From an uncultured Nitrososphaeraceae archaeon (lineage in GTDB: Archaea; Thermoproteota; Nitrososphaeria; Nitrososphaerales; Nitrososphaeraceae): DNA of 48,789 nucleotides. Shown here one piece after another: positions 1-48,789 of this stretch. A model generated the notes under the pieces. That model was given only the letters and a program-made list of their open reading frames with translations. It was not told the DNA's origin and did not search any database. The translations under genes were made by a program, and so were the position numbers. Where the stretch lies: assembly GCA_963837175.1 (NCBI GenBank), contig CAWIMJ010000036.1:1-48789 (forward strand), in the 5' to 3' direction. The first letter of the stretch is position 1; each line of letters begins with the position of its first letter.

Positions 1-4
1 CCCC

Positions 5-538
5 ATGAAAGAAGATAATATAATTTCCCCTTTAACTGAATGGGTAGGAGTATTTGCGCTAGGTATAACTGTGGGACTTGTATCTTCCTTGGGATATAAG
101 CCTGTTTATTCTAAAAGTAGAAGCATTAGTATTACCAACCTTTCAATAGCAATATTGTCTATTTCTGCTGGTATTATTCATCTATTGCTAATACAAGAAC
201 ATATGAAAGAAGCTTTCATGTGGGGAATATTTTTCTTAATTAGTGGAATTGCTCAATTAATTTTCGGTATAATTATTATTATAATGGGTGGGAAACTATC
301 TCCAATTAATAAGTCAATATTGTATTATTTTGGAATTATCGGAAACGCCTTATTAGTTGGTATATTTGTATTGGTCAGGTTAATTACGCCACCCTTCTCG
401 AGTGAGGCAGCTCCAATAAACGAACTAGAACCTAATGGCATAATAACTATAATAACCGAAATACTCTTAGTAGTCTTACTAGCTTATTTGTTAAAATCAA
501 CTAATAAAATCAAAAAAAGCCAAAAAGTAATTCATTAG
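5..538 (+). CDS. Hypothetical multi-pass membrane protein with H-x5-H-x2-E motif, possibly metal-related
   Basis: 177 aa, about 5 hydrophobic segments, IHLLLIQEHMKE..WGIFF motif; located next to copper genes. Confidence 0.65.
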   Translation: MKEDNIISPLTEWVGVFALGITVGLVSSLGYKPVYSKSRSISITNLSIAILSISAGIIHLLLIQEHMKEAFMWGIFFLISGIAQLIFGIIIIIMGGKLSPINKSILYYFGIIGNALLVGIFVLVRLITPPFSSEAAPINELEPNGIITIITEILLVVLLAYLLKSTNKIKKSQKVIH

Positions 539-808
539 AGCTCGGGTAATTAAAAGCTTAAAGATATATTCTTCATAGTCTGTGTTTATTTGATGCATTG
601 TTGATGTCTTACGCCAGATATTTACTTTTCGCAGTTTTTTGATCTCTTCCAATGTTACCTTTGACCCGTCATATTTTACTGTAGCTGTGCCAGAAAGGAA
701 GTTGGCTTCAATACTTTGTATGCCTGGATAATTTAAAAGTCGCTTTTCAACACCAAATCCATCGCATATCGACATAATTTCATCAATACTAACGACAACA
801 TTCTTCAT
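497..808 (-). pseudogene. Heavy-metal-associated (HMA) domain fragment, probably a truncated Cu chaperone or P-type ATPase N-terminus
   Basis: MKNVVVSIDEIMSICDGFGVEKRLLNYPGIQSIEANFLSGTATVKYD fits the HMA pattern; only one Cys; similarity ends after ~60 aa. Confidence 0.6.
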
Positions 809-1104
809 GGTTATTTTATACAAAAATATCTTTGCAAATTATATTATATAATGATAATAATATGATGGGTATCTGACGGCCATTTGACAAGGATCTGATG
901 ACGAGAAATAGTTTATTACGCATAAATGAAAGCCAGCCAACAGTTTAACAGTCCCTTCTTACCTTTTGAAATTATAGAATACATTTAGACTTAAATAATT
1001 TGGAATTATACTAACGATGAATGAATGAAACAGCATCACTTAGAGATTTTCTGCAAACTGTCAGTTATGCAAAGCATAGCACAGATGATATTCAAATTGG
1101 TAAG

Positions 1105-1460
1105 TGTGAAGGTTGCACTAAAAGATGAAGGATTTGAAGTGATACATTTGATAGTCCTTAACTAGCATTATCTAGTTTTAAATCTAATTTCTATGACCTT
1201 ATACTTTTGGGTATTAAAATGGCAAAAATAAATGTTTTTGAATTTTATAGAGAAATAAAAAGAGAGAGACAATAAGGTCAAGGTTTGTTTTTTAACAGCC
1301 AGTAAATATACTGAGTATAAAGAATTTTTGAAAGAAAATCCTAACGTAACCGTCAAATGTTTTGCTCGTAAGCCACTACCAATAGGTGACTTGGCTGAAA
1401 TAGTAAAAGAGCAATTAAAAGATAAGAATAATACAACTATCAAAAAAAATTTGATTTGAT
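1105..1460 (+). pseudogene. Degraded response-regulator receiver domain
   Basis: Pieced-together frames give LKDEGFEV/DTFDSP*LALSSFKSNFYDLILLGIKMAKINVFEFYREIK/KVKVCFLTAS..CFARKP, resembling the receiver at 21036-21487; stop codon and frameshifts. Confidence 0.75.
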
Positions 1461-1573
1461 GTTCTCTTAACTATTATTATCACCAGCAGCACCATTAACA
1501 GACTCTGATATGCCCAATTATCTCAGTCTTGCTTCCATATCAAAGAATATAGTTATAACCATTATATCAAATA

Positions 1574-1948
1574 GTGTTCTGTATTTATATGATGACTACA
1601 AGTATTAGAACAAAATATACAGTAGGTATTATTACCGCTGTATTGTTTGGAGTTTGGACACTGATAATGACAAATAGCGGCGGCCCTATTACTTTTGTAT
1701 CATCGCCCCTATCCGCTGCAGCAAGTAGTGTAGGAGATCCAGGAGCCGCAAAGATGCACGTAGATGAGGCAATGAAATCTCTACAAGCTGGCGATACTGC
1801 AGGTGCAAAGATGCACTTGAGTGAAGCTGATAAGGTTCTACCAGAAGGAGCCGCAAAGATGCACGTAGATGAGGCAATGAAATCTCTACAAGCTGGCGAT
1901 ACTGAAGGTGCAAAGATGCATGCACAGGCTGCTCAAGGTAATCTATAA
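1574..1948 (+). CDS. Secreted/anchored small helical His/Met repeat protein (SmbP-like putative metal-binding protein)
   Basis: N-terminal hydrophobic segment, then four AKMH motifs in two 35-aa units; true start may be ATG 1589/1592. Confidence 0.75.
   Translation: MFCIYMMTTSIRTKYTVGIITAVLFGVWTLIMTNSGGPITFVSSPLSAAASSVGDPGAAKMHVDEAMKSLQAGDTAGAKMHLSEADKVLPEGAAKMHVDEAMKSLQAGDTEGAKMHAQAAQGNL
1742..1920 (+). repeat. Intragenic tandem duplication, 105-bp period
   Basis: ggagccgcaaagatgcacgtagatgaggcaatgaaatctctacaagctggcgatactg occurs identically at 1742 and 1847. Confidence 0.95.
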
Positions 1949-2111
1949 TAATATCATCAGCATATAATAAAAAGAATCAAAACAGGGAAACAAAGATCTT
2001 AAAAAACCAAATATTATTTTTTATTTTTATCAAACAAGCTTATGTTGCTATAAGGATATGATATAAAAAAGAAATAGAAATGTTAGCTGATCTTAACCCA
2101 ACCTTTTGACT

Positions 2112-2459
2112 TTAGCCACTCATCTTACGACATTCTTGAGCACATGTCCTACATGCTTGTGCACATAATTTGCAGTGCCCCATACGCTGATGTTTTTCGC
2201 ATTCTTCAGCACATGCATCACATAACTCTGCACAAGTATTGCAGATTTGCTTCACATATTCGCTATTTCTTGACATAAATTGTGAAGCTGCCCAACATAT
2301 AGTAGCAGAGTCGCGGTCTAGTTGAATACACCTTTCTAACATCTTTACATCTTGCTCTCTAAGACAAGAGGTAGCACATAGTTCACAGGATTCGGCACAG
2401 CCATTGCACGTATCTATACAACTCTGATATTTTTGATTCTGGAGTACTTTTGTAGACAT
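2112..2459 (-). CDS. Cys-rich four-helix bundle copper-storage protein (DUF326 / Csp3-like)
   Basis: Repeated CxxxCxxC/CxxC motifs (CIDTCNGCAESCELCATSC, ICNTCAELCDACAEEC, HCKLCAQACRTCAQEC); no signal peptide. Confidence 0.9.
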   Translation of the reverse strand: MSTKVLQNQKYQSCIDTCNGCAESCELCATSCLREQDVKMLERCIQLDRDSATICWAASQFMSRNSEYVKQICNTCAELCDACAEECEKHQRMGHCKLCAQACRTCAQECRKMSG

Positions 2460-2567
2460 ATTGAGTATCGATTGTTATTATCATTTATTATAAGTAGACT
2501 CTACAAATGTAAAATTGATTAATAATGAAGATATTCGTATTTATGCAGCGTATAGGTAAATTAGGCA

Positions 2568-2705
2568 ATGCCATATCAGCTAAATGATACAGACATCATC
2601 ATTATTAAACATCTTTTAGAAGATGACGAAAATCTTCCGGCAGTTATCAGGGGAACAAGAACAAGCATTCCAACAGTTAAGGAAAAATTGATAGTTATAT
2701 TTAGA
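2568..2705 (+). pseudogene. Lrp/AsnC-type HTH regulator N-terminal remnant (possibly a copper-responsive regulator)
   Basis: MPYQLNDTDIIIIKHLLEDD...RQLS...SIPTVKEK resembles the AsnC HTH start; frameshifted and truncated; divergent from the Csp3-like gene. Confidence 0.55.
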
Positions 2706-2829
2706 AAAAAAGAGAATGACACATCTCAACTATGAGGAGCCATCATCATCATCGTTTCATTCATCTCCATATTGTTATTGTTATTGCTTTTGTCATCTTG
2801 TAGTAATAATAATTCTGTATCCTCAAGTC

Positions 2830-3040
2830 CTGTGCTTCTTCTAATCCTGTTCCGCTAATCAAAGTACCAAACAGCTCATTAGAACTAGCAAAATGTCTTC
2901 CAGTCTTCTTCCAGTCTTTTCTGAATTTATCATTAAGCCAAGAACTTTCTTACCCGTAAGATGAACAGTTATTGGAATGTGATTATATTCTAAAGTAGAA
3001 TTATTGTTTAAAATAAATGTCTGTAATTCCTGTTATTACT
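2830..3040 (-). pseudogene. Fragment of a hypothetical thaumarchaeal protein
   Basis: Minus-strand frames read IVITGITDIY / NNNSTLEYNHIPITVHLTGKKVLGLMIN..TGRHFASSNELFGTLISGTGL; protein-like but broken. Confidence 0.35.
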
Positions 3041-3044
3041 ATTT

Positions 3045-3078
3045 CATTTTCACACACTACTTATTGTGTGTGAAAATG
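3045..3078. terminator. Perfect 13-bp hairpin just downstream of the DtxR-family gene
   Basis: cattttcacacac (3045-3057) and gtgtgtgaaaatg (3066-3078), 8-nt loop; function as a terminator is inferred. Confidence 0.5.
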
Positions 3079-3091
3079 TAATTGCATTAAT

Positions 3092-3619
3092 CTATTTCGG
3101 TTCTACACTACACTCATTATGTGTGTGTATAAATTCAGGGTTCTTCTTTGCAGTCTTTACAAATTCTTCTAATTTTTTTAAAGTTTCTGAATGCAAGTGA
3201 TGTTCAATACCCTCAGCATCTTTATTTGCAATATCTTTGTCTACTCCAATCATTTTCAAAAATTCAGCCAATACACTATGCCTTTTATGGATATTCTTAG
3301 CAACGTCAGTTCCCTGATGAGTCAGACGGATTCCTCTATATTTTTCATAATCTAGATATCTGCTCTCATCTAACCTCTGCAGCATTTTAGTGACACTTGG
3401 AGAACTGACATTGAGACATTTTGAAATATCTATAATGGTAGCATAGCCTTTCTGCTGTACTAATTCATAAATCACTTCAAGATAGTCTTCCATTCTATCT
3501 GTACGCTCTTCTACTCCCTCTTCTTTCTTTACATTATTATGAGCATTACGAATTGATTCAAGACGATGGTTTTTTGCATTTGATTCATCTTTCAACTCAT
3601 TTAACAATAATTCATTCAC
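3092..3619 (-). CDS. DtxR/MntR family metal-dependent transcriptional regulator
   Basis: MEDYLEVIYEL..VSSPSVTKMLQRL..YEKYRGIRLT..RHSVLAEFL..DAEGIEHHL. Confidence 0.93.
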   Translation of the reverse strand: MNELLLNELKDESNAKNHRLESIRNAHNNVKKEEGVEERTDRMEDYLEVIYELVQQKGYATIIDISKCLNVSSPSVTKMLQRLDESRYLDYEKYRGIRLTHQGTDVAKNIHKRHSVLAEFLKMIGVDKDIANKDAEGIEHHLHSETLKKLEEFVKTAKKNPEFIHTHNECSVEPK

Positions 3620-3683
3620 CTACTATTATAATATTTCACTACAATATCCATTATCTGATCATAGCACCTATCAAGACTCAAGA

Positions 3684-5003
3684 CTATGATACCAGCAACG
3701 ACGTTACATACATTATTGCCATTCCTACTACAAATCCTGCAATCATAGATGTACTTAACAATGTCCTTCTTCCGCCGTCAACAGCAGTATTATTATTATT
3801 ATTATTTTTTGTCATCCAAGAAGCAATAGAAAATACCACTTGAAATATTGCACCAGCACCCATAGACAGGAATATTATTCGGCAATGGGAGAATACAGAA
3901 ATCCTCCAATCCATGTTCCTATTATAGCCGGAATGCCAGCTATCAGGCCCATTGCTACTAGTTTTCGTATCATGACTTTGCCACTTTTGGCCATTGGTGC
4001 TACTATTGCCAAACCCTCCGTAGTATTATGTAATGCAAATCCAATTATTAGAAAAGTACCTGAGTGCAACTTTGCCTAACACAACAGCAGCACCTATTGC
4101 CAAGCCTTCTCCAAGATTATGTAATCCTATTCCTATTGATATCATCAACGCTATTGCAACAGGCTTTATCATTTGTTGTTGTTGCTGCTGTGTAGTAGTA
4201 GCATCAGGAGAATAGGAGGAGGATGATACTAGCAAAGGAGATTTCGAGTTTGTAGCAGATTTCATTATAGCCCGTTGAATGAGTTTTTCAGATGTATATA
4301 ACAACGCTAAGAACGAAAGAATTGTTATCATGGCAATCAACACCTGACCGTTGAAAGCTCCTGCAATATTTTCTGTGGTAATTTCGTTGCTTTCTACTAG
4401 CGCATCTATTCCCAAAAATACCAGCAATCCTACAGTAAGACTGAGGAAGAAATTGTATTTGTTTGTACTCAGTCTTTTTATGAATGGAAACCAGAGAAGA
4501 CCTATCAACACTGGTATAACTCCTACGTATACACCTATTACTGCAAAATATGATGCCTGTGCTACATTTGGAACTGGTGCTAAGGCAGCAGCGTCGATGC
4601 TCTTGCTGAACCTTGTACCCTCAGAAGTAGTTACTCCGACTTCATATGGTACCCCCGGCGTCCAAGAAAAAGGTATTATAACTTTTGCTTCGGCCAACCT
4701 TGACAGGGTCTTACCAGGTTCTATTGCAGCAGGGGTTATTCGATCATTGATGTCAGCCTGTGCAATTTCGATCTGCTCGGGACCAGTATTACGGATGTAA
4801 GCTATAATTTTACCTTCTTGGAATTCTGTTCTTTCTATAGTAATTTCAGGCAAAGATATTCCTTTGTTAAGGAACGACTGACCAGGGCCAAAAAGAAATA
4901 TAATCATTCCACCCAGTACCAATAATGGAATTAATGCAATAGCGATTATTTTTTTTCTGCTGGACTTTGTATTTCTGTCCGCTCTATTTTGTTCTATCTC
5001 CAT
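3684..5003 (-). pseudogene. ZIP-family metal transporter with N-terminal extracellular domain, split by two frameshifts
   Basis: IGLHNLGEGLAIG and FALHNTTEGLAI motifs spread over three overlapping ORFs (4026-5003, 3875-4069, 3684-3914); shifts at ~4062 and ~3878. Confidence 0.88.
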
Positions 5004-5009
5004 TTCTCT

Positions 5010-6224
5010 TTAACTACCTACTCCTGATTGATATTGTACAAAACCATCATCTTTAGAATGGGATGCTATTGTTTTAGCACTTTCAGTATGAGAATAATTA
5101 TTATTATTATTACCTAGTTCAGCCGGATAATTAGCTGTTTTGCTGTTATTCAATGCAACAACATTTGGTTCAGCCGAATCTTTAACAAAAAATAATCCCA
5201 TCCAGCCCTTTTCTGCAAATTCTGTCTTATGAGCATGGAACATGTATTGTCCAGGAAATTTATATGTGAATTCAAGTATCCCTCTTTCGCCCTGACTCAT
5301 AGTTACCATGTCTGTGTATTCATTAGGTACCAGACTTGTTCCACTTCGATAGAGTTGATATAGATTTGCATGAAGATGGAAATTATTTATAGGATCAAAT
5401 TCTAACATATTTACTAAATATACTCGTACAAGACGATTCTTTTCAATCTGTATAGGGTTATGCATATAGTAGTATGGAATTCCGTTGACTGTGTAAAAAT
5501 TGTTCTCTGAATCCGAGTCTGTATCATAGCCATTCATCACCATTACCATTTCATCTGCGGGAGGCCTTGGTGTCTTTGGATCGACAATGTAAACTCCATA
5601 TAGACCATGGGATATGTGTTCTTCTAAAGGCTGTACATGACAATGATAAGGAAATACTCCAAATGGTTCTGCAGTGAATTCATATGTGTATTTTCCCCCC
5701 GGGGCTATACTTTCAAAGACACCATCCATCTCTGCTTTATGTATCCCGTGAGTGTGTATTGTATGAAATTTTGAACCGTTATTTATAAAGTTAATTCTAA
5801 TCAGATCTCCTTCCGTGGCCCTTATTGTCGGTCCAGGTACGGTTCCATTAAATGTCCATACATTATAGAAGACACCTGGTGATATTTCCTTTACTTTGTC
5901 ATCTGATGCAATAAGAGTAAATTCTCTAGGTACAGTTCCATTAGATAAGGTAGATATCCTACCATAGTTGAATTCTCGTAAATATTTCATAGGATCTACT
6001 ACCGCTCTGGCGCTGCTACTTAGTGATATAGGATCTAAAGTGTCTCCTGCTGTTTCTAATATATTAGAACCAGGGATATGTTCACCTACTTTTTTTGGCT
6101 TGGAATTGTCCTGTGCAACAACAGAAAATTGATTATATGGAGAAGAAAAAATAACATATCCTATTGAGATCACAGAGATTAAAACTACAGAAATCATGAT
6201 GATAATTATTTTTGGACGTAGCAT
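5010..6224 (-). CDS. Two-domain multicopper oxidase (type-1 Cu site in domain 1 only)
   Basis: HTIHTHG, YHCHVQPLEEHISHGL, NFHLHAN, FHAH motifs; N-terminal membrane anchor. Confidence 0.92.
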   Translation of the reverse strand: MLRPKIIIIMISVVLISVISIGYVIFSSPYNQFSVVAQDNSKPKKVGEHIPGSNILETAGDTLDPISLSSSARAVVDPMKYLREFNYGRISTLSNGTVPREFTLIASDDKVKEISPGVFYNVWTFNGTVPGPTIRATEGDLIRINFINNGSKFHTIHTHGIHKAEMDGVFESIAPGGKYTYEFTAEPFGVFPYHCHVQPLEEHISHGLYGVYIVDPKTPRPPADEMVMVMNGYDTDSDSENNFYTVNGIPYYYMHNPIQIEKNRLVRVYLVNMLEFDPINNFHLHANLYQLYRSGTSLVPNEYTDMVTMSQGERGILEFTYKFPGQYMFHAHKTEFAEKGWMGLFFVKDSAEPNVVALNNSKTANYPAELGNNNNNYSHTESAKTIASHSKDDGFVQYQSGVGS

Positions 6225-6246
6225 AAGATGATAATTGATAGCACAG

Positions 6247-6290
6247 TTAATAAATGTTAGCCTAGGCTAATACTGTTAGTAGAGGTTTAC
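6247..6290 (-). promoter_or_regulatory. TATA box plus DtxR/MntR-type palindromic operator upstream of the MCO-ZIP-DtxR operon
   Basis: Perfect palindrome TTAGCCTAGGCTAA at 6257-6270 beside TTTATTAA (minus strand, 6247-6254); degenerate second copy at ~6276-6289. Confidence 0.8.
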
Positions 6291-6503
6291 ACTGACTTAG
6301 TTCAATGAAACCTTTGAAGAGAACACAGAGATTTATAACTAATTTATATAAGCATCCTTAACAAAATTGCCCTGGTCATTTGTGAACTGTTATCGACACA
6401 AATTAGCGGCCCAGGAACCATCATCTTTGCATTAGAAGCCAATTGGTCTATCTTGTTCTTTTTAGTAAAGATATTAAGTTATGTATGCGATATATATGGT
6501 GAC

Positions 6504-6647
6504 ATGGCAGATATTGCAAAAAAGATAAAAAATATAGCTCAAGACTCCGAAGCAAAAATGGAGACTTCAGCAGATCATGCAGAAGGTAAGCCAAGCTCTG
6601 AAACTCTCAACAAGGCTAAGGTAAAAGTAAGAGATGCACTAACTTAA
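6504..6647 (+). CDS. Small hydrophilic hypothetical protein (47 aa)
   Basis: MADIAKKIKNIAQDSEAKMETSADHAEGKPSSETLNKAKVKVRDALT; ATG 6504 preferred to TTG 6453. Confidence 0.55.
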   Translation: MADIAKKIKNIAQDSEAKMETSADHAEGKPSSETLNKAKVKVRDALT

Positions 6648-6756
6648 GTAGAATTCCTTATTTTTAATTGAGGATCTTAATCGGTTACTTCAAAAAGTGA
6701 AGTGAACTTATATATTTACTAAACAATTCATTAAGTTAACTGCAAGTCTTAATTTA

Positions 6757-8409
6757 TTAGGTGATAGGTAGACTAAATGAAATGGTGGCACCTTTCTTTC
6801 CATCTGAGTTATTTTCAGCCCATATTCTGCCACCATGGGCTTCAATAATGCTTTTTGAAATAAACAACCCTAATCCAGTACCTTCAAAAGACTTTGTAAC
6901 AAACTTTGAAAATAGTCTTGGCAATATTTCGGGGTCTATGCCTTTACCAGTATCTTTTACACTAACAAGGATGTGATTGTCTTTCTTTTCTGTACTAATG
7001 AATATAGTTCCTTCTTTTGTGAATTTGACAGCATTACTTAATAGATTACTGATAACTTGGGCAAGCCTATCTTTGTCTGCTTCTATTACTACTGATAACA
7101 TATTATCAGCCGTAGGTTTGTAGAATAATTTTAGATTACTAATACTACTCCCTTTTTTAATCTGCTTTGTATAGTCTTGTATAGAATTTGATATTACATC
7201 ATTTAAATTAAATTGTTCTTTCTTTAGTTTTAGTGACTGCGTCTCTATTTTTGAAACATCTAAGATGTCTTCAGTAAGTTGTTGAAGTCTTTTTGCATTT
7301 CTTGTGATGGCCTCTAATAATTGACGCTGTTCGATGTCTTTTATTTTAGTGTAAAGTACTTCAGACAAACCAAGTATTGGTTGAATAGGAGTTCGTAACT
7401 CATGAGCAGCTACGTTGATAAACTCCTTTTGCATACTATCTGCTCTTTTTAGTTCTTCATTTAGATTTCGCTCATTCCAAAGCAGTTCAAAAAATGATTT
7501 GAATGATTCTACACTTCTTCTGCTATTAGAATAAAGACCAAAACCTATTGCTTCTGAAAAAGTTTCTGCCTGAGGTTCTATCATCTCAGCTCCGAAGAAC
7601 TTTTCATTATCAACTATGAACATACCATGTGGAGAAACTTTTCCATTTAGAATCTTGATATTAGGAGCATGCTCAGATATCTTTTTTAGAACACCTGAAT
7701 TCTCCTCAGATAGAAGACAGATAATCTTTATAACTGCAGCATTTTTTTGTTGTGATGCATTTATCAGATAGTCTATAATGCCCAATCTATCTACTCTAAT
7801 CATTGCTTTATCATTTGGAAGAAGAAAAAGAGCTTCCTTTTTCACAGATTTTGCCAAATCGACAAGAATTCGATTTGCCTTTTCACGGTCATTAATAACT
7901 TGAAAAAATTCTGGCTCTATTCCTTGTTCTATTTCATTAATTTTTTGCTCAGCTGGAATTGCTCTATTCCATAAAGTATCAAAGATGTATTGTCCTTGTT
8001 CTACAATTTCCTTTACATCGCTGTATATAATTTGTGATGCTACTTTTCCTTCTTCATACAAAATTAGAGGAGCAAGATATTCTATTTCACTTATCATAGA
8101 ATTTGCTTTAATTCCATCTAAATGTCGGAGCTCATTAACTATTCCTATTAGTTCTTTGCAGTAAGAGATATTACTGTTATTTATTTCGGTAAGATATCTT
8201 AATTTTACATCTCTACTTTTTGCATCAAGAAAAGCTTTCTTTATTGGTTCAATTAAAATAGCTAATGGTGGTCGTGTATAGTTCATGCAAGTATCAATTT
8301 TTCTTTTTGTTTTAGAGAAAAATTGCAATTCTGCATCTATTATATTCTCAACACCATAAATTATCTTAGTCTTTGTATTTTGCGTATTATTTGTCAAATA
8401 ATTATGCAA
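6757..8409 (-). CDS. Cytoplasmic sensor histidine kinase (Nitrososphaera-type N-terminal region, HisKA, HATPase_c)
   Basis: AAHELRTPIQPI H-box, NLLSNAVKFT N-box, DTGKGI G1, GTGLGL G2. Confidence 0.95.
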   Translation of the reverse strand: MHNYLTNNTQNTKTKIIYGVENIIDAELQFFSKTKRKIDTCMNYTRPPLAILIEPIKKAFLDAKSRDVKLRYLTEINNSNISYCKELIGIVNELRHLDGIKANSMISEIEYLAPLILYEEGKVASQIIYSDVKEIVEQGQYIFDTLWNRAIPAEQKINEIEQGIEPEFFQVINDREKANRILVDLAKSVKKEALFLLPNDKAMIRVDRLGIIDYLINASQQKNAAVIKIICLLSEENSGVLKKISEHAPNIKILNGKVSPHGMFIVDNEKFFGAEMIEPQAETFSEAIGFGLYSNSRRSVESFKSFFELLWNERNLNEELKRADSMQKEFINVAAHELRTPIQPILGLSEVLYTKIKDIEQRQLLEAITRNAKRLQQLTEDILDVSKIETQSLKLKKEQFNLNDVISNSIQDYTKQIKKGSSISNLKLFYKPTADNMLSVVIEADKDRLAQVISNLLSNAVKFTKEGTIFISTEKKDNHILVSVKDTGKGIDPEILPRLFSKFVTKSFEGTGLGLFISKSIIEAHGGRIWAENNSDGKKGATISFSLPIT

Positions 8410-8569
8410 TATTGATGTATATAAGACAATAGATAAAACGGTCCAATGGACATCTTTTATGGTCTAAAATTAATATGGTTAAATTATACAGATACTAGGT
8501 AAAATAACATTTAAATTTTAGAAATTGTCCTAGATATATGTTCTAGGCAGCTTTTACATGGCGATGGCA

Positions 8570-9556
8570 TCATTTTGAAACAATATTATCCATAATACTA
8601 TTTGTAAAATGTTTCAGTACCATATCATAAAGCTTATCGGCTACTTCCAATATCGTGTCCTTATAACCGTCAATATGTGTGGGTAGTGAGTCTTGTCCTA
8701 GTATTGATGACGCTGACATATTACTGACTAGAAGAGTGTTATATTTGTCAGAATTTCTTCTTATAGCTTCAATTAATGATGCAAGAGCGAACGGCAATAG
8801 TACTTTACTATCCGTTAGAAACCTGCTAACCTGCTCTTCAACAGTCTTTCTGATTTTGAGATATTCTTCATTATTGTTATTGAATCGGCTTACAAGGCTT
8901 TCTAGCCTGGATATTTCATTATTGAGATGTTCTGTCTCTTGTCTCTTACGCTCACACAATACATGATATGAGCTCAGCAGCTGCTTAGAGCTTGCTATTT
9001 CGTCGTCCACGTTATTCAAATGCTTCTTGGATCTTTCTATTTGCAGGTCGAATTGATGTATCTTATCTATAAACCATTTGTGCCTTTTTTCAAGCTGTAA
9101 TATTCCAGAAGCATTATCTTCATCGGCTAGTTGAAGAAGCTTAAGAATCTGTTCTATACCCACCCCTTCTTTCTTTGCTCTTCTGTATATCTCTATAATG
9201 TGTCGGATATCGTCTCCAATCTCTTGATATATGAATTCAGTTTATCTAGTCGCTTCAGCTTGCAATATTCTATGAACAATCTGGTTGCTTCTGGCTCTCT
9301 TAGGTTTAATGCAATAGCGACTTCTACAGGTTTCTTACCTTCAGAAAAGAGTTTGTAGGCTTTGGAAGATATCTCCTGCTGTTGTCTCTCAAGTTTATAT
9401 TTTTGTCGTCTAGCCTTCTCCTCCTTTACGATGGCGTGAATATCACGGGGAGAGATGTGTTCTATTTCTGCGATTTCAGCGTAGGTCTTGTGTTGGTTAA
9501 AATACAGATCTATTACTCTCTTTTTTCTTTCGTGAGTTAATTGTAATACCTTTCAT
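8570..9556 (-). pseudogene. HTH/coiled-coil repeat-family protein, copy 1 (frameshifted)
   Basis: RKKRVIDLYFNQHKTYAEIAEIEHISPRDIHAIVKEE matches 25096-26190 and 42268-42935; frameshift ~9232 and near the start. Confidence 0.8.
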
Positions 9557-9772
9557 ATAGTATACATAATCGATCCTTAAAAAAGGAATGTTTCATGATA
9601 CCATTTGCTTTCATCTATAATTCTTTATTACCATCTACTTTCTTCTTAATAGTAACACTTCGAAAAGTACTTAATTTGAGCACCTTTAAGATTTTACAAT
9701 AACAGAATAGCATTCAGACCTTATAGGGAGAGGGCTAATAACGGTAACAGTAGTAGCATGCAAATCAGAACT

Positions 9773-10043
9773 TACCTCCACTACGTCCACCATCTCCACT
9801 TTTGCTTATTTTGATAAAAGGAGCTTGATTTGAGCTTATTTTGGTGGAGGTATTGTAAGTAGATATCTCCACTTTAGTAAAGGTATCTCCACCATAAGCA
9901 GAGTTAGCCGACTGAATTAATTGGTGGAGGTATCTGTTTCTGGTGGAGGTTTTGCAAACAGTATTAAAGAATACCTCCACCAATCTTTAGGAAATTTGAG
10001 CACACAATAGGCTTTGGTGGAGGTAGTGGATATAGTGGAGGTA
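9773..10043. repeat. Iteron-like array of 12 GTGGA(GGTA) units in both orientations, bounded by 27-bp imperfect inverted triplets
   Basis: Units at ~9775, 9785, 9792, 9843, 9864, 9884, 9923, 9942, 9972, 10016, 10026 and 10035. Confidence 0.85.
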
Positions 10044-10105
10044 TTTTTCCATAACTTGTATGATATGCATATATCCCAATATTTGAATCTAAATAACCCT
10101 TATTA

Positions 10106-10916
10106 TCAGACTGTTGGAATCGTTCCGCCATCAATCACATACTCACTTCCATTGATTGACTGTGCCCTATCCGAAACCAAAAATGCGACTAGTTCCGCTA
10201 CCTCTTCAGGACGTCCCGGACGACCAATAGGAATACCACCAAGGGATTTCATTAACTCCTGACGTGCAGCCTCCATGTCAGTTCCGGTTTGTTTGGATAA
10301 ACGCTCGATGAGTGCTTGAGCAGCAGATGTCTCTATGAATCCCGGAGCAACAGTGTTGACACGAACTCCTTTTGGGCCAACTTCGTTTGATAATCCCTTG
10401 CTATAAGTTGTTAGCGCTGCCTTTGCAGGCAGCATATGCCAATGTTGCTTCATATAGTGGAAGCCTTCGTTGAATAGAAGAGACATGGATAATCACACCA
10501 GAGCCTTGCTTGAGCATTCCAGGTAGTAAGCCTCGGTCCAACCTAACAGCAGCCATTAGATTTATGTTCAGTTCTTTTTGCCATTCCTCATCACTCAAAG
10601 CAGCAAAGCCTCCGCTTGGTGCAGAAGATGCTCCTACAACACTTACAAGAATGTCAATGCCACCAAAACGAGAATTGATTTCATTGACTACTTTTGTGCA
10701 TCCGGCTCCCGTGCTGAGGTCAGCTGGAATAAATACAATCTTACGGTCTGTATAGAAATCACTAGAATTTGTAGGTTTACGTGCTGTAGTTATAACTTTG
10801 GCTCCTCCATCAAGAAGTCGTATTACTACGGCTTTGCCAATTCCGGCAGTCCCACCTGTGACAAGGACTCGTTTTCCACTAAATTCATTTACAATAAATG
10901 GAAATTTGCTTGCTAT
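10106..10916 (-). pseudogene. SDR family oxidoreductase (frameshifted, start codon ATA)
   Basis: VLVTGGTAGIG Rossmann motif, YAA(A)K interrupted by a one-base insertion at ~10430, [16 protein letters not shown]-terminus. Confidence 0.88.
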
Positions 10917-11097
10917 GGTAATCCTCTGTTTATGAATGTTTTAAATTTTGCCTTATCCAATTATATTTACCACTCTATTAAAAATGATAGAACTCCAATC
11001 GTTTGTGCTATAAAGTTTGGAATCTAATTCGGTACGCTTGACTGTATCCATGACTCATAGGACCAGCTAAGATACCATACTATTTGCGTATGACGTC

Positions 11098-11612
11098 TAT
11101 CTTTCAGAAGAACTACTAAACCTAAACACGACAGTGTTATCTGTTATGGTAAAATCTAATTTTATTTTAAACATTTCTTCCAATATGTACCGAAAGATCT
11201 CTTTCACGAAATAGGAATAGTTCTTCCCATATCATGTTGAATAATAAGATTGTGGACTTCATTGGTGACTTCATGTTTATAAGCGAAAGAAGATATTCGT
11301 GACCAATTCTCTAGGACGTTTAAAAAGGATGAAAGGGTAAATTCCCCACTTAATAATAGCCCTATGTCTACATCTCTCTTGGCTATAATGATAGCAAGGT
11401 CCGAGATTTCCTCTTCTGTGAGTTTACTGAGAATCCCACTCATAGTAGACCTTGGAACATGAAATAACTTGGCTTGGGCAGCATACGTATGCCAATCCAA
11501 ATGATCTTTGATGATCTGATTTACTAGTGTATTCAAACTTACCTGTTTCTTTTTTGATTCTTCGCGCAGCTGATTTATGGAACGTGAGGGAGCTCTAAAT
11601 GTTACCGTAATC
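11098..11612 (-). pseudogene. Thaumarchaeal hypothetical protein with ribbon-helix-helix-like N-terminus (frameshifted, 5'-truncated)
   Basis: TVTFR....INQLREESKKKQVSLNTLVNQIIKDHLDW...IIQHDMG, continuing in another frame as YFVKEIFRYILEEMFKIKLDFTITDNTVVFRF. Confidence 0.6.
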
Positions 11613-11626
11613 TATCGCTATTGGAA

Positions 11627-11645
11627 TGGTGGACTGGGCGGGATT
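11627..11645 (-). other. tRNA 3'-end fragment (Ala-like), putative att scar
   Basis: Minus strand reads AATCCCGCCCAGTCCACCA: end of T-loop, T-stem strand, acceptor strand, discriminator and CCA; no 5' half present. Confidence 0.7.
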
Positions 11646-11742
11646 ATATCCCTTGTGGTAAAGGAGTTCAATTCATTTTATTTCAATTTGATTCAAATTG
11701 AGCCCTTTTATGAAATTGATTAAAGTTGCTAATGAGAGATTG

Positions 11743-11978
11743 TTATTGAAATACATTGCCAATAATTTGAACAGCAAATCCAATAACCATAAGACCAGCT
11801 CCTATCTGGGCTATGCGTGTTTCCTTAAGCCTATGTCTTTCTTCCTCTGGATTATATCTCTTCCAGTATTAGATTGTTTTTTTATTGTTTTTTTACTACG
11901 AAAGATTCTTCCGTACGCAATCAAAAATGATGCTATTAAGTTTAGTATAAGACCTATAATTACAATATTGTTTGGCAT
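11743..11978 (-). pseudogene. Small two-TM membrane protein with one frameshift
   Basis: MPNNIVIIGLILNLIASFLIAYGRIFRSKK... then YNPEEERHRLKETRIAQIGAGLMVIGFAVQIIGNVFQ* in a shifted frame. Confidence 0.5.
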
Positions 11979-12120
11979 ACTACAATAATCGCTCCAGTTA
12001 CCTTTTTTTCTCTTAGTCTTTCAAAGATTATGCATATAATCATTTCTTGTATTTCTATACCGTAAAGCTGGGCAACTACGGTATCTTATTTTGAATAAAA
12101 CAATGAGATATAACATTTTT

Positions 12121-12294
12121 CGGGTTCGGCGGAATGCAGGACAGATTTGACTCTATTGTGCCACCAAGGATTCATTCTATTTATAGAAATACATTCTCAG
12201 AATACAAAGACTGAGGACGAAGGCGAACTAAATATCTCAGAATCTATATAACAACGTTTTGCCAGACGTAGGAGAACATCTTGTAATTTATTTG
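12121..12294 (-). repeat. Conserved histidine-kinase trailer ending in a tRNA-3'-like site, copy A
   Basis: Highly similar to 31698-31873 and to parts of 14465-14811; similarity stops at cgggttcgg. Confidence 0.85.
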
Positions 12295-13989
12295 TTATTT
12301 GATCGGTAGGCTAAATGCAAAGGTAGCACCTTTTCCATCTGAGTTATTTTCAGCCCATATTTTCCCATCCTGGGCTTTAATTATTCCCTGTGATATGAAT
12401 AATCCAAGTCCAGTACCTTTAAAAGACTTTGTAGCAAACTTTGAAAACAGTCTTGGCAAAATCTCTGAATCTATTCCTGCTCCACTATCTTTCACACTCA
12501 CTATAACATTTCTAGAACTATTAACATAATCTCCTCCTTGTTCTTTTTCTTCTTCTTTATTTCTACCCTTTTTTTGTGTCACTCTTGCAGATACTGATAT
12601 AGTTCCATCTTTAGTGAATTTTATAGCATTATTTAGTAGATTTGCAATAACTTGGTATATTCTTGTTTTATCTGCATCTACAAATATAGCCTCATTTGGT
12701 TCTACAAATAATATTTTTAATTTATTAGAAGAGATTTGTTTTTCAATATCTTTTATAACATTTAATATTTTTTTATTTATATCAAATTTTTCTTTATTTA
12801 AAATTAGAGATCCACTTTCGATTTTTGAAACGTCTAATATATCTTCTGCAATTTGCCTAAGTCTGTTTGAGTTTCTAACAATAACATCTAGAAATTCCTT
12901 TTCTTTTTCTATATTTATAATAGCCCTGTTATTACTATTGTTTGTTTCTCTCTTTCTGAAGAGCAGGAGTTCAGATAGTGTAAGTATGGGCTGTATAGGG
13001 GTTCGCAGTTCATGTGCCGCCACATTTATAAATTCGTCCTTTAATTGATCTTTATGTTTTAGTTCTTCATTTGCATTTTCCAGTTTCTTTGTTAATTCAT
13101 TTTGTTTTTTGATATAGTTCTTTATAGAGTTCACCATAGAATTGAAGGACTCACTTAGAACTGAAAGTTCATCATTACCTCTGCTTTTAACTGATACTTC
13201 AAGATTTCCTCTCCTTACTTCGGACGTTGCTGTAGTTAGAGCAAATATTGGTTTTAATATCTTCATAACAAGGTAAAGCACAACAGCAGCAACTGAAATA
13301 TTTAAAATTGCAAAGATTGTTTGCAGAAACATTAAATTCTGCGAACTATTTCTGGCATATTGTCCTAACTGGGTAACCAATGCATTTGATAAATCTACTA
13401 AAGATAATGCTCTTGTTTCCGATGTTGTTTTTATAGCTTTGTCTATTGCTGTTGTTGTTGTTGTTGCTGCTGCTGTTGGGTTAATTTTTTCATTTGGTTT
13501 GATTATATTGTTTGTTAAGATTGTTTTTAGTGAAACCCATTTCTGATAAATTATATTCCAATCATCAAAAAATTCTAATGGCAACGGTTTTAGATCTACA
13601 TTTGATACCTTTCCACCTTGTCTTAATGCCAAGATGTTTGATTCCAATTGCTGTACTGCAGAGTTGATTTTAGATATATGATCGACTTTAGAAACATCAC
13701 TACTATCCGCTAAAAAATATTCTGACATATGAAGCATGAGATTAGAGGTGAGGTATCGATTCTTTCCTGCAATATTTATTGAATTTCCTAAATAAGTTCC
13801 CTGTGATTCATAGTAAGAGAGTACACTAAAACTGCTAATAATGAAAATAATTTGAATAACAACTAATATTCCTATTTTTAAGCCTATTTTAGAACGTATC
13901 AATCTAAAAGCATTAGTGCCATCGTACTTTAACATGATTATGTATATTGGAGGATGTATTTCAACATTAAGATGATAAGTTATTATCAT
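12295..13989 (-). CDS. Membrane sensor histidine kinase with PilJ/NarX-like extracellular domain and HAMP
   Basis: Two TM segments, SINIAGKNRYL motif, HAMP (DELSVLSESFNSM), AAHELRTP, N/G boxes; true start probably at a later Met. Confidence 0.93.
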   Translation of the reverse strand: MIITYHLNVEIHPPIYIIMLKYDGTNAFRLIRSKIGLKIGILVVIQIIFIISSFSVLSYYESQGTYLGNSINIAGKNRYLTSNLMLHMSEYFLADSSDVSKVDHISKINSAVQQLESNILALRQGGKVSNVDLKPLPLEFFDDWNIIYQKWVSLKTILTNNIIKPNEKINPTAAATTTTTAIDKAIKTTSETRALSLVDLSNALVTQLGQYARNSSQNLMFLQTIFAILNISVAAVVLYLVMKILKPIFALTTATSEVRRGNLEVSVKSRGNDELSVLSESFNSMVNSIKNYIKKQNELTKKLENANEELKHKDQLKDEFINVAAHELRTPIQPILTLSELLLFRKRETNNSNNRAIINIEKEKEFLDVIVRNSNRLRQIAEDILDVSKIESGSLILNKEKFDINKKILNVIKDIEKQISSNKLKILFVEPNEAIFVDADKTRIYQVIANLLNNAIKFTKDGTISVSARVTQKKGRNKEEEKEQGGDYVNSSRNVIVSVKDSGAGIDSEILPRLFSKFATKSFKGTGLGLFISQGIIKAQDGKIWAENNSDGKGATFAFSLPIK

Positions 13990-14464
13990 AAAAGCCCAAA
14001 ATAAGGATATATTCGATTAGAGCTAGACTTAGGTGTGCTACAACATGGCCTCTAAATACACAGTGAAGAGAATTACTATACAAGAAGTAACTAATTAGGA
14101 GGTGAGCTAGTAGCTATAATGATAGATGCACTTACCAAGACGAACCTACGGAAGTATTTCCTGGTGACCCATACCTAATGGCAAATATTGGAACTACCGG
14201 AGATCAGATAAGGACTGAAAAGATAGGAGATGAAGATGAAGAAGGAATTGATAGCAGTAGGGAAAATAATAGAGATAATAGGAGCTATTATTCAATCAAT
14301 CAGCAATATCACCTTTATTCTGACGAAAGCTTTCTGAATTATCCATTCTGTCCATTATCATGTTGATTAAATAGGTTTGGGAATGTCGATGATGACTGGA
14401 GCGATGCTAACGTAGGATTAAACCAAGAAGAATATTCGTGGTGGTAGTTATAAAATTTAATCCA

Positions 14465-14811
14465 CGGGTTCGGTGGGATTCGGGACAGAATTGACTCTAT
14501 TTTTCCACCCGGAAATTTTACATCAGTAGCTGAGATAATTTACATATGTTTATAATACATGTAAATTCTCCTGGTTCGGTGGGATTCGATACACTATAGT
14601 GTATGTAGTCAACTTTCTTCAGCAGGGAACTTTATCAAATGAAAATATCTGCAAAGCAAATCTTCTTTCTGTCCTTCTGGCCTCCCAGGATGCATCTATC
14701 TGTAGAAATTCATTCTCATAGTACAAAGACGGAGGACGAAGGCAAGCTAAATATCTCAATCCATATAACATCATTTTATCAGACATAGGAGAATTTCTTG
14801 TTATTCATTCG
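14465..14811 (-). repeat. Histidine-kinase trailer copy B, containing two tRNA-3'-like sites (14465, 14573)
   Basis: 14465-14512 and ~14685-14811 match copy A/C; extra ggttcggtgggattcga at 14573-14589. Confidence 0.8.
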
Positions 14812-16578
14812 TTATTTGATCGGTAGACTAAATGCAAAGGTAGCCCCTTTATCATTACCATTATTCTCAGCCCATATCTTTCCACCATGAGCTTCTACAA
14901 TATTTTTGCAAATGAATAATCCTAATCCCAGACCGCTACCTTCTAAGGATTTTGTAGCATACTTTGAAAATAATCTAGGTGAAATTTCAGGGTTTATACC
15001 TTCTCCAGTATCCTTAACGCTAATGATAACATGTTGATTACCTTCTTTCCTTTTTATATTAATTGATATACTTCCTTCTTTAGTAAATTTAATAGCATTC
15101 TTTAGTAGATTAGAGATAACTTGAGTTATTCTTCCTTTATCTGCTTTTACTGAAATAATATCATCTTTAACATCATATAGTAGTTTTACTTTCACATTAT
15201 CAATTTGGTCTATGACATCTTGTACTGCATTTAATATTATACCATTTAATTCGAACAGTTCATGGTTTAGTTTTAGTGATCGGCTTTCAATTCTTGTAAC
15301 ATCAAGTATATCTTCTGTAAGTCTTTGCAGTCTTTTTGCGTTTCTGAGTACGATACCAAGTAACGCAAGCTGTTCATCATTTTTTATTTTGGAGCGAAGA
15401 ACCTCAGATATGCCAAGTATAGGCTGAATAGGTGTTCGCAATTCATGTGATGCCACATTGATAAATTCATTCATTATTTTGTCATGTATTTTTAACTGTT
15501 CATTTGCTTCTTTAACTTGTAGATATAATTCAGTTTGTATCCAAAGGTTTTCAAATATAGAAACAAAAGATAGAACTCCTGATTTGCTATTAGAATATAT
15601 TGATAATCCTATTGCTTTGTCGAAAGTATCTTTTGAATCATCCTTTAATTCCATTACTAATGAAACTTTTCTATCGACTACTAAAAATGTGGCTTTATTC
15701 CCTGAAGATTGTTCGATGAATCGAACATCAATATTATTTTGATGACGTTGTCGTTTTAAATCTTGTACTATCTGTTCAGTTGATTTGTGGATAGGCATCA
15801 AGATTCTAATCTTTAGTTTATTGTACTGCTCTTTTGTTAGTACTTCTTTTAACCATTGTATTACTCCTATCTTCTCTTGGCGAATGATAGCATTAATAGT
15901 AGGAAATATCAGCAGTATTTCTTCTGCAGCATCTTTCACAATATTCATATAAAGATCCTTTGCCTTAGATGAATTTTGAATAACTTCAACAATATCTGGT
16001 TTTATTCCTTCTCCCATTTCTCTGATTTTCTGTTCTGCTGGAATTGATTTGCTCCATAAAGCTTCAAACATATATTCCTGCTGTTCTACAATTTCTTTGA
16101 CATTGCTATAGATAAGATGTGGTACTGGTTTTGCTTCTTGCAGAACTGCAGCAGCTACATATTCTTTTTCACTTACTGCCATTGCACCTTTGATTCCATC
16201 TAAATGGCGAACCTCTGCAATTTTCATCAGATCTTTGCAATATGATATGTTTTCTTTGGTAATTTCAGTAGCATATCTTATTCTAATACCCCTTTCTTTC
16301 AGGTCAACTGTTCCTCTTTTTATTGGTTCAACTCCCATCGTTACTGATGGCCCTGTAGAATTTGTACAAACATTCCATGTACTTCTTGTATTAGAGAAAG
16401 ATTGCAAAAGTCTAGCTGTTGTATTCTCTCCTCCATAGAATACCTCTGTACTTTCAGCGGCAGCGATTGCTCTTGCTTTTAGTTCTATTTCTTCTTCTTT
16501 CTCAGTATTGTTTATTGTTATTATTGTTCTATCCTTAGAATCAATACTACTATTTGTTTTGCTATCTTTGACATCCAA
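14812..16578 (-). CDS. Cytoplasmic sensor histidine kinase, paralogue of 6757-8409
   Basis: EVRHLDGIKG N-terminal motif, ASHELRTP, NLLKNAIKFT, DTGEGI, GSGLGLGL. Confidence 0.95.
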   Translation of the reverse strand: MDVKDSKTNSSIDSKDRTIITINNTEKEEEIELKARAIAAAESTEVFYGGENTTARLLQSFSNTRSTWNVCTNSTGPSVTMGVEPIKRGTVDLKERGIRIRYATEITKENISYCKDLMKIAEVRHLDGIKGAMAVSEKEYVAAAVLQEAKPVPHLIYSNVKEIVEQQEYMFEALWSKSIPAEQKIREMGEGIKPDIVEVIQNSSKAKDLYMNIVKDAAEEILLIFPTINAIIRQEKIGVIQWLKEVLTKEQYNKLKIRILMPIHKSTEQIVQDLKRQRHQNNIDVRFIEQSSGNKATFLVVDRKVSLVMELKDDSKDTFDKAIGLSIYSNSKSGVLSFVSIFENLWIQTELYLQVKEANEQLKIHDKIMNEFINVASHELRTPIQPILGISEVLRSKIKNDEQLALLGIVLRNAKRLQRLTEDILDVTRIESRSLKLNHELFELNGIILNAVQDVIDQIDNVKVKLLYDVKDDIISVKADKGRITQVISNLLKNAIKFTKEGSISINIKRKEGNQHVIISVKDTGEGINPEISPRLFSKYATKSLEGSGLGLGLFICKNIVEAHGGKIWAENNGNDKGATFAFSLPIK

Positions 16579-17270
16579 GAATGGGTTAGTGTTGTTATTC
16601 TTCTTCTCTTCTTTAATATTACTGTTTTTTATTATAGTCGGGATTCATCATCAACTTACTACCATTACTATAGTATACAACTTATTATCCCAATGTATGT
16701 ATATTGATCCCTACTTAAACACCTATGTTATTTGTTTGAAAGTATGATAAAAGAGCTAGTAAGATGAAGCAGCCAAAAATAAGTTCTCATCTGCCTAAGA
16801 AGTAACTTGTATCAAAGATATTTGAAAAACTTGGTTTGTTGTTGTTGTTTAGTTAGAGGTCATTTCTAATCTCACAACTAAAAACGCAAGATCCCAATAT
16901 CGACTTTACTATTATAATAAATATCTAAATCTTTTATTCTGAAATTATCACTTTGATTCGATGGGCTTGGAATATAGATGTGAACTATTAATGAAACAGA
17001 ATCGGGCCCATGGGATCGGGAATCAAGCATTGATATAATTTATGTGCTGAAATGACAATAATCAAAAGTTTTTTCTCATGACGATATGACTTCTATTATA
17101 AAATGTAGGTTCCTGTTGTTTGACTGTTCATTTAAAACGCTGTGATCGTTACTTTGATATACTTTCTCTTTCTCATATTAACCTTTTAGAAGTCTTTGAT
17201 AATCTAATCCTTAATTATTCTCTTACTTGTATTTTTCTTGTTGCTAATTATAACTTGTATATATATCTAG

Positions 17271-17519
17271 CTAAACACCAGGACCTACAGCAGGATCCCA
17301 GTCTGGGTTGCCGTCTCCATCCATGTCAGAAGTACTATCTACACCTTCATAGTCAGATTCATCTTCTTCTCCTGATATTTCTTCTTCAGATTTTTTTGTC
17401 ATTCTTACTGGCTTTTCGTCCTCCGGTCTAACTATTGCTTCTTTTGGAACATCAGGAAATTCTCCTTTTTTACTATCTTCTTGTGCACTTGCATTATTAG
17501 TATCGGTATCCGCAACCAT
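17271..17519 (-). CDS. Small acidic hypothetical protein (82 aa)
   Basis: MVADTDTNN...DMDGDGNPDWDPAVGPGV; the upstream extension to 17750 looks non-coding. Confidence 0.55.
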   Translation of the reverse strand: MVADTDTNNASAQEDSKKGEFPDVPKEAIVRPEDEKPVRMTKKSEEEISGEEDESDYEGVDSTSDMDGDGNPDWDPAVGPGV

Positions 17520-18033
17520 ATATCTCAGTGATAATAGCTTGTACGCCACACATGATTTAACAATTTCATAAAGCGCCAAGATTGGAATGGGCCGGGTCGT
17601 TTGTGAACTGTTGTCGACACAAATTTGTGGCCCATTGGTGCTAATCAATTTAACATGATTTTTAGAACTCTCATTGATCTGCTTTACTAACCGTTGAGGA
17701 ATTGGCGAAAACTTGGAAAGAATATTTGCTTCGAGTATACTATATTCCATATCTACATCCTTGACGATTAGCTTAAATGAACTAAGGTTCTGTTTAGCTT
17801 TATCTCATTAATCTCATTACATCATCTTGGGTTCCTCCCCTATAAACTACATCAATATTGCATGACATATTTTCTCTACCGATTTTGCAACTGATATCTT
17901 ATACTTTTCATCAGAGAGTCAATAAGTTCGGCTGAAACACTTAGTCCATAAGAGCGATCCTGGCATTGGAGAGATCTTTAATATGAACGGTTCAGTTATC
18001 ATCTCATTATTTATATGACTGGACATATAGAAT

Positions 18034-19407
18034 GTGACCCAAATTATGCTCTCTATAGTTAGTGTATTAAGTGGTAGCAAGCAGGCACTTGTACTAATTT
18101 TACTTATGGCTGTTGTTACTATAGTGGACTCTCAGTTCATTAACATTTTCTATGGAACTGATTTAGGAACTCCTGGCAATTTGCATTTGTTATTGTTTGT
18201 ATCATTTGTTATTATTGCTTCAATAATTAATACCATATTGCTGCTATTCGTCAAAAGAAATGATATTTATTCGACAACTAGTAGATCATTGTTGTTTAGA
18301 GTTGCTTATATTGGTACATCCATAGTTCAATACACTATATCGCTTGTATTGTTTATCACGATCTCAGAGATGCTCATTTTCCATGAATATAACAAGATAT
18401 TCTCATTATTAGTAGTCTTTCTCAGTCATTTTTGGTCAGCTATTATACTTGGAATTCTATCTTTAAGATTTATACAATGGTTTAGATTTGCTATATCATT
18501 TTCAATCCTAATTTATGGAGTTGTTTTCAGTATGATTCTATTTCTAATTTTACTCACGATTCCATTGCTTACACAACAGTTTACGAATCAGTCCCAGTTG
18601 ATATACCCCAGAGATTATACATCTCTAATTACGGCAGTAATTGTTCCTTCCCGTGACATTGCATTCATTTATGGACTGGGAAACTATGTTTTACCTCTGC
18701 TGATAATACCTTCATGGATCCTCACAGTTTTGTTACTTAAACCCTATGCAAACAGAATTGGGAAGAAGAAATTCTGGCTAATAGTTAGCATTCCATTACT
18801 CTACCAACTTTTCACATTTATCGTAAGAGATACAAACTTAGTAACTGATCCTACCCTAGTTCAAATTATATACTCCCAGCAATTCCAGGTCATCTTCGGA
18901 ATTAGCTATCAAGTATCTGGGTTATTTTTCGCTATTGCCTTCTTGAGTATTGGAAGAAAAATGAAACGAAAAGGCTTGAAAAACTATTTGATAATTTCTT
19001 CCATAGGTATCGTCTCATTATTTTGTTCAATGCAACCAGGAATGCCATTCTATGCGGTTTATCCCCCATTTGGACTTGTCACACTTTTGTTCTTAGGACT
19101 ATCATCATATATGCTTCTTGTTGGAATGCTAGGATGTGCAGCATATGTTTCTAGAGATAGTGAATTACGACGAGAGATCTATAAAGGCTTAGAAGTTGAT
19201 GCTGATGTCTTGAAGAAGATAGGAATGGCAGAAACTCAACGAGAAATAGAAAAGAGGGTCCTACCACTTGCCGACAAAATCAAATTGTCGGATGAGATGA
19301 GAAGCCGTATGGATACAGATCCTGACAAAGAAGATGTAAAACTAATGATAGAGGAGGTATTGAATGAGATACATAAGGGATCACGCATTAAACCAGGTCA
19401 TCGATAA
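18034..19407 (+). CDS. Polytopic membrane protein (~10 TM) with charged cytoplasmic C-terminal domain
   Basis: 457 aa of alternating hydrophobic segments; tail DSELRREIYK..LKKIGMAETQREIEK..EDVKLMIEEVLNEI. Confidence 0.85.
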   Translation: MTQIMLSIVSVLSGSKQALVLILLMAVVTIVDSQFINIFYGTDLGTPGNLHLLLFVSFVIIASIINTILLLFVKRNDIYSTTSRSLLFRVAYIGTSIVQYTISLVLFITISEMLIFHEYNKIFSLLVVFLSHFWSAIILGILSLRFIQWFRFAISFSILIYGVVFSMILFLILLTIPLLTQQFTNQSQLIYPRDYTSLITAVIVPSRDIAFIYGLGNYVLPLLIIPSWILTVLLLKPYANRIGKKKFWLIVSIPLLYQLFTFIVRDTNLVTDPTLVQIIYSQQFQVIFGISYQVSGLFFAIAFLSIGRKMKRKGLKNYLIISSIGIVSLFCSMQPGMPFYAVYPPFGLVTLLFLGLSSYMLLVGMLGCAAYVSRDSELRREIYKGLEVDADVLKKIGMAETQREIEKRVLPLADKIKLSDEMRSRMDTDPDKEDVKLMIEEVLNEIHKGSRIKPGHR

Positions 19408-19686
19408 TGCTGAAATTGGTAAATATTCTATTCTAAGTAACATTACGAATAAAACGCCAACCTATGAGTTAATATTTTCAATAGCTGGAACATATGAAAA
19501 TTCTGTTCAATTAGTTCTTATATGATTGTGACTACAATCAATCTGCTAAGAATGAAACTATCTCCAACCTTCAACACTGGCAGATTACCGCAATAAATTA
19601 ACAAATATTATCTCTCACATATTATTTGGTCGGAGTTATAAAAAGGTTATATCAATTAGTTCACAAACTTCAATAGTGTTAAACTG

Positions 19687-20484
19687 ATGCATATATCATC
19701 TCTTTATAATAGCATAAGATTAGACATTCGGAAGATGATATTCTTAATTCTATTAACGACAACCATCTTTATTATTACTAGTAGTAGCCTTTCAAAGAAC
19801 TTATACGCTAGTCCCTCTGGTATTGGTTTTTATTCTCCTAGTTCCCCACCATCTGGAGTTAAATCGCTTGAACCTTTAATAGCAAAGTGGTGGAATTGGG
19901 AGATTACCAACCCTAGTACTATTGATAATAATTGGCCTCAATGTCTTAAAGGAGATGGTGGAGTCATAGGTAATAACCAATCTGTAGTCTTTCTGGGAAA
20001 TCCCTCCTTTGCGGTAGCAAAAAACGTGAATGCAAGAAACCAAAAATGTGAAATATCTTCTAGTCAACTACTCTACTTGACTGTATATCCAGGTGAATGT
20101 TCTACAGGATCAAAACCTCATGAAGGAGAGTATCCGGATACGAAGTCCCCTGCTGATCTTTTAAAATGCGCACAAGATGCAAACAAAGAGATTAAATTGA
20201 TGCAAGTCAAGGTTGACGGCCAGGATGTTTCATCTAATATTGTCCGTCAAACTACCTCTAAACCATTCAATCTTATTGTGCCTCCCGATAATCCTTTTGA
20301 GTGGAAAGCGCCTATTGTTGGTGGAAATAATACATCAATGGCTGAAGATTATTATCTGTTCTTCAAACCATTGCCAGTTGGAGATCATACGATAGAATTG
20401 CATGTAATACGAAAACCCCTTCAAGCTAACCAACCTGTCGAAAATGACATTGCTAAGTGGAATATTAAGGTAGTCCCTGAATGA
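19687..20484 (+). CDS. Secreted Cys-containing hypothetical protein (KWWNW family)
   Basis: Signal-like segment; AKWWNW, C..VVFL, GECS, YLFFKPLPVGDH; paralogue of 22647-23360. Confidence 0.85.
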   Translation: MHISSLYNSIRLDIRKMIFLILLTTTIFIITSSSLSKNLYASPSGIGFYSPSSPPSGVKSLEPLIAKWWNWEITNPSTIDNNWPQCLKGDGGVIGNNQSVVFLGNPSFAVAKNVNARNQKCEISSSQLLYLTVYPGECSTGSKPHEGEYPDTKSPADLLKCAQDANKEIKLMQVKVDGQDVSSNIVRQTTSKPFNLIVPPDNPFEWKAPIVGGNNTSMAEDYYLFFKPLPVGDHTIELHVIRKPLQANQPVENDIAKWNIKVVPE

Positions 20485-21035
20485 ATCACTTTAACTATAG
20501 GACATTGGATCTTTTCAGTTCTGGCTCTTATGCTTTGTAGGCACCACTTTGATTCGATCGTGTTGGAAATGTAGATTACGATAACTGTGGCAATTATGAT
20601 ATAGGATGGAAGAAGTGTGAGAGCATTAGAAATATGAAAGAAATCTTACGTGATGTTTTGAATGAATTTTACTACCCAAGAAGAGTAAGGAAGACACACA
20701 GAAATAATAGAGAGTATATCAAAGATAGCAAGATTAATCGCTCCTATTTCTTAATGTTTCAGTCAAGCTTTAACCTTTCTAACGTCTAATACAGATACGT
20801 TCACTTAACCAGATACTTCCTGATGAAAAAAGGTGTGCTAGTATGTGCTTGGAAGAAAAGTCAGCTAGAATAGATAAGTAAAACCTGTCGATACTGATAA
20901 TATAAAAATATAGTTGGATAGATATATAATAGAAGTACTTCGGGAATGACTGTAGAAAGACATTCAATGATAAGACTTTAATTGTTATATTTATACCACA
21001 TTCTATTACTCTCCAAACCATTATTATTGCTATTG

Positions 21036-21487
21036 TTACTCTAGCTCTGCCTTTATCCTATTTATCAAATAACCTATCGTAACAGGCTTTTTTATAAAAC
21101 ATCCTATACTTATTGTTGGATATAATTCTCTTACAGCTTCATGATTTACTTCTCCAGCAGACATAAAGCAAACCCTAACATTAACATCTACTTTTAATAT
21201 TTCCGTACATAATTCAAAGCCATTCATATCTGGCATATTAATATCAACTAACAATAAATCATAGAAATTGGGCTTGAATTGTGATAGTGCTGATATAGGA
21301 TCATTAAACGTATATACTTCAAGTTTATCATTTTCTCTTTCTAAGGCAGATTTGAAGGTTAGAGTAATATCAGGATCATCATCTACAATTAGAATCCTTT
21401 TGAGAAATGAATCTTGTTTTTCTTTAGCAAAAGTAATTATTTGATCCCCATTTCCGACACTATGATCATCATTAGCTATTTTTGCAT
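21036..21487 (-). CDS. Single-domain response regulator; the in-frame start is lost, apparently by a 1-nt homopolymer indel
   Basis: RILIVDDDPDI..YDLLLVDINMPDMNG..CFMSA..FIKKP is one open frame with no ATG/GTG/TTG upstream of 21254; ATG 21487 would join it with one extra A. Confidence 0.85.
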
Positions 21488-21639
21488 TCGTTTGCTTAAT
21501 AAAGTAAATTAGATATTAATAAGGTTTTTAGTATTAAATGATCCAAATATTATAGAAACTACGAATCTTATAAATTATCGGCTCATTATATAATGTATCT
21601 CTTATATTATTTCAAATTCAGATTTGGAAAATCATTCTT

Positions 21640-22131
21640 GTTCTATTCATGACTGTTTTGGATATTAATAATAATGAGTTCAGAATAAGGTTTCTACAAG
21701 CGCTGAATATGACTTTAGCATGGATGTTTTGGCTAGTAGTAATCTTATCTTCCTCTATCCACCTATACATGCTCAAGGTAGCTTTGATTGCGATGATGAA
21801 CTCTTTAGTTCTGCAGTAGTATTATCAATAATAGTACTTGCCAGTTGTTTTAGCAAGATATTGTAAAGCTTGTCAGCTACCTCTAATATCATGGCATTAT
21901 ATTCTTCATCATAGTCCTCTGGTTGTGATAATGGTTGCTGTGCAGATATTATTGCTGTCGAAGATAAAGAGGAATTACGTACTAGAATGTTATAATATTT
22001 GTCATGGTTTATTCTTATAGATTCAATTACTGACGCAAGAGCAAATTGTAAGAGTACTTTACCATCTGCTAGAAACTTACTGACTTCTTCTTCAACAGTC
22101 TTCTTGATTTTAAGGTATTCTTCATTATTGC
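21640..22131 (-). pseudogene. HTH/coiled-coil family C-terminal remnant, copy 2
   Basis: NNEEYLKIKKTVEEEVSKFLADGKVLLQFALASVIESIR...ILEVADKLY matches 8570-8880. Confidence 0.8.
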
Positions 22132-22646
22132 TATGATAATGAAAATTATGATAATGAAAATACCTGTATTGCCTACTCTTTGAATTATCAAACTTTATCC
22201 ATCTTAAGTTGTCTTGGAGATGATTAATAATAGTATTATAATTTTATCGACATATAACTCACTATTATGCATTTACGATATAGTTTAGGACGTGCAAGTT
22301 AACGTAAATCATTACCTCCAACAAAATGAATTAGCAACCTAAAATTGATACGAACTCAACGCATATGCATAAAAACAATAATTTTATCTAGTTATATACA
22401 TGTTCTAAATTACGTTCTTCTCTTAGATATTGATAATAATAATCATTTTCGAAATCTTCAATTCTATCTTTGAAATATCCGACTACTCTTTCAAGGATAC
22501 TCCTTTGATATGATGAATGAAGTCTCTATATGATCTAGACCTATAGAATAATAGTCTTCTGGGTATCATTTATACTACCATCTGAATACTTTTGTTAGTT
22601 GGACAAAAATGTATTTATGAAAGTCTTTCGGTAATACCGTTTACAA

Positions 22647-23360
22647 TTGCGATTGTTGAAGAAGTTTGCTCTGTTATGGATGATGATCCTAGCAATATAC
22701 GTCATTTCTTCAAGCATAGTATTAGTCAGGGCCGATAGTATCAATCCCGGCGTATTTTCAAAGGATTCCGCACCTTATGGTATTCCATATGGTGAATGGT
22801 TAGCAAAATGGTGGCAGTGGAGTTTTTCGATACCAACTGCACAACATCCAAGGGATGCATATACTCCAGAGAAATGTACATTAAATCAAGAAGGTCCTGT
22901 ATGGTTCTTGGCTGATCAGCTTGGTGGTCAAGAAGAGCGCACATGTATTATACCTGCAGGAAAGGCGATCTTTGTTCCACTTCTTGTAGGAGAATGTGAT
23001 TACAGTAGTCCCGATGTCAAATCAGACGAAGCCTTGCGTCGCTGTGCAATGGCAGGTGATGAATATGGTGTAATTGAGGCTACTGTATATGGCATGAAAT
23101 CGAAAAGTCTTGAGCAATACAGAACACAGTCTGGTTTTTTCAATATAACTATACCGGAAAATAATATTTATGATGAGCCAGCAGGTAGTTATAGAGCTTT
23201 TGCTGATGGATTCTTTGTGTTCTTAGAACCCCTATCGGCTGGTAAACATGATGTACATCTTAAAGTCAGCGTATTAAATCCTGTCAACCAACAGTTCAAT
23301 TACAATGCAGATTGGACTTACCATCTGATAATAGCAAAACCCACAAATTCAACCAAGTAA
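22647..23360 (+). CDS. Secreted Cys-containing hypothetical protein (KWWQW family)
   Basis: Signal peptide; PYGEWLAKWWQW, GPVWFL, CIIPAGKAIFVP, GECDY, DGFFVFLEPL. Confidence 0.88.
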   Translation: MRLLKKFALLWMMILAIYVISSSIVLVRADSINPGVFSKDSAPYGIPYGEWLAKWWQWSFSIPTAQHPRDAYTPEKCTLNQEGPVWFLADQLGGQEERTCIIPAGKAIFVPLLVGECDYSSPDVKSDEALRRCAMAGDEYGVIEATVYGMKSKSLEQYRTQSGFFNITIPENNIYDEPAGSYRAFADGFFVFLEPLSAGKHDVHLKVSVLNPVNQQFNYNADWTYHLIIAKPTNSTK

Positions 23361-23562
23361 TAATAGTAAACAATCAGCAGGCTTTTTATTATCAATCTTT
23401 GCCTTTACTATTACGAAAACGTTCTGGATCTTCTATACTGTGGATATCCTCTTGGTTTGATAGGTTTGGGAGTGTAGATGAAGACTGCGACAATAGTGAT
23501 GATGTAGGATCGGTTGAAGAAGTGGTGGCGGCAGCACTAGATATTGCATTATCTGTCAATAC

Positions 23563-24576
23563 TGCTCTGTTGCATAACTTGTTTAAACAATCTTTTTCAT
23601 TACTCTATAATTGAGAATTATATAATGGCTATACTTTGAAACCAGTTATATAATGATGCTCTTAGTATTAGTTCCTTTATCATATTCTCAAATCTAATAG
23701 CAGTAACATTTATCCAAATATTCTTTTAATACATGAGAAGACGGTTTCTGCAATCCATCTCTTGCCATAGTTCACACTAACCTTCCAATTCTGTAAATTA
23801 TTTTTCTGTATTTTCACCATCTTGTTTCTAAGATAATGATTTACCTTTCTACATCTAGAATTCTTTCTAATCTTTATTGCTGGTTTGATTCCTTTAAATG
23901 ACAATATCTGAAAATTCTTGTTACTATCATACAAACCATCAGCAATTACTGTGTTTACTATTTTATTCTGCTTTATTGTTATTATATCATCTATCAATTC
24001 TGGAAGTATTTTACCATCATGTACTTGTTCACTGGTTACATGTAATGATAAAATTCTCTTCTTTTTTATGTCAACTGCTAAATGTATCTTTAGATAGCCT
24101 CTTTTGACATTCCATTTATGTCTAATCCACTCGCCTCTATTAGATACCTTTATTCCAGTAGAATCAATGGCAATTACAAAATGGTCATCATGTAAACTGG
24201 ATTTATTCGCATCATCAATTTTAATATGTAGTCTATTTATTCTTCTGCTAATGTTACTATAGTCAGGAATTGATGGTAATGTGTTTGAAGCATGCTCCCT
24301 AACTACTCCTTCAGTCTGTCTGTATGATGGTAAATGAAAATATGCTCTCATGTAGCCAAGTAATTTGATAAATGAATCTGGGTATACGAACTTTCTACCT
24401 TCTTTACCTTGATTCATCTTCTCTAATTCAGTAGGCCAGTTATCTATAACATCAAAATCAAGTAATACCTCACCACGTTTAACAAGAGATTCATTGTACT
24501 TGTTCCAGTTCACATGTATTATGACTAGAATAGGTTAGCTAAATGTGTTGGGAACAGGGAGTTATGCAACAAGGCA
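23563..24576 (-). mobile_element. IS5-family insertion sequence with TIRs and 8-bp target duplication
   Basis: TIRs TGCTCTGTTGCATAAC / TGCCTTGTTGCATAAC; GTCAATAC at 23555-23562 and 24577-24584. Confidence 0.92.
23710..24513 (-). CDS. IS5-family DDE transposase, C-terminus cut by a frameshift
   Basis: NWNKYNESLVKRGE, IAIDSTG, YLKIHLAVD, ADGLYD, RWIAETVFSCIKR; the tail (IRFENMIKELILRASLYN) is in another frame. Confidence 0.9.
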   Translation of the reverse strand: MNWNKYNESLVKRGEVLLDFDVIDNWPTELEKMNQGKEGRKFVYPDSFIKLLGYMRAYFHLPSYRQTEGVVREHASNTLPSIPDYSNISRRINRLHIKIDDANKSSLHDDHFVIAIDSTGIKVSNRGEWIRHKWNVKRGYLKIHLAVDIKKKRILSLHVTSEQVHDGKILPELIDDIITIKQNKIVNTVIADGLYDSNKNFQILSFKGIKPAIKIRKNSRCRKVNHYLRNKMVKIQKNNLQNWKVSVNYGKRWIAETVFSCIKRIFG

Positions 24577-25095
24577 GTCAATACCTCTACAACGTTTTCA
24601 TAATTCTTTTCGGCCAAGCCTAATAAGTTATCCTTGTTGGATTCAAGGTATTTGGTAAAGTTATTGCTATTATCTTTGTATACAGTATTACCAGAGGCTA
24701 TATGATAACAAATATTGTCAATTCCCCAGGTGTTTTAAGGTATACTGAATCATCGATCCCTTTGTTAAATTTTAGTCCGGAGCCTTTAGATACATTTTAG
24801 TTATTCATTCATACATTATACATTTTGAATTTATATAATCATAAAGTAGACTTTTTCGTAATACTAAGAAAACAAAATAGAATTGATAAGTATGACGAAT
24901 TAATTTTAGTAAATGATAATGGAATAACCAATATAGCAAGAGATTTATGGATTAAAGGAAAGCAAATCAATGTTCAAAAACTTAATCCTGACAATCCATC
25001 TGATAATCAGTACATCGGTTATACAAAATTCGAATTTGAATGCTCGCAGTGGGATTAGAATATTTGAGATAATTTGCTTTACTGCTGGAATTAAA

Positions 25096-26190
25096 TCAAT
25101 CTGCGATATCATCTTCACTATTATGAAAACTCCTTTGTCTTTCTATCCTCCTGTATGTATCACCCCCATTTGATGGCCTTGGGAACATAGATGATAATTT
25201 GGGGTCGGATGGAGGAGAAGAAGCGCCGGCATTTATAACGTTATTTATAGCATTATTTGTCAACTCTTCTACAAGGTTTTCGTACTGCTTTTCTGCTAAA
25301 TCTAATATGTTAAACTTATTGGATTCAAGATATTTTGTAATGTTATTGCTATTATCTTTGTGTTCGTCACCAACGTTCGTCGTAGATATGTTGTAAATTA
25401 ATTTCATCATTTCTGGATCAGCTTTTAACATCTGGATCAGTACGGTAAATGATACTGATATTACTTGTTTATTTTCTGCTAAGATGGCTTTAACATATTC
25501 TTTGACGATCTGCTTTAGCTCATCATTGTTTGAAACGTTTGCAATCCATTTTTCTAATCTATCCTTTTGGGCAATAAGCTCCTGTAACTGCTGTTCTTTT
25601 CTCTTGCAATCTTGTTCACAAGAAAATGCAGTTTTATCTAATATTGATATTTTATATTCCAAAGCCTTTATAACATTTAGCAAATGATGTCGTGTCTGTT
25701 GCATCTTCTGAGTCTCATCTCTGGCTTGTATATACAGAGTTTCTGTATGAGGAAGTCGATTAACAGCAGTATCTATAGCATTAACTACCTGTTCAATACT
25801 CATGCCTCTTTGCTTTATTAGTAGTTTGTATAATTTCAAAATTGGACCTAATTTACCATTTGTCTCCTTGAATATCGAATTGAGTACGTGCATTCGTTTT
25901 AGCTTCCAGTATTCATTGTATAATTTGGTTGCGTCTGGCTGTCTTAAGTTTAGTGCGATCGCGACTTCAACAGGGCGCTTACCCTCAGCAAAAAGTTTGT
26001 AAGCTTTGGAAGATAGCTCTTCCTGATGTTGCTTGTGTTCATATTTTTGTCGTCTGGCTTGTTCTTCCTTTACCATAGCATGTATGTCACATGGAGATAT
26101 TCTTTCTATCTTTGCTATTTCAGTATAAGTCTTATGCTGATTAAAATATAGTTCTATTACGCGCCTTTTTCGTTCTTCCGATATCTGCAA
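25096..26190 (-). CDS. HTH/coiled-coil repeat-family protein, intact copy 4
   Basis: 364 aa; two HTH-like segments (KTYTEIAKIERISP; KRPVEVAIALNL) followed by a long coiled coil. Confidence 0.85.
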   Translation of the reverse strand: MQISEERKRRVIELYFNQHKTYTEIAKIERISPCDIHAMVKEEQARRQKYEHKQHQEELSSKAYKLFAEGKRPVEVAIALNLRQPDATKLYNEYWKLKRMHVLNSIFKETNGKLGPILKLYKLLIKQRGMSIEQVVNAIDTAVNRLPHTETLYIQARDETQKMQQTRHHLLNVIKALEYKISILDKTAFSCEQDCKRKEQQLQELIAQKDRLEKWIANVSNNDELKQIVKEYVKAILAENKQVISVSFTVLIQMLKADPEMMKLIYNISTTNVGDEHKDNSNNITKYLESNKFNILDLAEKQYENLVEELTNNAINNVINAGASSPPSDPKLSSMFPRPSNGGDTYRRIERQRSFHNSEDDIAD

Positions 26191-26195
26191 ACTAA

Positions 26196-27110
26196 GAGCC
26201 TATCCCAAAAATAGATAGACATATAGCTTGAAGATAATAATCTGCTTATACATGTGACATGTGACATATAGGAAAAAGAAACATCTTCCCACCATTAGAA
26301 AGATTCCAGATGATTTATGGGATGAGATCAAGCTAATACTTCCATCAGAAAAACTAGATAAAACTGTAGGACGTCCAGTTGTACCATTTAGAAAAGTATT
26401 TGACGGTATATTCTTTACGTCTTAAGAACGGGATGTCAGTGGAAAATGCTTCCTAAGAAGGAGTATGGTTCTGGCTCTACTACGTGTCATCATAGACGAT
26501 TTCAGGAATGGACACAGTGTCTAAAGTATTTGAAAAATTATGGATTAGATTATTACAAGTTTATAATGATCTTAGAGGTATTTGATGGAGATGGTTATCG
26601 CTTGATAGTGTTTCTATCAAAGCTCCTTTAGTATGGGCGACTTTACAGGCCGAAATCCAACTGATAGATAGAGGCAAACTAGGAACAAAACGTCATGTGT
26701 GTTGACAGACAAGAGAGGTATTATTCCATTATCTCTGTTGTTATCACACTGCTGCCAATACACATGATATGAAGGCTGCTGTAACAGATACGCTTGATAG
26801 TGTGATAGTTGAAAGACTGTTAAAGAAACAGAATCTGTGTCTTGACAAAGGATATGATTTTCCAGAAATAGAAAGAGAATCTACCAAAAGAAGATACATC
26901 CCACATATTCTTTACAGAGGTGAAGAAAAAGAATTGATAAAGATAGATATCCAACAAGGAGGTGGGTTGTAGAAAGAATCAATTCATGGCATAATAAGAG
27001 GTTCAGAAAGTTATTAGTAAGATACGAAAAGAAATGAGATAACTATATTGCACTGGTTTGTTTAGCCTGCTGTATTATTGTCTATAGGAGGATAATTTTG
27101 GGATAGGCTC
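26196..27110 (+). mobile_element. IS5-family (IS1031-group-like) element with decayed transposase
   Basis: Perfect 15-bp TIR GAGCCTATCCCAAAA / TTTTGGGATAGGCTC; TAA duplication; fragments IPDDLWDEIK, YVLRTGCQWKMLP, HRRFQEW, LCLDKGYD. Confidence 0.92.
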
Positions 27111-27144
27111 TAAGTGATTCAAGCTAGAATAAATGGATCCAAAC

Positions 27145-27280
27145 TGCATTGTTGCATAACTCATTAATCTCTATGCGGCGTTACTTTTTGAAGCTATTTT
27201 CTTGTAATAAATGTATTGTATAATGATGCTTTTAGCATCATTTCCTTAACTATGTTTGAATATTTCCTTGCTGATACTAA
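27145..27280 (-). mobile_element. Terminal remnant of an IS5 element related to 23563-24576
   Basis: TIR TGCATTGTTGCATAACT plus transposase tail SNIVKEMMLKASLYN. Confidence 0.75.
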
Positions 27281-27458
27281 TTTAATTACATTGTAAAGTC
27301 AAACTTTGAATAGAAAAATCATTGAGCATAAAGAAGAGAAACTCTCAGGAACCTAGGAAGCACTAATTCTAAGAGAGACAGATAGAGTAGTTAGACTAGA
27401 ATGGATAGTGTCCTATATCGCAAGCTAGAAAAGAATCTATTATTACTTCTCTTAAGTG

Positions 27459-29165
27459 TTAGGCTAGATCTGGTTCAGTATGCACTATTACCCTGCTAGC
27501 CCCTGTCTGCTGAATAATTAGATTTTGAACATATGTGGCTATTCTGTGTGCATCCTCTAATGTAGTAGAAGTTTTTCCCATCTCAGCTTTAATATTTATT
27601 ATCAGAGTTATATGCTGTTCTCCATTCACATCTACTGCAGCTATATCTTTGCAGTCGACAACTCTATCTACAGATAAAGCTGTTTTTCTTATTTTTTCTA
27701 TATCTGACTGGCTGGCTTTCTTCTCTGTTCCTATTATTGATACATCTTCAGTAGCTTCTATTTCTATATGAGTTGTAATATTTCTTATTTGGGAAATTTC
27801 GTTTTTCAATCTGTTTTCAAAAGATTCTATAATGTTGTGAGCAGTATTAAGGTCAAGATAAGAATTCACTTGAACATCAAGGTACAGATGTAATGATGGT
27901 GATGGTGGTGGTAGCTGTTGTGGAGAATGATTCTTTTTATTTTCTTCTCTTCTGGCAGATAGATTACTATTTGAGTTTGCAAATATTTTTTCTCTTTCAT
28001 TTCCTCCTCCTTCTTTTTCATCTGCTGTCGATTCTATCAACGATTCAGATGATGATGTATCAGGGGATACAGAGGAAGAAGGTATTTTTGACATATATAT
28101 TGAATGAACATTTTTTATGCCATCTGTTTCTGCAGCAGTTAGTCTTATTCTATCAGTTATAGTTTCACTAGCAAATTCTGTTGCGTCTACATGTACTAAT
28201 ACATTAGAGTTTGGTAAAATATGCCTGACCTTTTCTTCAACTGCTGTCGCTACTCTGTGAGCTCTGTCATGAGTGAAGGTTCGTGGAACCTCAATATGCA
28301 TATCAACATAATTTTCTGACCCCATCTTCCTAATACGAATATCATGTGGTCTGCTGACACCTTCAAGTCCAGATACTGTTTCTAGAACTTGATGATATAC
28401 ACCTTTAGGTGCCTTATCTAATAGCACATCTAATGTCCTTCTTCCAAGTCCCAATGATGTATATATTATCATACCAGCTACTATAATCGCTGCATAAGCA
28501 TCAGCATTAGGAATATTAAATATCAATACTAAGAAAAGTCCTACAACAACTATTGCAGAAGAAAACATATCTGTTTTGAAATGAAGAGCGTCTGCTTCCA
28601 GTGCCTGACTGCCAAACTTCCTTGCAGTTTTGTATAATGCTCTGAATCTTCCAAAATCAACTCCTATGGACACTAACATAATCACAAATGAGAATACTGT
28701 AATTTCTGGTTGTATATTTTTGACTAGTAATATTCTCACTATACCTTCATAGAATACCCAGCCAGCTACTGCAAATAAAAGTATAATTTCAGCTAAACTA
28801 ACGATACTTTCAAATTTTGCATAACCGTACGTATATCTCGAATCTGGAGGTCGCATCACTATGCGTATGGCGGAGAACGTCATCAATGCAGCTATAAAAT
28901 CAAGTCCAGAATGCATAGATTCAGATAAGATTCCAAGACTGTTTGTCGAAAACCCTATGACAAATTTTAGCACCATAAGTGATGCTGAAGCTATAATAGA
29001 AGTAATAGCTACTCTTACCTTCTCCTCTAATGCAATTCTTCTTTCTAAGAGAGAGGATTTTGTTTTTGCTGTTGTTGTTGATTCTTTTCTATCTACCGCT
29101 TTGTGTGTATTATTGTAGTGAAGATTATCATTGTCATTATCATTATCGTCATCTTTCTTTACCAC
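27459..29165 (-). CDS. Cation diffusion facilitator (CDF) transporter with repeated C-terminal dimerisation domains
   Basis: SESMHSGLD, ADALHFKTD, then repeated AH..A..VE..VHVD / THIE / VHTEP modules. Confidence 0.92.
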   Translation of the reverse strand: MVKKDDDNDNDNDNLHYNNTHKAVDRKESTTTAKTKSSLLERRIALEEKVRVAITSIIASASLMVLKFVIGFSTNSLGILSESMHSGLDFIAALMTFSAIRIVMRPPDSRYTYGYAKFESIVSLAEIILLFAVAGWVFYEGIVRILLVKNIQPEITVFSFVIMLVSIGVDFGRFRALYKTARKFGSQALEADALHFKTDMFSSAIVVVGLFLVLIFNIPNADAYAAIIVAGMIIYTSLGLGRRTLDVLLDKAPKGVYHQVLETVSGLEGVSRPHDIRIRKMGSENYVDMHIEVPRTFTHDRAHRVATAVEEKVRHILPNSNVLVHVDATEFASETITDRIRLTAAETDGIKNVHSIYMSKIPSSSVSPDTSSSESLIESTADEKEGGGNEREKIFANSNSNLSARREENKKNHSPQQLPPPSPSLHLYLDVQVNSYLDLNTAHNIIESFENRLKNEISQIRNITTHIEIEATEDVSIIGTEKKASQSDIEKIRKTALSVDRVVDCKDIAAVDVNGEQHITLIINIKAEMGKTSTTLEDAHRIATYVQNLIIQQTGASRVIVHTEPDLA

Positions 29166-29576
29166 AATTAACTTCTTTTAAAATATCCTCTTTTACGTAT
29201 ATATACTTAGTTAACAGCATATTACGTGTATCTTCTAGTTGTCACATTAATGAATTGATATATTGAGATATAATCGAAATGTATTTTAGAGTCCATATGT
29301 ATATTGTGGATAAATTAATTTCTATGTTAAAGCAGGTTGCTGGTATTCTAGTATCTTTGTTAATGATAATACCCAAAAAGTAAATGTCTAACTCAGTACA
29401 AGCAGTGTAGGAATTTATCCAGCTTGATAATTTGAATTTTGTAGTTTCTTTGTAGACAACATCAACATCATAATATTGATCTCAGTTAAAATATATAGAC
29501 AATAATGAGACTACACTTATAAGTGTAAAATAAAATACGTCGCTTCTCTTTGGTTCAACTTTTTTTACATTTGTAA

Positions 29577-30290
29577 TGCATTGTTGCATAACTGACTCTT
29601 CTGTAAGTATGAACTGACCTATCTGGATTTAGCTTAGATATTATAATGACAACTAGTGGTTAACTGCTGGCATAACTATAATGAATCATTAGTCAGACGT
29701 GGAGAGGTAATTCTGGATTTTGATGTTATTGATAGATAGCTGGGATAATGAATTGGACAATATGAATAATGGTAAGCAAGGTGGTGCATTCTATAAATAT
29801 CCAAATTCTTTTGTTCAATTGCTTGATTGGTTATATGAGAGAGCATATTTTTCATTTACCATCATATAGACAGACAGACTGAAGGTGTTGTTAGAGAGAG
29901 TATATACTGGTAGTAAAGTACGCTCTATTCCAGATTACACAGTACAATAAACAAAGAAGACTAAACAAACTAGATATTAGAATTAACAAAAGAATAGCAA
30001 ATGATATTGTCATAGTATTATTAGATAATAGTACTGGGATCAAGGTAACTAACTAATAGAGGAGGAGGAGAGTGGTGGTTAGCTAGCTCACAAATGGAAT
30101 ATAAGAAAAGGATACCTCAAAATACATGTCGCAGTAGATATCAAAAAAAAGAAGAAAATTGTATCCTTAGAAGTTACAACCAAAGAAGTACATATGATGG
30201 AATGATGGAATGATGCTAATAAAGAAGCTGATAGAAAATGCTGCTGAGAATAACGATGTAAAAAGAATGATTGAGTTATGCAACAATGCA
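29577..30290 (+). mobile_element. Internally deleted, decayed IS5 element (same group as 23563-24576)
   Basis: TIRs TGCATTGTTGCATAACT (29577) and AGTTATGCAACAATGCA (30290); fragments WHNYNESLVRRGEVILDFDVID and GYLKIHVAVDIKK. Confidence 0.88.
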
Positions 30291-30653
30291 GTTGGAAAGT
30301 AAAGATAAAATAAAGCCCTTTTTTTTGTCAGTTTATAATTGTGTTATCATTGTTTCCCTGATGCTATATTTTTTATTATTCTCATATCATAGTTTGTTAT
30401 CTTTATTATTACTATGATTCAGAGGCAGCATTCTGCTTGACTAATTGAATACAGGTTTACTGTTGTATTTAATACAGTCTTGGCATTAAGATATGAATTA
30501 CGCTACTCAATCTTCTAACAATACCAGCACTTTGACTACCCTACTACAAAGATATTAATAAATATTCATCCTAGATTAAAGACTTCCGAGAAACTATTCA
30601 TGAGGATAGCACATCGAAGACGTTGGAAAGCTGATATCTGGTGAACAAATAAA

Positions 30654-31430
30654 TTGGCAGTTACTTTATTAGGATCTTTACTATGGGGACTTATTGCTAG
30701 TATTCCTCTGCTTATAGGATCTGTAGTAGCATCTTATGTAAGCCTTCCAAAAAATATTATTGCAACAATAATGGCTTTTGGCAGTGGAGTATTGGTTGCA
30801 GCTCTAGCCTTCTCTTTAATGGAAGAAGCCTTTCAATTAGCACAACAATCTATTCTACCTGTAATCATTGGTTTTGCTGCCGGAGGAGTATCTTATAGCG
30901 TAGTAAATTATGTCCTTAACAAAAAAGGAGGCACAAAGCATAGAAAAAAATCTCATGGTGAAAATGCAGGAGGAGGAAAGAATGCCTCAGGATTAGCTTT
31001 ATTGATAGGTTCTGTCATGGATAACATCCCTGAAAATATGGCACTTGGAATATCGTTAGTAACAGGAGGAGCAGTAAACGTGGTTCTCATAGTAGCTATT
31101 TTTCTTTCAAACTTTCCAGAAGGATTATCGTCATCTCAAGGTATGAAAGCACATGGAAGAAGCAAAAGATATATACTTACATTGTGGTCTATAGCAGTTG
31201 TTATAGGAACAATATCGGCATATATTGGGTTTAGTTTTCTATCCAATACAAATCCAGCTATAATATCAATAGCAATATCATTTGCTGCAGGGGCAATACT
31301 TGTTATGTTAGCTGAATCAATGATACCTGAAGCTCATGAGGAAGGAGGAGGAGTGAGTAGAATAGGTCTTGCTACTATGGCAGGTTTTGCTATTGCATTT
31401 ATTCTTGGAAGGTTGAAAGGGAGCAGCTAA
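30654..31430 (+). CDS. ZIP-family (ZupT/GufA-like) metal transporter
   Basis: MAFGSGVL, MDNIPENMALG, LSNFPEGLS, ESMIPEA motifs. Confidence 0.9.
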   Translation: MAVTLLGSLLWGLIASIPLLIGSVVASYVSLPKNIIATIMAFGSGVLVAALAFSLMEEAFQLAQQSILPVIIGFAAGGVSYSVVNYVLNKKGGTKHRKKSHGENAGGGKNASGLALLIGSVMDNIPENMALGISLVTGGAVNVVLIVAIFLSNFPEGLSSSQGMKAHGRSKRYILTLWSIAVVIGTISAYIGFSFLSNTNPAIISIAISFAAGAILVMLAESMIPEAHEEGGGVSRIGLATMAGFAIAFILGRLKGSS

Positions 31431-31697
31431 TTATAAGAAGAAGAATAGTTGGACTTGACGAAATCACGGAATTTGATATCTTTTTGTTCTATATCAAGAC
31501 CCTCAAACTTACAGAAATTCAAGAATCTTTCTAATAGATTGGGAATTGTCTTTGAACTTCTTTTGATTTTAATGCAATTTTTAATTTTGTATAAGGAGAT
31601 AATCTTGATGATGAAACTAGTAGTGAATCAGTAGATATCTCGGTAGACATTATGACATTATCATGATGTAGTCCTATAAAACGATACACTAGTGAAG

Positions 31698-31873
31698 CGG
31701 GTTCGGTGTAATGCAAGACAGAATTGACTCATTTTTACCACCCAGGATTCATTCTATCTATAGAAATACATTCTCAGAATACAAAGACTGAGGACAAAGG
31801 TGAACTAAATATTTTCAGAAATCTATATAACATCTTTTTTGCAAACGTAGGAGAATTTCTTGTTATTTATTAA
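31698..31873 (-). repeat. Histidine-kinase trailer copy C ending in a tRNA-3'-like site
   Basis: aggattcattctat.tatagaaatacattctcagaatacaaagactgaggac shared with 12121-12294. Confidence 0.85.
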
Positions 31874-33676
31874 TTAATCTATCGGTAAGCTAAAACTAAA
31901 CGTAGCGCCTTTTCCATTTGAGTTATTTTCAGCCCATATTTTCCCATCATGAATTTCAATAATACTCTTTGAGATAAACAAACCAAGACCAGTACCTTCA
32001 AAAGATTTTGTAGCAAACTTTGTAAATAGCCTTGGTAGAATTTCAGAGTCTATTCCGCTACCTGTATCCTTTACAATAACAAGAATATGATTGTCTTCTT
32101 TTTCTGTATTGACAGAGATAGATCCTCCTCCTTCTTTTGTGAATTTTATAGCATTACTTAGAAGATTGAAAATAACTTGTGATAATCTTTCTTTGTCTGC
32201 TTTTACAATAATATCTTTAGTCTCATACAATATTTTTATATTCTCTTTTTTATTGTTAAAATATTTATTTCCTGTTATATCATTTATGGTATTTACAATT
32301 ACATCGTTTAGATTAAATTGTTCTTTGTGTAGTTTCAATGATTTGCTTTCAATCCTTGTAACATCAAGTATATTTTCTGTGAGTCTGCGAAGTCTTTTTG
32401 CATTTCTAGATATAACATCTATCAGAGTAAGCTGTTCATTATTTTTTATTTCTGATTTAAGGGTTTCACTTAGTCCAAGTATGGGTTGTATAGGAGTACG
32501 TAATTCATGTGCTGCTATATTAATAAATTCATTTTGCATATTAGCATGAACTTTCAACTGTTCATTTGCTGATTCTAATTTTTTATTGGCTAATACAAGT
32601 TGTTTGTTGGACTCATCTAATTCTTTTGTCCTTCTTTTTACCTCTCTATCTAAACTGCTATTCCATTTAATAAGAAAGACAATTAAGATTACAACTGCAG
32701 TAGTTATGCCTGCAAGTAGTGAAAATGTCTGTAATCTTTGTACAGAAATAACACCATTGATCTGCGAATAAATTGTTGAAGTAGGTGTTATTACAAAAAT
32801 AAAATATATGGGTTTTCCTGCAACAAAAATAGGACTTCCTGTATTTAGTCTTTCACCATTCTTAAATTCATAAATATCAAAATCTTGTTTTCCTGACAAT
32901 ACTGTTCGTATTAGGTTATTTAGGATCGTGTTGTTTTCAGTAACTTCTTGTGTACGGCTACCAAAGAATGGTGTTCCAATAAGTGATTTAACTGGATGAA
33001 TTAATTGAACGGAGCCTCTATCCAAAACTGCTAGATATTGTGATTTTATATTATAGATATTTCCATAATGCTCAAAAAATGATATTGTGGGTATTGCAGC
33101 TCCTACTAAACCTAAATACTGCCCTGTGTTCTCATTTACAATTGGATAAGTTAAAGCTATTCCGTATTTACCATCCGTTCCTTCAAAGCCATTAGAAAAT
33201 ACTGGCATTTGTGTATCTTTTGTTTGCTTTACCCATTCATTATAGGAAAAGTCGATACCTACAAACGAATTTTCACCTTTTGGAATTATATTAATTGTTG
33301 CTATGTTGTCTTTATTTAAAATAAAAAGCCTATCTACTAGAGTTATAGAATTTATCTGCTTATATACTTCTTGTAATAATTTTGTAGTCTCATTACCAGA
33401 CAATTCTCCTTGTTGTAATATTGCAGAATTGGTTAACATCTGAAGCCTTGCCATAATCGAATCCAAATCTGAGCTAATATGATGAGAAAGAGCTTCTGTA
33501 GCGTCTATCTGTCGCTGCTTTTGCTGATCAAATAAGCTGTTTCTGATATTCTTTTCTGTATTATTCTGTAAATAAAAAAATAGTCCATATGAAATTCCTA
33601 TAATCAATATAATAGAAAGAATAGTAATTTTCTGTGTGTTTAAAGGAAAAATATTACGATATTTTTTAAAAGCCAT
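31874..33676 (-). CDS. Membrane sensor histidine kinase with Cache-like extracellular domain
   Basis: Two TMs flanking DFSYNEWV..PVFSNGF..IALTYPI..YLGLVG; AAHELRTP; N/G boxes. Confidence 0.94.
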   Translation of the reverse strand: MAFKKYRNIFPLNTQKITILSIILIIGISYGLFFYLQNNTEKNIRNSLFDQQKQRQIDATEALSHHISSDLDSIMARLQMLTNSAILQQGELSGNETTKLLQEVYKQINSITLVDRLFILNKDNIATINIIPKGENSFVGIDFSYNEWVKQTKDTQMPVFSNGFEGTDGKYGIALTYPIVNENTGQYLGLVGAAIPTISFFEHYGNIYNIKSQYLAVLDRGSVQLIHPVKSLIGTPFFGSRTQEVTENNTILNNLIRTVLSGKQDFDIYEFKNGERLNTGSPIFVAGKPIYFIFVITPTSTIYSQINGVISVQRLQTFSLLAGITTAVVILIVFLIKWNSSLDREVKRRTKELDESNKQLVLANKKLESANEQLKVHANMQNEFINIAAHELRTPIQPILGLSETLKSEIKNNEQLTLIDVISRNAKRLRRLTENILDVTRIESKSLKLHKEQFNLNDVIVNTINDITGNKYFNNKKENIKILYETKDIIVKADKERLSQVIFNLLSNAIKFTKEGGGSISVNTEKEDNHILVIVKDTGSGIDSEILPRLFTKFATKSFEGTGLGLFISKSIIEIHDGKIWAENNSNGKGATFSFSLPID

Positions 33677-33728
33677 ATACTATCATCAGACGATACTAGT
33701 GAAATTTATTATTTCTCTATAATAAGTA

Positions 33729-33950
33729 TTAATATCTCCCATTTCTGACAGCTTTTACTCCTATTGGCGTCATAACAGCTCCTGCAATAAGATATGCAGT
33801 AAGCATCCATGATGAAGTATTATACAAAATGTTAAATTCTCCAATAATATCAGGAATTGCAGGTAATAACATAGTTTCTCGGTACATAGTAATCAATATA
33901 GAAGAACCTAGGATAACCAAAGTCCTCCACGCAGAAGTAGAAATTCTACT
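33729..33950 (-). pseudogene. MFS transporter N-terminal fragment
   Basis: AWRTLVILGSSILITMY.ETMLLPAIPDIIGEFNI.YNTSSWMLTAYLIAGAVMTPIG, then abruptly ends. Confidence 0.75.
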
Positions 33951-34144
33951 ACTATGGTTTTTTTATTATTTGGATTGTGAGTCAAAGATCCTTTCTGTTA
34001 TCGAAGCTTGTTTGATCCTATACTAACTAACAAAAGTTCGTTTACAGATTTTTCTTATATGTAAGGTTTACTATGCTTAAAAAATCCTTTTACTTGGTTT
34101 TAAAAGATATACGAAATTATGTTAGGCAGTATAGTTATTGTTTT

Positions 34145-35566
34145 TTATGTAGTTATCTCAGCAACAAAGTTTTCTCTAATATACCTTCTTAGTTCTCCAG
34201 TGTCTTTTTTGCTTAACAGTATGTCATCATTGAAGATACTCTTCTTTCCCTTGAACACATTTATTCTTACTATAGAGGCTTCTTCTACTTTGTCCAGAGA
34301 TTCTGATGATGATGGAACTATTTCCATCTTCAATTCAGGACCCTTTGAAAACATTTCTTTTTCTCCTTGAGCGTATAAAATATCGTCATTACTTCTATCT
34401 ATATGTGGACTTGTGAATTTGAGGTCGAATCTGTTAATTCTGTCTTCTATCATAAGTTTGAGCATATCATTTCTATCTTCCTTTTCAAATCTTAGAATAT
34501 AGTTTTGAAGGGATTCGATTTCAATAACATTACCAATAGAAGATAATTGTCTTGGTTGCTCTTGTCCTTCTACTTTTTGTTCTTGACTTTTTGCAGTCCA
34601 AATCATTCCTTCCTTAGCTACGGTAATCTTGAATTTCCCTTCCCTTCCTGTTACTCTAAGGTTTTCATCTATGGTTTTTTGAAGCTCTTCACTATTCATA
34701 GCTTTAGTGGGTCCTCTGAACCATTGATTTTTTGCTTCTTCAAAATCCATCAAGCCTCTATAATGTACTATATAACATTCCTTTGCATTCCATCTTCTTA
34801 CAAGTTCAATGGCATCACTAACAGATATTAATCCTGTTTCAGGATGAGAATTATAACTTTGAGTACCTAATATAATAAGGTCAGGATTCCAGAATAAATT
34901 CTGATCAACATCATCATCTGGCAATGAGAGAAAATCCCATCCAATTATTATTTTTCTCTTATTTGGTATCTTAAGTATGTATATGACAGAACCTGGTGGA
35001 GAATTATCACCGTGGTATGCCAAAATAGGTATTGCTGAGATAGAGCCTACTTCAAATGGTTGATTTGGTTGGATTACATTAAAGGATACTTTATTATTAT
35101 TTGTTTTAGAAACCTCAGGGAATTTACTTACAATTTGATCATGACACTCCTTAGTACAAAATATTTTCAAAGCTCTTGATTGTTGATTTGTCTTATTGAT
35201 GAGTAGAGGTAATTCCTTAATATGGTCATCATGTGAATGAGTTATAAGTATAGCATCTGGTAGGTGAATTGCAGCAGATTTGATAGTAAGATCATTAAAA
35301 TCACCATAAGGAGATAGATCTATTTTTTCAAGACTTTTGACTACGCCTTCACCGATATCTACCAACAAATGGAAAACTTTATTGTTATTTGTTGTTATTG
35401 ATGAAGATGTCGTCGTCATCTTATCCTTAACGAATATTGAACATGAGGTATTTGCAATCATGCCTGTTCTTTTTACCTCAGCTGCTCTTTCCGACTTTTC
35501 TACGTCACCTAATATCGAAATGTCTGGCAGTACTCCATTTATTCTTACAATTGCCTGAGATTCCAA
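34145..35566 (-). CDS. Metallo-beta-lactamase-fold hydrolase (PhnP-like) with C-terminal extension
   Basis: LLVDIG, ILITHSHDDH (HxHxDH), YHG, YIVHY. Confidence 0.85.
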   Translation of the reverse strand: MESQAIVRINGVLPDISILGDVEKSERAAEVKRTGMIANTSCSIFVKDKMTTTSSSITTNNNKVFHLLVDIGEGVVKSLEKIDLSPYGDFNDLTIKSAAIHLPDAILITHSHDDHIKELPLLINKTNQQSRALKIFCTKECHDQIVSKFPEVSKTNNNKVSFNVIQPNQPFEVGSISAIPILAYHGDNSPPGSVIYILKIPNKRKIIIGWDFLSLPDDDVDQNLFWNPDLIILGTQSYNSHPETGLISVSDAIELVRRWNAKECYIVHYRGLMDFEEAKNQWFRGPTKAMNSEELQKTIDENLRVTGREGKFKITVAKEGMIWTAKSQEQKVEGQEQPRQLSSIGNVIEIESLQNYILRFEKEDRNDMLKLMIEDRINRFDLKFTSPHIDRSNDDILYAQGEKEMFSKGPELKMEIVPSSSESLDKVEEASIVRINVFKGKKSIFNDDILLSKKDTGELRRYIRENFVAEITT

Positions 35567-35699
35567 GGTATCTATACGATTTATCTTAGAAAATATATTA
35601 GATAAACCTATAGTAAAGTTATACTACTTTATATTAATACAGCCATTGACGTATTCCAAAGAATAGTAAACTTGTCTAAATATTACCATACGTGTCCAT

Positions 35700-35905
35700 G
35701 ACATGAACCAGGTGATTCTGATGGAGCAACGGTAAGTTGTAATGAAGGTGAAGTAGTAGTTGGAGGCGGTTTTCAAAGTGAGACTGGATTTCAGCCCAAT
35801 ACAAATCAACCCGAAGAGAATCTCTGGGTTGTAGAGGGACAGAACACAGGAAATACGGAGATAGCTTTTATTGCAGTTGCTTTATGTGCACAAATAACAT
35901 CCTAG
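35700..35905 (+). pseudogene. C-terminal domain remnant of a secreted/surface protein
   Basis: ATVSCNEGEVVVGGGF...WVVEGQN...AVALCAQITS* with no intact N-terminus. Confidence 0.5.
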
Positions 35906-36014
35906 TCTACAATAAAACCTTCCTTTCCTTTTTTTGTTTGTTTGTCCAATTTAGTAAAAAACCTTAATAAGATTTTGATTGTTGTTAACATTCAAATAAG
36001 CTAGATAAGTAAAA

Positions 36015-36856
36015 TTGTTTAAGAATCTTTAAGTCAAATTACGTATCACCATAAGTTCACGCTAAAGATTCTTGTTTTATCAATCATAGCCTCAATTATA
36101 ATTGCAAATTCTATAATAATTTTCTCTGACTCACACAATAGACATTTCACAGCTCTTTGGATTCTGAATATAACTGCAGCTATTGCTTCAAGTTTAGGTA
36201 TAATTGCAATATACAGACATGGATTTCATGGACTTCACGGTAAATCATATTTATTTCTGACGCTTGGTCTTATTTCTTGGTTCTTTGCAGATTTTACTCT
36301 TTTATATTACTATTATGCTTTAGGTCTGGAAGAGCAAAAACTTGTATCTATGGTAGATGGTTTATGGTTTCTTGGATATGGATTTCTGTCATTACATTTG
36401 TTTATTATACTTCGATCCTTACATAATATAATTAAACAGAGAATTGTAATCATAGTATTAATTATTTCATTGGTGTTTGTTGGTTATAATGTGCACATTT
36501 TACTCTCATCAGAAGAATTTATTGTTGATGTCGACTTTATGGCTTTACTTGTCACTATTGCCTATCCTATTTTAGATTTGACATTAATCGTTCCTTCTGG
36601 TGTAATACTAATAAGTTTACGGAAAGACTATCAACAGTTTATTCCTTGGTTTCTTTCTTCATTGTCTTTGTTGATTAACGCAATAGCAGATGATGGATAT
36701 GTGCATGATTTTGTAAGTGGAAATTCACAAAATGTTTGGTTCTGGTATCTATTCTACGTAACAGATTTCATAATTATGTCAGGTGCTTTATTTTGGTATA
36801 ATTGGTTCCATATTTCTTCAAGTAAATTAAGAAGAAAGATAAGAATCAAACCATAG
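36015..36856 (+). CDS. Polytopic membrane protein resembling membrane sensor domains; 5' end disrupted by a 1-nt indel
   Basis: Frame open from 36023 (LKILVLSII..GKSYLFLTLGLISWFFAD..DGLWFLGY..AYPILD); TTG 36015 would join it with one extra A. Confidence 0.75.
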
Positions 36857-37119
36857 ATAAAAGAGAAAAGCATAAGCGCTTCTTTGAAGAGATATAGTTA
36901 TTATATTGATTATTAAGAAACCTTCTACATTTGTCGATACTGCCGTACTATTGCCAATACTGCTAAATCTGATTTCCCAATATCATGAATCTCCTGAATC
37001 TACTGATAGTGATGACTATTGTGTCGCATTAGTAGTAGTAGCAGTAGTTGTTGTTGTCATCATTGTCGTATTACGGGGCATAAGATAGCTAATGGTCAAA
37101 TTGTAGAGTATTGGAATGT

Positions 37120-37330
37120 GGCAAACAGTAAAGATCTGCTAACTGACATTAGCTATCCTGAAAAAGCTACTGTCTATGAGCAATCTGCTTAACAGTCGGT
37201 GGAAGTCCAAGGTACTTACCTTAATGAATTGAGTTCCAAGTACTTAAAATAACGACCAAGTTCCCTTCAGCTGTCATTAAATCGATAGTAGAAGTTAGAT
37301 CGGCAAAAGCAGTAGAGAAGTCTTTATGGA
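37120..37330 (-). pseudogene. SnoaL-like/ester cyclase remnant
   Basis: FSTAFADLTSTIDLMTAEGNLVVILSTWNSIH*GKYLGLPPTVKQI. Confidence 0.55.
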
Positions 37331-37666
37331 AGTCCAAACAACTATAGGTCAAAAAAGCAATTGGTTTGGTAGTTAGAGTTTTTTCTTTGATTTATAGCTT
37401 GGTTATGCTTTTGGAATTACTACTATACAAATATCCAGATATGGAATGCAGCAGGTCTAATCTAGATTAGCGAACAAAATAATGGTTGATGTAAATAAAT
37501 TGCTGTCTTTCTGTGGGGCAGAAAACCCTTCAATGTGTGACTGTGACCATGCGACAGAGTTGATCACATGTTATAAACAAATATACCGCAGATATAAATA
37601 CAGATGCAAAAAATCATTTGTAATTCTTATTAAATAGGTCACATACACCACTATTCTGACTTACTT

Positions 37667-39457
37667 ATGTCTGAATTTATACAAAACGTTGGTAGTTACC
37701 TGATTCAACGATTATATGATCATGGTGTCCGACATATCTTTGGTGTTCCTGGAGATTATGTACTTGGATTCTATCAAGAGTTAATCCATTCAAACAAACT
37801 AAAGGTCATTAATACCTGTGATGAGCAAGGAGCAGGATTTGCAGCAGATGCCTATGCTCGAGTTAATGGACTGGGTGTCGTATGCGTAACTTATTGTGTA
37901 GGCGGATTTAAGGTCGCCAATGCTGCGGCACAGGCATTTGCGGAAAAGTCTCCGCTTGTAATAATATCTGGTGCTCCAGGAATAAAAGAACGTAGAAAAA
38001 ATCCACTTCTTCATCATAAAGTTCGAGACTTTGATACTCAGCAAAGGATCTTTGAACATATGACTATTGATTCTGCTTTGTTAAGTAATCCAACAACTGC
38101 TGCAAAAGATATTAATAGAGTATTATCAGCAGCTATCAGATACAAAAGACCAGTATATATTGAATTACCACGAGATATAGTATCAGCTTCAATACCTGCT
38201 GATCAAAAGCTATATGTTGACTCTCCTTTGTCCTCTAATGGATCCTCCGAAAATGTGAAAGCAGCAGAAGAAGGAGAAGAATATCAAACTGATATTGCTT
38301 CTATGAAGGAAGCAGTATCTGAAGCAACAACACTGATAAATTCTTCAAGTCAACCAGTCATTATTGCAGGAGTAGAAATACATCGTTTCACTTTACAAGA
38401 TAAATTGCTCCAATTGATTAATAAAACAAATATCCCTGTTGTATCAACAGTGTTAAGTAAATCAGTAATAAGTGAAGACCATCCATCTTACCTTGGAGTA
38501 TATGAGGGTGCCATGGGATATTACTCAGTAAGAAAATATGTTGAATCCAGCGATTGTTTGATTTTACTTGGAGCATTAATGACAGACATTAATTTTGGTA
38601 TTTCGCCTACACCAATAGAGCAATCTAGAAGTATCTATGTTACTAGTGAAAAACTATCGATCAAACATCATAACTTTGAAAATATCCTTTTGCAAGATTT
38701 CCTCACCTATTTGATAGAAGCACCTTTGGCAAGAAGAGATTTTATGAACATTCGCAAACAAGATTATGATGTGAAAAGCTATTACTATAATAGTAATAAT
38801 AATAATAATAATAATAATATAATAATCGTTACCCTAATATTCACAATAATAAGCATTTCTCAGCTGAAAGAAACCAAAAGATAACTGTACAACGTTTATT
38901 TGAACGCCTTAATCTATCTATAACTGATAATAATACAATTGTCATAGCTGATGTTGGTGATTCATTATTTGGGGCTCTTGATTTAACCATTCATGGGCAA
39001 ACTGAGTTTCTATCTCCTGCTTATTACCTTTCAATGGGATTTGCTGTTCCTGCTCGCTATGGGCGCTCAACTAGCCAATCCAAAACTTCGTCCTATTGTA
39101 ATAGTAGGAGATGGTGCTTTTCAAATGACTGGCATGGAAGTATCGACTATTGTCAGGTTTAATCTAAATCCAATTATTATTGTCTTAAATAATAAAGGGT
39201 ACGGAACAGAACGTCCTATGCTTGATGGTCCCTTTAATGATATATTACCATGGAATTATAGCCAAATTCCTGATATGATAGGTGGTCATGGTAAAGGTTT
39301 TGTCATAGAAACAGAAGATCAATTAGAAGAATCTCTCTCTGCTGCTGAAAAAATTTATTCTCAAGAATTGTGTGTACCAGATGTACATTTAGACATTCAT
39401 GATGGGTCGCAAGCGTTACAACGGCTTACTGAAGCACTAGGTAAAAAAGTACAGTAG
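37667..39457 (+). pseudogene. ThDP-dependent alpha-keto-acid decarboxylase (pyruvate/indolepyruvate decarboxylase family), two frameshifts
   Basis: [48 protein letters not shown]; shifts at ~38820 (AAT repeat) and ~39053. Confidence 0.9.
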
Positions 39458-39886
39458 TGTATCAATATACACATGTTATAATTGTGAGAGAATATTAAAA
39501 CTAATAAGATATACACAAAAGCATTAACAAAGGAATGTGTGATAAAGAAATTAAATTTGCTTACCAACGCTACTATTATGTAAGGTACTATTAGGTTTGT
39601 AGACCAGTCCAACGACAAAGAAATATCTAATGATGGAGAAGATAATAAAGAACCTTAAGAGCCTGATTATAATGATGGCATAGAACAAGATCAGCAAATA
39701 TAAGAGATGAAGAGTAATATGTTCAATCAATTTTTGAAACTTACAAAAACCATTAAAGCTTAGGCCTTTATGTGATATTCAATTAGTTGTTGTACTTCCA
39801 GACAAAGGTGACATTATAGCTTATAGACATGAGTTACACTTCTGTCAGGGAGTGTATCCAAAATGCCTTCTTTCCTAATGTCGAAA

Positions 39887-40412
39887 TTAACACGGACCTG
39901 GAGCTATACGTGGCAATGTCACCATTACATTGAAGAAACGTCCGTGATGATCGACCTTCTCTTGCCATAGCGCAAAGCGCAGAAGCTTCACATTTTCGCC
40001 TAGGTGAACCAATGGTGTTATCTGGGGTAAGCCATAGATGCCCTCTATAATAGCTTGATGACTAGGGCCTATTCCAAGACGCAACCTATTAGGTGCAATA
40101 TCATACAGAGAGAGAGAAAAGAGAGAGAGAGAGAGAGCCTGCTGTGCCAACACAAGTGGATGGCACGGATATATTGGCACAATAGATGTTCCTAAACCTA
40201 TTGTAGATATTTTTGCTGCAGCTGCCTGCTAGTGTCGTCATTATGTCTGGCCAAGTAGGCGGCTGTGCCATCCATATCTGCTCTACTCTGGCCGATTCTG
40301 CTGGAGCAGTAGTTTTTGCTGCAGCCATCACATTTGTGCCATCCACAACGAGTCCAATGCGAGAACGAGTTGACCGATTTGAGGGAACTTGCAAATCTGA
40401 ATCTTTTGTCAC
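39887..40412 (-). pseudogene. LLM-class flavin/F420-dependent oxidoreductase, truncated and frameshifted
   Basis: EQIWMAQ..DIMTTLA, PIYPCHPLVLAQQA, RLRLGIGPSH; GA microsatellite at 40106-40137. Confidence 0.8.
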
Positions 40413-40590
40413 ATTTTCACCTCTCTCTTATCCATTCCAGAGTCTCAGAATACCTTTATCCATTGCTATACTATGATGACCGAAACTTAAGATTATTATT
40501 ACTATCTTCTAGCATCGCAGCAAGAATTATTTTGTACCTACCGGTATAATGAACCATAAAGCCTACTAAAAGAGGAACACGAACCGAGGC

Positions 40591-40611
40591 TTCAAATTCC
40601 ACTGGCCCCAC
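40591..40611 (+). other. Degenerate tRNA 3'-end fragment (Pro-like), possible att scar
   Basis: TTCAAAT TCCAC TGGCCCC A C: T-loop, T-stem strand, acceptor strand, discriminator. Confidence 0.4.
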
Positions 40612-40783
40612 ATTGAAAGCACTACTTTTAGGATTCTGAAATATAAAAGTGAAAACAGATATTGGAAATATGAGTCGAATCCTTATTCGGATGCAAAGTA
40701 GAACTTCTTGGAACTAATAAACGGCTCACCTGCTGCTTCAGAATTATAATAATACATATATATTTTTTTGAATATGAATAAGC

Positions 40784-41149
40784 TTATTTTTTCTTTGGAA
40801 AATCATGTAATTCATTAGATACACACCTCAAGCAATTCCTTGGCTCATTACTACTCAGATATGAAATGTAAAAGCATTTAGAGCATTGTAATCGAGAAAG
40901 TGTGCTTGTCAGTTCCAAAGAATTCTCGAACTTTTTTAGTACTCGACGTGAAGTTAAGTTTTCAACTACAGCAGTTATCATTTCGTTCATATGCTGCGAA
41001 GTAGAATTTCTATACCTCAAATACAAACTAGTCATATCCTGTGCAAGTGACTCTTTTTTAAATTGTTGTAGTCTGCCTTGATTCGATTGCCGAAACAAAT
41101 GATCACGCAAATACCATTCAAATTCCCTAATTTCTACATCTTCTTGCAA
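40784..41149 (-). CDS. Hypothetical protein with C-terminal zinc ribbon
   Basis: CSKC-x12-CLRC near the C-terminus; 121 aa. Confidence 0.75.
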   Translation of the reverse strand: MQEDVEIREFEWYLRDHLFRQSNQGRLQQFKKESLAQDMTSLYLRYRNSTSQHMNEMITAVVENLTSRRVLKKFENSLELTSTLSRLQCSKCFYISYLSSNEPRNCLRCVSNELHDFPKKK

Positions 41150-41469
41150 TGGATAGTAACAAAATAACTAATAACTTTTGTCCAATAAAAATATGCTCTA
41201 TTCTCTATTCTTACGTTAATTAATGATACTATTGAATCCCTTTACATGCAGGACCTAAACCCCCTTGAGCCCTTATTGCCCCTTTGCAGTTATCTAGTGT
41301 TCAATTAGCGGATAAATACTCATAAATACAGTGATAGAAAACTTTAAACTTGACCTGATTATAGTATAATCCGGAAGAATTCTTTTTTAGAAGTGCTAGC
41401 ACAACGGATACCACCGAACGCGCTAACTATACGGGTTCTTATACTGTAGAGAATAGAGTAACTATTACT

Positions 41470-41730
41470 GGCATACTGAAAGGAGTGAATAAATAAAAGA
41501 TGGCAGTTAAATCCAGTAAGAAAAGTAGCCCTCAATGCCTCATCATTTCCTAAAAGTCCTGTAATTAGGCCTGAGACACCTCCACCTGTTATTACTGTAC
41601 TTGTATTGGTTGGAAACTTAACTACAGGTCTTAATAGGAACAAGATAGAAATTACAATTAGAAATATTCCAAGAATAACTTTGAGAATATCCTGTGATAA
41701 TATGCCAACAAAAGCCTGCAATAGCACCAA
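41470..41730 (-). pseudogene. TSUP (TauE/SafE) family transporter fragment
   Basis: ILKVILGIFLIV..VITGGGVSGLITGLLG..ALRATFL. Confidence 0.6.
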
Positions 41731-42267
41731 TAATTTGAGATAAAGGCAACTACAAAAAACAAGATAACTTCTAACATTGTCTTTGCAAGTTCATAGGATT
41801 TGAGAATATAAATCGTTCAATACGTGTTTTGACTTAGAACATATAGACAAAGACAAGAGCCCCTTATTCCTTTCATTGAATATCTTTAAAACTTCTAACT
41901 TTACTTATAGCAGATGCTAAAATTTGGCCTTCGACACAAACATCAAAGAATTCTCCTACCACAATTTGTCCTTTTGAAAATTCAAATTGATATTCTTGGG
42001 ACGATATTGGATCTGCTCTTTGTTGCTCTTCGGATGGCCTTTAATCTCCTTCGTATAATTGAAATATTTCTGATTTGTAGACTATAGTTACTTTTATCTT
42101 ATATTATTTAGGTTCGAATGCTGTAATTGTAAAATCTTAAAGGTGCTCAAAATTAGTATTACGACGCGTTACTATAAGAAGAAAGTAGATGGTAATAATG
42201 GAATATAGATAAAAGCCAACGGTATCAGAATCGTTCCCTTTTTAAAGATCGGTTATGTATATTATAA

Positions 42268-42935
42268 GTGCAAATAACAAAAGATAGAAAAAAGTGTGTA
42301 ATAGATCTCTATTTTAATCAGCATAAGATATACGCTGAAATCGCAGAAATAGAACACATCTCACCACGGGACATATACGCTATCATAAATGAGGAGAAGG
42401 CTAGACTAGACAACTACAAAATAAGCATCAGCAACAGCAACAAGAGCTATCTTCCAAGGCTTACAGATTATTTTCTGAAGGTAAGCCCCCTGTTGAAGTC
42501 GCTATCGCATTAAACTTGAGAGAGCCAGAAGCAACCAAATTATACAGAGAGTACTGGAAACTAAAGCGATTACACAAACTGAATTCAATATATGAAGAGA
42601 TTGGAGACGATATCCTACACATTATAGAGTTATACAGGAGAGCTAAGAAAGAAGGTACGAATATAGAACATATTGTTAAGCTTCTTCAACTAGCCGATGA
42701 GGGTAATGCTTCTGGAATATTACAGCTTGGAAGAAGACACAAATGGCTTATAGACAAGATACATGAGTTGGACATGCATATAGAAAGAGCAAAGAACTAT
42801 CTCTATAGTCTCAATAATGAGATCGCAGGTGCAAAATATTCACTTGATTACTATCATGAAGCTTATGAATGACTAAGACAAGAGTTGCATAAACTCTATG
42901 GAGAAAAGAATAAACTAGAAGATCTTCTAAGAGAA
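42268..42935 (+). pseudogene. HTH/coiled-coil repeat-family protein, copy 5 (frameshifted, truncated)
   Basis: VIDLYFNQHKIYAEIAEIEHISPRDI and KLLQLADEGNASGILQL near-identical to copy 1. Confidence 0.85.
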
Positions 42936-43361
42936 ACTAATGGTAATATTGCAGAGTAATAACATCATGTAAAATCAAACAGATAGAGTGTACTTTTACC
43001 TCCCCATAGAGACCTTCTATATATGGAAGTTTATATGCTCCAGTCTTTGTTGCTGTAGAAATAAAAAAAGATTGAATTAGTTCTGTTATAGAAGTTATTG
43101 ATGTCTTATGATAGTAGTTATCATCTGACATAATCAATATCGTTATAACTAATAATGGCAGCATCTGTTTGATTTCTTTTTTATTGCTAATTGATATCAT
43201 TGCTACTTAGAAATGATGATATATTTTGCCAAACTAAAGCCTAATTGGTTAATTTAATCTTTCAATTATCTAAATCAAAGAAGCATGAAATAGGTAAGAT
43301 TTGTCAGTCCGATATTGAAAATATTTACAAAACCATTTATTCTTACTCGCCTGAGAGCTGT

Positions 43362-44500
43362 TCACCTTTTAGTAGTAAATGACCATTGTTTAGCTGAATC
43401 TAATGCATTACCTGCTAGATCTTCTGCTCCTATATCTATTGCAGCAACATATTTAGTATTTGGAGAAAAGTCTTGCGTAGAATCAAATATAGCAGTTTTA
43501 CCATCTGAGCTAAGAGAGACTATACCTGTTATAGCGGTAGTCTCATCTGCCTTTTTTACAGTGAATGTATTTGCATTAATAGACGGACTGCTCATAGGCT
43601 CACTAAACGTAGCGCTAACAAGCGAGGTAACTGGAACTTCTGTGGCTCCATCCGCAGGCATAGTATTAAGTACTTTTGATGGTACTTTCTCGCCAGCTGG
43701 TTTTGTAGCAGAAGCGAGCAGCTGCTTTCTCTGTAGCAGATTCTGCTCCTCTCATTCCAAAATAAAATGCAATTATTGTTGCTAATGCTGTTCCAAGTAT
43801 TGTACCAAGGTTCTTTAGTATGTCAATCAAAGATTGAAGAATAGGGCTTGTTGAATTATTGATATTTAGAGTAATTAGAGCAAGAAGATAAAATATAACT
43901 GTTCCAACTAATACTATAATTCCAAACGTCATTAAAGATCTATATAATCCTGGCATTCCGACAACTCGACTATTATCTTTATCAGTACCTATCCTTAGGT
44001 TTTTTTCTATAGGCTAGATACATATCAAAAACTAAGGGAATAATTATGATAAGAAAAATTACAATTATGAAAATTTGTGGAAGATTATTATCAAAGATTG
44101 AATTTATTACTTTAGTAGCATTAACTGCAGTTGCATTAGCAGTAGTAGGTAATGGTCTAGCAGCAGCAGAAATACTGGAAATATTTTGTAAAGCTTGTGT
44201 AGCGTTAGTTAATGCAGCTGTTGCATTTGCCAAAGCGCTTGTAGTATTCTGGGTTATATTTGTAGCATTTTCTAAAGCACTTGTAGCATTTGCTAATGTA
44301 CCAGTAACGTTTTCTGATATGGCATTCGTAGCATTCGTAGTATTAATTAATCCGCCAGCAATAGTTGTCATGGATTTACTAGAATTAGGAACAGGTGAAG
44401 AGAAACTAGCTATTACCCTCCCTGAAGACAAATTGTCGATGAATAATAGAGATACGAGCATTACTGCAGAAATTGTGTTTATGTATACTCTTTTCGTTTT
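43362..44500 (-). pseudogene. Membrane protein with Thr/Ala/Asn-rich linker and C-terminal Ig-like domain, split into three ORFs
   Basis: 43982-44461 (NAT repeats, TM), 43666-43956 (TMs, IIAFYFG), 43362-43661 (PADGATEVPV..ATFSEPM..DLAGNAL..WSFTT). Confidence 0.75.
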
Positions 44501-44809
44501 GCTCGCAATATAACAATCGCTAAATCTTTTAAGCTTTTTATTGTTAGTGTTCTATAAAATATTACAGGTTCCATATACTTAAAATCAAGCGTTTAAAACT
44601 GTCGTAGAAATAGATTAAAAGAAAATCTTTCTATATTATTATACTCATGGTTTGCCTTTATTCTTGTGTATATATGGCACAATATCCACATAGAGGAAAA
44701 CTTTTTTCATGTTTTAGAAGGCAGATTATTCATTGTTGCAGTTGTAATAAATGTCTGATTCAGAATGCTGATAGATTTAATCACTTTATGTCTAAAATAG
44801 ATATTTAAG

Positions 44810-45335
44810 GAGGTTAGTGCAGTTTATGCATGCTGCTTTAGACTACATTATAAGACTACCAAACAAAGAACGAACAACGAACCTGTTTTTAAAGAAAAAT
44901 TGACTTATGACAGTTTGTAGTTAGCTGTCAAAATTTCTTCAAATTCATTTTATGGTATATTTGGAAATTCAAACTTTAAGTAGTGATTATCGGGTTGCAG
45001 AGCTCGTAACTTTCTATGGCAGAAAGTTCCATAGATTCACGGAAAGTACTGCGCGTAAGAAATTTGGATTAGAAGTTGTTTATGGTTTCACAGATTCTAT
45101 TTTTGTCAAAGACAACGTCAGCAAAGATAACATTGATGCTTTCATAAAATACTGCAAGGAGAACTACGATGACAACTACCACCATCATGGTAGATTTGAT
45201 ATCCAGATAGAACACCAAAAGACCTTTAGATATACAATGATCTTTGGTTTAATGAATTGTTACATAGGATGGACTCGGAACTTACAGGATCCAATTTATT
45301 TTACTGGTATGAACTTTATGAGCACAAGCAGGTGA
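44810..45335 (+). pseudogene. Family-B DNA polymerase fragment
   Basis: Motif B LAVKISSNSFYGIFG (broken by stops), VAELVTFYGR, motif C variant VVYGFTDSIFV. Confidence 0.8.
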
Positions 45336-45707
45336 GCATCGTATCTCTGAATTAGTAAAAGCTGCAGGTTTTAAACACTTTAAACGTGCTACTCAGACAC
45401 CATTTAATTTAATATACGAAGTTAAACCTTGACTTTTTTTATTCTTTTATCAATGCTCTTCTTTTCTATCTAGGGATATAAGTGCACACTATATCATAAT
45501 AATAATAATAATAATTCAAACTATAGACTATTGCAATTAGATAAATTTGGGGCTCAATCTTAAGAGCTGCATTATAACATTCATTCTATTGCCCATTCTA
45601 GATAAATTAAATAATGTCATCCCTCCTTTATCATTCGAATATTTATAGTTTAAAAAATATAATGTAAATGATAATAATAATAATAATAGTAATAATAATA
45701 ATATATT

Positions 45708-46169
45708 ATGAAATGGATAACAAGAGAACATGCAAAAGTAGATCGAATAGCGTGTCCTTGGCTTATAAAAAATTTCATTGATAAGGATGCAGAATTTCTT
45801 TTTGTAGCCGCACATAAAGTAATTGAAATATCCAAAGAACAAAATGCCATACCTTTTGACATACCAAATGTTGAGTTAGGTCATCATGGTGAAGAATGCT
45901 CTTTTGATGCTATTTTAAAAAAATATGGATTGGATAAAAAAGAAGAGGAGCCTGCACTGCTTGAATTAGCAAAGATTATTAGAGGAGCAGATACTCCTAA
46001 TAGGAGTCTAACTCCTTACTCTGAAGCTCTGGCTGCATTAGCTAGTGGTTTTAGTATTATTTCAAAGGATGATTACGATAATATGACAAAACAATTCTAC
46101 GTATATGATGCACTTTATGCATTTTGTAAATCTGACAACAAAGAAAAATTGTTGACTTCTAGACATTAG
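45708..46169 (+). CDS. Chromate resistance ChrB-domain protein
   Basis: MKWITRE..KVDRIACPWLI..FID..AEF, PFDIP..ELGHHGEECSFDA, IIRGAD, YDALY. Confidence 0.9.
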   Translation: MKWITREHAKVDRIACPWLIKNFIDKDAEFLFVAAHKVIEISKEQNAIPFDIPNVELGHHGEECSFDAILKKYGLDKKEEEPALLELAKIIRGADTPNRSLTPYSEALAALASGFSIISKDDYDNMTKQFYVYDALYAFCKSDNKEKLLTSRH

Positions 46170-46469
46170 TCGCTTAAATCTTCTTATTGTCTTATTAATG
46201 AAGTTGCATATACATAGCTGAGAAATATGCACATCTTTGTTGTTTTTTATAGATTGAAGAAAAACTAAATAATGAAGTAACAGAACCCTTATACATGCAG
46301 GGAACTAATCGTACCGAACCCGCTACAATATTGGTGCTTTAAGTTGGTTTCACAAATAATATAATGAATTAAAAAATTGGAAAAATCAGATTTAATAATA
46401 ACAACAACCTAACAGAATTAAATCCTTGGTCATTGTATATTTAATATGAAAGAAAAGTTCACCTAACTG

Positions 46470-47456
46470 TTATTTCAATGCTGGAGATATCTCTTTAGAA
46501 ATTAATTTCACTAGCTTTTCTCTGTCTGGACTAGAATTTGTCAACACAATTTCTGTAAACCCTAAACCCACATATTTCTCAAGTTTCTTTATTCCTTCCT
46601 CTGCATTACTAATTACTAATAACATCTTTTCTAATGTATCATCACCAATTACTTGAGCATTTTCTTCAATCTCACGAGGATCATGTACATCTACATCAAA
46701 AAATGCCTTTATCATAGCACCTCTCCAAAATCTAATTGATTGTATTGCCTTTTCTTTATCTTTATCATACGAGGCTGGTATAAAAAGTATTTTTTCTAAT
46801 GTATCAAAGTCTTTTCCTGACTCTTTTGTCCCCTCTCTAAGTGCAGGAAGCAATTTACTTTTTATTGATTCTACATTAATTTCATTTGTTACAAATCCAT
46901 CTCCTTCCTCTCCTGCCAATCTAGCTGTTTGAGATCCAATAGCTGCAATATACAAAGGAATTGGTTTTTGTGGTTTAGTATATAGATTAGAATCTTTCAC
47001 CCAATAGTATTCTCCTTTGAACGTTATCCATTCTTCTGTCCATAGCTTTTTAATTAATGTTATTGCTTCTTTTGTTCGCTGAAATCTTTCTTGAGTTGGA
47101 GGCCAATCATTACCGGAAGTTACTTCATTGAGAGATTCTCCTAAACCAACTCCCAAAAATACTCTATTAGGAAACATGTATCCAAGGGTTGCAAAGACTT
47201 GAGCGACTACCGCTGGATTATATCTAAGTGTTGGAGCGGTAACACCAGTACCTATTACTATATTGTTTGTTTTAGCTAAAGCAGCACCTATCCATGGCCA
47301 GGCTGCAGCACCAGAAGCTCCATTATGCCACCAGGGCATATAATGATCACTTGACCAACATCGTTCTATACCATTTTTATCCATAATAATGACATCATTT
47401 AGTAAATCAGTAGGGTTTACTTGTTCATGAGCTGCTTGAATACTAATTTTTACCAT
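46470..47456 (-). CDS. F420-dependent LLM-class oxidoreductase (G6PDH-like family)
   Basis: AAHEQ, WSSDHYMPW, GTGVTAPTLRYNPAVVAQVFATL, FLGVGLGESLNE. Confidence 0.92.
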   Translation of the reverse strand: MVKISIQAAHEQVNPTDLLNDVIIMDKNGIERCWSSDHYMPWWHNGASGAAAWPWIGAALAKTNNIVIGTGVTAPTLRYNPAVVAQVFATLGYMFPNRVFLGVGLGESLNEVTSGNDWPPTQERFQRTKEAITLIKKLWTEEWITFKGEYYWVKDSNLYTKPQKPIPLYIAAIGSQTARLAGEEGDGFVTNEINVESIKSKLLPALREGTKESGKDFDTLEKILFIPASYDKDKEKAIQSIRFWRGAMIKAFFDVDVHDPREIEENAQVIGDDTLEKMLLVISNAEEGIKKLEKYVGLGFTEIVLTNSSPDREKLVKLISKEISPALK

Positions 47457-48399
47457 ATCTATCCTTTAATTCTTTAGAACAAAATACGATATAGCAGTTT
47501 TGTATATTGCGGTTTATGCAAATAAAAAGTAAACAACTACTCTCTATTTTACATTGTGTAAGTGGATTACATAACCTAGTATATTGAATCCGATAGAACC
47601 CGATCACAAAAGTTTACCTTCTTCTATATCAAACTTCATTGCTTCTTGCATGTACTCTGAAAAAGAAGTATAATACATATCACAGTTAATTTTTAAAACT
47701 TCATATTTATCCTTTCTTGGTTTTATCTTCTCTGTTATTGTAATAAAATCATCTTATTTATTGTTATGGGTAGGAGAGATTTCTGATTCCGATTAGAAGA
47801 CAATGTTTTCGTAATTTTATTCATTAGTGATTCTCTTATTTATTTGATATTTAGTTAGCTATATGCTATGCTTTTCGATATTATTCCCAAAAGCATTTAC
47901 AGTGAATTATTCAAATTAGACATTTTTACCATAGCAAGATGGATGTGTTTAAAAGATAATAGTGAATTTAGGCTTTATTCGTTGAAATTGTATTGGCATC
48001 TAACTTACTTTTGTAATCCATGTTTTAGAATAGTGAGATATATAATTGATGAAAAGAGAGAAGATAATAACTTTATGCAAACGGAGAAAACTTTAAAGTT
48101 AACATATTTCTTAATATAGCAGAGTCTCTTTTTAGAACTGCTATTGGTGCGAGAACCACCGAACCCGTGACAATATTCTTCCTTTATTACCACCCGCCTT
48201 CTAATAATATATGTAGTTGGATTTGTTATCTATAACAGAAAAAGGGAATACCACGACAAAGCTAACGAAGAACCTTATAATAAATATGAAAATATCAAGA
48301 TTATACTCTATCTCTCATCCTATGTATTCTATATACAGAATTTTCTTTTAATTATGAAACGAAAAATACGGATTGTGGCAGTAAGACCTGCCAATGTTT

Positions 48400-48624
48400 T
48401 TATTCGACGCCGAAGTTTATTTCGCCGTAGTTACTACATTCAGCAGAACCACTACATCTATTCTTTTGTTCTTGTTCAAAACTTAAGTTTGTATCGCCTC
48501 CATCCTCTTCATCCATTAGTATGTTTGCACTAGCTTGTTGTACTGATATTAGACTTAATCCTGCCGACAGCATTGCTACCGCTCCTAAGATTCCAACCAT
48601 TAGTAAAGTTGAGTTCTTCTTCAT
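48400..48624 (-). CDS. Small secreted protein with a Cys pair
   Basis: Signal peptide ending QQASA; FEQEQKNRCSGSAECSN. Confidence 0.7.
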   Translation of the reverse strand: MKKNSTLLMVGILGAVAMLSAGLSLISVQQASANILMDEEDGGDTNLSFEQEQKNRCSGSAECSNYGEINFGVE

Positions 48625-48789
48625 ATAACTTCCTATAGGAGTGTTTGTACTAATAGGTTATTTATTTTTAAAAAGTTTATACTGAATTTATGTAATAGAT
48701 AGAGATACTAGATGAATTGTTTGATTGATTTAATAACATAACACTAGTAATTCCTTTTCACTATGCATCATCATTCAATATCATATGTA

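Follow-up and report, generated by a model that had tools for sequence, protein, structure and literature searches.

The window (the whole stretch of 48,789 nucleotides analysed here) contains eight dispersed copies of the 3' end of one host tRNA gene, tRNA-Lys(CTT), and these copies belong to a family that is spread over the genome and its genus. We propose that the motif is probably the att core of integrative elements that target tRNA-Lys(CUU) with a tyrosine integrase, and that it was multiplied by re-integration and by recombination between copies. Several observations are behind this proposal: the motif is identical to the tRNA end and enriched, its arms form families and are reassorted, neighbouring copies are mostly in direct orientation, homology breaks at the copies, and an integrase adjoins the tRNA.

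Copies of tRNA 3' ends in the window

The source genome of the window (G000) is that of an amoA-bearing ammonia-oxidising archaeon from soil, assembled in 58 contigs (91% complete, 3.2% contamination). ARAGORN finds its tRNA-Lys(CTT) gene at c[3527,3621] of C7, a different contig from that of the window. The gene starts with GGGTTCG and has the 3' end ...CGAATCCCACCGAACCCG, that is, GTGGGTCCGAATCCCACCGAACCCG. It is the tRNA that an earlier note on this DNA had predicted, with a GGGTTCG start and the motif as its 3' end; the parse of the motif proposed there, into the end of the T-loop, a T-stem strand (CCCAC), an acceptor strand (CGAACCC) and the discriminator G, fits the ARAGORN drawing of tRNA-Lys(CTT). 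The sequence copied at all eight motifs is the 3'-terminal 12 to 19 bases of the gene, with a 19-base match for the copy at 14465.

We searched the window with the 16-mer AATCCCACCGAACCCG, allowing up to 3 mismatches, and used 100 dinucleotide shuffles as background. There are eight matches, where the shuffles average 0.05 and never exceed 1 (0/100 reached eight). All eight copies claimed earlier are present, four of them exactly where they had been placed, while the positions 14573, about 41405, about 47586 and about 48151 were off by 1-2 bases. The absence from the window of both ARAGORN tRNA genes and Rfam matches at gathering score speaks against a tRNA or tRNA-like RNA gene at these sites. 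In what follows, a site is described by its core and by the arms to its left (families A to E) and right (types labelled R). The sites and two associated features are:

12121..12167, minus strand: site 1, core CATTCCGCCGAACCCG at 12121-12136 (3 mismatches) with a family-A left arm at 12137-12167
14465..14570, minus strand: 106-base mini unit, with right arm R7, a family-A arm at 14481-14511 and an exact core at 14465-14480 (0 mismatches)
14571..14629, minus strand: site 3, core AATCCCACCGAACCAG at 14571-14586 (1 mismatch) with a family-B arm that includes the palindrome ACACTATAGTGT
31698..31744, minus strand: site 4, core CATTACACCGAACCCG at 31698-31713 (3 mismatches) with a family-A arm; right arm R6
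41371..41510, plus strand: site 5, palindromic arm TGCTAGCA, core GATACCACCGAACGCG at 41407-41422 (3 mismatches) and right arm R1 of about 88 bases
44952..45335, plus strand: partial gene for a family-B DNA polymerase (127 aa), inside block 41423-46322
46257..46322, plus strand: site 6, family-C arm and core AATCGTACCGAACCCG at 46307-46322 (2 mismatches)
46323..47602, plus strand: one-gene block between core 6 and its own family-B arm with a degenerate core
47547..47602, plus strand: site 7, family-B arm and core AATCCGATAGAACCCG at 47587-47602 (3 mismatches)
48086..48167, plus strand: site 8, family-E arm opening with the TATA-like GAAAACTTTAAAG, core AGAACCACCGAACCCG at 48152-48167 (3 mismatches); right arm R8

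The core at 47587 is the weakest and a degenerate copy, which we accept because its left flank is an arm of family B. Between the Lys-type and related sites, the window includes four sensor kinases that are paralogues of one another, as well as a group of genes for metal homeostasis. Site 1 lies 159 bases past the stop codon of the histidine kinase gene 12295-13989, and homology to C17 and to several congeners begins there, at 12121-12123. Site 4 follows the histidine kinase gene 31874-33676. At site 5, the family match of a TauE-like gene fragment (41359-41730, minus strand) stops where R1 starts; this R1 arm includes CGGGTTC, complementary to the end of the core. Matches in C1, in G002:C56 and in G005:C15 terminate at the core of site 6. 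The mini unit is gene-free and recurs in three contexts in G005, following a B-arm core on C29 (95% identity across 235 bases) and, twice, following D-arm cores on C17. The one-gene block includes a luciferase-like monooxygenase gene (46470-47456, minus strand; Pfam). It is found again in G002:C230 with 90% identity, the match beginning 5 bases past the left core and including the whole right core. The left neighbour of the block varies: a C arm in the window, an A arm in G003:C238, and no core in G002. The polymerase fragment is likely a remnant of a mobile-element backbone; the intact tRNA-Lys element of G002 likewise has a PolB gene. As for excision, neither an excised product nor an empty site appears in four soil runs, which give short contigs only against the window; in two of them there are loose ends at 14467 that may come from paralogous copies.

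The same array includes the 3' ends of other tRNAs, for which all tRNA ends combined give a total of 0-2 matches in the shuffled window:

11629..11690, minus strand: copy of the tRNA-Ala(CGC) 3' end, 17 bases exact, preceded by the C-like arm GAACTCCTTTACCACAAGGGATAT
17587..17602, minus strand: copy of the tRNA-Val(GAC) 3' end (2 mismatches)
40594..40610, plus strand: 3'-end copy (1 mismatch) from the tRNA at C7 c[53034,53130]
41218..41273, plus strand: copy of the tRNA-Met(CAT) 3' end, C-like arm CCCTTTACATGCAGGACCTA and core (2 mismatches)

The cores of the window therefore derive from tRNA-Lys and at least three other tRNAs. In order along the window, six of six sites are on the minus strand and then six of six on the plus strand, with tRNA types mixed, so that the orientation flips mid-window. 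The right flank of the Val-type copy at 17587 resembles those of Val-type copies on C28 and C40. Genome-wide, there are six exact 3'-end copies of tRNA-Ala(CGC) and five of tRNA-Val(GAC), and arm types of the Lys sites are also joined to the cores of other tRNAs.

A genus-wide family with reassorted arms

All copies share a 12-base core, CCACCGAACCCG. Allowing one mismatch, it occurs 68 times in G000 and 1-3 times in each of three shuffles, so that the motif is enriched over background genome-wide as well as in the window. Curation gives about 85 Lys-type copies in about 45 clusters on 35 of the 58 contigs, a copy number for a tRNA-Lys end that is unusual in scale for any genome. With a 15-mer and up to one mismatch, each of the six congeners searched (6/6) has 13-34 copies, compared to 0-5 in 12 genomes from other genera of the family. 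A conserved left arm precedes the core in 73 of the 85 copies and belongs to one of five families (A 30, C 18, B 16, D 6, E 3); in 63 of the 85, one of eight right-arm types follows. The table of left by right arms is filled almost randomly. Core positions 1-4 alone track the left-arm family (z 5.5-11.9); no dependence on the arm is seen at positions 5-16, and the right-arm type has a marginal link only (position 14, z 2.2). The free reassortment of left and right arms suggests that many copies have recombined with one another, and not serial insertion at one place alone. The genuine tRNA-Lys gene itself adjoins right arm R3 in G000 and G002, and R1 in G003. The trailing CTA of the consensus reported earlier belongs to the right arms: two types open with it, CTAAC... 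and CTACG..., and one of them also follows the tRNA-Lys gene.

Adjacent copies have the same orientation in 41 of 50 pairs, and in 34 of the 38 pairs less than 20 kb apart. Homology between genomes ends at the core, and of 158 HSP ends within the genome, 7 are no more than 25 bases away from a core, where 1.3 are expected. The breakpoints of homology and synteny thus coincide with the motif, as the earlier note had asked to see. Arrays are found at 12 or more places, each at least 20 kb inside a contig and distant from the tRNA-Lys gene. Some near-identical copies, such as C31 and the right end of the window, may be strain variants.

Integration, recombination and other readings

A tyrosine integrase gene starts 59 bases after the tRNA-Lys gene of G000 (Pfam Phage_integrase at C7:2493-3047, 32.4 bits). 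A candidate for the cognate integrase thus exists beside the tRNA, and none is matched inside the window. In G000 the gene is frameshifted (156 + 267 aa), which makes its present activity there doubtful; in the congener G002 it is intact, with 419 aa, and is followed by a PolB gene. G000 has 14 remnants of this integrase family, which adjoin tRNA-Lys, -Met, -Ile and -Val and the cores C8:86920 and C22:12287. An SSV-type (suicidal) element is rejected, as in G002 a gap of 59 bases separates the end of the core from the start codon that follows it, and the integrated gene keeps its full 419-aa frame. Among the viral contigs of IMG/VR, none has an arm with a core; the A-arm pattern has 0 matches, and the 24 matches to the exact 16-mer are all in unrelated DNA of 49-66% GC.

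Three features that characterize att sites are found here: identity with a tRNA 3' end, an integrase at the tRNA-proximal junction, and direct repeats at which homology breaks. In the mechanism that we propose, an element would consist of a left arm, a core and a right arm, mostly beside its own integrase gene. The element would be inserted, with one core left at each end, by recombination at the 12-19 bases in which it is identical to the tRNA 3' end; a leftover core would be a new target, such that later elements could enter earlier ones (accretion). Any two cores could recombine, a direct pair leading to the excision or deletion of the block between them and an inverted pair to its flipping. 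As integrase genes decay with time, blocks of 0.1 to 17 kb, often with 1-3 genes, would be left between joints of arm and core, and the window would be one patchwork of such blocks. The exchange would be carried out by the tRNA-Lys integrase family, with strand exchange presumably inside CCACCGAACCCG, and copies distant from the tRNA gene would result from integration into earlier copies and later rearrangement. Several observations are against this model, among them the lack of an integrase and a tRNA in the window, the frameshift in the G000 integrase and the lack of IMG/VR viral contigs with arm and core. In addition, interior arrays far from the tRNA-Lys gene require additional steps, and cores of different tRNAs co-oriented in one array are not predicted by independent integrases. 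The earlier suggestion of serial integration at the same tRNA-derived site holds in that att-type copies delimit direct-oriented cargo blocks. It does not hold for a single growing array: the window has no tRNA and no integrase match, and is not an array growing from one such site. As a full account, serial insertion at one place is not supported, given the number of clusters and contigs involved (about 45 and 35), the genus-wide distribution, the mid-window flip, the other tRNAs (at least three) and the reassorted arms.

Other readings have some of these observations in their favor. Arm and core could be small non-autonomous transposable repeats (MITE-, REP- or SINE-like), derived from or mimicking the tRNA-Lys 3' end and spread by transposition. 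The families are short (about 47-85 bases) with sharp ends, arms B and D and the arm at 41371 have palindromes, 90 of 92 copies are outside ORFs of at least 100 aa, the expansion is genus-specific, and there are gene-free units of 74-149 bases. We consider this reading improbable, however: left and right arms are not paired like the two ends of a single element, 41 of 50 co-oriented neighbour pairs are unexpected under random insertion, R3 and R1 are also the right arms that adjoin the genuine tRNA-Lys gene, and integrase remnants come after some cores. The free assortment of arms and the lack of terminal inverted repeats in the arm alignments speak against a MITE. G000, at 91% completeness, has neither Y1 transposase (PF01797, 0 matches) nor TnpB (PF07282, 0 matches), with controls positive in 6/14 and 8/14 genomes, respectively, and IS200/IS605 or REP-RAYT elements are rejected. 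Even less probable, to the point that we give it very little weight, is that the copies act as RNA, either as tRNA-like elements for the 3' processing or stability of mRNAs, or as small RNA genes with a tRNA-like tail. Arms D and E open with GAAAAC-TTTAAAG about 60 bases before the core, which from the promoter consensus we take to be BRE/TATA-like; arms A and B have GGGTGG or GTGGAT upstream, which could pair with the core CCCAC in the fashion of a T-stem; and three window copies are downstream of histidine kinase genes on the same strand. But the strand relation to neighbouring genes is inconsistent (30 versus 22), the acceptor strand has no pairing partner outside R1, the Rfam and ARAGORN searches of the window are empty, and both the homology breaks and the junctions of the tRNA gene with R1 and R3 are left unexplained.

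Integrons are the other system to weigh. Arm and core would then be a portable attC-like site, cassettes would be moved in trans, and the roughly 45 clusters would be an active shuffling network and not decayed elements. A block with a single gene for an M1 peptidase (C8:91606-94579) is bounded by cores and absent from 6/6 congeners, the luciferase-like block 46323-47602 is found in three contexts, and gene-free units are present. As in attC, the conserved part lies nearly all on one side of the joint; the same arm types occur with cores of different tRNAs, and most blocks have no integrase. Still, we find this reading unlikely. Upstream genes are on the strand of the site in 30 cases and on the opposite strand in 22, many paralogous blocks have a core at one shared boundary only, none of the blocks was seen as a circular cassette, and the Lys-type integrase is broken in G000. 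The integron crossover motif is GTTRRRY, to which the core CCACCGAACCCG does not fit by inspection; together with the 30 versus 22 genes by strand, this speaks against an integron or attC cluster proper. We regard as a tentative idea, worth some consideration, that integron-like shuffling takes place genus-wide on the basis of tRNA mimicry. A portable arm would be combined with the last 12 bases of a tRNA, arms would be re-fitted with Lys, Ala, Val and Met ends, and integrases acting in trans would carry blocks of one to a few genes from locus to locus, with dozens of loci involved and sensor kinases, metal transporters and peptidases as cargo.

Significance and comparison with known systems

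What is distinctive is that a single tRNA end is present in about 85 copies per genome, that the amplification is genus-wide, and that five arm families are conserved and occur with the ends of further tRNAs too. Should the sites remain in use, they would be a principal driver of how soil ammonia oxidisers with large genomes gain, lose and duplicate genes, and the integrase with its 12-base core would be a potential defined recombination system for archaea so far without genetic tools. The sites also break assemblies, with 25 of the 85 copies within 5 kb of a contig end compared to an expected 15%, which is relevant to the binning of such genomes.

That elements integrate at tRNA genes and accrete in tandem is textbook knowledge. 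In Streptococcus thermophilus, integration beside an older element is said to have produced tandem att-bounded blocks, and blocks without an integrase to be mobile along with a neighbour; the case, attributed to Pavlovic et al. in 2004, reportedly involves few blocks at one locus. Tandem att blocks are common to that system and ours; of the two, only ours has a genome-wide family of sites. Differences from integrons are that the core is a tRNA 3' end, that genes are not co-oriented, and that blocks reach 17 kb; we found no IntI-type integrase or attI beside an array. The resemblance to integrons, which are also described from archaea (10.1101/2022.02.06.479319), and to integrase-less attC clusters is in the arrays of short blocks, the structured repeats of 60-120 bases, the species- or genus-specific repeat families, and a conserved site at one end of the block.

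Closer in host are the integrated elements of thaumarchaea (Krupovic et al. 2019, PMC6563490), of which the main text reports 57% of integrations in tRNA genes, short att sites with a median of 17 bp, and tandem re-use of sites. Ammonia-oxidising archaeal hosts, tRNA targets and short att sites are shared with our case. The elements of that study are single or double, and the passages of its main text on them have no dispersed multi-copy att family with conserved arms; the name 'Nitrosocosmicus' is absent from that main text.

The ssrA islands of Dehalococcoides (McMurdie et al. 2011, PMC3146451) are, in the passages that describe their structure, strain-specific and tandem, and bounded by a direct repeat of about 20 bp from the 3' end of a small-RNA gene. 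A conserved motif without match to the RNA gene lies directly upstream of each repeat, and many islands have no module for integration; these are interpreted as cis-mobilizable elements that accretion has brought together. Tandem blocks, repeats of an RNA 3' end, an upstream motif and integrase-less blocks are all found here as well. The Dehalococcoides system is bacterial, with tmRNA as the target and a serine recombinase, whereas ours is archaeal, with tRNA-Lys and a tyrosine integrase. According to the same passages, its genomes have about a dozen repeats each, all of them downstream of ssrA and no further than 100 kb from it. G000, in contrast, has about 85 copies in about 45 clusters, with arms of five families, arrays in inverted orientation and cores from several tRNAs.

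The tRNA-Lys source gene and the copies of its 3' end

A search of the window with the 16-mer AATCCCACCGAACCCG, allowing up to 3 mismatches, returns 8 matches against a mean of 0.05 in shuffled sequence. These are the eight positions, all found and all within 2 bases, where the earlier note had placed copies of a tRNA 3' end. The same note predicted a tRNA starting with GGGTTCG and ending in the motif. In the host genome (G000; 3.81 Mb, 58 contigs, 34% GC, in which the window is the entire contig C36), ARAGORN with introns allowed found only 30 tRNA genes, and among them is the predicted one, a tRNA-Lys(CTT) at C7 c[3527,3621] that begins with GGGTTCG and has the 3' end GTGGGTCCGAATCCCACCGAACCCG, after which comes CTACGATATC. 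This bears out the proposed parse of the motif into T-loop end, T-stem strand, acceptor strand and discriminator. We call each copy of this tRNA end a core; the stretch CCACCGAA lies within it. The genome encodes an archaeal AmoA, and the host is thus an ammonia-oxidising archaeon. Its genome size and GC content would be in keeping with Nitrosocosmicus. The window also holds ends of other tRNAs, for which all tRNA ends searched together give 0-2 matches per shuffle in 20 window shuffles.

Copies of tRNA 3' ends in the window (Lys-type cores from the 16-mer search)
11629-11645, minus, tRNA-Ala(CGC) end, exact 17-base copy
12121, minus, Lys-type core
14465, minus, Lys-type core
14571, minus, Lys-type core
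17587-17602, minus, tRNA-Val(GAC) end, 2 mismatches; right flank matches Val-type copies on C28 and C40
31698, minus, Lys-type core
40594-40610, plus, end of the tRNA at C7:53034, 1 mismatch
41258-41273, plus, tRNA-Met(CAT) end, 2 mismatches
41407, plus, Lys-type core
46307, plus, Lys-type core
47587, plus, Lys-type core
48152, plus, Lys-type core

Taking all types together, the six sites at 11.6-31.7 kb are all on the minus strand and the six at 40.6-48.2 kb all on the plus strand, each non-Lys copy having the orientation of its neighbours.

The whole genome has 90 matches to the 16-mer at up to 3 mismatches, on 37 contigs, and 68 matches to the 12-mer CCACCGAACCCG at up to 1 mismatch, compared with 1-3 in three shuffles. 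Our curated Lys-type set, which leaves out a coding repeat on C9, other tRNAs and matches fitting no family, has 85 copies on 35 contigs. Long coding repeats rich in CCACC/AATCC words, read as proline/glycine-rich, occur at C9:60500-61300 and C18:16200-16800; these match tRNA-end motifs by chance and are excluded from the counts. By a crude ORF set, 90 of 92 candidate sites in G000 fall outside ORFs of at least 100 aa. No other tRNA end in G000 is amplified as much as that of tRNA-Lys; exact copies of the last 16 bases number 6 for tRNA-Ala(CGC) and 5 for tRNA-Val(GAC). A 15-mer allowing up to 1 mismatch has 13-34 copies in each of the six other genomes of the genus and 0-5 copies in 12 genomes of the family's other genera, with 0-1 matches for the reversed pattern.

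G000 is a metagenome-type assembly (91% complete, 3.2% contamination), and some near-identical copies may be strain variants. An example is C31:10732-14193, which matches window 45320-48789 at 98-99% identity over 3.5 kb, three cores included; both contigs stop about 620 bases beyond the last core. The identity means that the stretch was duplicated recently or that two strains share the bin.

Arms beside the core

A conserved left arm stands directly 5' of the core in 73 of the 85 copies (family A in 30, C in 18, B in 16, D in 6, E in 3). Left arms range in length from 31 to about 85 bases and have a sharp outer edge; arms B, D and the one at 41371 have perfect palindromes a few bases 5' of the core. 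On the 3' side, 63 of the 85 copies carry one of eight recurring right-arm types (R1-R8), assigned by simple start patterns. R1, about 88 bases long, contains CGGGTTC, the complement of the core's end. At 41359-41730 (minus) there is a TauE/SafE-like fragment whose family match covers residues 7-61 only and ends where R1 begins; the second half of the gene was not found in the window or in the rest of the genome. Left and right arms combine almost freely amongst the G000 copies.

Right-arm types found with each left arm
Arm A: R1-R8
Arm B: R1-R4, R7
Arm C: R2, R3, R7
Arm D: R1, R4, R6, R7

Arm types are also shared between tRNA types, with C-like arms in front of Ala and Met cores and the A-arm box GTCAATTCTGTYC in front of Val cores. 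The tRNA-Lys gene itself takes part, with R3 at its 3' side in G000 and in the congener G002 and R1 in the congener G003. In three of the five assemblies with this gene a contig end lies at most 3.5 kb from its 3' end, and in G004 the contig ends exactly there.

In 81 non-duplicate copies, the bases at 16-mer positions 1-4 vary with the left-arm family (z 5.5 to 11.9) and those at positions 5-16 do not, so that the common arm-independent block is CCACCGAACCCG; the right-arm type has at best a weak tie, at position 14 (z 2.2). Seven further A-arm copies in G000 (C16:29281, C22:11445, C52:61805, C29:3423, C29:4897, C32:7604 and C14:2366) lose similarity to the core right after CCACC(G), which hints, no more, at exchange inside the 12-mer. 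Three of the seven have a second degenerate A-arm-like stretch directly behind.

Blocks, breakpoints and a candidate recombinase

The copies group into 45 clusters, the largest being that of the window; 12 clusters have 20 kb or more of contig on either side. Orientation is the same for 41 of 50 pairs of adjacent copies and for 34 of the 38 pairs spaced by less than 20 kb. The expectation that synteny breaks at the motif is borne out. No congener has a collinear counterpart of a 10-kb piece of the window; the matches are at most 2 kb long and on different contigs, and several of them begin at 12121-12123. Within G000, 7 of 158 HSP ends lie no more than 25 bases from a core, compared with 1.3 expected. 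Block 46323-47602, with a single luciferase-like monooxygenase gene, has a 90% identical counterpart in G002:C230 that starts 5 bases past one core and runs through the final base of the next; the block comes after a C-arm core in the window and after an A-arm core in G003:C238, and the core is where the alignment of the three sequences breaks. The congener G005 carries the gene-free 106-base unit 14465-14570 again, behind a B-arm core and D-arm cores. On C8, an 877-aa M1 peptidase gene lies alone between two cores and has no counterpart in six congeners.

Other genes of the window
2112-11027 and 27459-31430, metal-homeostasis cluster: DtxR-type repressor, ZIP-like transporters, multicopper oxidase, cation-efflux protein with three dimerisation domains
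23710-24513, minus, IS transposase (DDE_Tnp_1), in the 17-kb block that separates core 14571 from core 31698
37667-38884 and 38993-39457, plus, thiamine-pyrophosphate enzyme in two frames (N and M domains; C domain), possibly a frameshift, pseudogene or assembly error
44952-45335, PolB fragment
45708-46169, ChrB-like gene

Four soil runs compared with window 10500-20500 gave contigs of a few hundred bases and no usable joint at a core; two of them, X1 and X5, have loose ends at 14467 from short contigs, for which paralogous copies are a possible source. A 37-kb stretch of G005:C17 between two double sites is not a clean element, since its "repeats" are a segmental duplication over 5 kb long (93-99% identity).

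The cognate integrase to be looked for has a candidate beside the source gene and no match inside the window. C7:2493-3047 matches Pfam Phage_integrase above cut-off (32.4 bits), in a gene that begins 59 bases beyond tRNA-Lys. This gene is split in G000 (frames of 156 and 267 aa) and intact in G002, where the 419-aa protein has, read by eye, the usual Arg, His-x-x-Arg, His and Tyr boxes; a search for a relative of solved structure found none at E up to 0.01. The core is outside the reading frame, from which we take the integrase not to be of the SSV-type split kind. Behind it in G002 come genes for a 692-aa protein and a DNA polymerase of family B, marking a real mobile element. Homologues of this backbone (151-aa protein, 692-aa protein and PolB) at 58-82% identity run into the contig end at C25:125533-128466, suggesting a second element of the kind in G000. 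Remnants of the integrase family number 14 in G000 and 62 over seven genomes. They adjoin tRNA-Lys, -Met, -Ile, -Val and the tRNA at C7:53034, and are also found behind non-tRNA cores at C8:86920 (about 800 bases) and C22:12287 (about 1.4 kb). R3' (TTGTGATATCAC...) was tried as the integrase-proximal arm and rejected; behind it lie CorA and deacetylase genes, and no integrase.

Alternative readings and described systems

A MITE- or REP-like origin of the arm and core units is disfavoured: the left and right arms assort freely, the copies are co-oriented, the tRNA-Lys gene is joined to the same arms, and neither a Y1 transposase nor a TnpB was found in G000. A role of the units at the RNA level also appears disfavoured, as sites show no strand preference relative to the upstream gene (same strand 30, opposite 22), and in the window ARAGORN finds no tRNA gene and Rfam no family at gathering score. 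A retroelement primer-binding site was rejected: complementarity to a mature tRNA end would require a right flank starting with CCA, and none does. Against a viral origin, the A-arm pattern has 0 matches in IMG/VR, and all 24 exact 16-mer matches there are in unrelated DNA of 49-66% GC.

We also rejected opposite-strand coding in arm A. The reverse strand reads GFGG-MQDRIDS..PP, and the copies at 12121 and 31698 have several synonymous-looking differences. The frame is open for only 32-36 codons, conservation of the arm stops sharply at GGGTGG, and these two copies are merely paralogous 3' flanks of kinase genes. The window has four paralogous sensor histidine kinase genes (HisKA and HATPase_c), all minus:
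6757-8409
12295-13989
14812-16578
31874-33676
The last three share a conserved stretch of about 170 bases past the stop codon, which continues into the A arm at 12121 and 31698. The same kinase and A-arm unit is found at C17:58892-60885 (91% identity).

An integron-like cassette network, putatively still active, may also describe the units. Many paralogous blocks share just one boundary with a core, which counts against a simple cassette picture. Taking the cores as att sites of tRNA-targeting integrative elements, we found no published dispersed, genus-wide tRNA-Lys att family with conserved arms in ammonia-oxidising archaea, a comparison on which supplementary element tables may bear. For integrated thaumarchaeal elements, PMC6563490 reports that att sites are short (median 17 bp) and that tandem integration occurs occasionally. 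The closest described case among the literature surveyed is that of the tandem ssrA islands of Dehalococcoides. According to PMC3146451, these islands have 20-bp repeats of the tmRNA end with an extra conserved motif beside each repeat, many are without an integration module, and all are within 100 kb of ssrA and rely on a serine recombinase.

Follow-up and report, generated by a model that had tools for sequence, protein, structure and literature searches.

Integrative elements of Thaumarchaeota (iMGEs) have been described which insert into a tRNA gene towards its 3' end, have a tyrosine recombinase encoded beside the site and form arrays through re-use of the site; their att repeats have a median length of 17 bp (PMC6563490, Krupovic et al. 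2019). Neither Nitrosocosmicus nor tRNA-Lys nor histidine kinases appear in the main text of that work, whose Table S2 may list tRNA-Lys elements in Nitrososphaera. The window investigated here is a stretch of 48,789 nt from an uncultured Nitrososphaeraceae archaeon, in which histidine kinase genes are followed by a non-coding trailer. As set out below, this trailer is probably a kinase tail joined to an att site, at which integrative elements use the tRNA-Lys(CTT) 3' end for recombination.

According to the initial annotation, three kinases with differing sensor regions have a ~175-nt non-coding trailer in common. Repeat finding and alignment recovered it at 12121-12294 (HK2), 31698-31873 (HK4) and, in pieces, at 14465-14509 and 14680-14811 (HK3), the other two copies matching the first one with E = 2.6e-53 and 7.8e-30. 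The trailer of HK3 is split by a second att-like site (core 14571-14586) and a 60-nt spacer. The fourth kinase, HK1 (6757), had been described as lacking the trailer, and indeed no trailer similarity was found 3' of its stop codon and no core motif nearby. Beyond cgggttcgg the flanks of all three window trailers are unrelated. The asserted halt of similarity at this motif is seen in the window and in 16 other copies, with seven genomes of the genus represented in all. In an alignment of 19 trailers (ten from this genome and nine from six congeners) all similarity is lost just past CCGAACCCG, and in none of them does homology extend past the motif. Seven trailer-bearing kinase units have a mean pairwise identity of 0.74-0.80 within the trailer, which has dropped to 0.00 from 180 nt after the stop onwards. 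The trailer is made of two joined parts, a kinase-specific D1 of ~125 nt and an att-like element E of ~50 nt (Table 1).

Table 1. Position of the features of the window.
Feature	Position	Strand	Remarks
HK1	6757..8409	-	Pfam HisKA + HATPase_c; contrast case with neither trailer nor att site
~430-nt unit past the HK2 att site	11692..12120	-	matches of 84.9-87.3% in G005, G002 and G006
att core 1	12121..12140	-	T-loop end, T-stem 3' strand and acceptor 3' strand of tRNA-Lys(CTT); outer trailer end
Arm A of HK2 trailer	12141..12166	-	near-invariant block GGACAGAWTTGACTC (+ strand); iterated nhmmer match 12119-12166
D1 of HK2	12167..12294	-	between HK2 stop codon and arm A; nhmmer 12168-12292, E 2.3e-33
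HK2	12295..13989	-	Pfam HAMP + HisKA + HATPase_c; sole gene of the 2345-bp core-to-core cassette
HK2 5' region	13990..14096	-	also present in a unit of 91% identity on contig C17
Left-end module L1 (U-fam1)	14283..14463	-	directly abuts core 2; nhmmer 14283-14455, E 6.1e-39
att site 2	14464..14510	-	core 14465-14480 + arm A
Spacer, 60 nt	14511..14570	.	between two att sites; has an inverted repeat
att site 3	14571..14631	-	core 14571-14586 + arm B, including a 14-nt palindrome
Degenerate arm-A remnant before HK3 D1	14632-14687	-	trailer alignment
D1 of HK3	14688..14811	-	nhmmer 14688-14809, E 1.8e-28
HK3	14812..16578	-	Pfam HisKA + HATPase_c; without Pfam sensor domain
att site 4	31696..31745	-	core 31698-31713 + arm A
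D1 of HK4	31746..31873	-	nhmmer 31745-31870, E 2.3e-31
HK4	31874..33676	-	Pfam PF22309 sensor domain + HisKA + HATPase_c

Element E consists of a conserved arm of ~27-30 nt and a ~20-nt copy of the tRNA-Lys(CTT) 3' end. In one copy, E positions 3-22 agree at 20 of 20 nt with the terminal 3' part of tRNA-Lys(CTT) at C7:3527-3621; most copies diverge from the tRNA in the T-loop part, and firm identity covers only ~16 nt. The proposed link to a tRNA 3' end thus stands for the outer ~20 nt of the trailer, but the tRNA gene itself lies on another contig and none was found in the window. Allowing up to two mismatches, the 16-nt core has 52 matches in the genome versus none in reversed or complemented controls. 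Iterated nhmmer yields 74 matches to E in the genome. The arm of att site 3 is a different one, with 45 nt in common with C21:49310 and C51:31495, and around one core at least four arm types are combined with at least five left-end types. The central block of the arm is near-invariant (60/60 unique copies at two positions) amid variable flanking positions, which suggests continuing constraint rather than decay.

E is short and high in copy number, intergenic in 71 of the 74 matches by our ORF calls, and confined to the genus (6/6 congeners, one weak match in 34 other genomes). Together with the nested copies behind HK3, this would suit a tRNA-derived miniature transposable element, MITE- or SINE-like, which spreads by transposition, happened to insert behind an ancestral kinase and was later duplicated together with this gene. 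Neither terminal inverted repeats nor target-site duplications were found, however, in the 74 aligned copies with flanks or in the 52 core contexts, and the genome has no IS200/IS605 TnpA or TnpB. Moreover, co-oriented arrays, a core at which various arms are combined with various left ends, and a polymorphic tRNA flank (see below) are not properties of transposition, and we regard this origin as hardly probable at all. An IS200/IS605-type end or omega-RNA scaffold was likewise considered and rejected: PF01797 and PF07282 give no match in the 91%-complete genome, whereas control genomes match.

D1 occurs in ten copies in the genome (nhmmer), nine of which abut a kinase ORF, and a kinase 3' coding end precedes it in 19 of 19 copies; as far as D1 is concerned, no trailer was thus found unlinked to kinases. 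With 0.74-0.80, trailer identity exceeds that at third codon positions (0.55; 0.61 in the last 60 codons). Trailer subtypes in the 19-copy alignment are common to several species, so selection explains this conservation better than homogenisation within a genome. The whole trailer might be a functional RNA, a structured 3' UTR or a small RNA, with similarity ending at the transcript end. In favour of this, D1 is more conserved than synonymous sites, and a 241-nt contig of metatranscriptome library X19, for which DNA carry-over is possible, spans 12140-12380 with one mismatch and links the HK2 3' end, D1 and most of arm A. The structure check that the initial annotation suggested lends no support, however: the consensus fold of 15 copies has -1.96 kcal/mol with compensatory change in one of 17 predicted pairs, and single-sequence folding gives a z-score of -1.74. 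Rfam 15 has no match in the window at or above the gathering score; between 11900 and 14900 the sole match at E <= 1 is unrelated and lies inside kinase coding sequence. As for E, its 5-bp inverted repeat is broken in 13 of 60 unique copies, neither covariation nor paired columns with high mutual information were found, and E itself adjoins unrelated genes in either orientation. A functional RNA extending over the whole trailer therefore appears very unlikely; for D1 alone such a reading may hold. No ORF conserved across the copies was found in D1. D1 is a non-coding tail under sequence constraint, most likely a kinase 3' UTR or cis-regulatory stretch, and goes with the kinase lineage rather than with the att site.

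The surroundings of HK2 show what happens at the core. This kinase is flanked by direct core repeats of the same orientation, 2345 bp apart, at 14465-14480 and 12121-12136 (the latter matching the 16-mer with two mismatches). The ~430-nt unit past its att site has homologues which, in four loci of three congeners, themselves lie behind an att site with arm A. Such a flank abuts the core in three species, and beyond the core follow arm A with D1 and HK2, arm B, or arm C. Module L1, at the other end, has 40 copies, ~13 of them with a core directly after; it shares homology with the 3' part of a multi-copy ORF family. The kinase unit or the junction has differing neighbours at further loci and in other species. 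The sequence break at the core and the re-assorted flanks suggest that kinase, D1 and att site form the right end of a putative integrative cassette. Not every boundary fits: C36:12122-14096 is 91.1% identical over 1997 columns to C17:60884-58892, and this homology stops at 14096, where no core occurs, so that at least this boundary arose otherwise. Also against a mobile cassette, no excised circle, no empty site of a kinase cassette and no recombination activity came to light; joints in the aligned contigs have sides of under 30 nt.

Corresponding alternatives exist at the real tRNA-Lys gene. Its upstream side is conserved in five genomes; the downstream flank takes three forms, namely an integrase gene (G000, G002), module L1 (G006) or a module L2 (G003), and each of the three is found at other places, too, next to the outer end of an E copy. 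In G002 an intact recombinase ORF of 419 aa lies 58 nt past tRNA-Lys. It scores 23.6 bits against PF00589, under the cut-off, and the G000 integrase 32.4 bits, over it; homologues carry the name "integrase" in their source records. The match of the tRNA-linked recombinase to the NCBIfam XerA/integron integrase model is weak (36 bits, cut-off 220). In the genome studied here two overlapping ORFs take the place of an intact tRNA-Lys-linked integrase, through either a frameshift or an assembly error, and the other members of the family are fragments. Congeners retain intact or near-full-length integrases, also inside arrays. On contig C8, arm A and core are followed by an integrase-type flank with an integrase fragment (48% identity); 4.7 kb further, arm B and core close this integrase-bearing element, which is thus bounded by cores at 86905-86920 and 91590-91605, and an L1 left end follows.

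Altogether 97 att-like sites were counted in the genome, a 58-contig MAG, 91% complete, with near-identical duplicate contigs, so that the counts are somewhat inflated (11 E pairs share both flanks). The sites cluster in islands, and contigs of 398 and 240 kb carry none. Adjacent pairs on one contig are co-oriented in 55 of 62 cases and opposed in seven (binomial p 2.4e-10), with a median spacing of 3.6 kb. The blocks between sites comprise 0.1-7 kb of varied accessory genes. An interval has 0-6 ORFs; in total, 54 ORFs lie on the tRNA-sense strand and 31 on the other one. A kinase precedes only 8 of the 97 sites; others come after SnoaL, methyltransferase, hydrolase, Usp and other genes. Conversely, for 8 of 32 kinase-like ORFs a co-oriented att site lies no more than 450 nt from the stop. 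As integrase-like sequence is present in only 4 of the 55 co-oriented intervals, mobilisation would need to act in trans. In two complete genomes of a sister genus, 6-7 more co-oriented cores come after tRNA-Lys(CTT), spread over 42 and 63 kb; no member of the tRNA-Lys-linked integrase family was found in these arrays at E <= 1e-8.

The E copies might also be fossil scars, dead remnants of full-size integrase-bearing elements eroded by deletion, with the kinases spread by segmental duplication and by homologous recombination between E copies, without site-specific mobilisation. The mostly fragmentary integrases of this genome and the split tRNA-linked copy would agree with it, as would the 5' boundary of the HK2/C17 unit away from any core and the many degenerate E copies, with nhmmer scores down to 18 bits. 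Mere decay is difficult to reconcile, however, with the near-invariant arm block, with the intact or near-full-length integrases of the congeners and with identical junction flanks joined to different arms in three species; furthermore, homologous recombination between 50-nt repeats alone would not cut exactly at the core. We consider this explanation unlikely.

For integrative elements recombining at tRNA-Lys, the reading which we prefer, the core would be the place of strand exchange and the arm the element side, with the tyrosine recombinase encoded directly downstream of tRNA-Lys as the likely enzyme. Repeated integration into the tRNA gene and into existing att sites would lead to co-oriented arrays of short accessory-gene blocks parted by arm and core, most of them without an integrase of their own. 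One kinase lineage would be carried at the right end of such blocks, which would explain why the series of kinase, D1, arm and core always stops at the core, with unrelated sequence on the far side. The initial annotation had seen in kinase, trailer and att site a mobilisable cassette with a variable sensor. Units ending exactly at a real att-like site and the position of HK2 between direct cores are in line with the first part, but the att site is not specific to kinases. Variation of sensors is typical of kinase families generally, and nothing links it to the cassette mechanism. A more far-reaching idea, which we offer as possible rather than probable, is that the genus runs an integron-like cassette system. 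A tRNA-Lys-specific tyrosine recombinase would then mobilise in trans dozens of integrase-less cassettes, each ending in a ~50-nt site of arm and tRNA fragment, building islands and multiplying the kinase lineage with D1 as a travelling cis element.

The genomes of soil Nitrososphaeraceae are large, and their signalling and accessory gene families have undergone expansions of poorly understood origin. If our reading is true, one conserved recombination site bounding ~100 small gene blocks offers a concrete, testable way in which ammonia-oxidising archaea could expand gene families and build islands, and a second, independently evolved cassette platform would exist in Archaea besides classical integrons. 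The 16-nt core and the arm may serve as simple markers of flexible regions in fragmented MAGs. They also account for the breaks of assemblies of the genus at these places: in three congeners the tRNA-Lys gene is at a contig end or no more than about 420 nt away from one. Integrase and att site together form a candidate tool for site-specific integration in a group for which, to our knowledge, genetic tools are still lacking.

Compared with known systems, E resembles MITEs and REP-like repeats in being short, high-copy, intergenic and lineage-specific, but it has no inverted termini or target duplications, is co-oriented and forms a junction between exchangeable flanks. The pdif modules of Acinetobacter plasmids are small integrase-less gene modules with 28-bp XerC/XerD sites in alternating orientation, shuffled between contexts. 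Integrase-less modules bounded by recombinase sites in shifting contexts are found here as well, whereas a directly repeated tRNA fragment forms the sites and the linked recombinase reaches only the above-mentioned 36 bits with the archaeal XerA model. With integrons and CALINs (attC clusters without an integrase), among them those of Archaea in Ghaly et al. (2022, bioRxiv 10.1101/2022.02.06.479319), whose text mentions neither Nitrososphaeria nor tRNA, the arrays have in common co-oriented short accessory blocks, each ending in a conserved species-specific site, and a recombinase encoded beside the primary site, with most blocks lacking one. Unlike attC, whose paired inverted repeats are imperfect and form single-stranded folds, E is derived from a tRNA 3' end and has, instead of an imperfect palindrome, only the frequently broken 5-bp inverted repeat. 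An integron cassette mostly has one promoterless ORF, always in the same orientation, whereas the ORFs here, up to six in a block, face either way. The recombinase matches the XerA/integron integrase model only weakly, as given above. The closest agreement is with archaeal tRNA-targeting elements: direct repeats of the tRNA 3' part bound DNA (HK2, the C8 element), a tyrosine recombinase gene lies beside att, here at the tRNA locus only, and related genomes have alternative states breaking exactly at the core (three tRNA flanks, three arms at one junction). Since such elements and their tandem arrays are already described in the phylum (PMC6563490), the suggested route of kinase expansion is not wholly undescribed. 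In contrast to thaumarchaeal iMGEs, there are ~100 att-like sites per genome in several islands with mostly 0.1-7 kb intervals, 51 of 55 without integrase, an arm common to otherwise unrelated cargo, and one kinase lineage with its own conserved tail. As far as sequence comparison can tell, the system would be a variation on tRNA-targeted integrative elements, integron-like in its working and not an integron.

Three of the four histidine kinases encoded in the window (HK2, HK3 and HK4; see table) differ in their N-terminal parts and share a non-coding tail of about 175 nt, the trailer, found behind HK3 in two pieces. Repeat finding and alignment confirmed this observation of the initial annotation; alignment of the sequence past the stop codon showed that HK1 lacks the tail. 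The abrupt loss of similarity at cgggttcgg was likewise borne out: within the window the flanks beyond it are unrelated, and 19 copies lose similarity just past CCGAACCCG. The window belongs to a genome of 58 contigs (3.81 Mb, 33-34% G+C) and contains no tRNA gene. Metal-related genes are located around the kinase cassettes; their products are a cation-efflux protein in which ZT_dimer is found in three stretches, a multicopper oxidase and ZIP-like transporters.

Coordinates of features in the window and at related loci (C-numbers, other contigs of the same genome)
Feature	Location	Strand	Remarks
HK1	6757-8409	-	HisKA + HATPase_c
HK2	12295-13989	-	HAMP + HisKA + HATPase_c
HK3	14812-16578	-	HisKA + HATPase_c; N-terminal part without recognised domain
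HK4	31874-33676	-	PF22309 sensor domain + HisKA + HATPase_c
Trailer behind HK2	12121-12294
Trailer behind HK3	14465-14509, 14680-14811
Trailer behind HK4	31698-31873
Cores bounding the HK2 block	14465-14480, 12121-12136		block of 2345 bp
Cores enclosing the C34 kinase	C34:103363, C34:106681
C8 element, arm A + core	C8:86905-86920
C8 element, arm B + core	C8:91590-91605
Metal-related genes	27459-29165, 30654-31430, 4026-5003, 5010-6224
L1 module, five copies	14283-14455, 16895-17008, 20518-20620, 23380-23541, 25083-25225		only the first abuts an att core
364-aa ORF	25096-26190		3' end overlapped by the last L1 copy
DDE transposase ORF	23710-24513	-	DDE_Tnp_1 + DDE_Tnp_1_5
Two-ORF unit (~2.6-2.9 kb)	17921-20839		ORFs 18034-19407 (457 aa), 19687-20484 (265 aa)
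Two-ORF unit, further copies	C34:117614-120421, C42:463-3067, C15:21627-24094		91-93% identity
Inverted repeat (~700 nt)	9013-9708, 42118-42807		79-90% identity; third partial copy 25863-26189
75-nt repeat, two copies	1741-1920		105 nt apart, 99% identity, within ORF 1574-1948
Integrase gene/fragment	C2:28777-29280		near tRNA-Ala at C2:29810
Integrase fragment	C17:54379-54733		tRNA-Val at C17:54209
Integrase gene/fragment	C7:51718-52924		beside tRNA at 53034

A whole-genome search split the trailer into two parts, a kinase-proximal one of about 125 nt (D1) and a distal, att-like site of about 50 nt (E). Both occur in all six other genomes of the genus; outside it, a single weak match was found among 34 genomes of other genera. 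D1 is the part that goes with kinases. Nine of its ten copies in the own genome adjoin the stop codon of a kinase-like ORF and the tenth, on C39, comes after a kinase 3' remnant. With nine further copies from six congeners, D1 follows a kinase 3' coding end in 19 out of 19 cases.

Among seven trailer-bearing kinase units (unaligned positions scored 0), mean identity is 0.05-0.15 in the sensor region, 0.5-0.7 in the kinase core, 0.75-0.78 over the last 180 coding nucleotides, 0.74-0.80 in the trailer and 0 beyond it. Third codon positions reach only 0.55 over the 230 codons nearest the C-terminus, and 0.61 when just the last 60 are taken; hence D1 evolves more slowly than synonymous sites. Subtypes of D1, for instance with or without a 3-nt insertion, are common to several species and do not group within genomes, which makes selection on the sequence a more probable source of its conservation than within-genome homogenisation. 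A coding trailer was rejected, since the short ORFs in it lack conservation and the indel lengths are not divisible by three. A 241-nt contig from a metatranscriptome library covers 12140-12380 with one mismatch and fits read-through from HK2 into D1 and the arm of E, DNA carry-over being possible; window parts without RNA cover are uninformative on transcription. At its distal end, D1 contains a TATA-like stretch together with two near-repeats of TGTATT(T)CT, and one may speculate that these are promoter or protein-binding elements.

E is a dispersed element. Iterated nhmmer searches found 74 copies in the genome, 71 of them outside ORF calls of at least 90 aa. Their outer flanks are unique in 38 cases and their inner flanks in 24; the others form families that combine freely. 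Conservation peaks at the central block GGACAGAWTTGACTC, in which two positions are invariant in 60 of 60 unique copies. E is neither an RNA nor a coding sequence, and it is not the end of a transposon. The structure check suggested in the initial annotation gave no support from folding, Rfam or mutual information: an Rfam search of the window found nothing, the consensus fold of 15 trailers reached -1.96 kcal/mol and showed a compensatory change in one of 17 pairs, RNAalifold on our own alignment gave only weak folds on both strands, and a single-sequence fold had z = -1.74. Within E, a 5-bp inverted repeat is broken in 13 of the 60 unique copies and no pairing-type mutual information was seen between columns. 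A role as terminator or promoter was rejected because neighbouring genes point both ways (32 vs 26 on one side, 41 vs 25 on the other). IS200/IS605 ends were dismissed, as TnpA and TnpB of such type are absent from the genome, and neither inverted termini nor target duplications are visible at the E copies or cores. The arm motif had no match in viral contigs.

The origin of E became apparent when a copy was compared with the 25 tRNAs found by ARAGORN in the genome. It matches the 3' end of tRNA-Lys(CTT) at C7:3527-3621 (20/20 identity, E-value 6e-8), covering the end of the T-loop and the 3' strands of the T-stem and acceptor stem. The copy at 14465 keeps 19-20 tRNA-Lys positions, that at 12121 about 15. 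As the match lies at the outer end, E reads on the kinase strand as an arm of about 27-30 nt followed by a tRNA fragment of about 20 nt. When up to two mismatches are allowed, a 16-nt core from this fragment is found at 52 places in the genome; reversed or complemented controls gave no match. E copies account for 29 of these occurrences; the others bear at least three further arm types, namely arm B with its 14-nt palindrome, arm C, in which more of a T-arm-like stretch is retained, and arm D.

In five genomes of the genus, the upstream side of the tRNA-Lys gene is conserved and the sequence right after its last base is not. In the own genome and in congener G002 this flank begins TACGATATCAG, and a tyrosine recombinase gene encoded on the same strand comes next. 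In G006 and G003 it is instead L1 and L2, respectively, two left-end modules, and in G004 the contig stops at the last tRNA base. The recombinase is an intact 419-aa ORF in G002, starting 58 nt past tRNA-Lys; in the own genome it is broken into two ORFs, of 156 and 267 aa, that overlap. It matches PF00589 with 32.4 bits (own copy) and 23.6 bits (G002), and the archaeal XerA model with 36 bits at a cut-off of 220; no PDB relative was found by sequence. Public data hold 3140 relatives at an E-value of at most 1e-10, many labelled integrase and some from Nitrososphaeraceae. The family's expected motifs (box I Arg, H-x-x-R, a later His and a Tyr) can be read by eye in the G002 translation. Judged from these sequences, the real tRNA-Lys gene is a polymorphic integration site with an integrase. 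Integrase genes or fragments also lie beside other tRNA genes (see table); thus several tRNA-targeting element families coexist in this genome.

Downstream of HK3, on the kinase strand, D1 is followed by a degenerate arm remnant, arm B with a core (14571), a 60-nt spacer and arm A with a core (14465), an order that accounts for the initial annotation having seen only parts of the trailer within 14465-14811. HK2 is bounded by two cores, with an L1 module at the start of the block and D1, arm A and core at its end (kinase strand), and a kinase on C34 is likewise enclosed. Eight of the 32 kinase-like ORFs have an att site in the same orientation no more than 450 nt beyond the stop codon.

L1, L2 and the integrase-type flank are each found elsewhere too, directly next to the outer end of E. 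On C8, arm A with its core is followed by the integrase-type flank, an integrase fragment (48% identity over residues 20-220), a 258-aa ORF, arm B with its core and an L1 left end. The two cores are direct repeats and delimit an element of about 4.7 kb, which sits within a tandem array. The clearest case of flanks recombining at the core is the stretch of about 430 nt outside the HK2 att site (11692-12120). It has homologues in G005, G002 and G006, all reaching a core at the far end, beyond which the window continues with arm A, D1 and HK2, G005 with arm B and G002 with arm C. In G004, the HK2-like unit, with 90% identity, comes after an L1 module and a block found on C16 of the own genome, and homology ends at the outer end of E. 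A central crossover would link the left half of E to the outer flank and its right half to the inner one. E pairs sharing only the inner flank gave 0.749 for the right half (background 0.683) and 0.691 for the left (background 0.726), a trend in the expected direction but small and from pairs that are not independent, and therefore not counted as evidence. No simple empty site for a kinase cassette could be read from long-range synteny between the window and congeners, because the region is pieced together from segments that occur in several copies. Joints seen with the DNA run X1 (e.g. 14317 to 16946) have sides of 21-39 nt with 90% likeness and probably derive from paralogues.

Merging E and core matches yields 97 att-like sites in the genome, a count inflated by near-identical duplicate contigs, to which 11 E pairs sharing both flanks belong. 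Many small contigs of this MAG duplicate one another at 97-100% (C30/C31, C23/C35, C51/C52, C18/C9, C26/C28/C40), either as strain variants or as true duplications, and repeat counts are inflated accordingly; window positions 4000-6292 share 99% identity with C30:1-2294, where that contig begins. Adjacent sites on one contig are co-oriented in 55 cases and opposed in 7 (binomial p 2.4e-10), or 47 versus 4 at distances of up to 20 kb, with a median spacing of 3.6 kb between co-oriented neighbours. The 42 intervals of up to 7 kb hold 0-6 ORFs each (54 in tRNA sense, 31 opposite), and integrase-like sequence is present in only 4 of the 55 co-oriented intervals. The sites are clustered: none is on the contigs of 398, 240, 153, 137 and 129 kb, and the four on a 264-kb contig all lie inside 18 kb. 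The genes between them are a mixed accessory set, including SnoaL-like proteins, FkbM and other methyltransferases, alpha/beta hydrolases, an AsnC-type regulator, RibD_C, DUF1326, Usp, polysaccharide deacetylases, an RTX-repeat protein, an Nramp fragment and a short-chain dehydrogenase.

Cores number 48, 35 and 40 in three further congeners, compared with 0-11 (controls 0-4) in 37 genomes from 17 other genera of the family; one genome in this tally (G055) is flagged as unpublished, and no result given here rests on it. In two complete sister-genus genomes, tRNA-Lys(CTT) is followed by six and seven co-oriented cores over 42 and 63 kb (G007:C1:2091279-2133254 and G052:C1:2413401-2476522). These loci are tRNA-anchored arrays of integrated DNA, and such arrays are thus family-wide; the window's genus stands out by its many copies, their spread over several islands, and its arm A and D1.

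Many of the att-like sites may nevertheless be relics. The 91% match between the HK2 unit and its duplicate on C17 stops, on the 5' side, at window position 14096, with a core at neither locus, and no intact integrase of the tRNA-Lys-linked family was seen in the 91%-complete genome. The sister-genus arrays hold no member of this family at an E-value of at most 1e-8, and no excised form was seen in the contig data. L1, moreover, shares homology with the final ~150 nt of an ORF family present in many copies, and only about 13 of the 40 L1 copies adjoin a core, so that L1 represents either a gene fragment that was captured or the trace of a secondary target. The last of the five L1 copies in the window overlaps the 3' end of a 364-aa ORF; L1 thus resembles the part of a multi-copy gene that encodes the C-terminus. 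Another L1-type module (23380-23541) lies 170 nt from the end of a DDE transposase ORF. The window also holds a two-ORF unit, without a Pfam match in either ORF, which recurs on three other contigs and in G005 and may be an undescribed mobile element. The copies of the ~700-nt inverted repeat are paralogous segments, and a 75-nt repeat lies within a short ORF (see table).

The initial annotation had regarded kinase, trailer and att site as a mobilisable cassette with a variable sensor region. Its observation is confirmed and its interpretation partly supported. The att-like end is real and derived from tRNA-Lys, and kinase, tail and att site together form a putative cassette end; the att site itself is generic, and only D1 is tied to kinases. 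In the literature, searched with limited terms, we found no description of the repeat, of this variant of the system or of kinase cassettes. Thaumarchaeal elements are described as integrating into the 3' part of tRNA genes, having short att sites and forming arrays by site re-use (PMC6563490); the text consulted does not mention tRNA-Lys, the window's genus or kinases. Integrase-flanked genomic islands are mentioned for Nitrosocosmicus skin strains (PMC13245735), which may or may not belong to the window's genus. Archaeal integrons use attC sites and IntI (bioRxiv 10.1101/2022.02.06.479319), and, set against this account, E lacks the attC features and the cassette orientation of integrons. 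In one respect the system is integron-like, in that many short integrase-less blocks share one site and an integrase lies beside the primary site. The att system belongs among the tRNA-targeting integrative elements.
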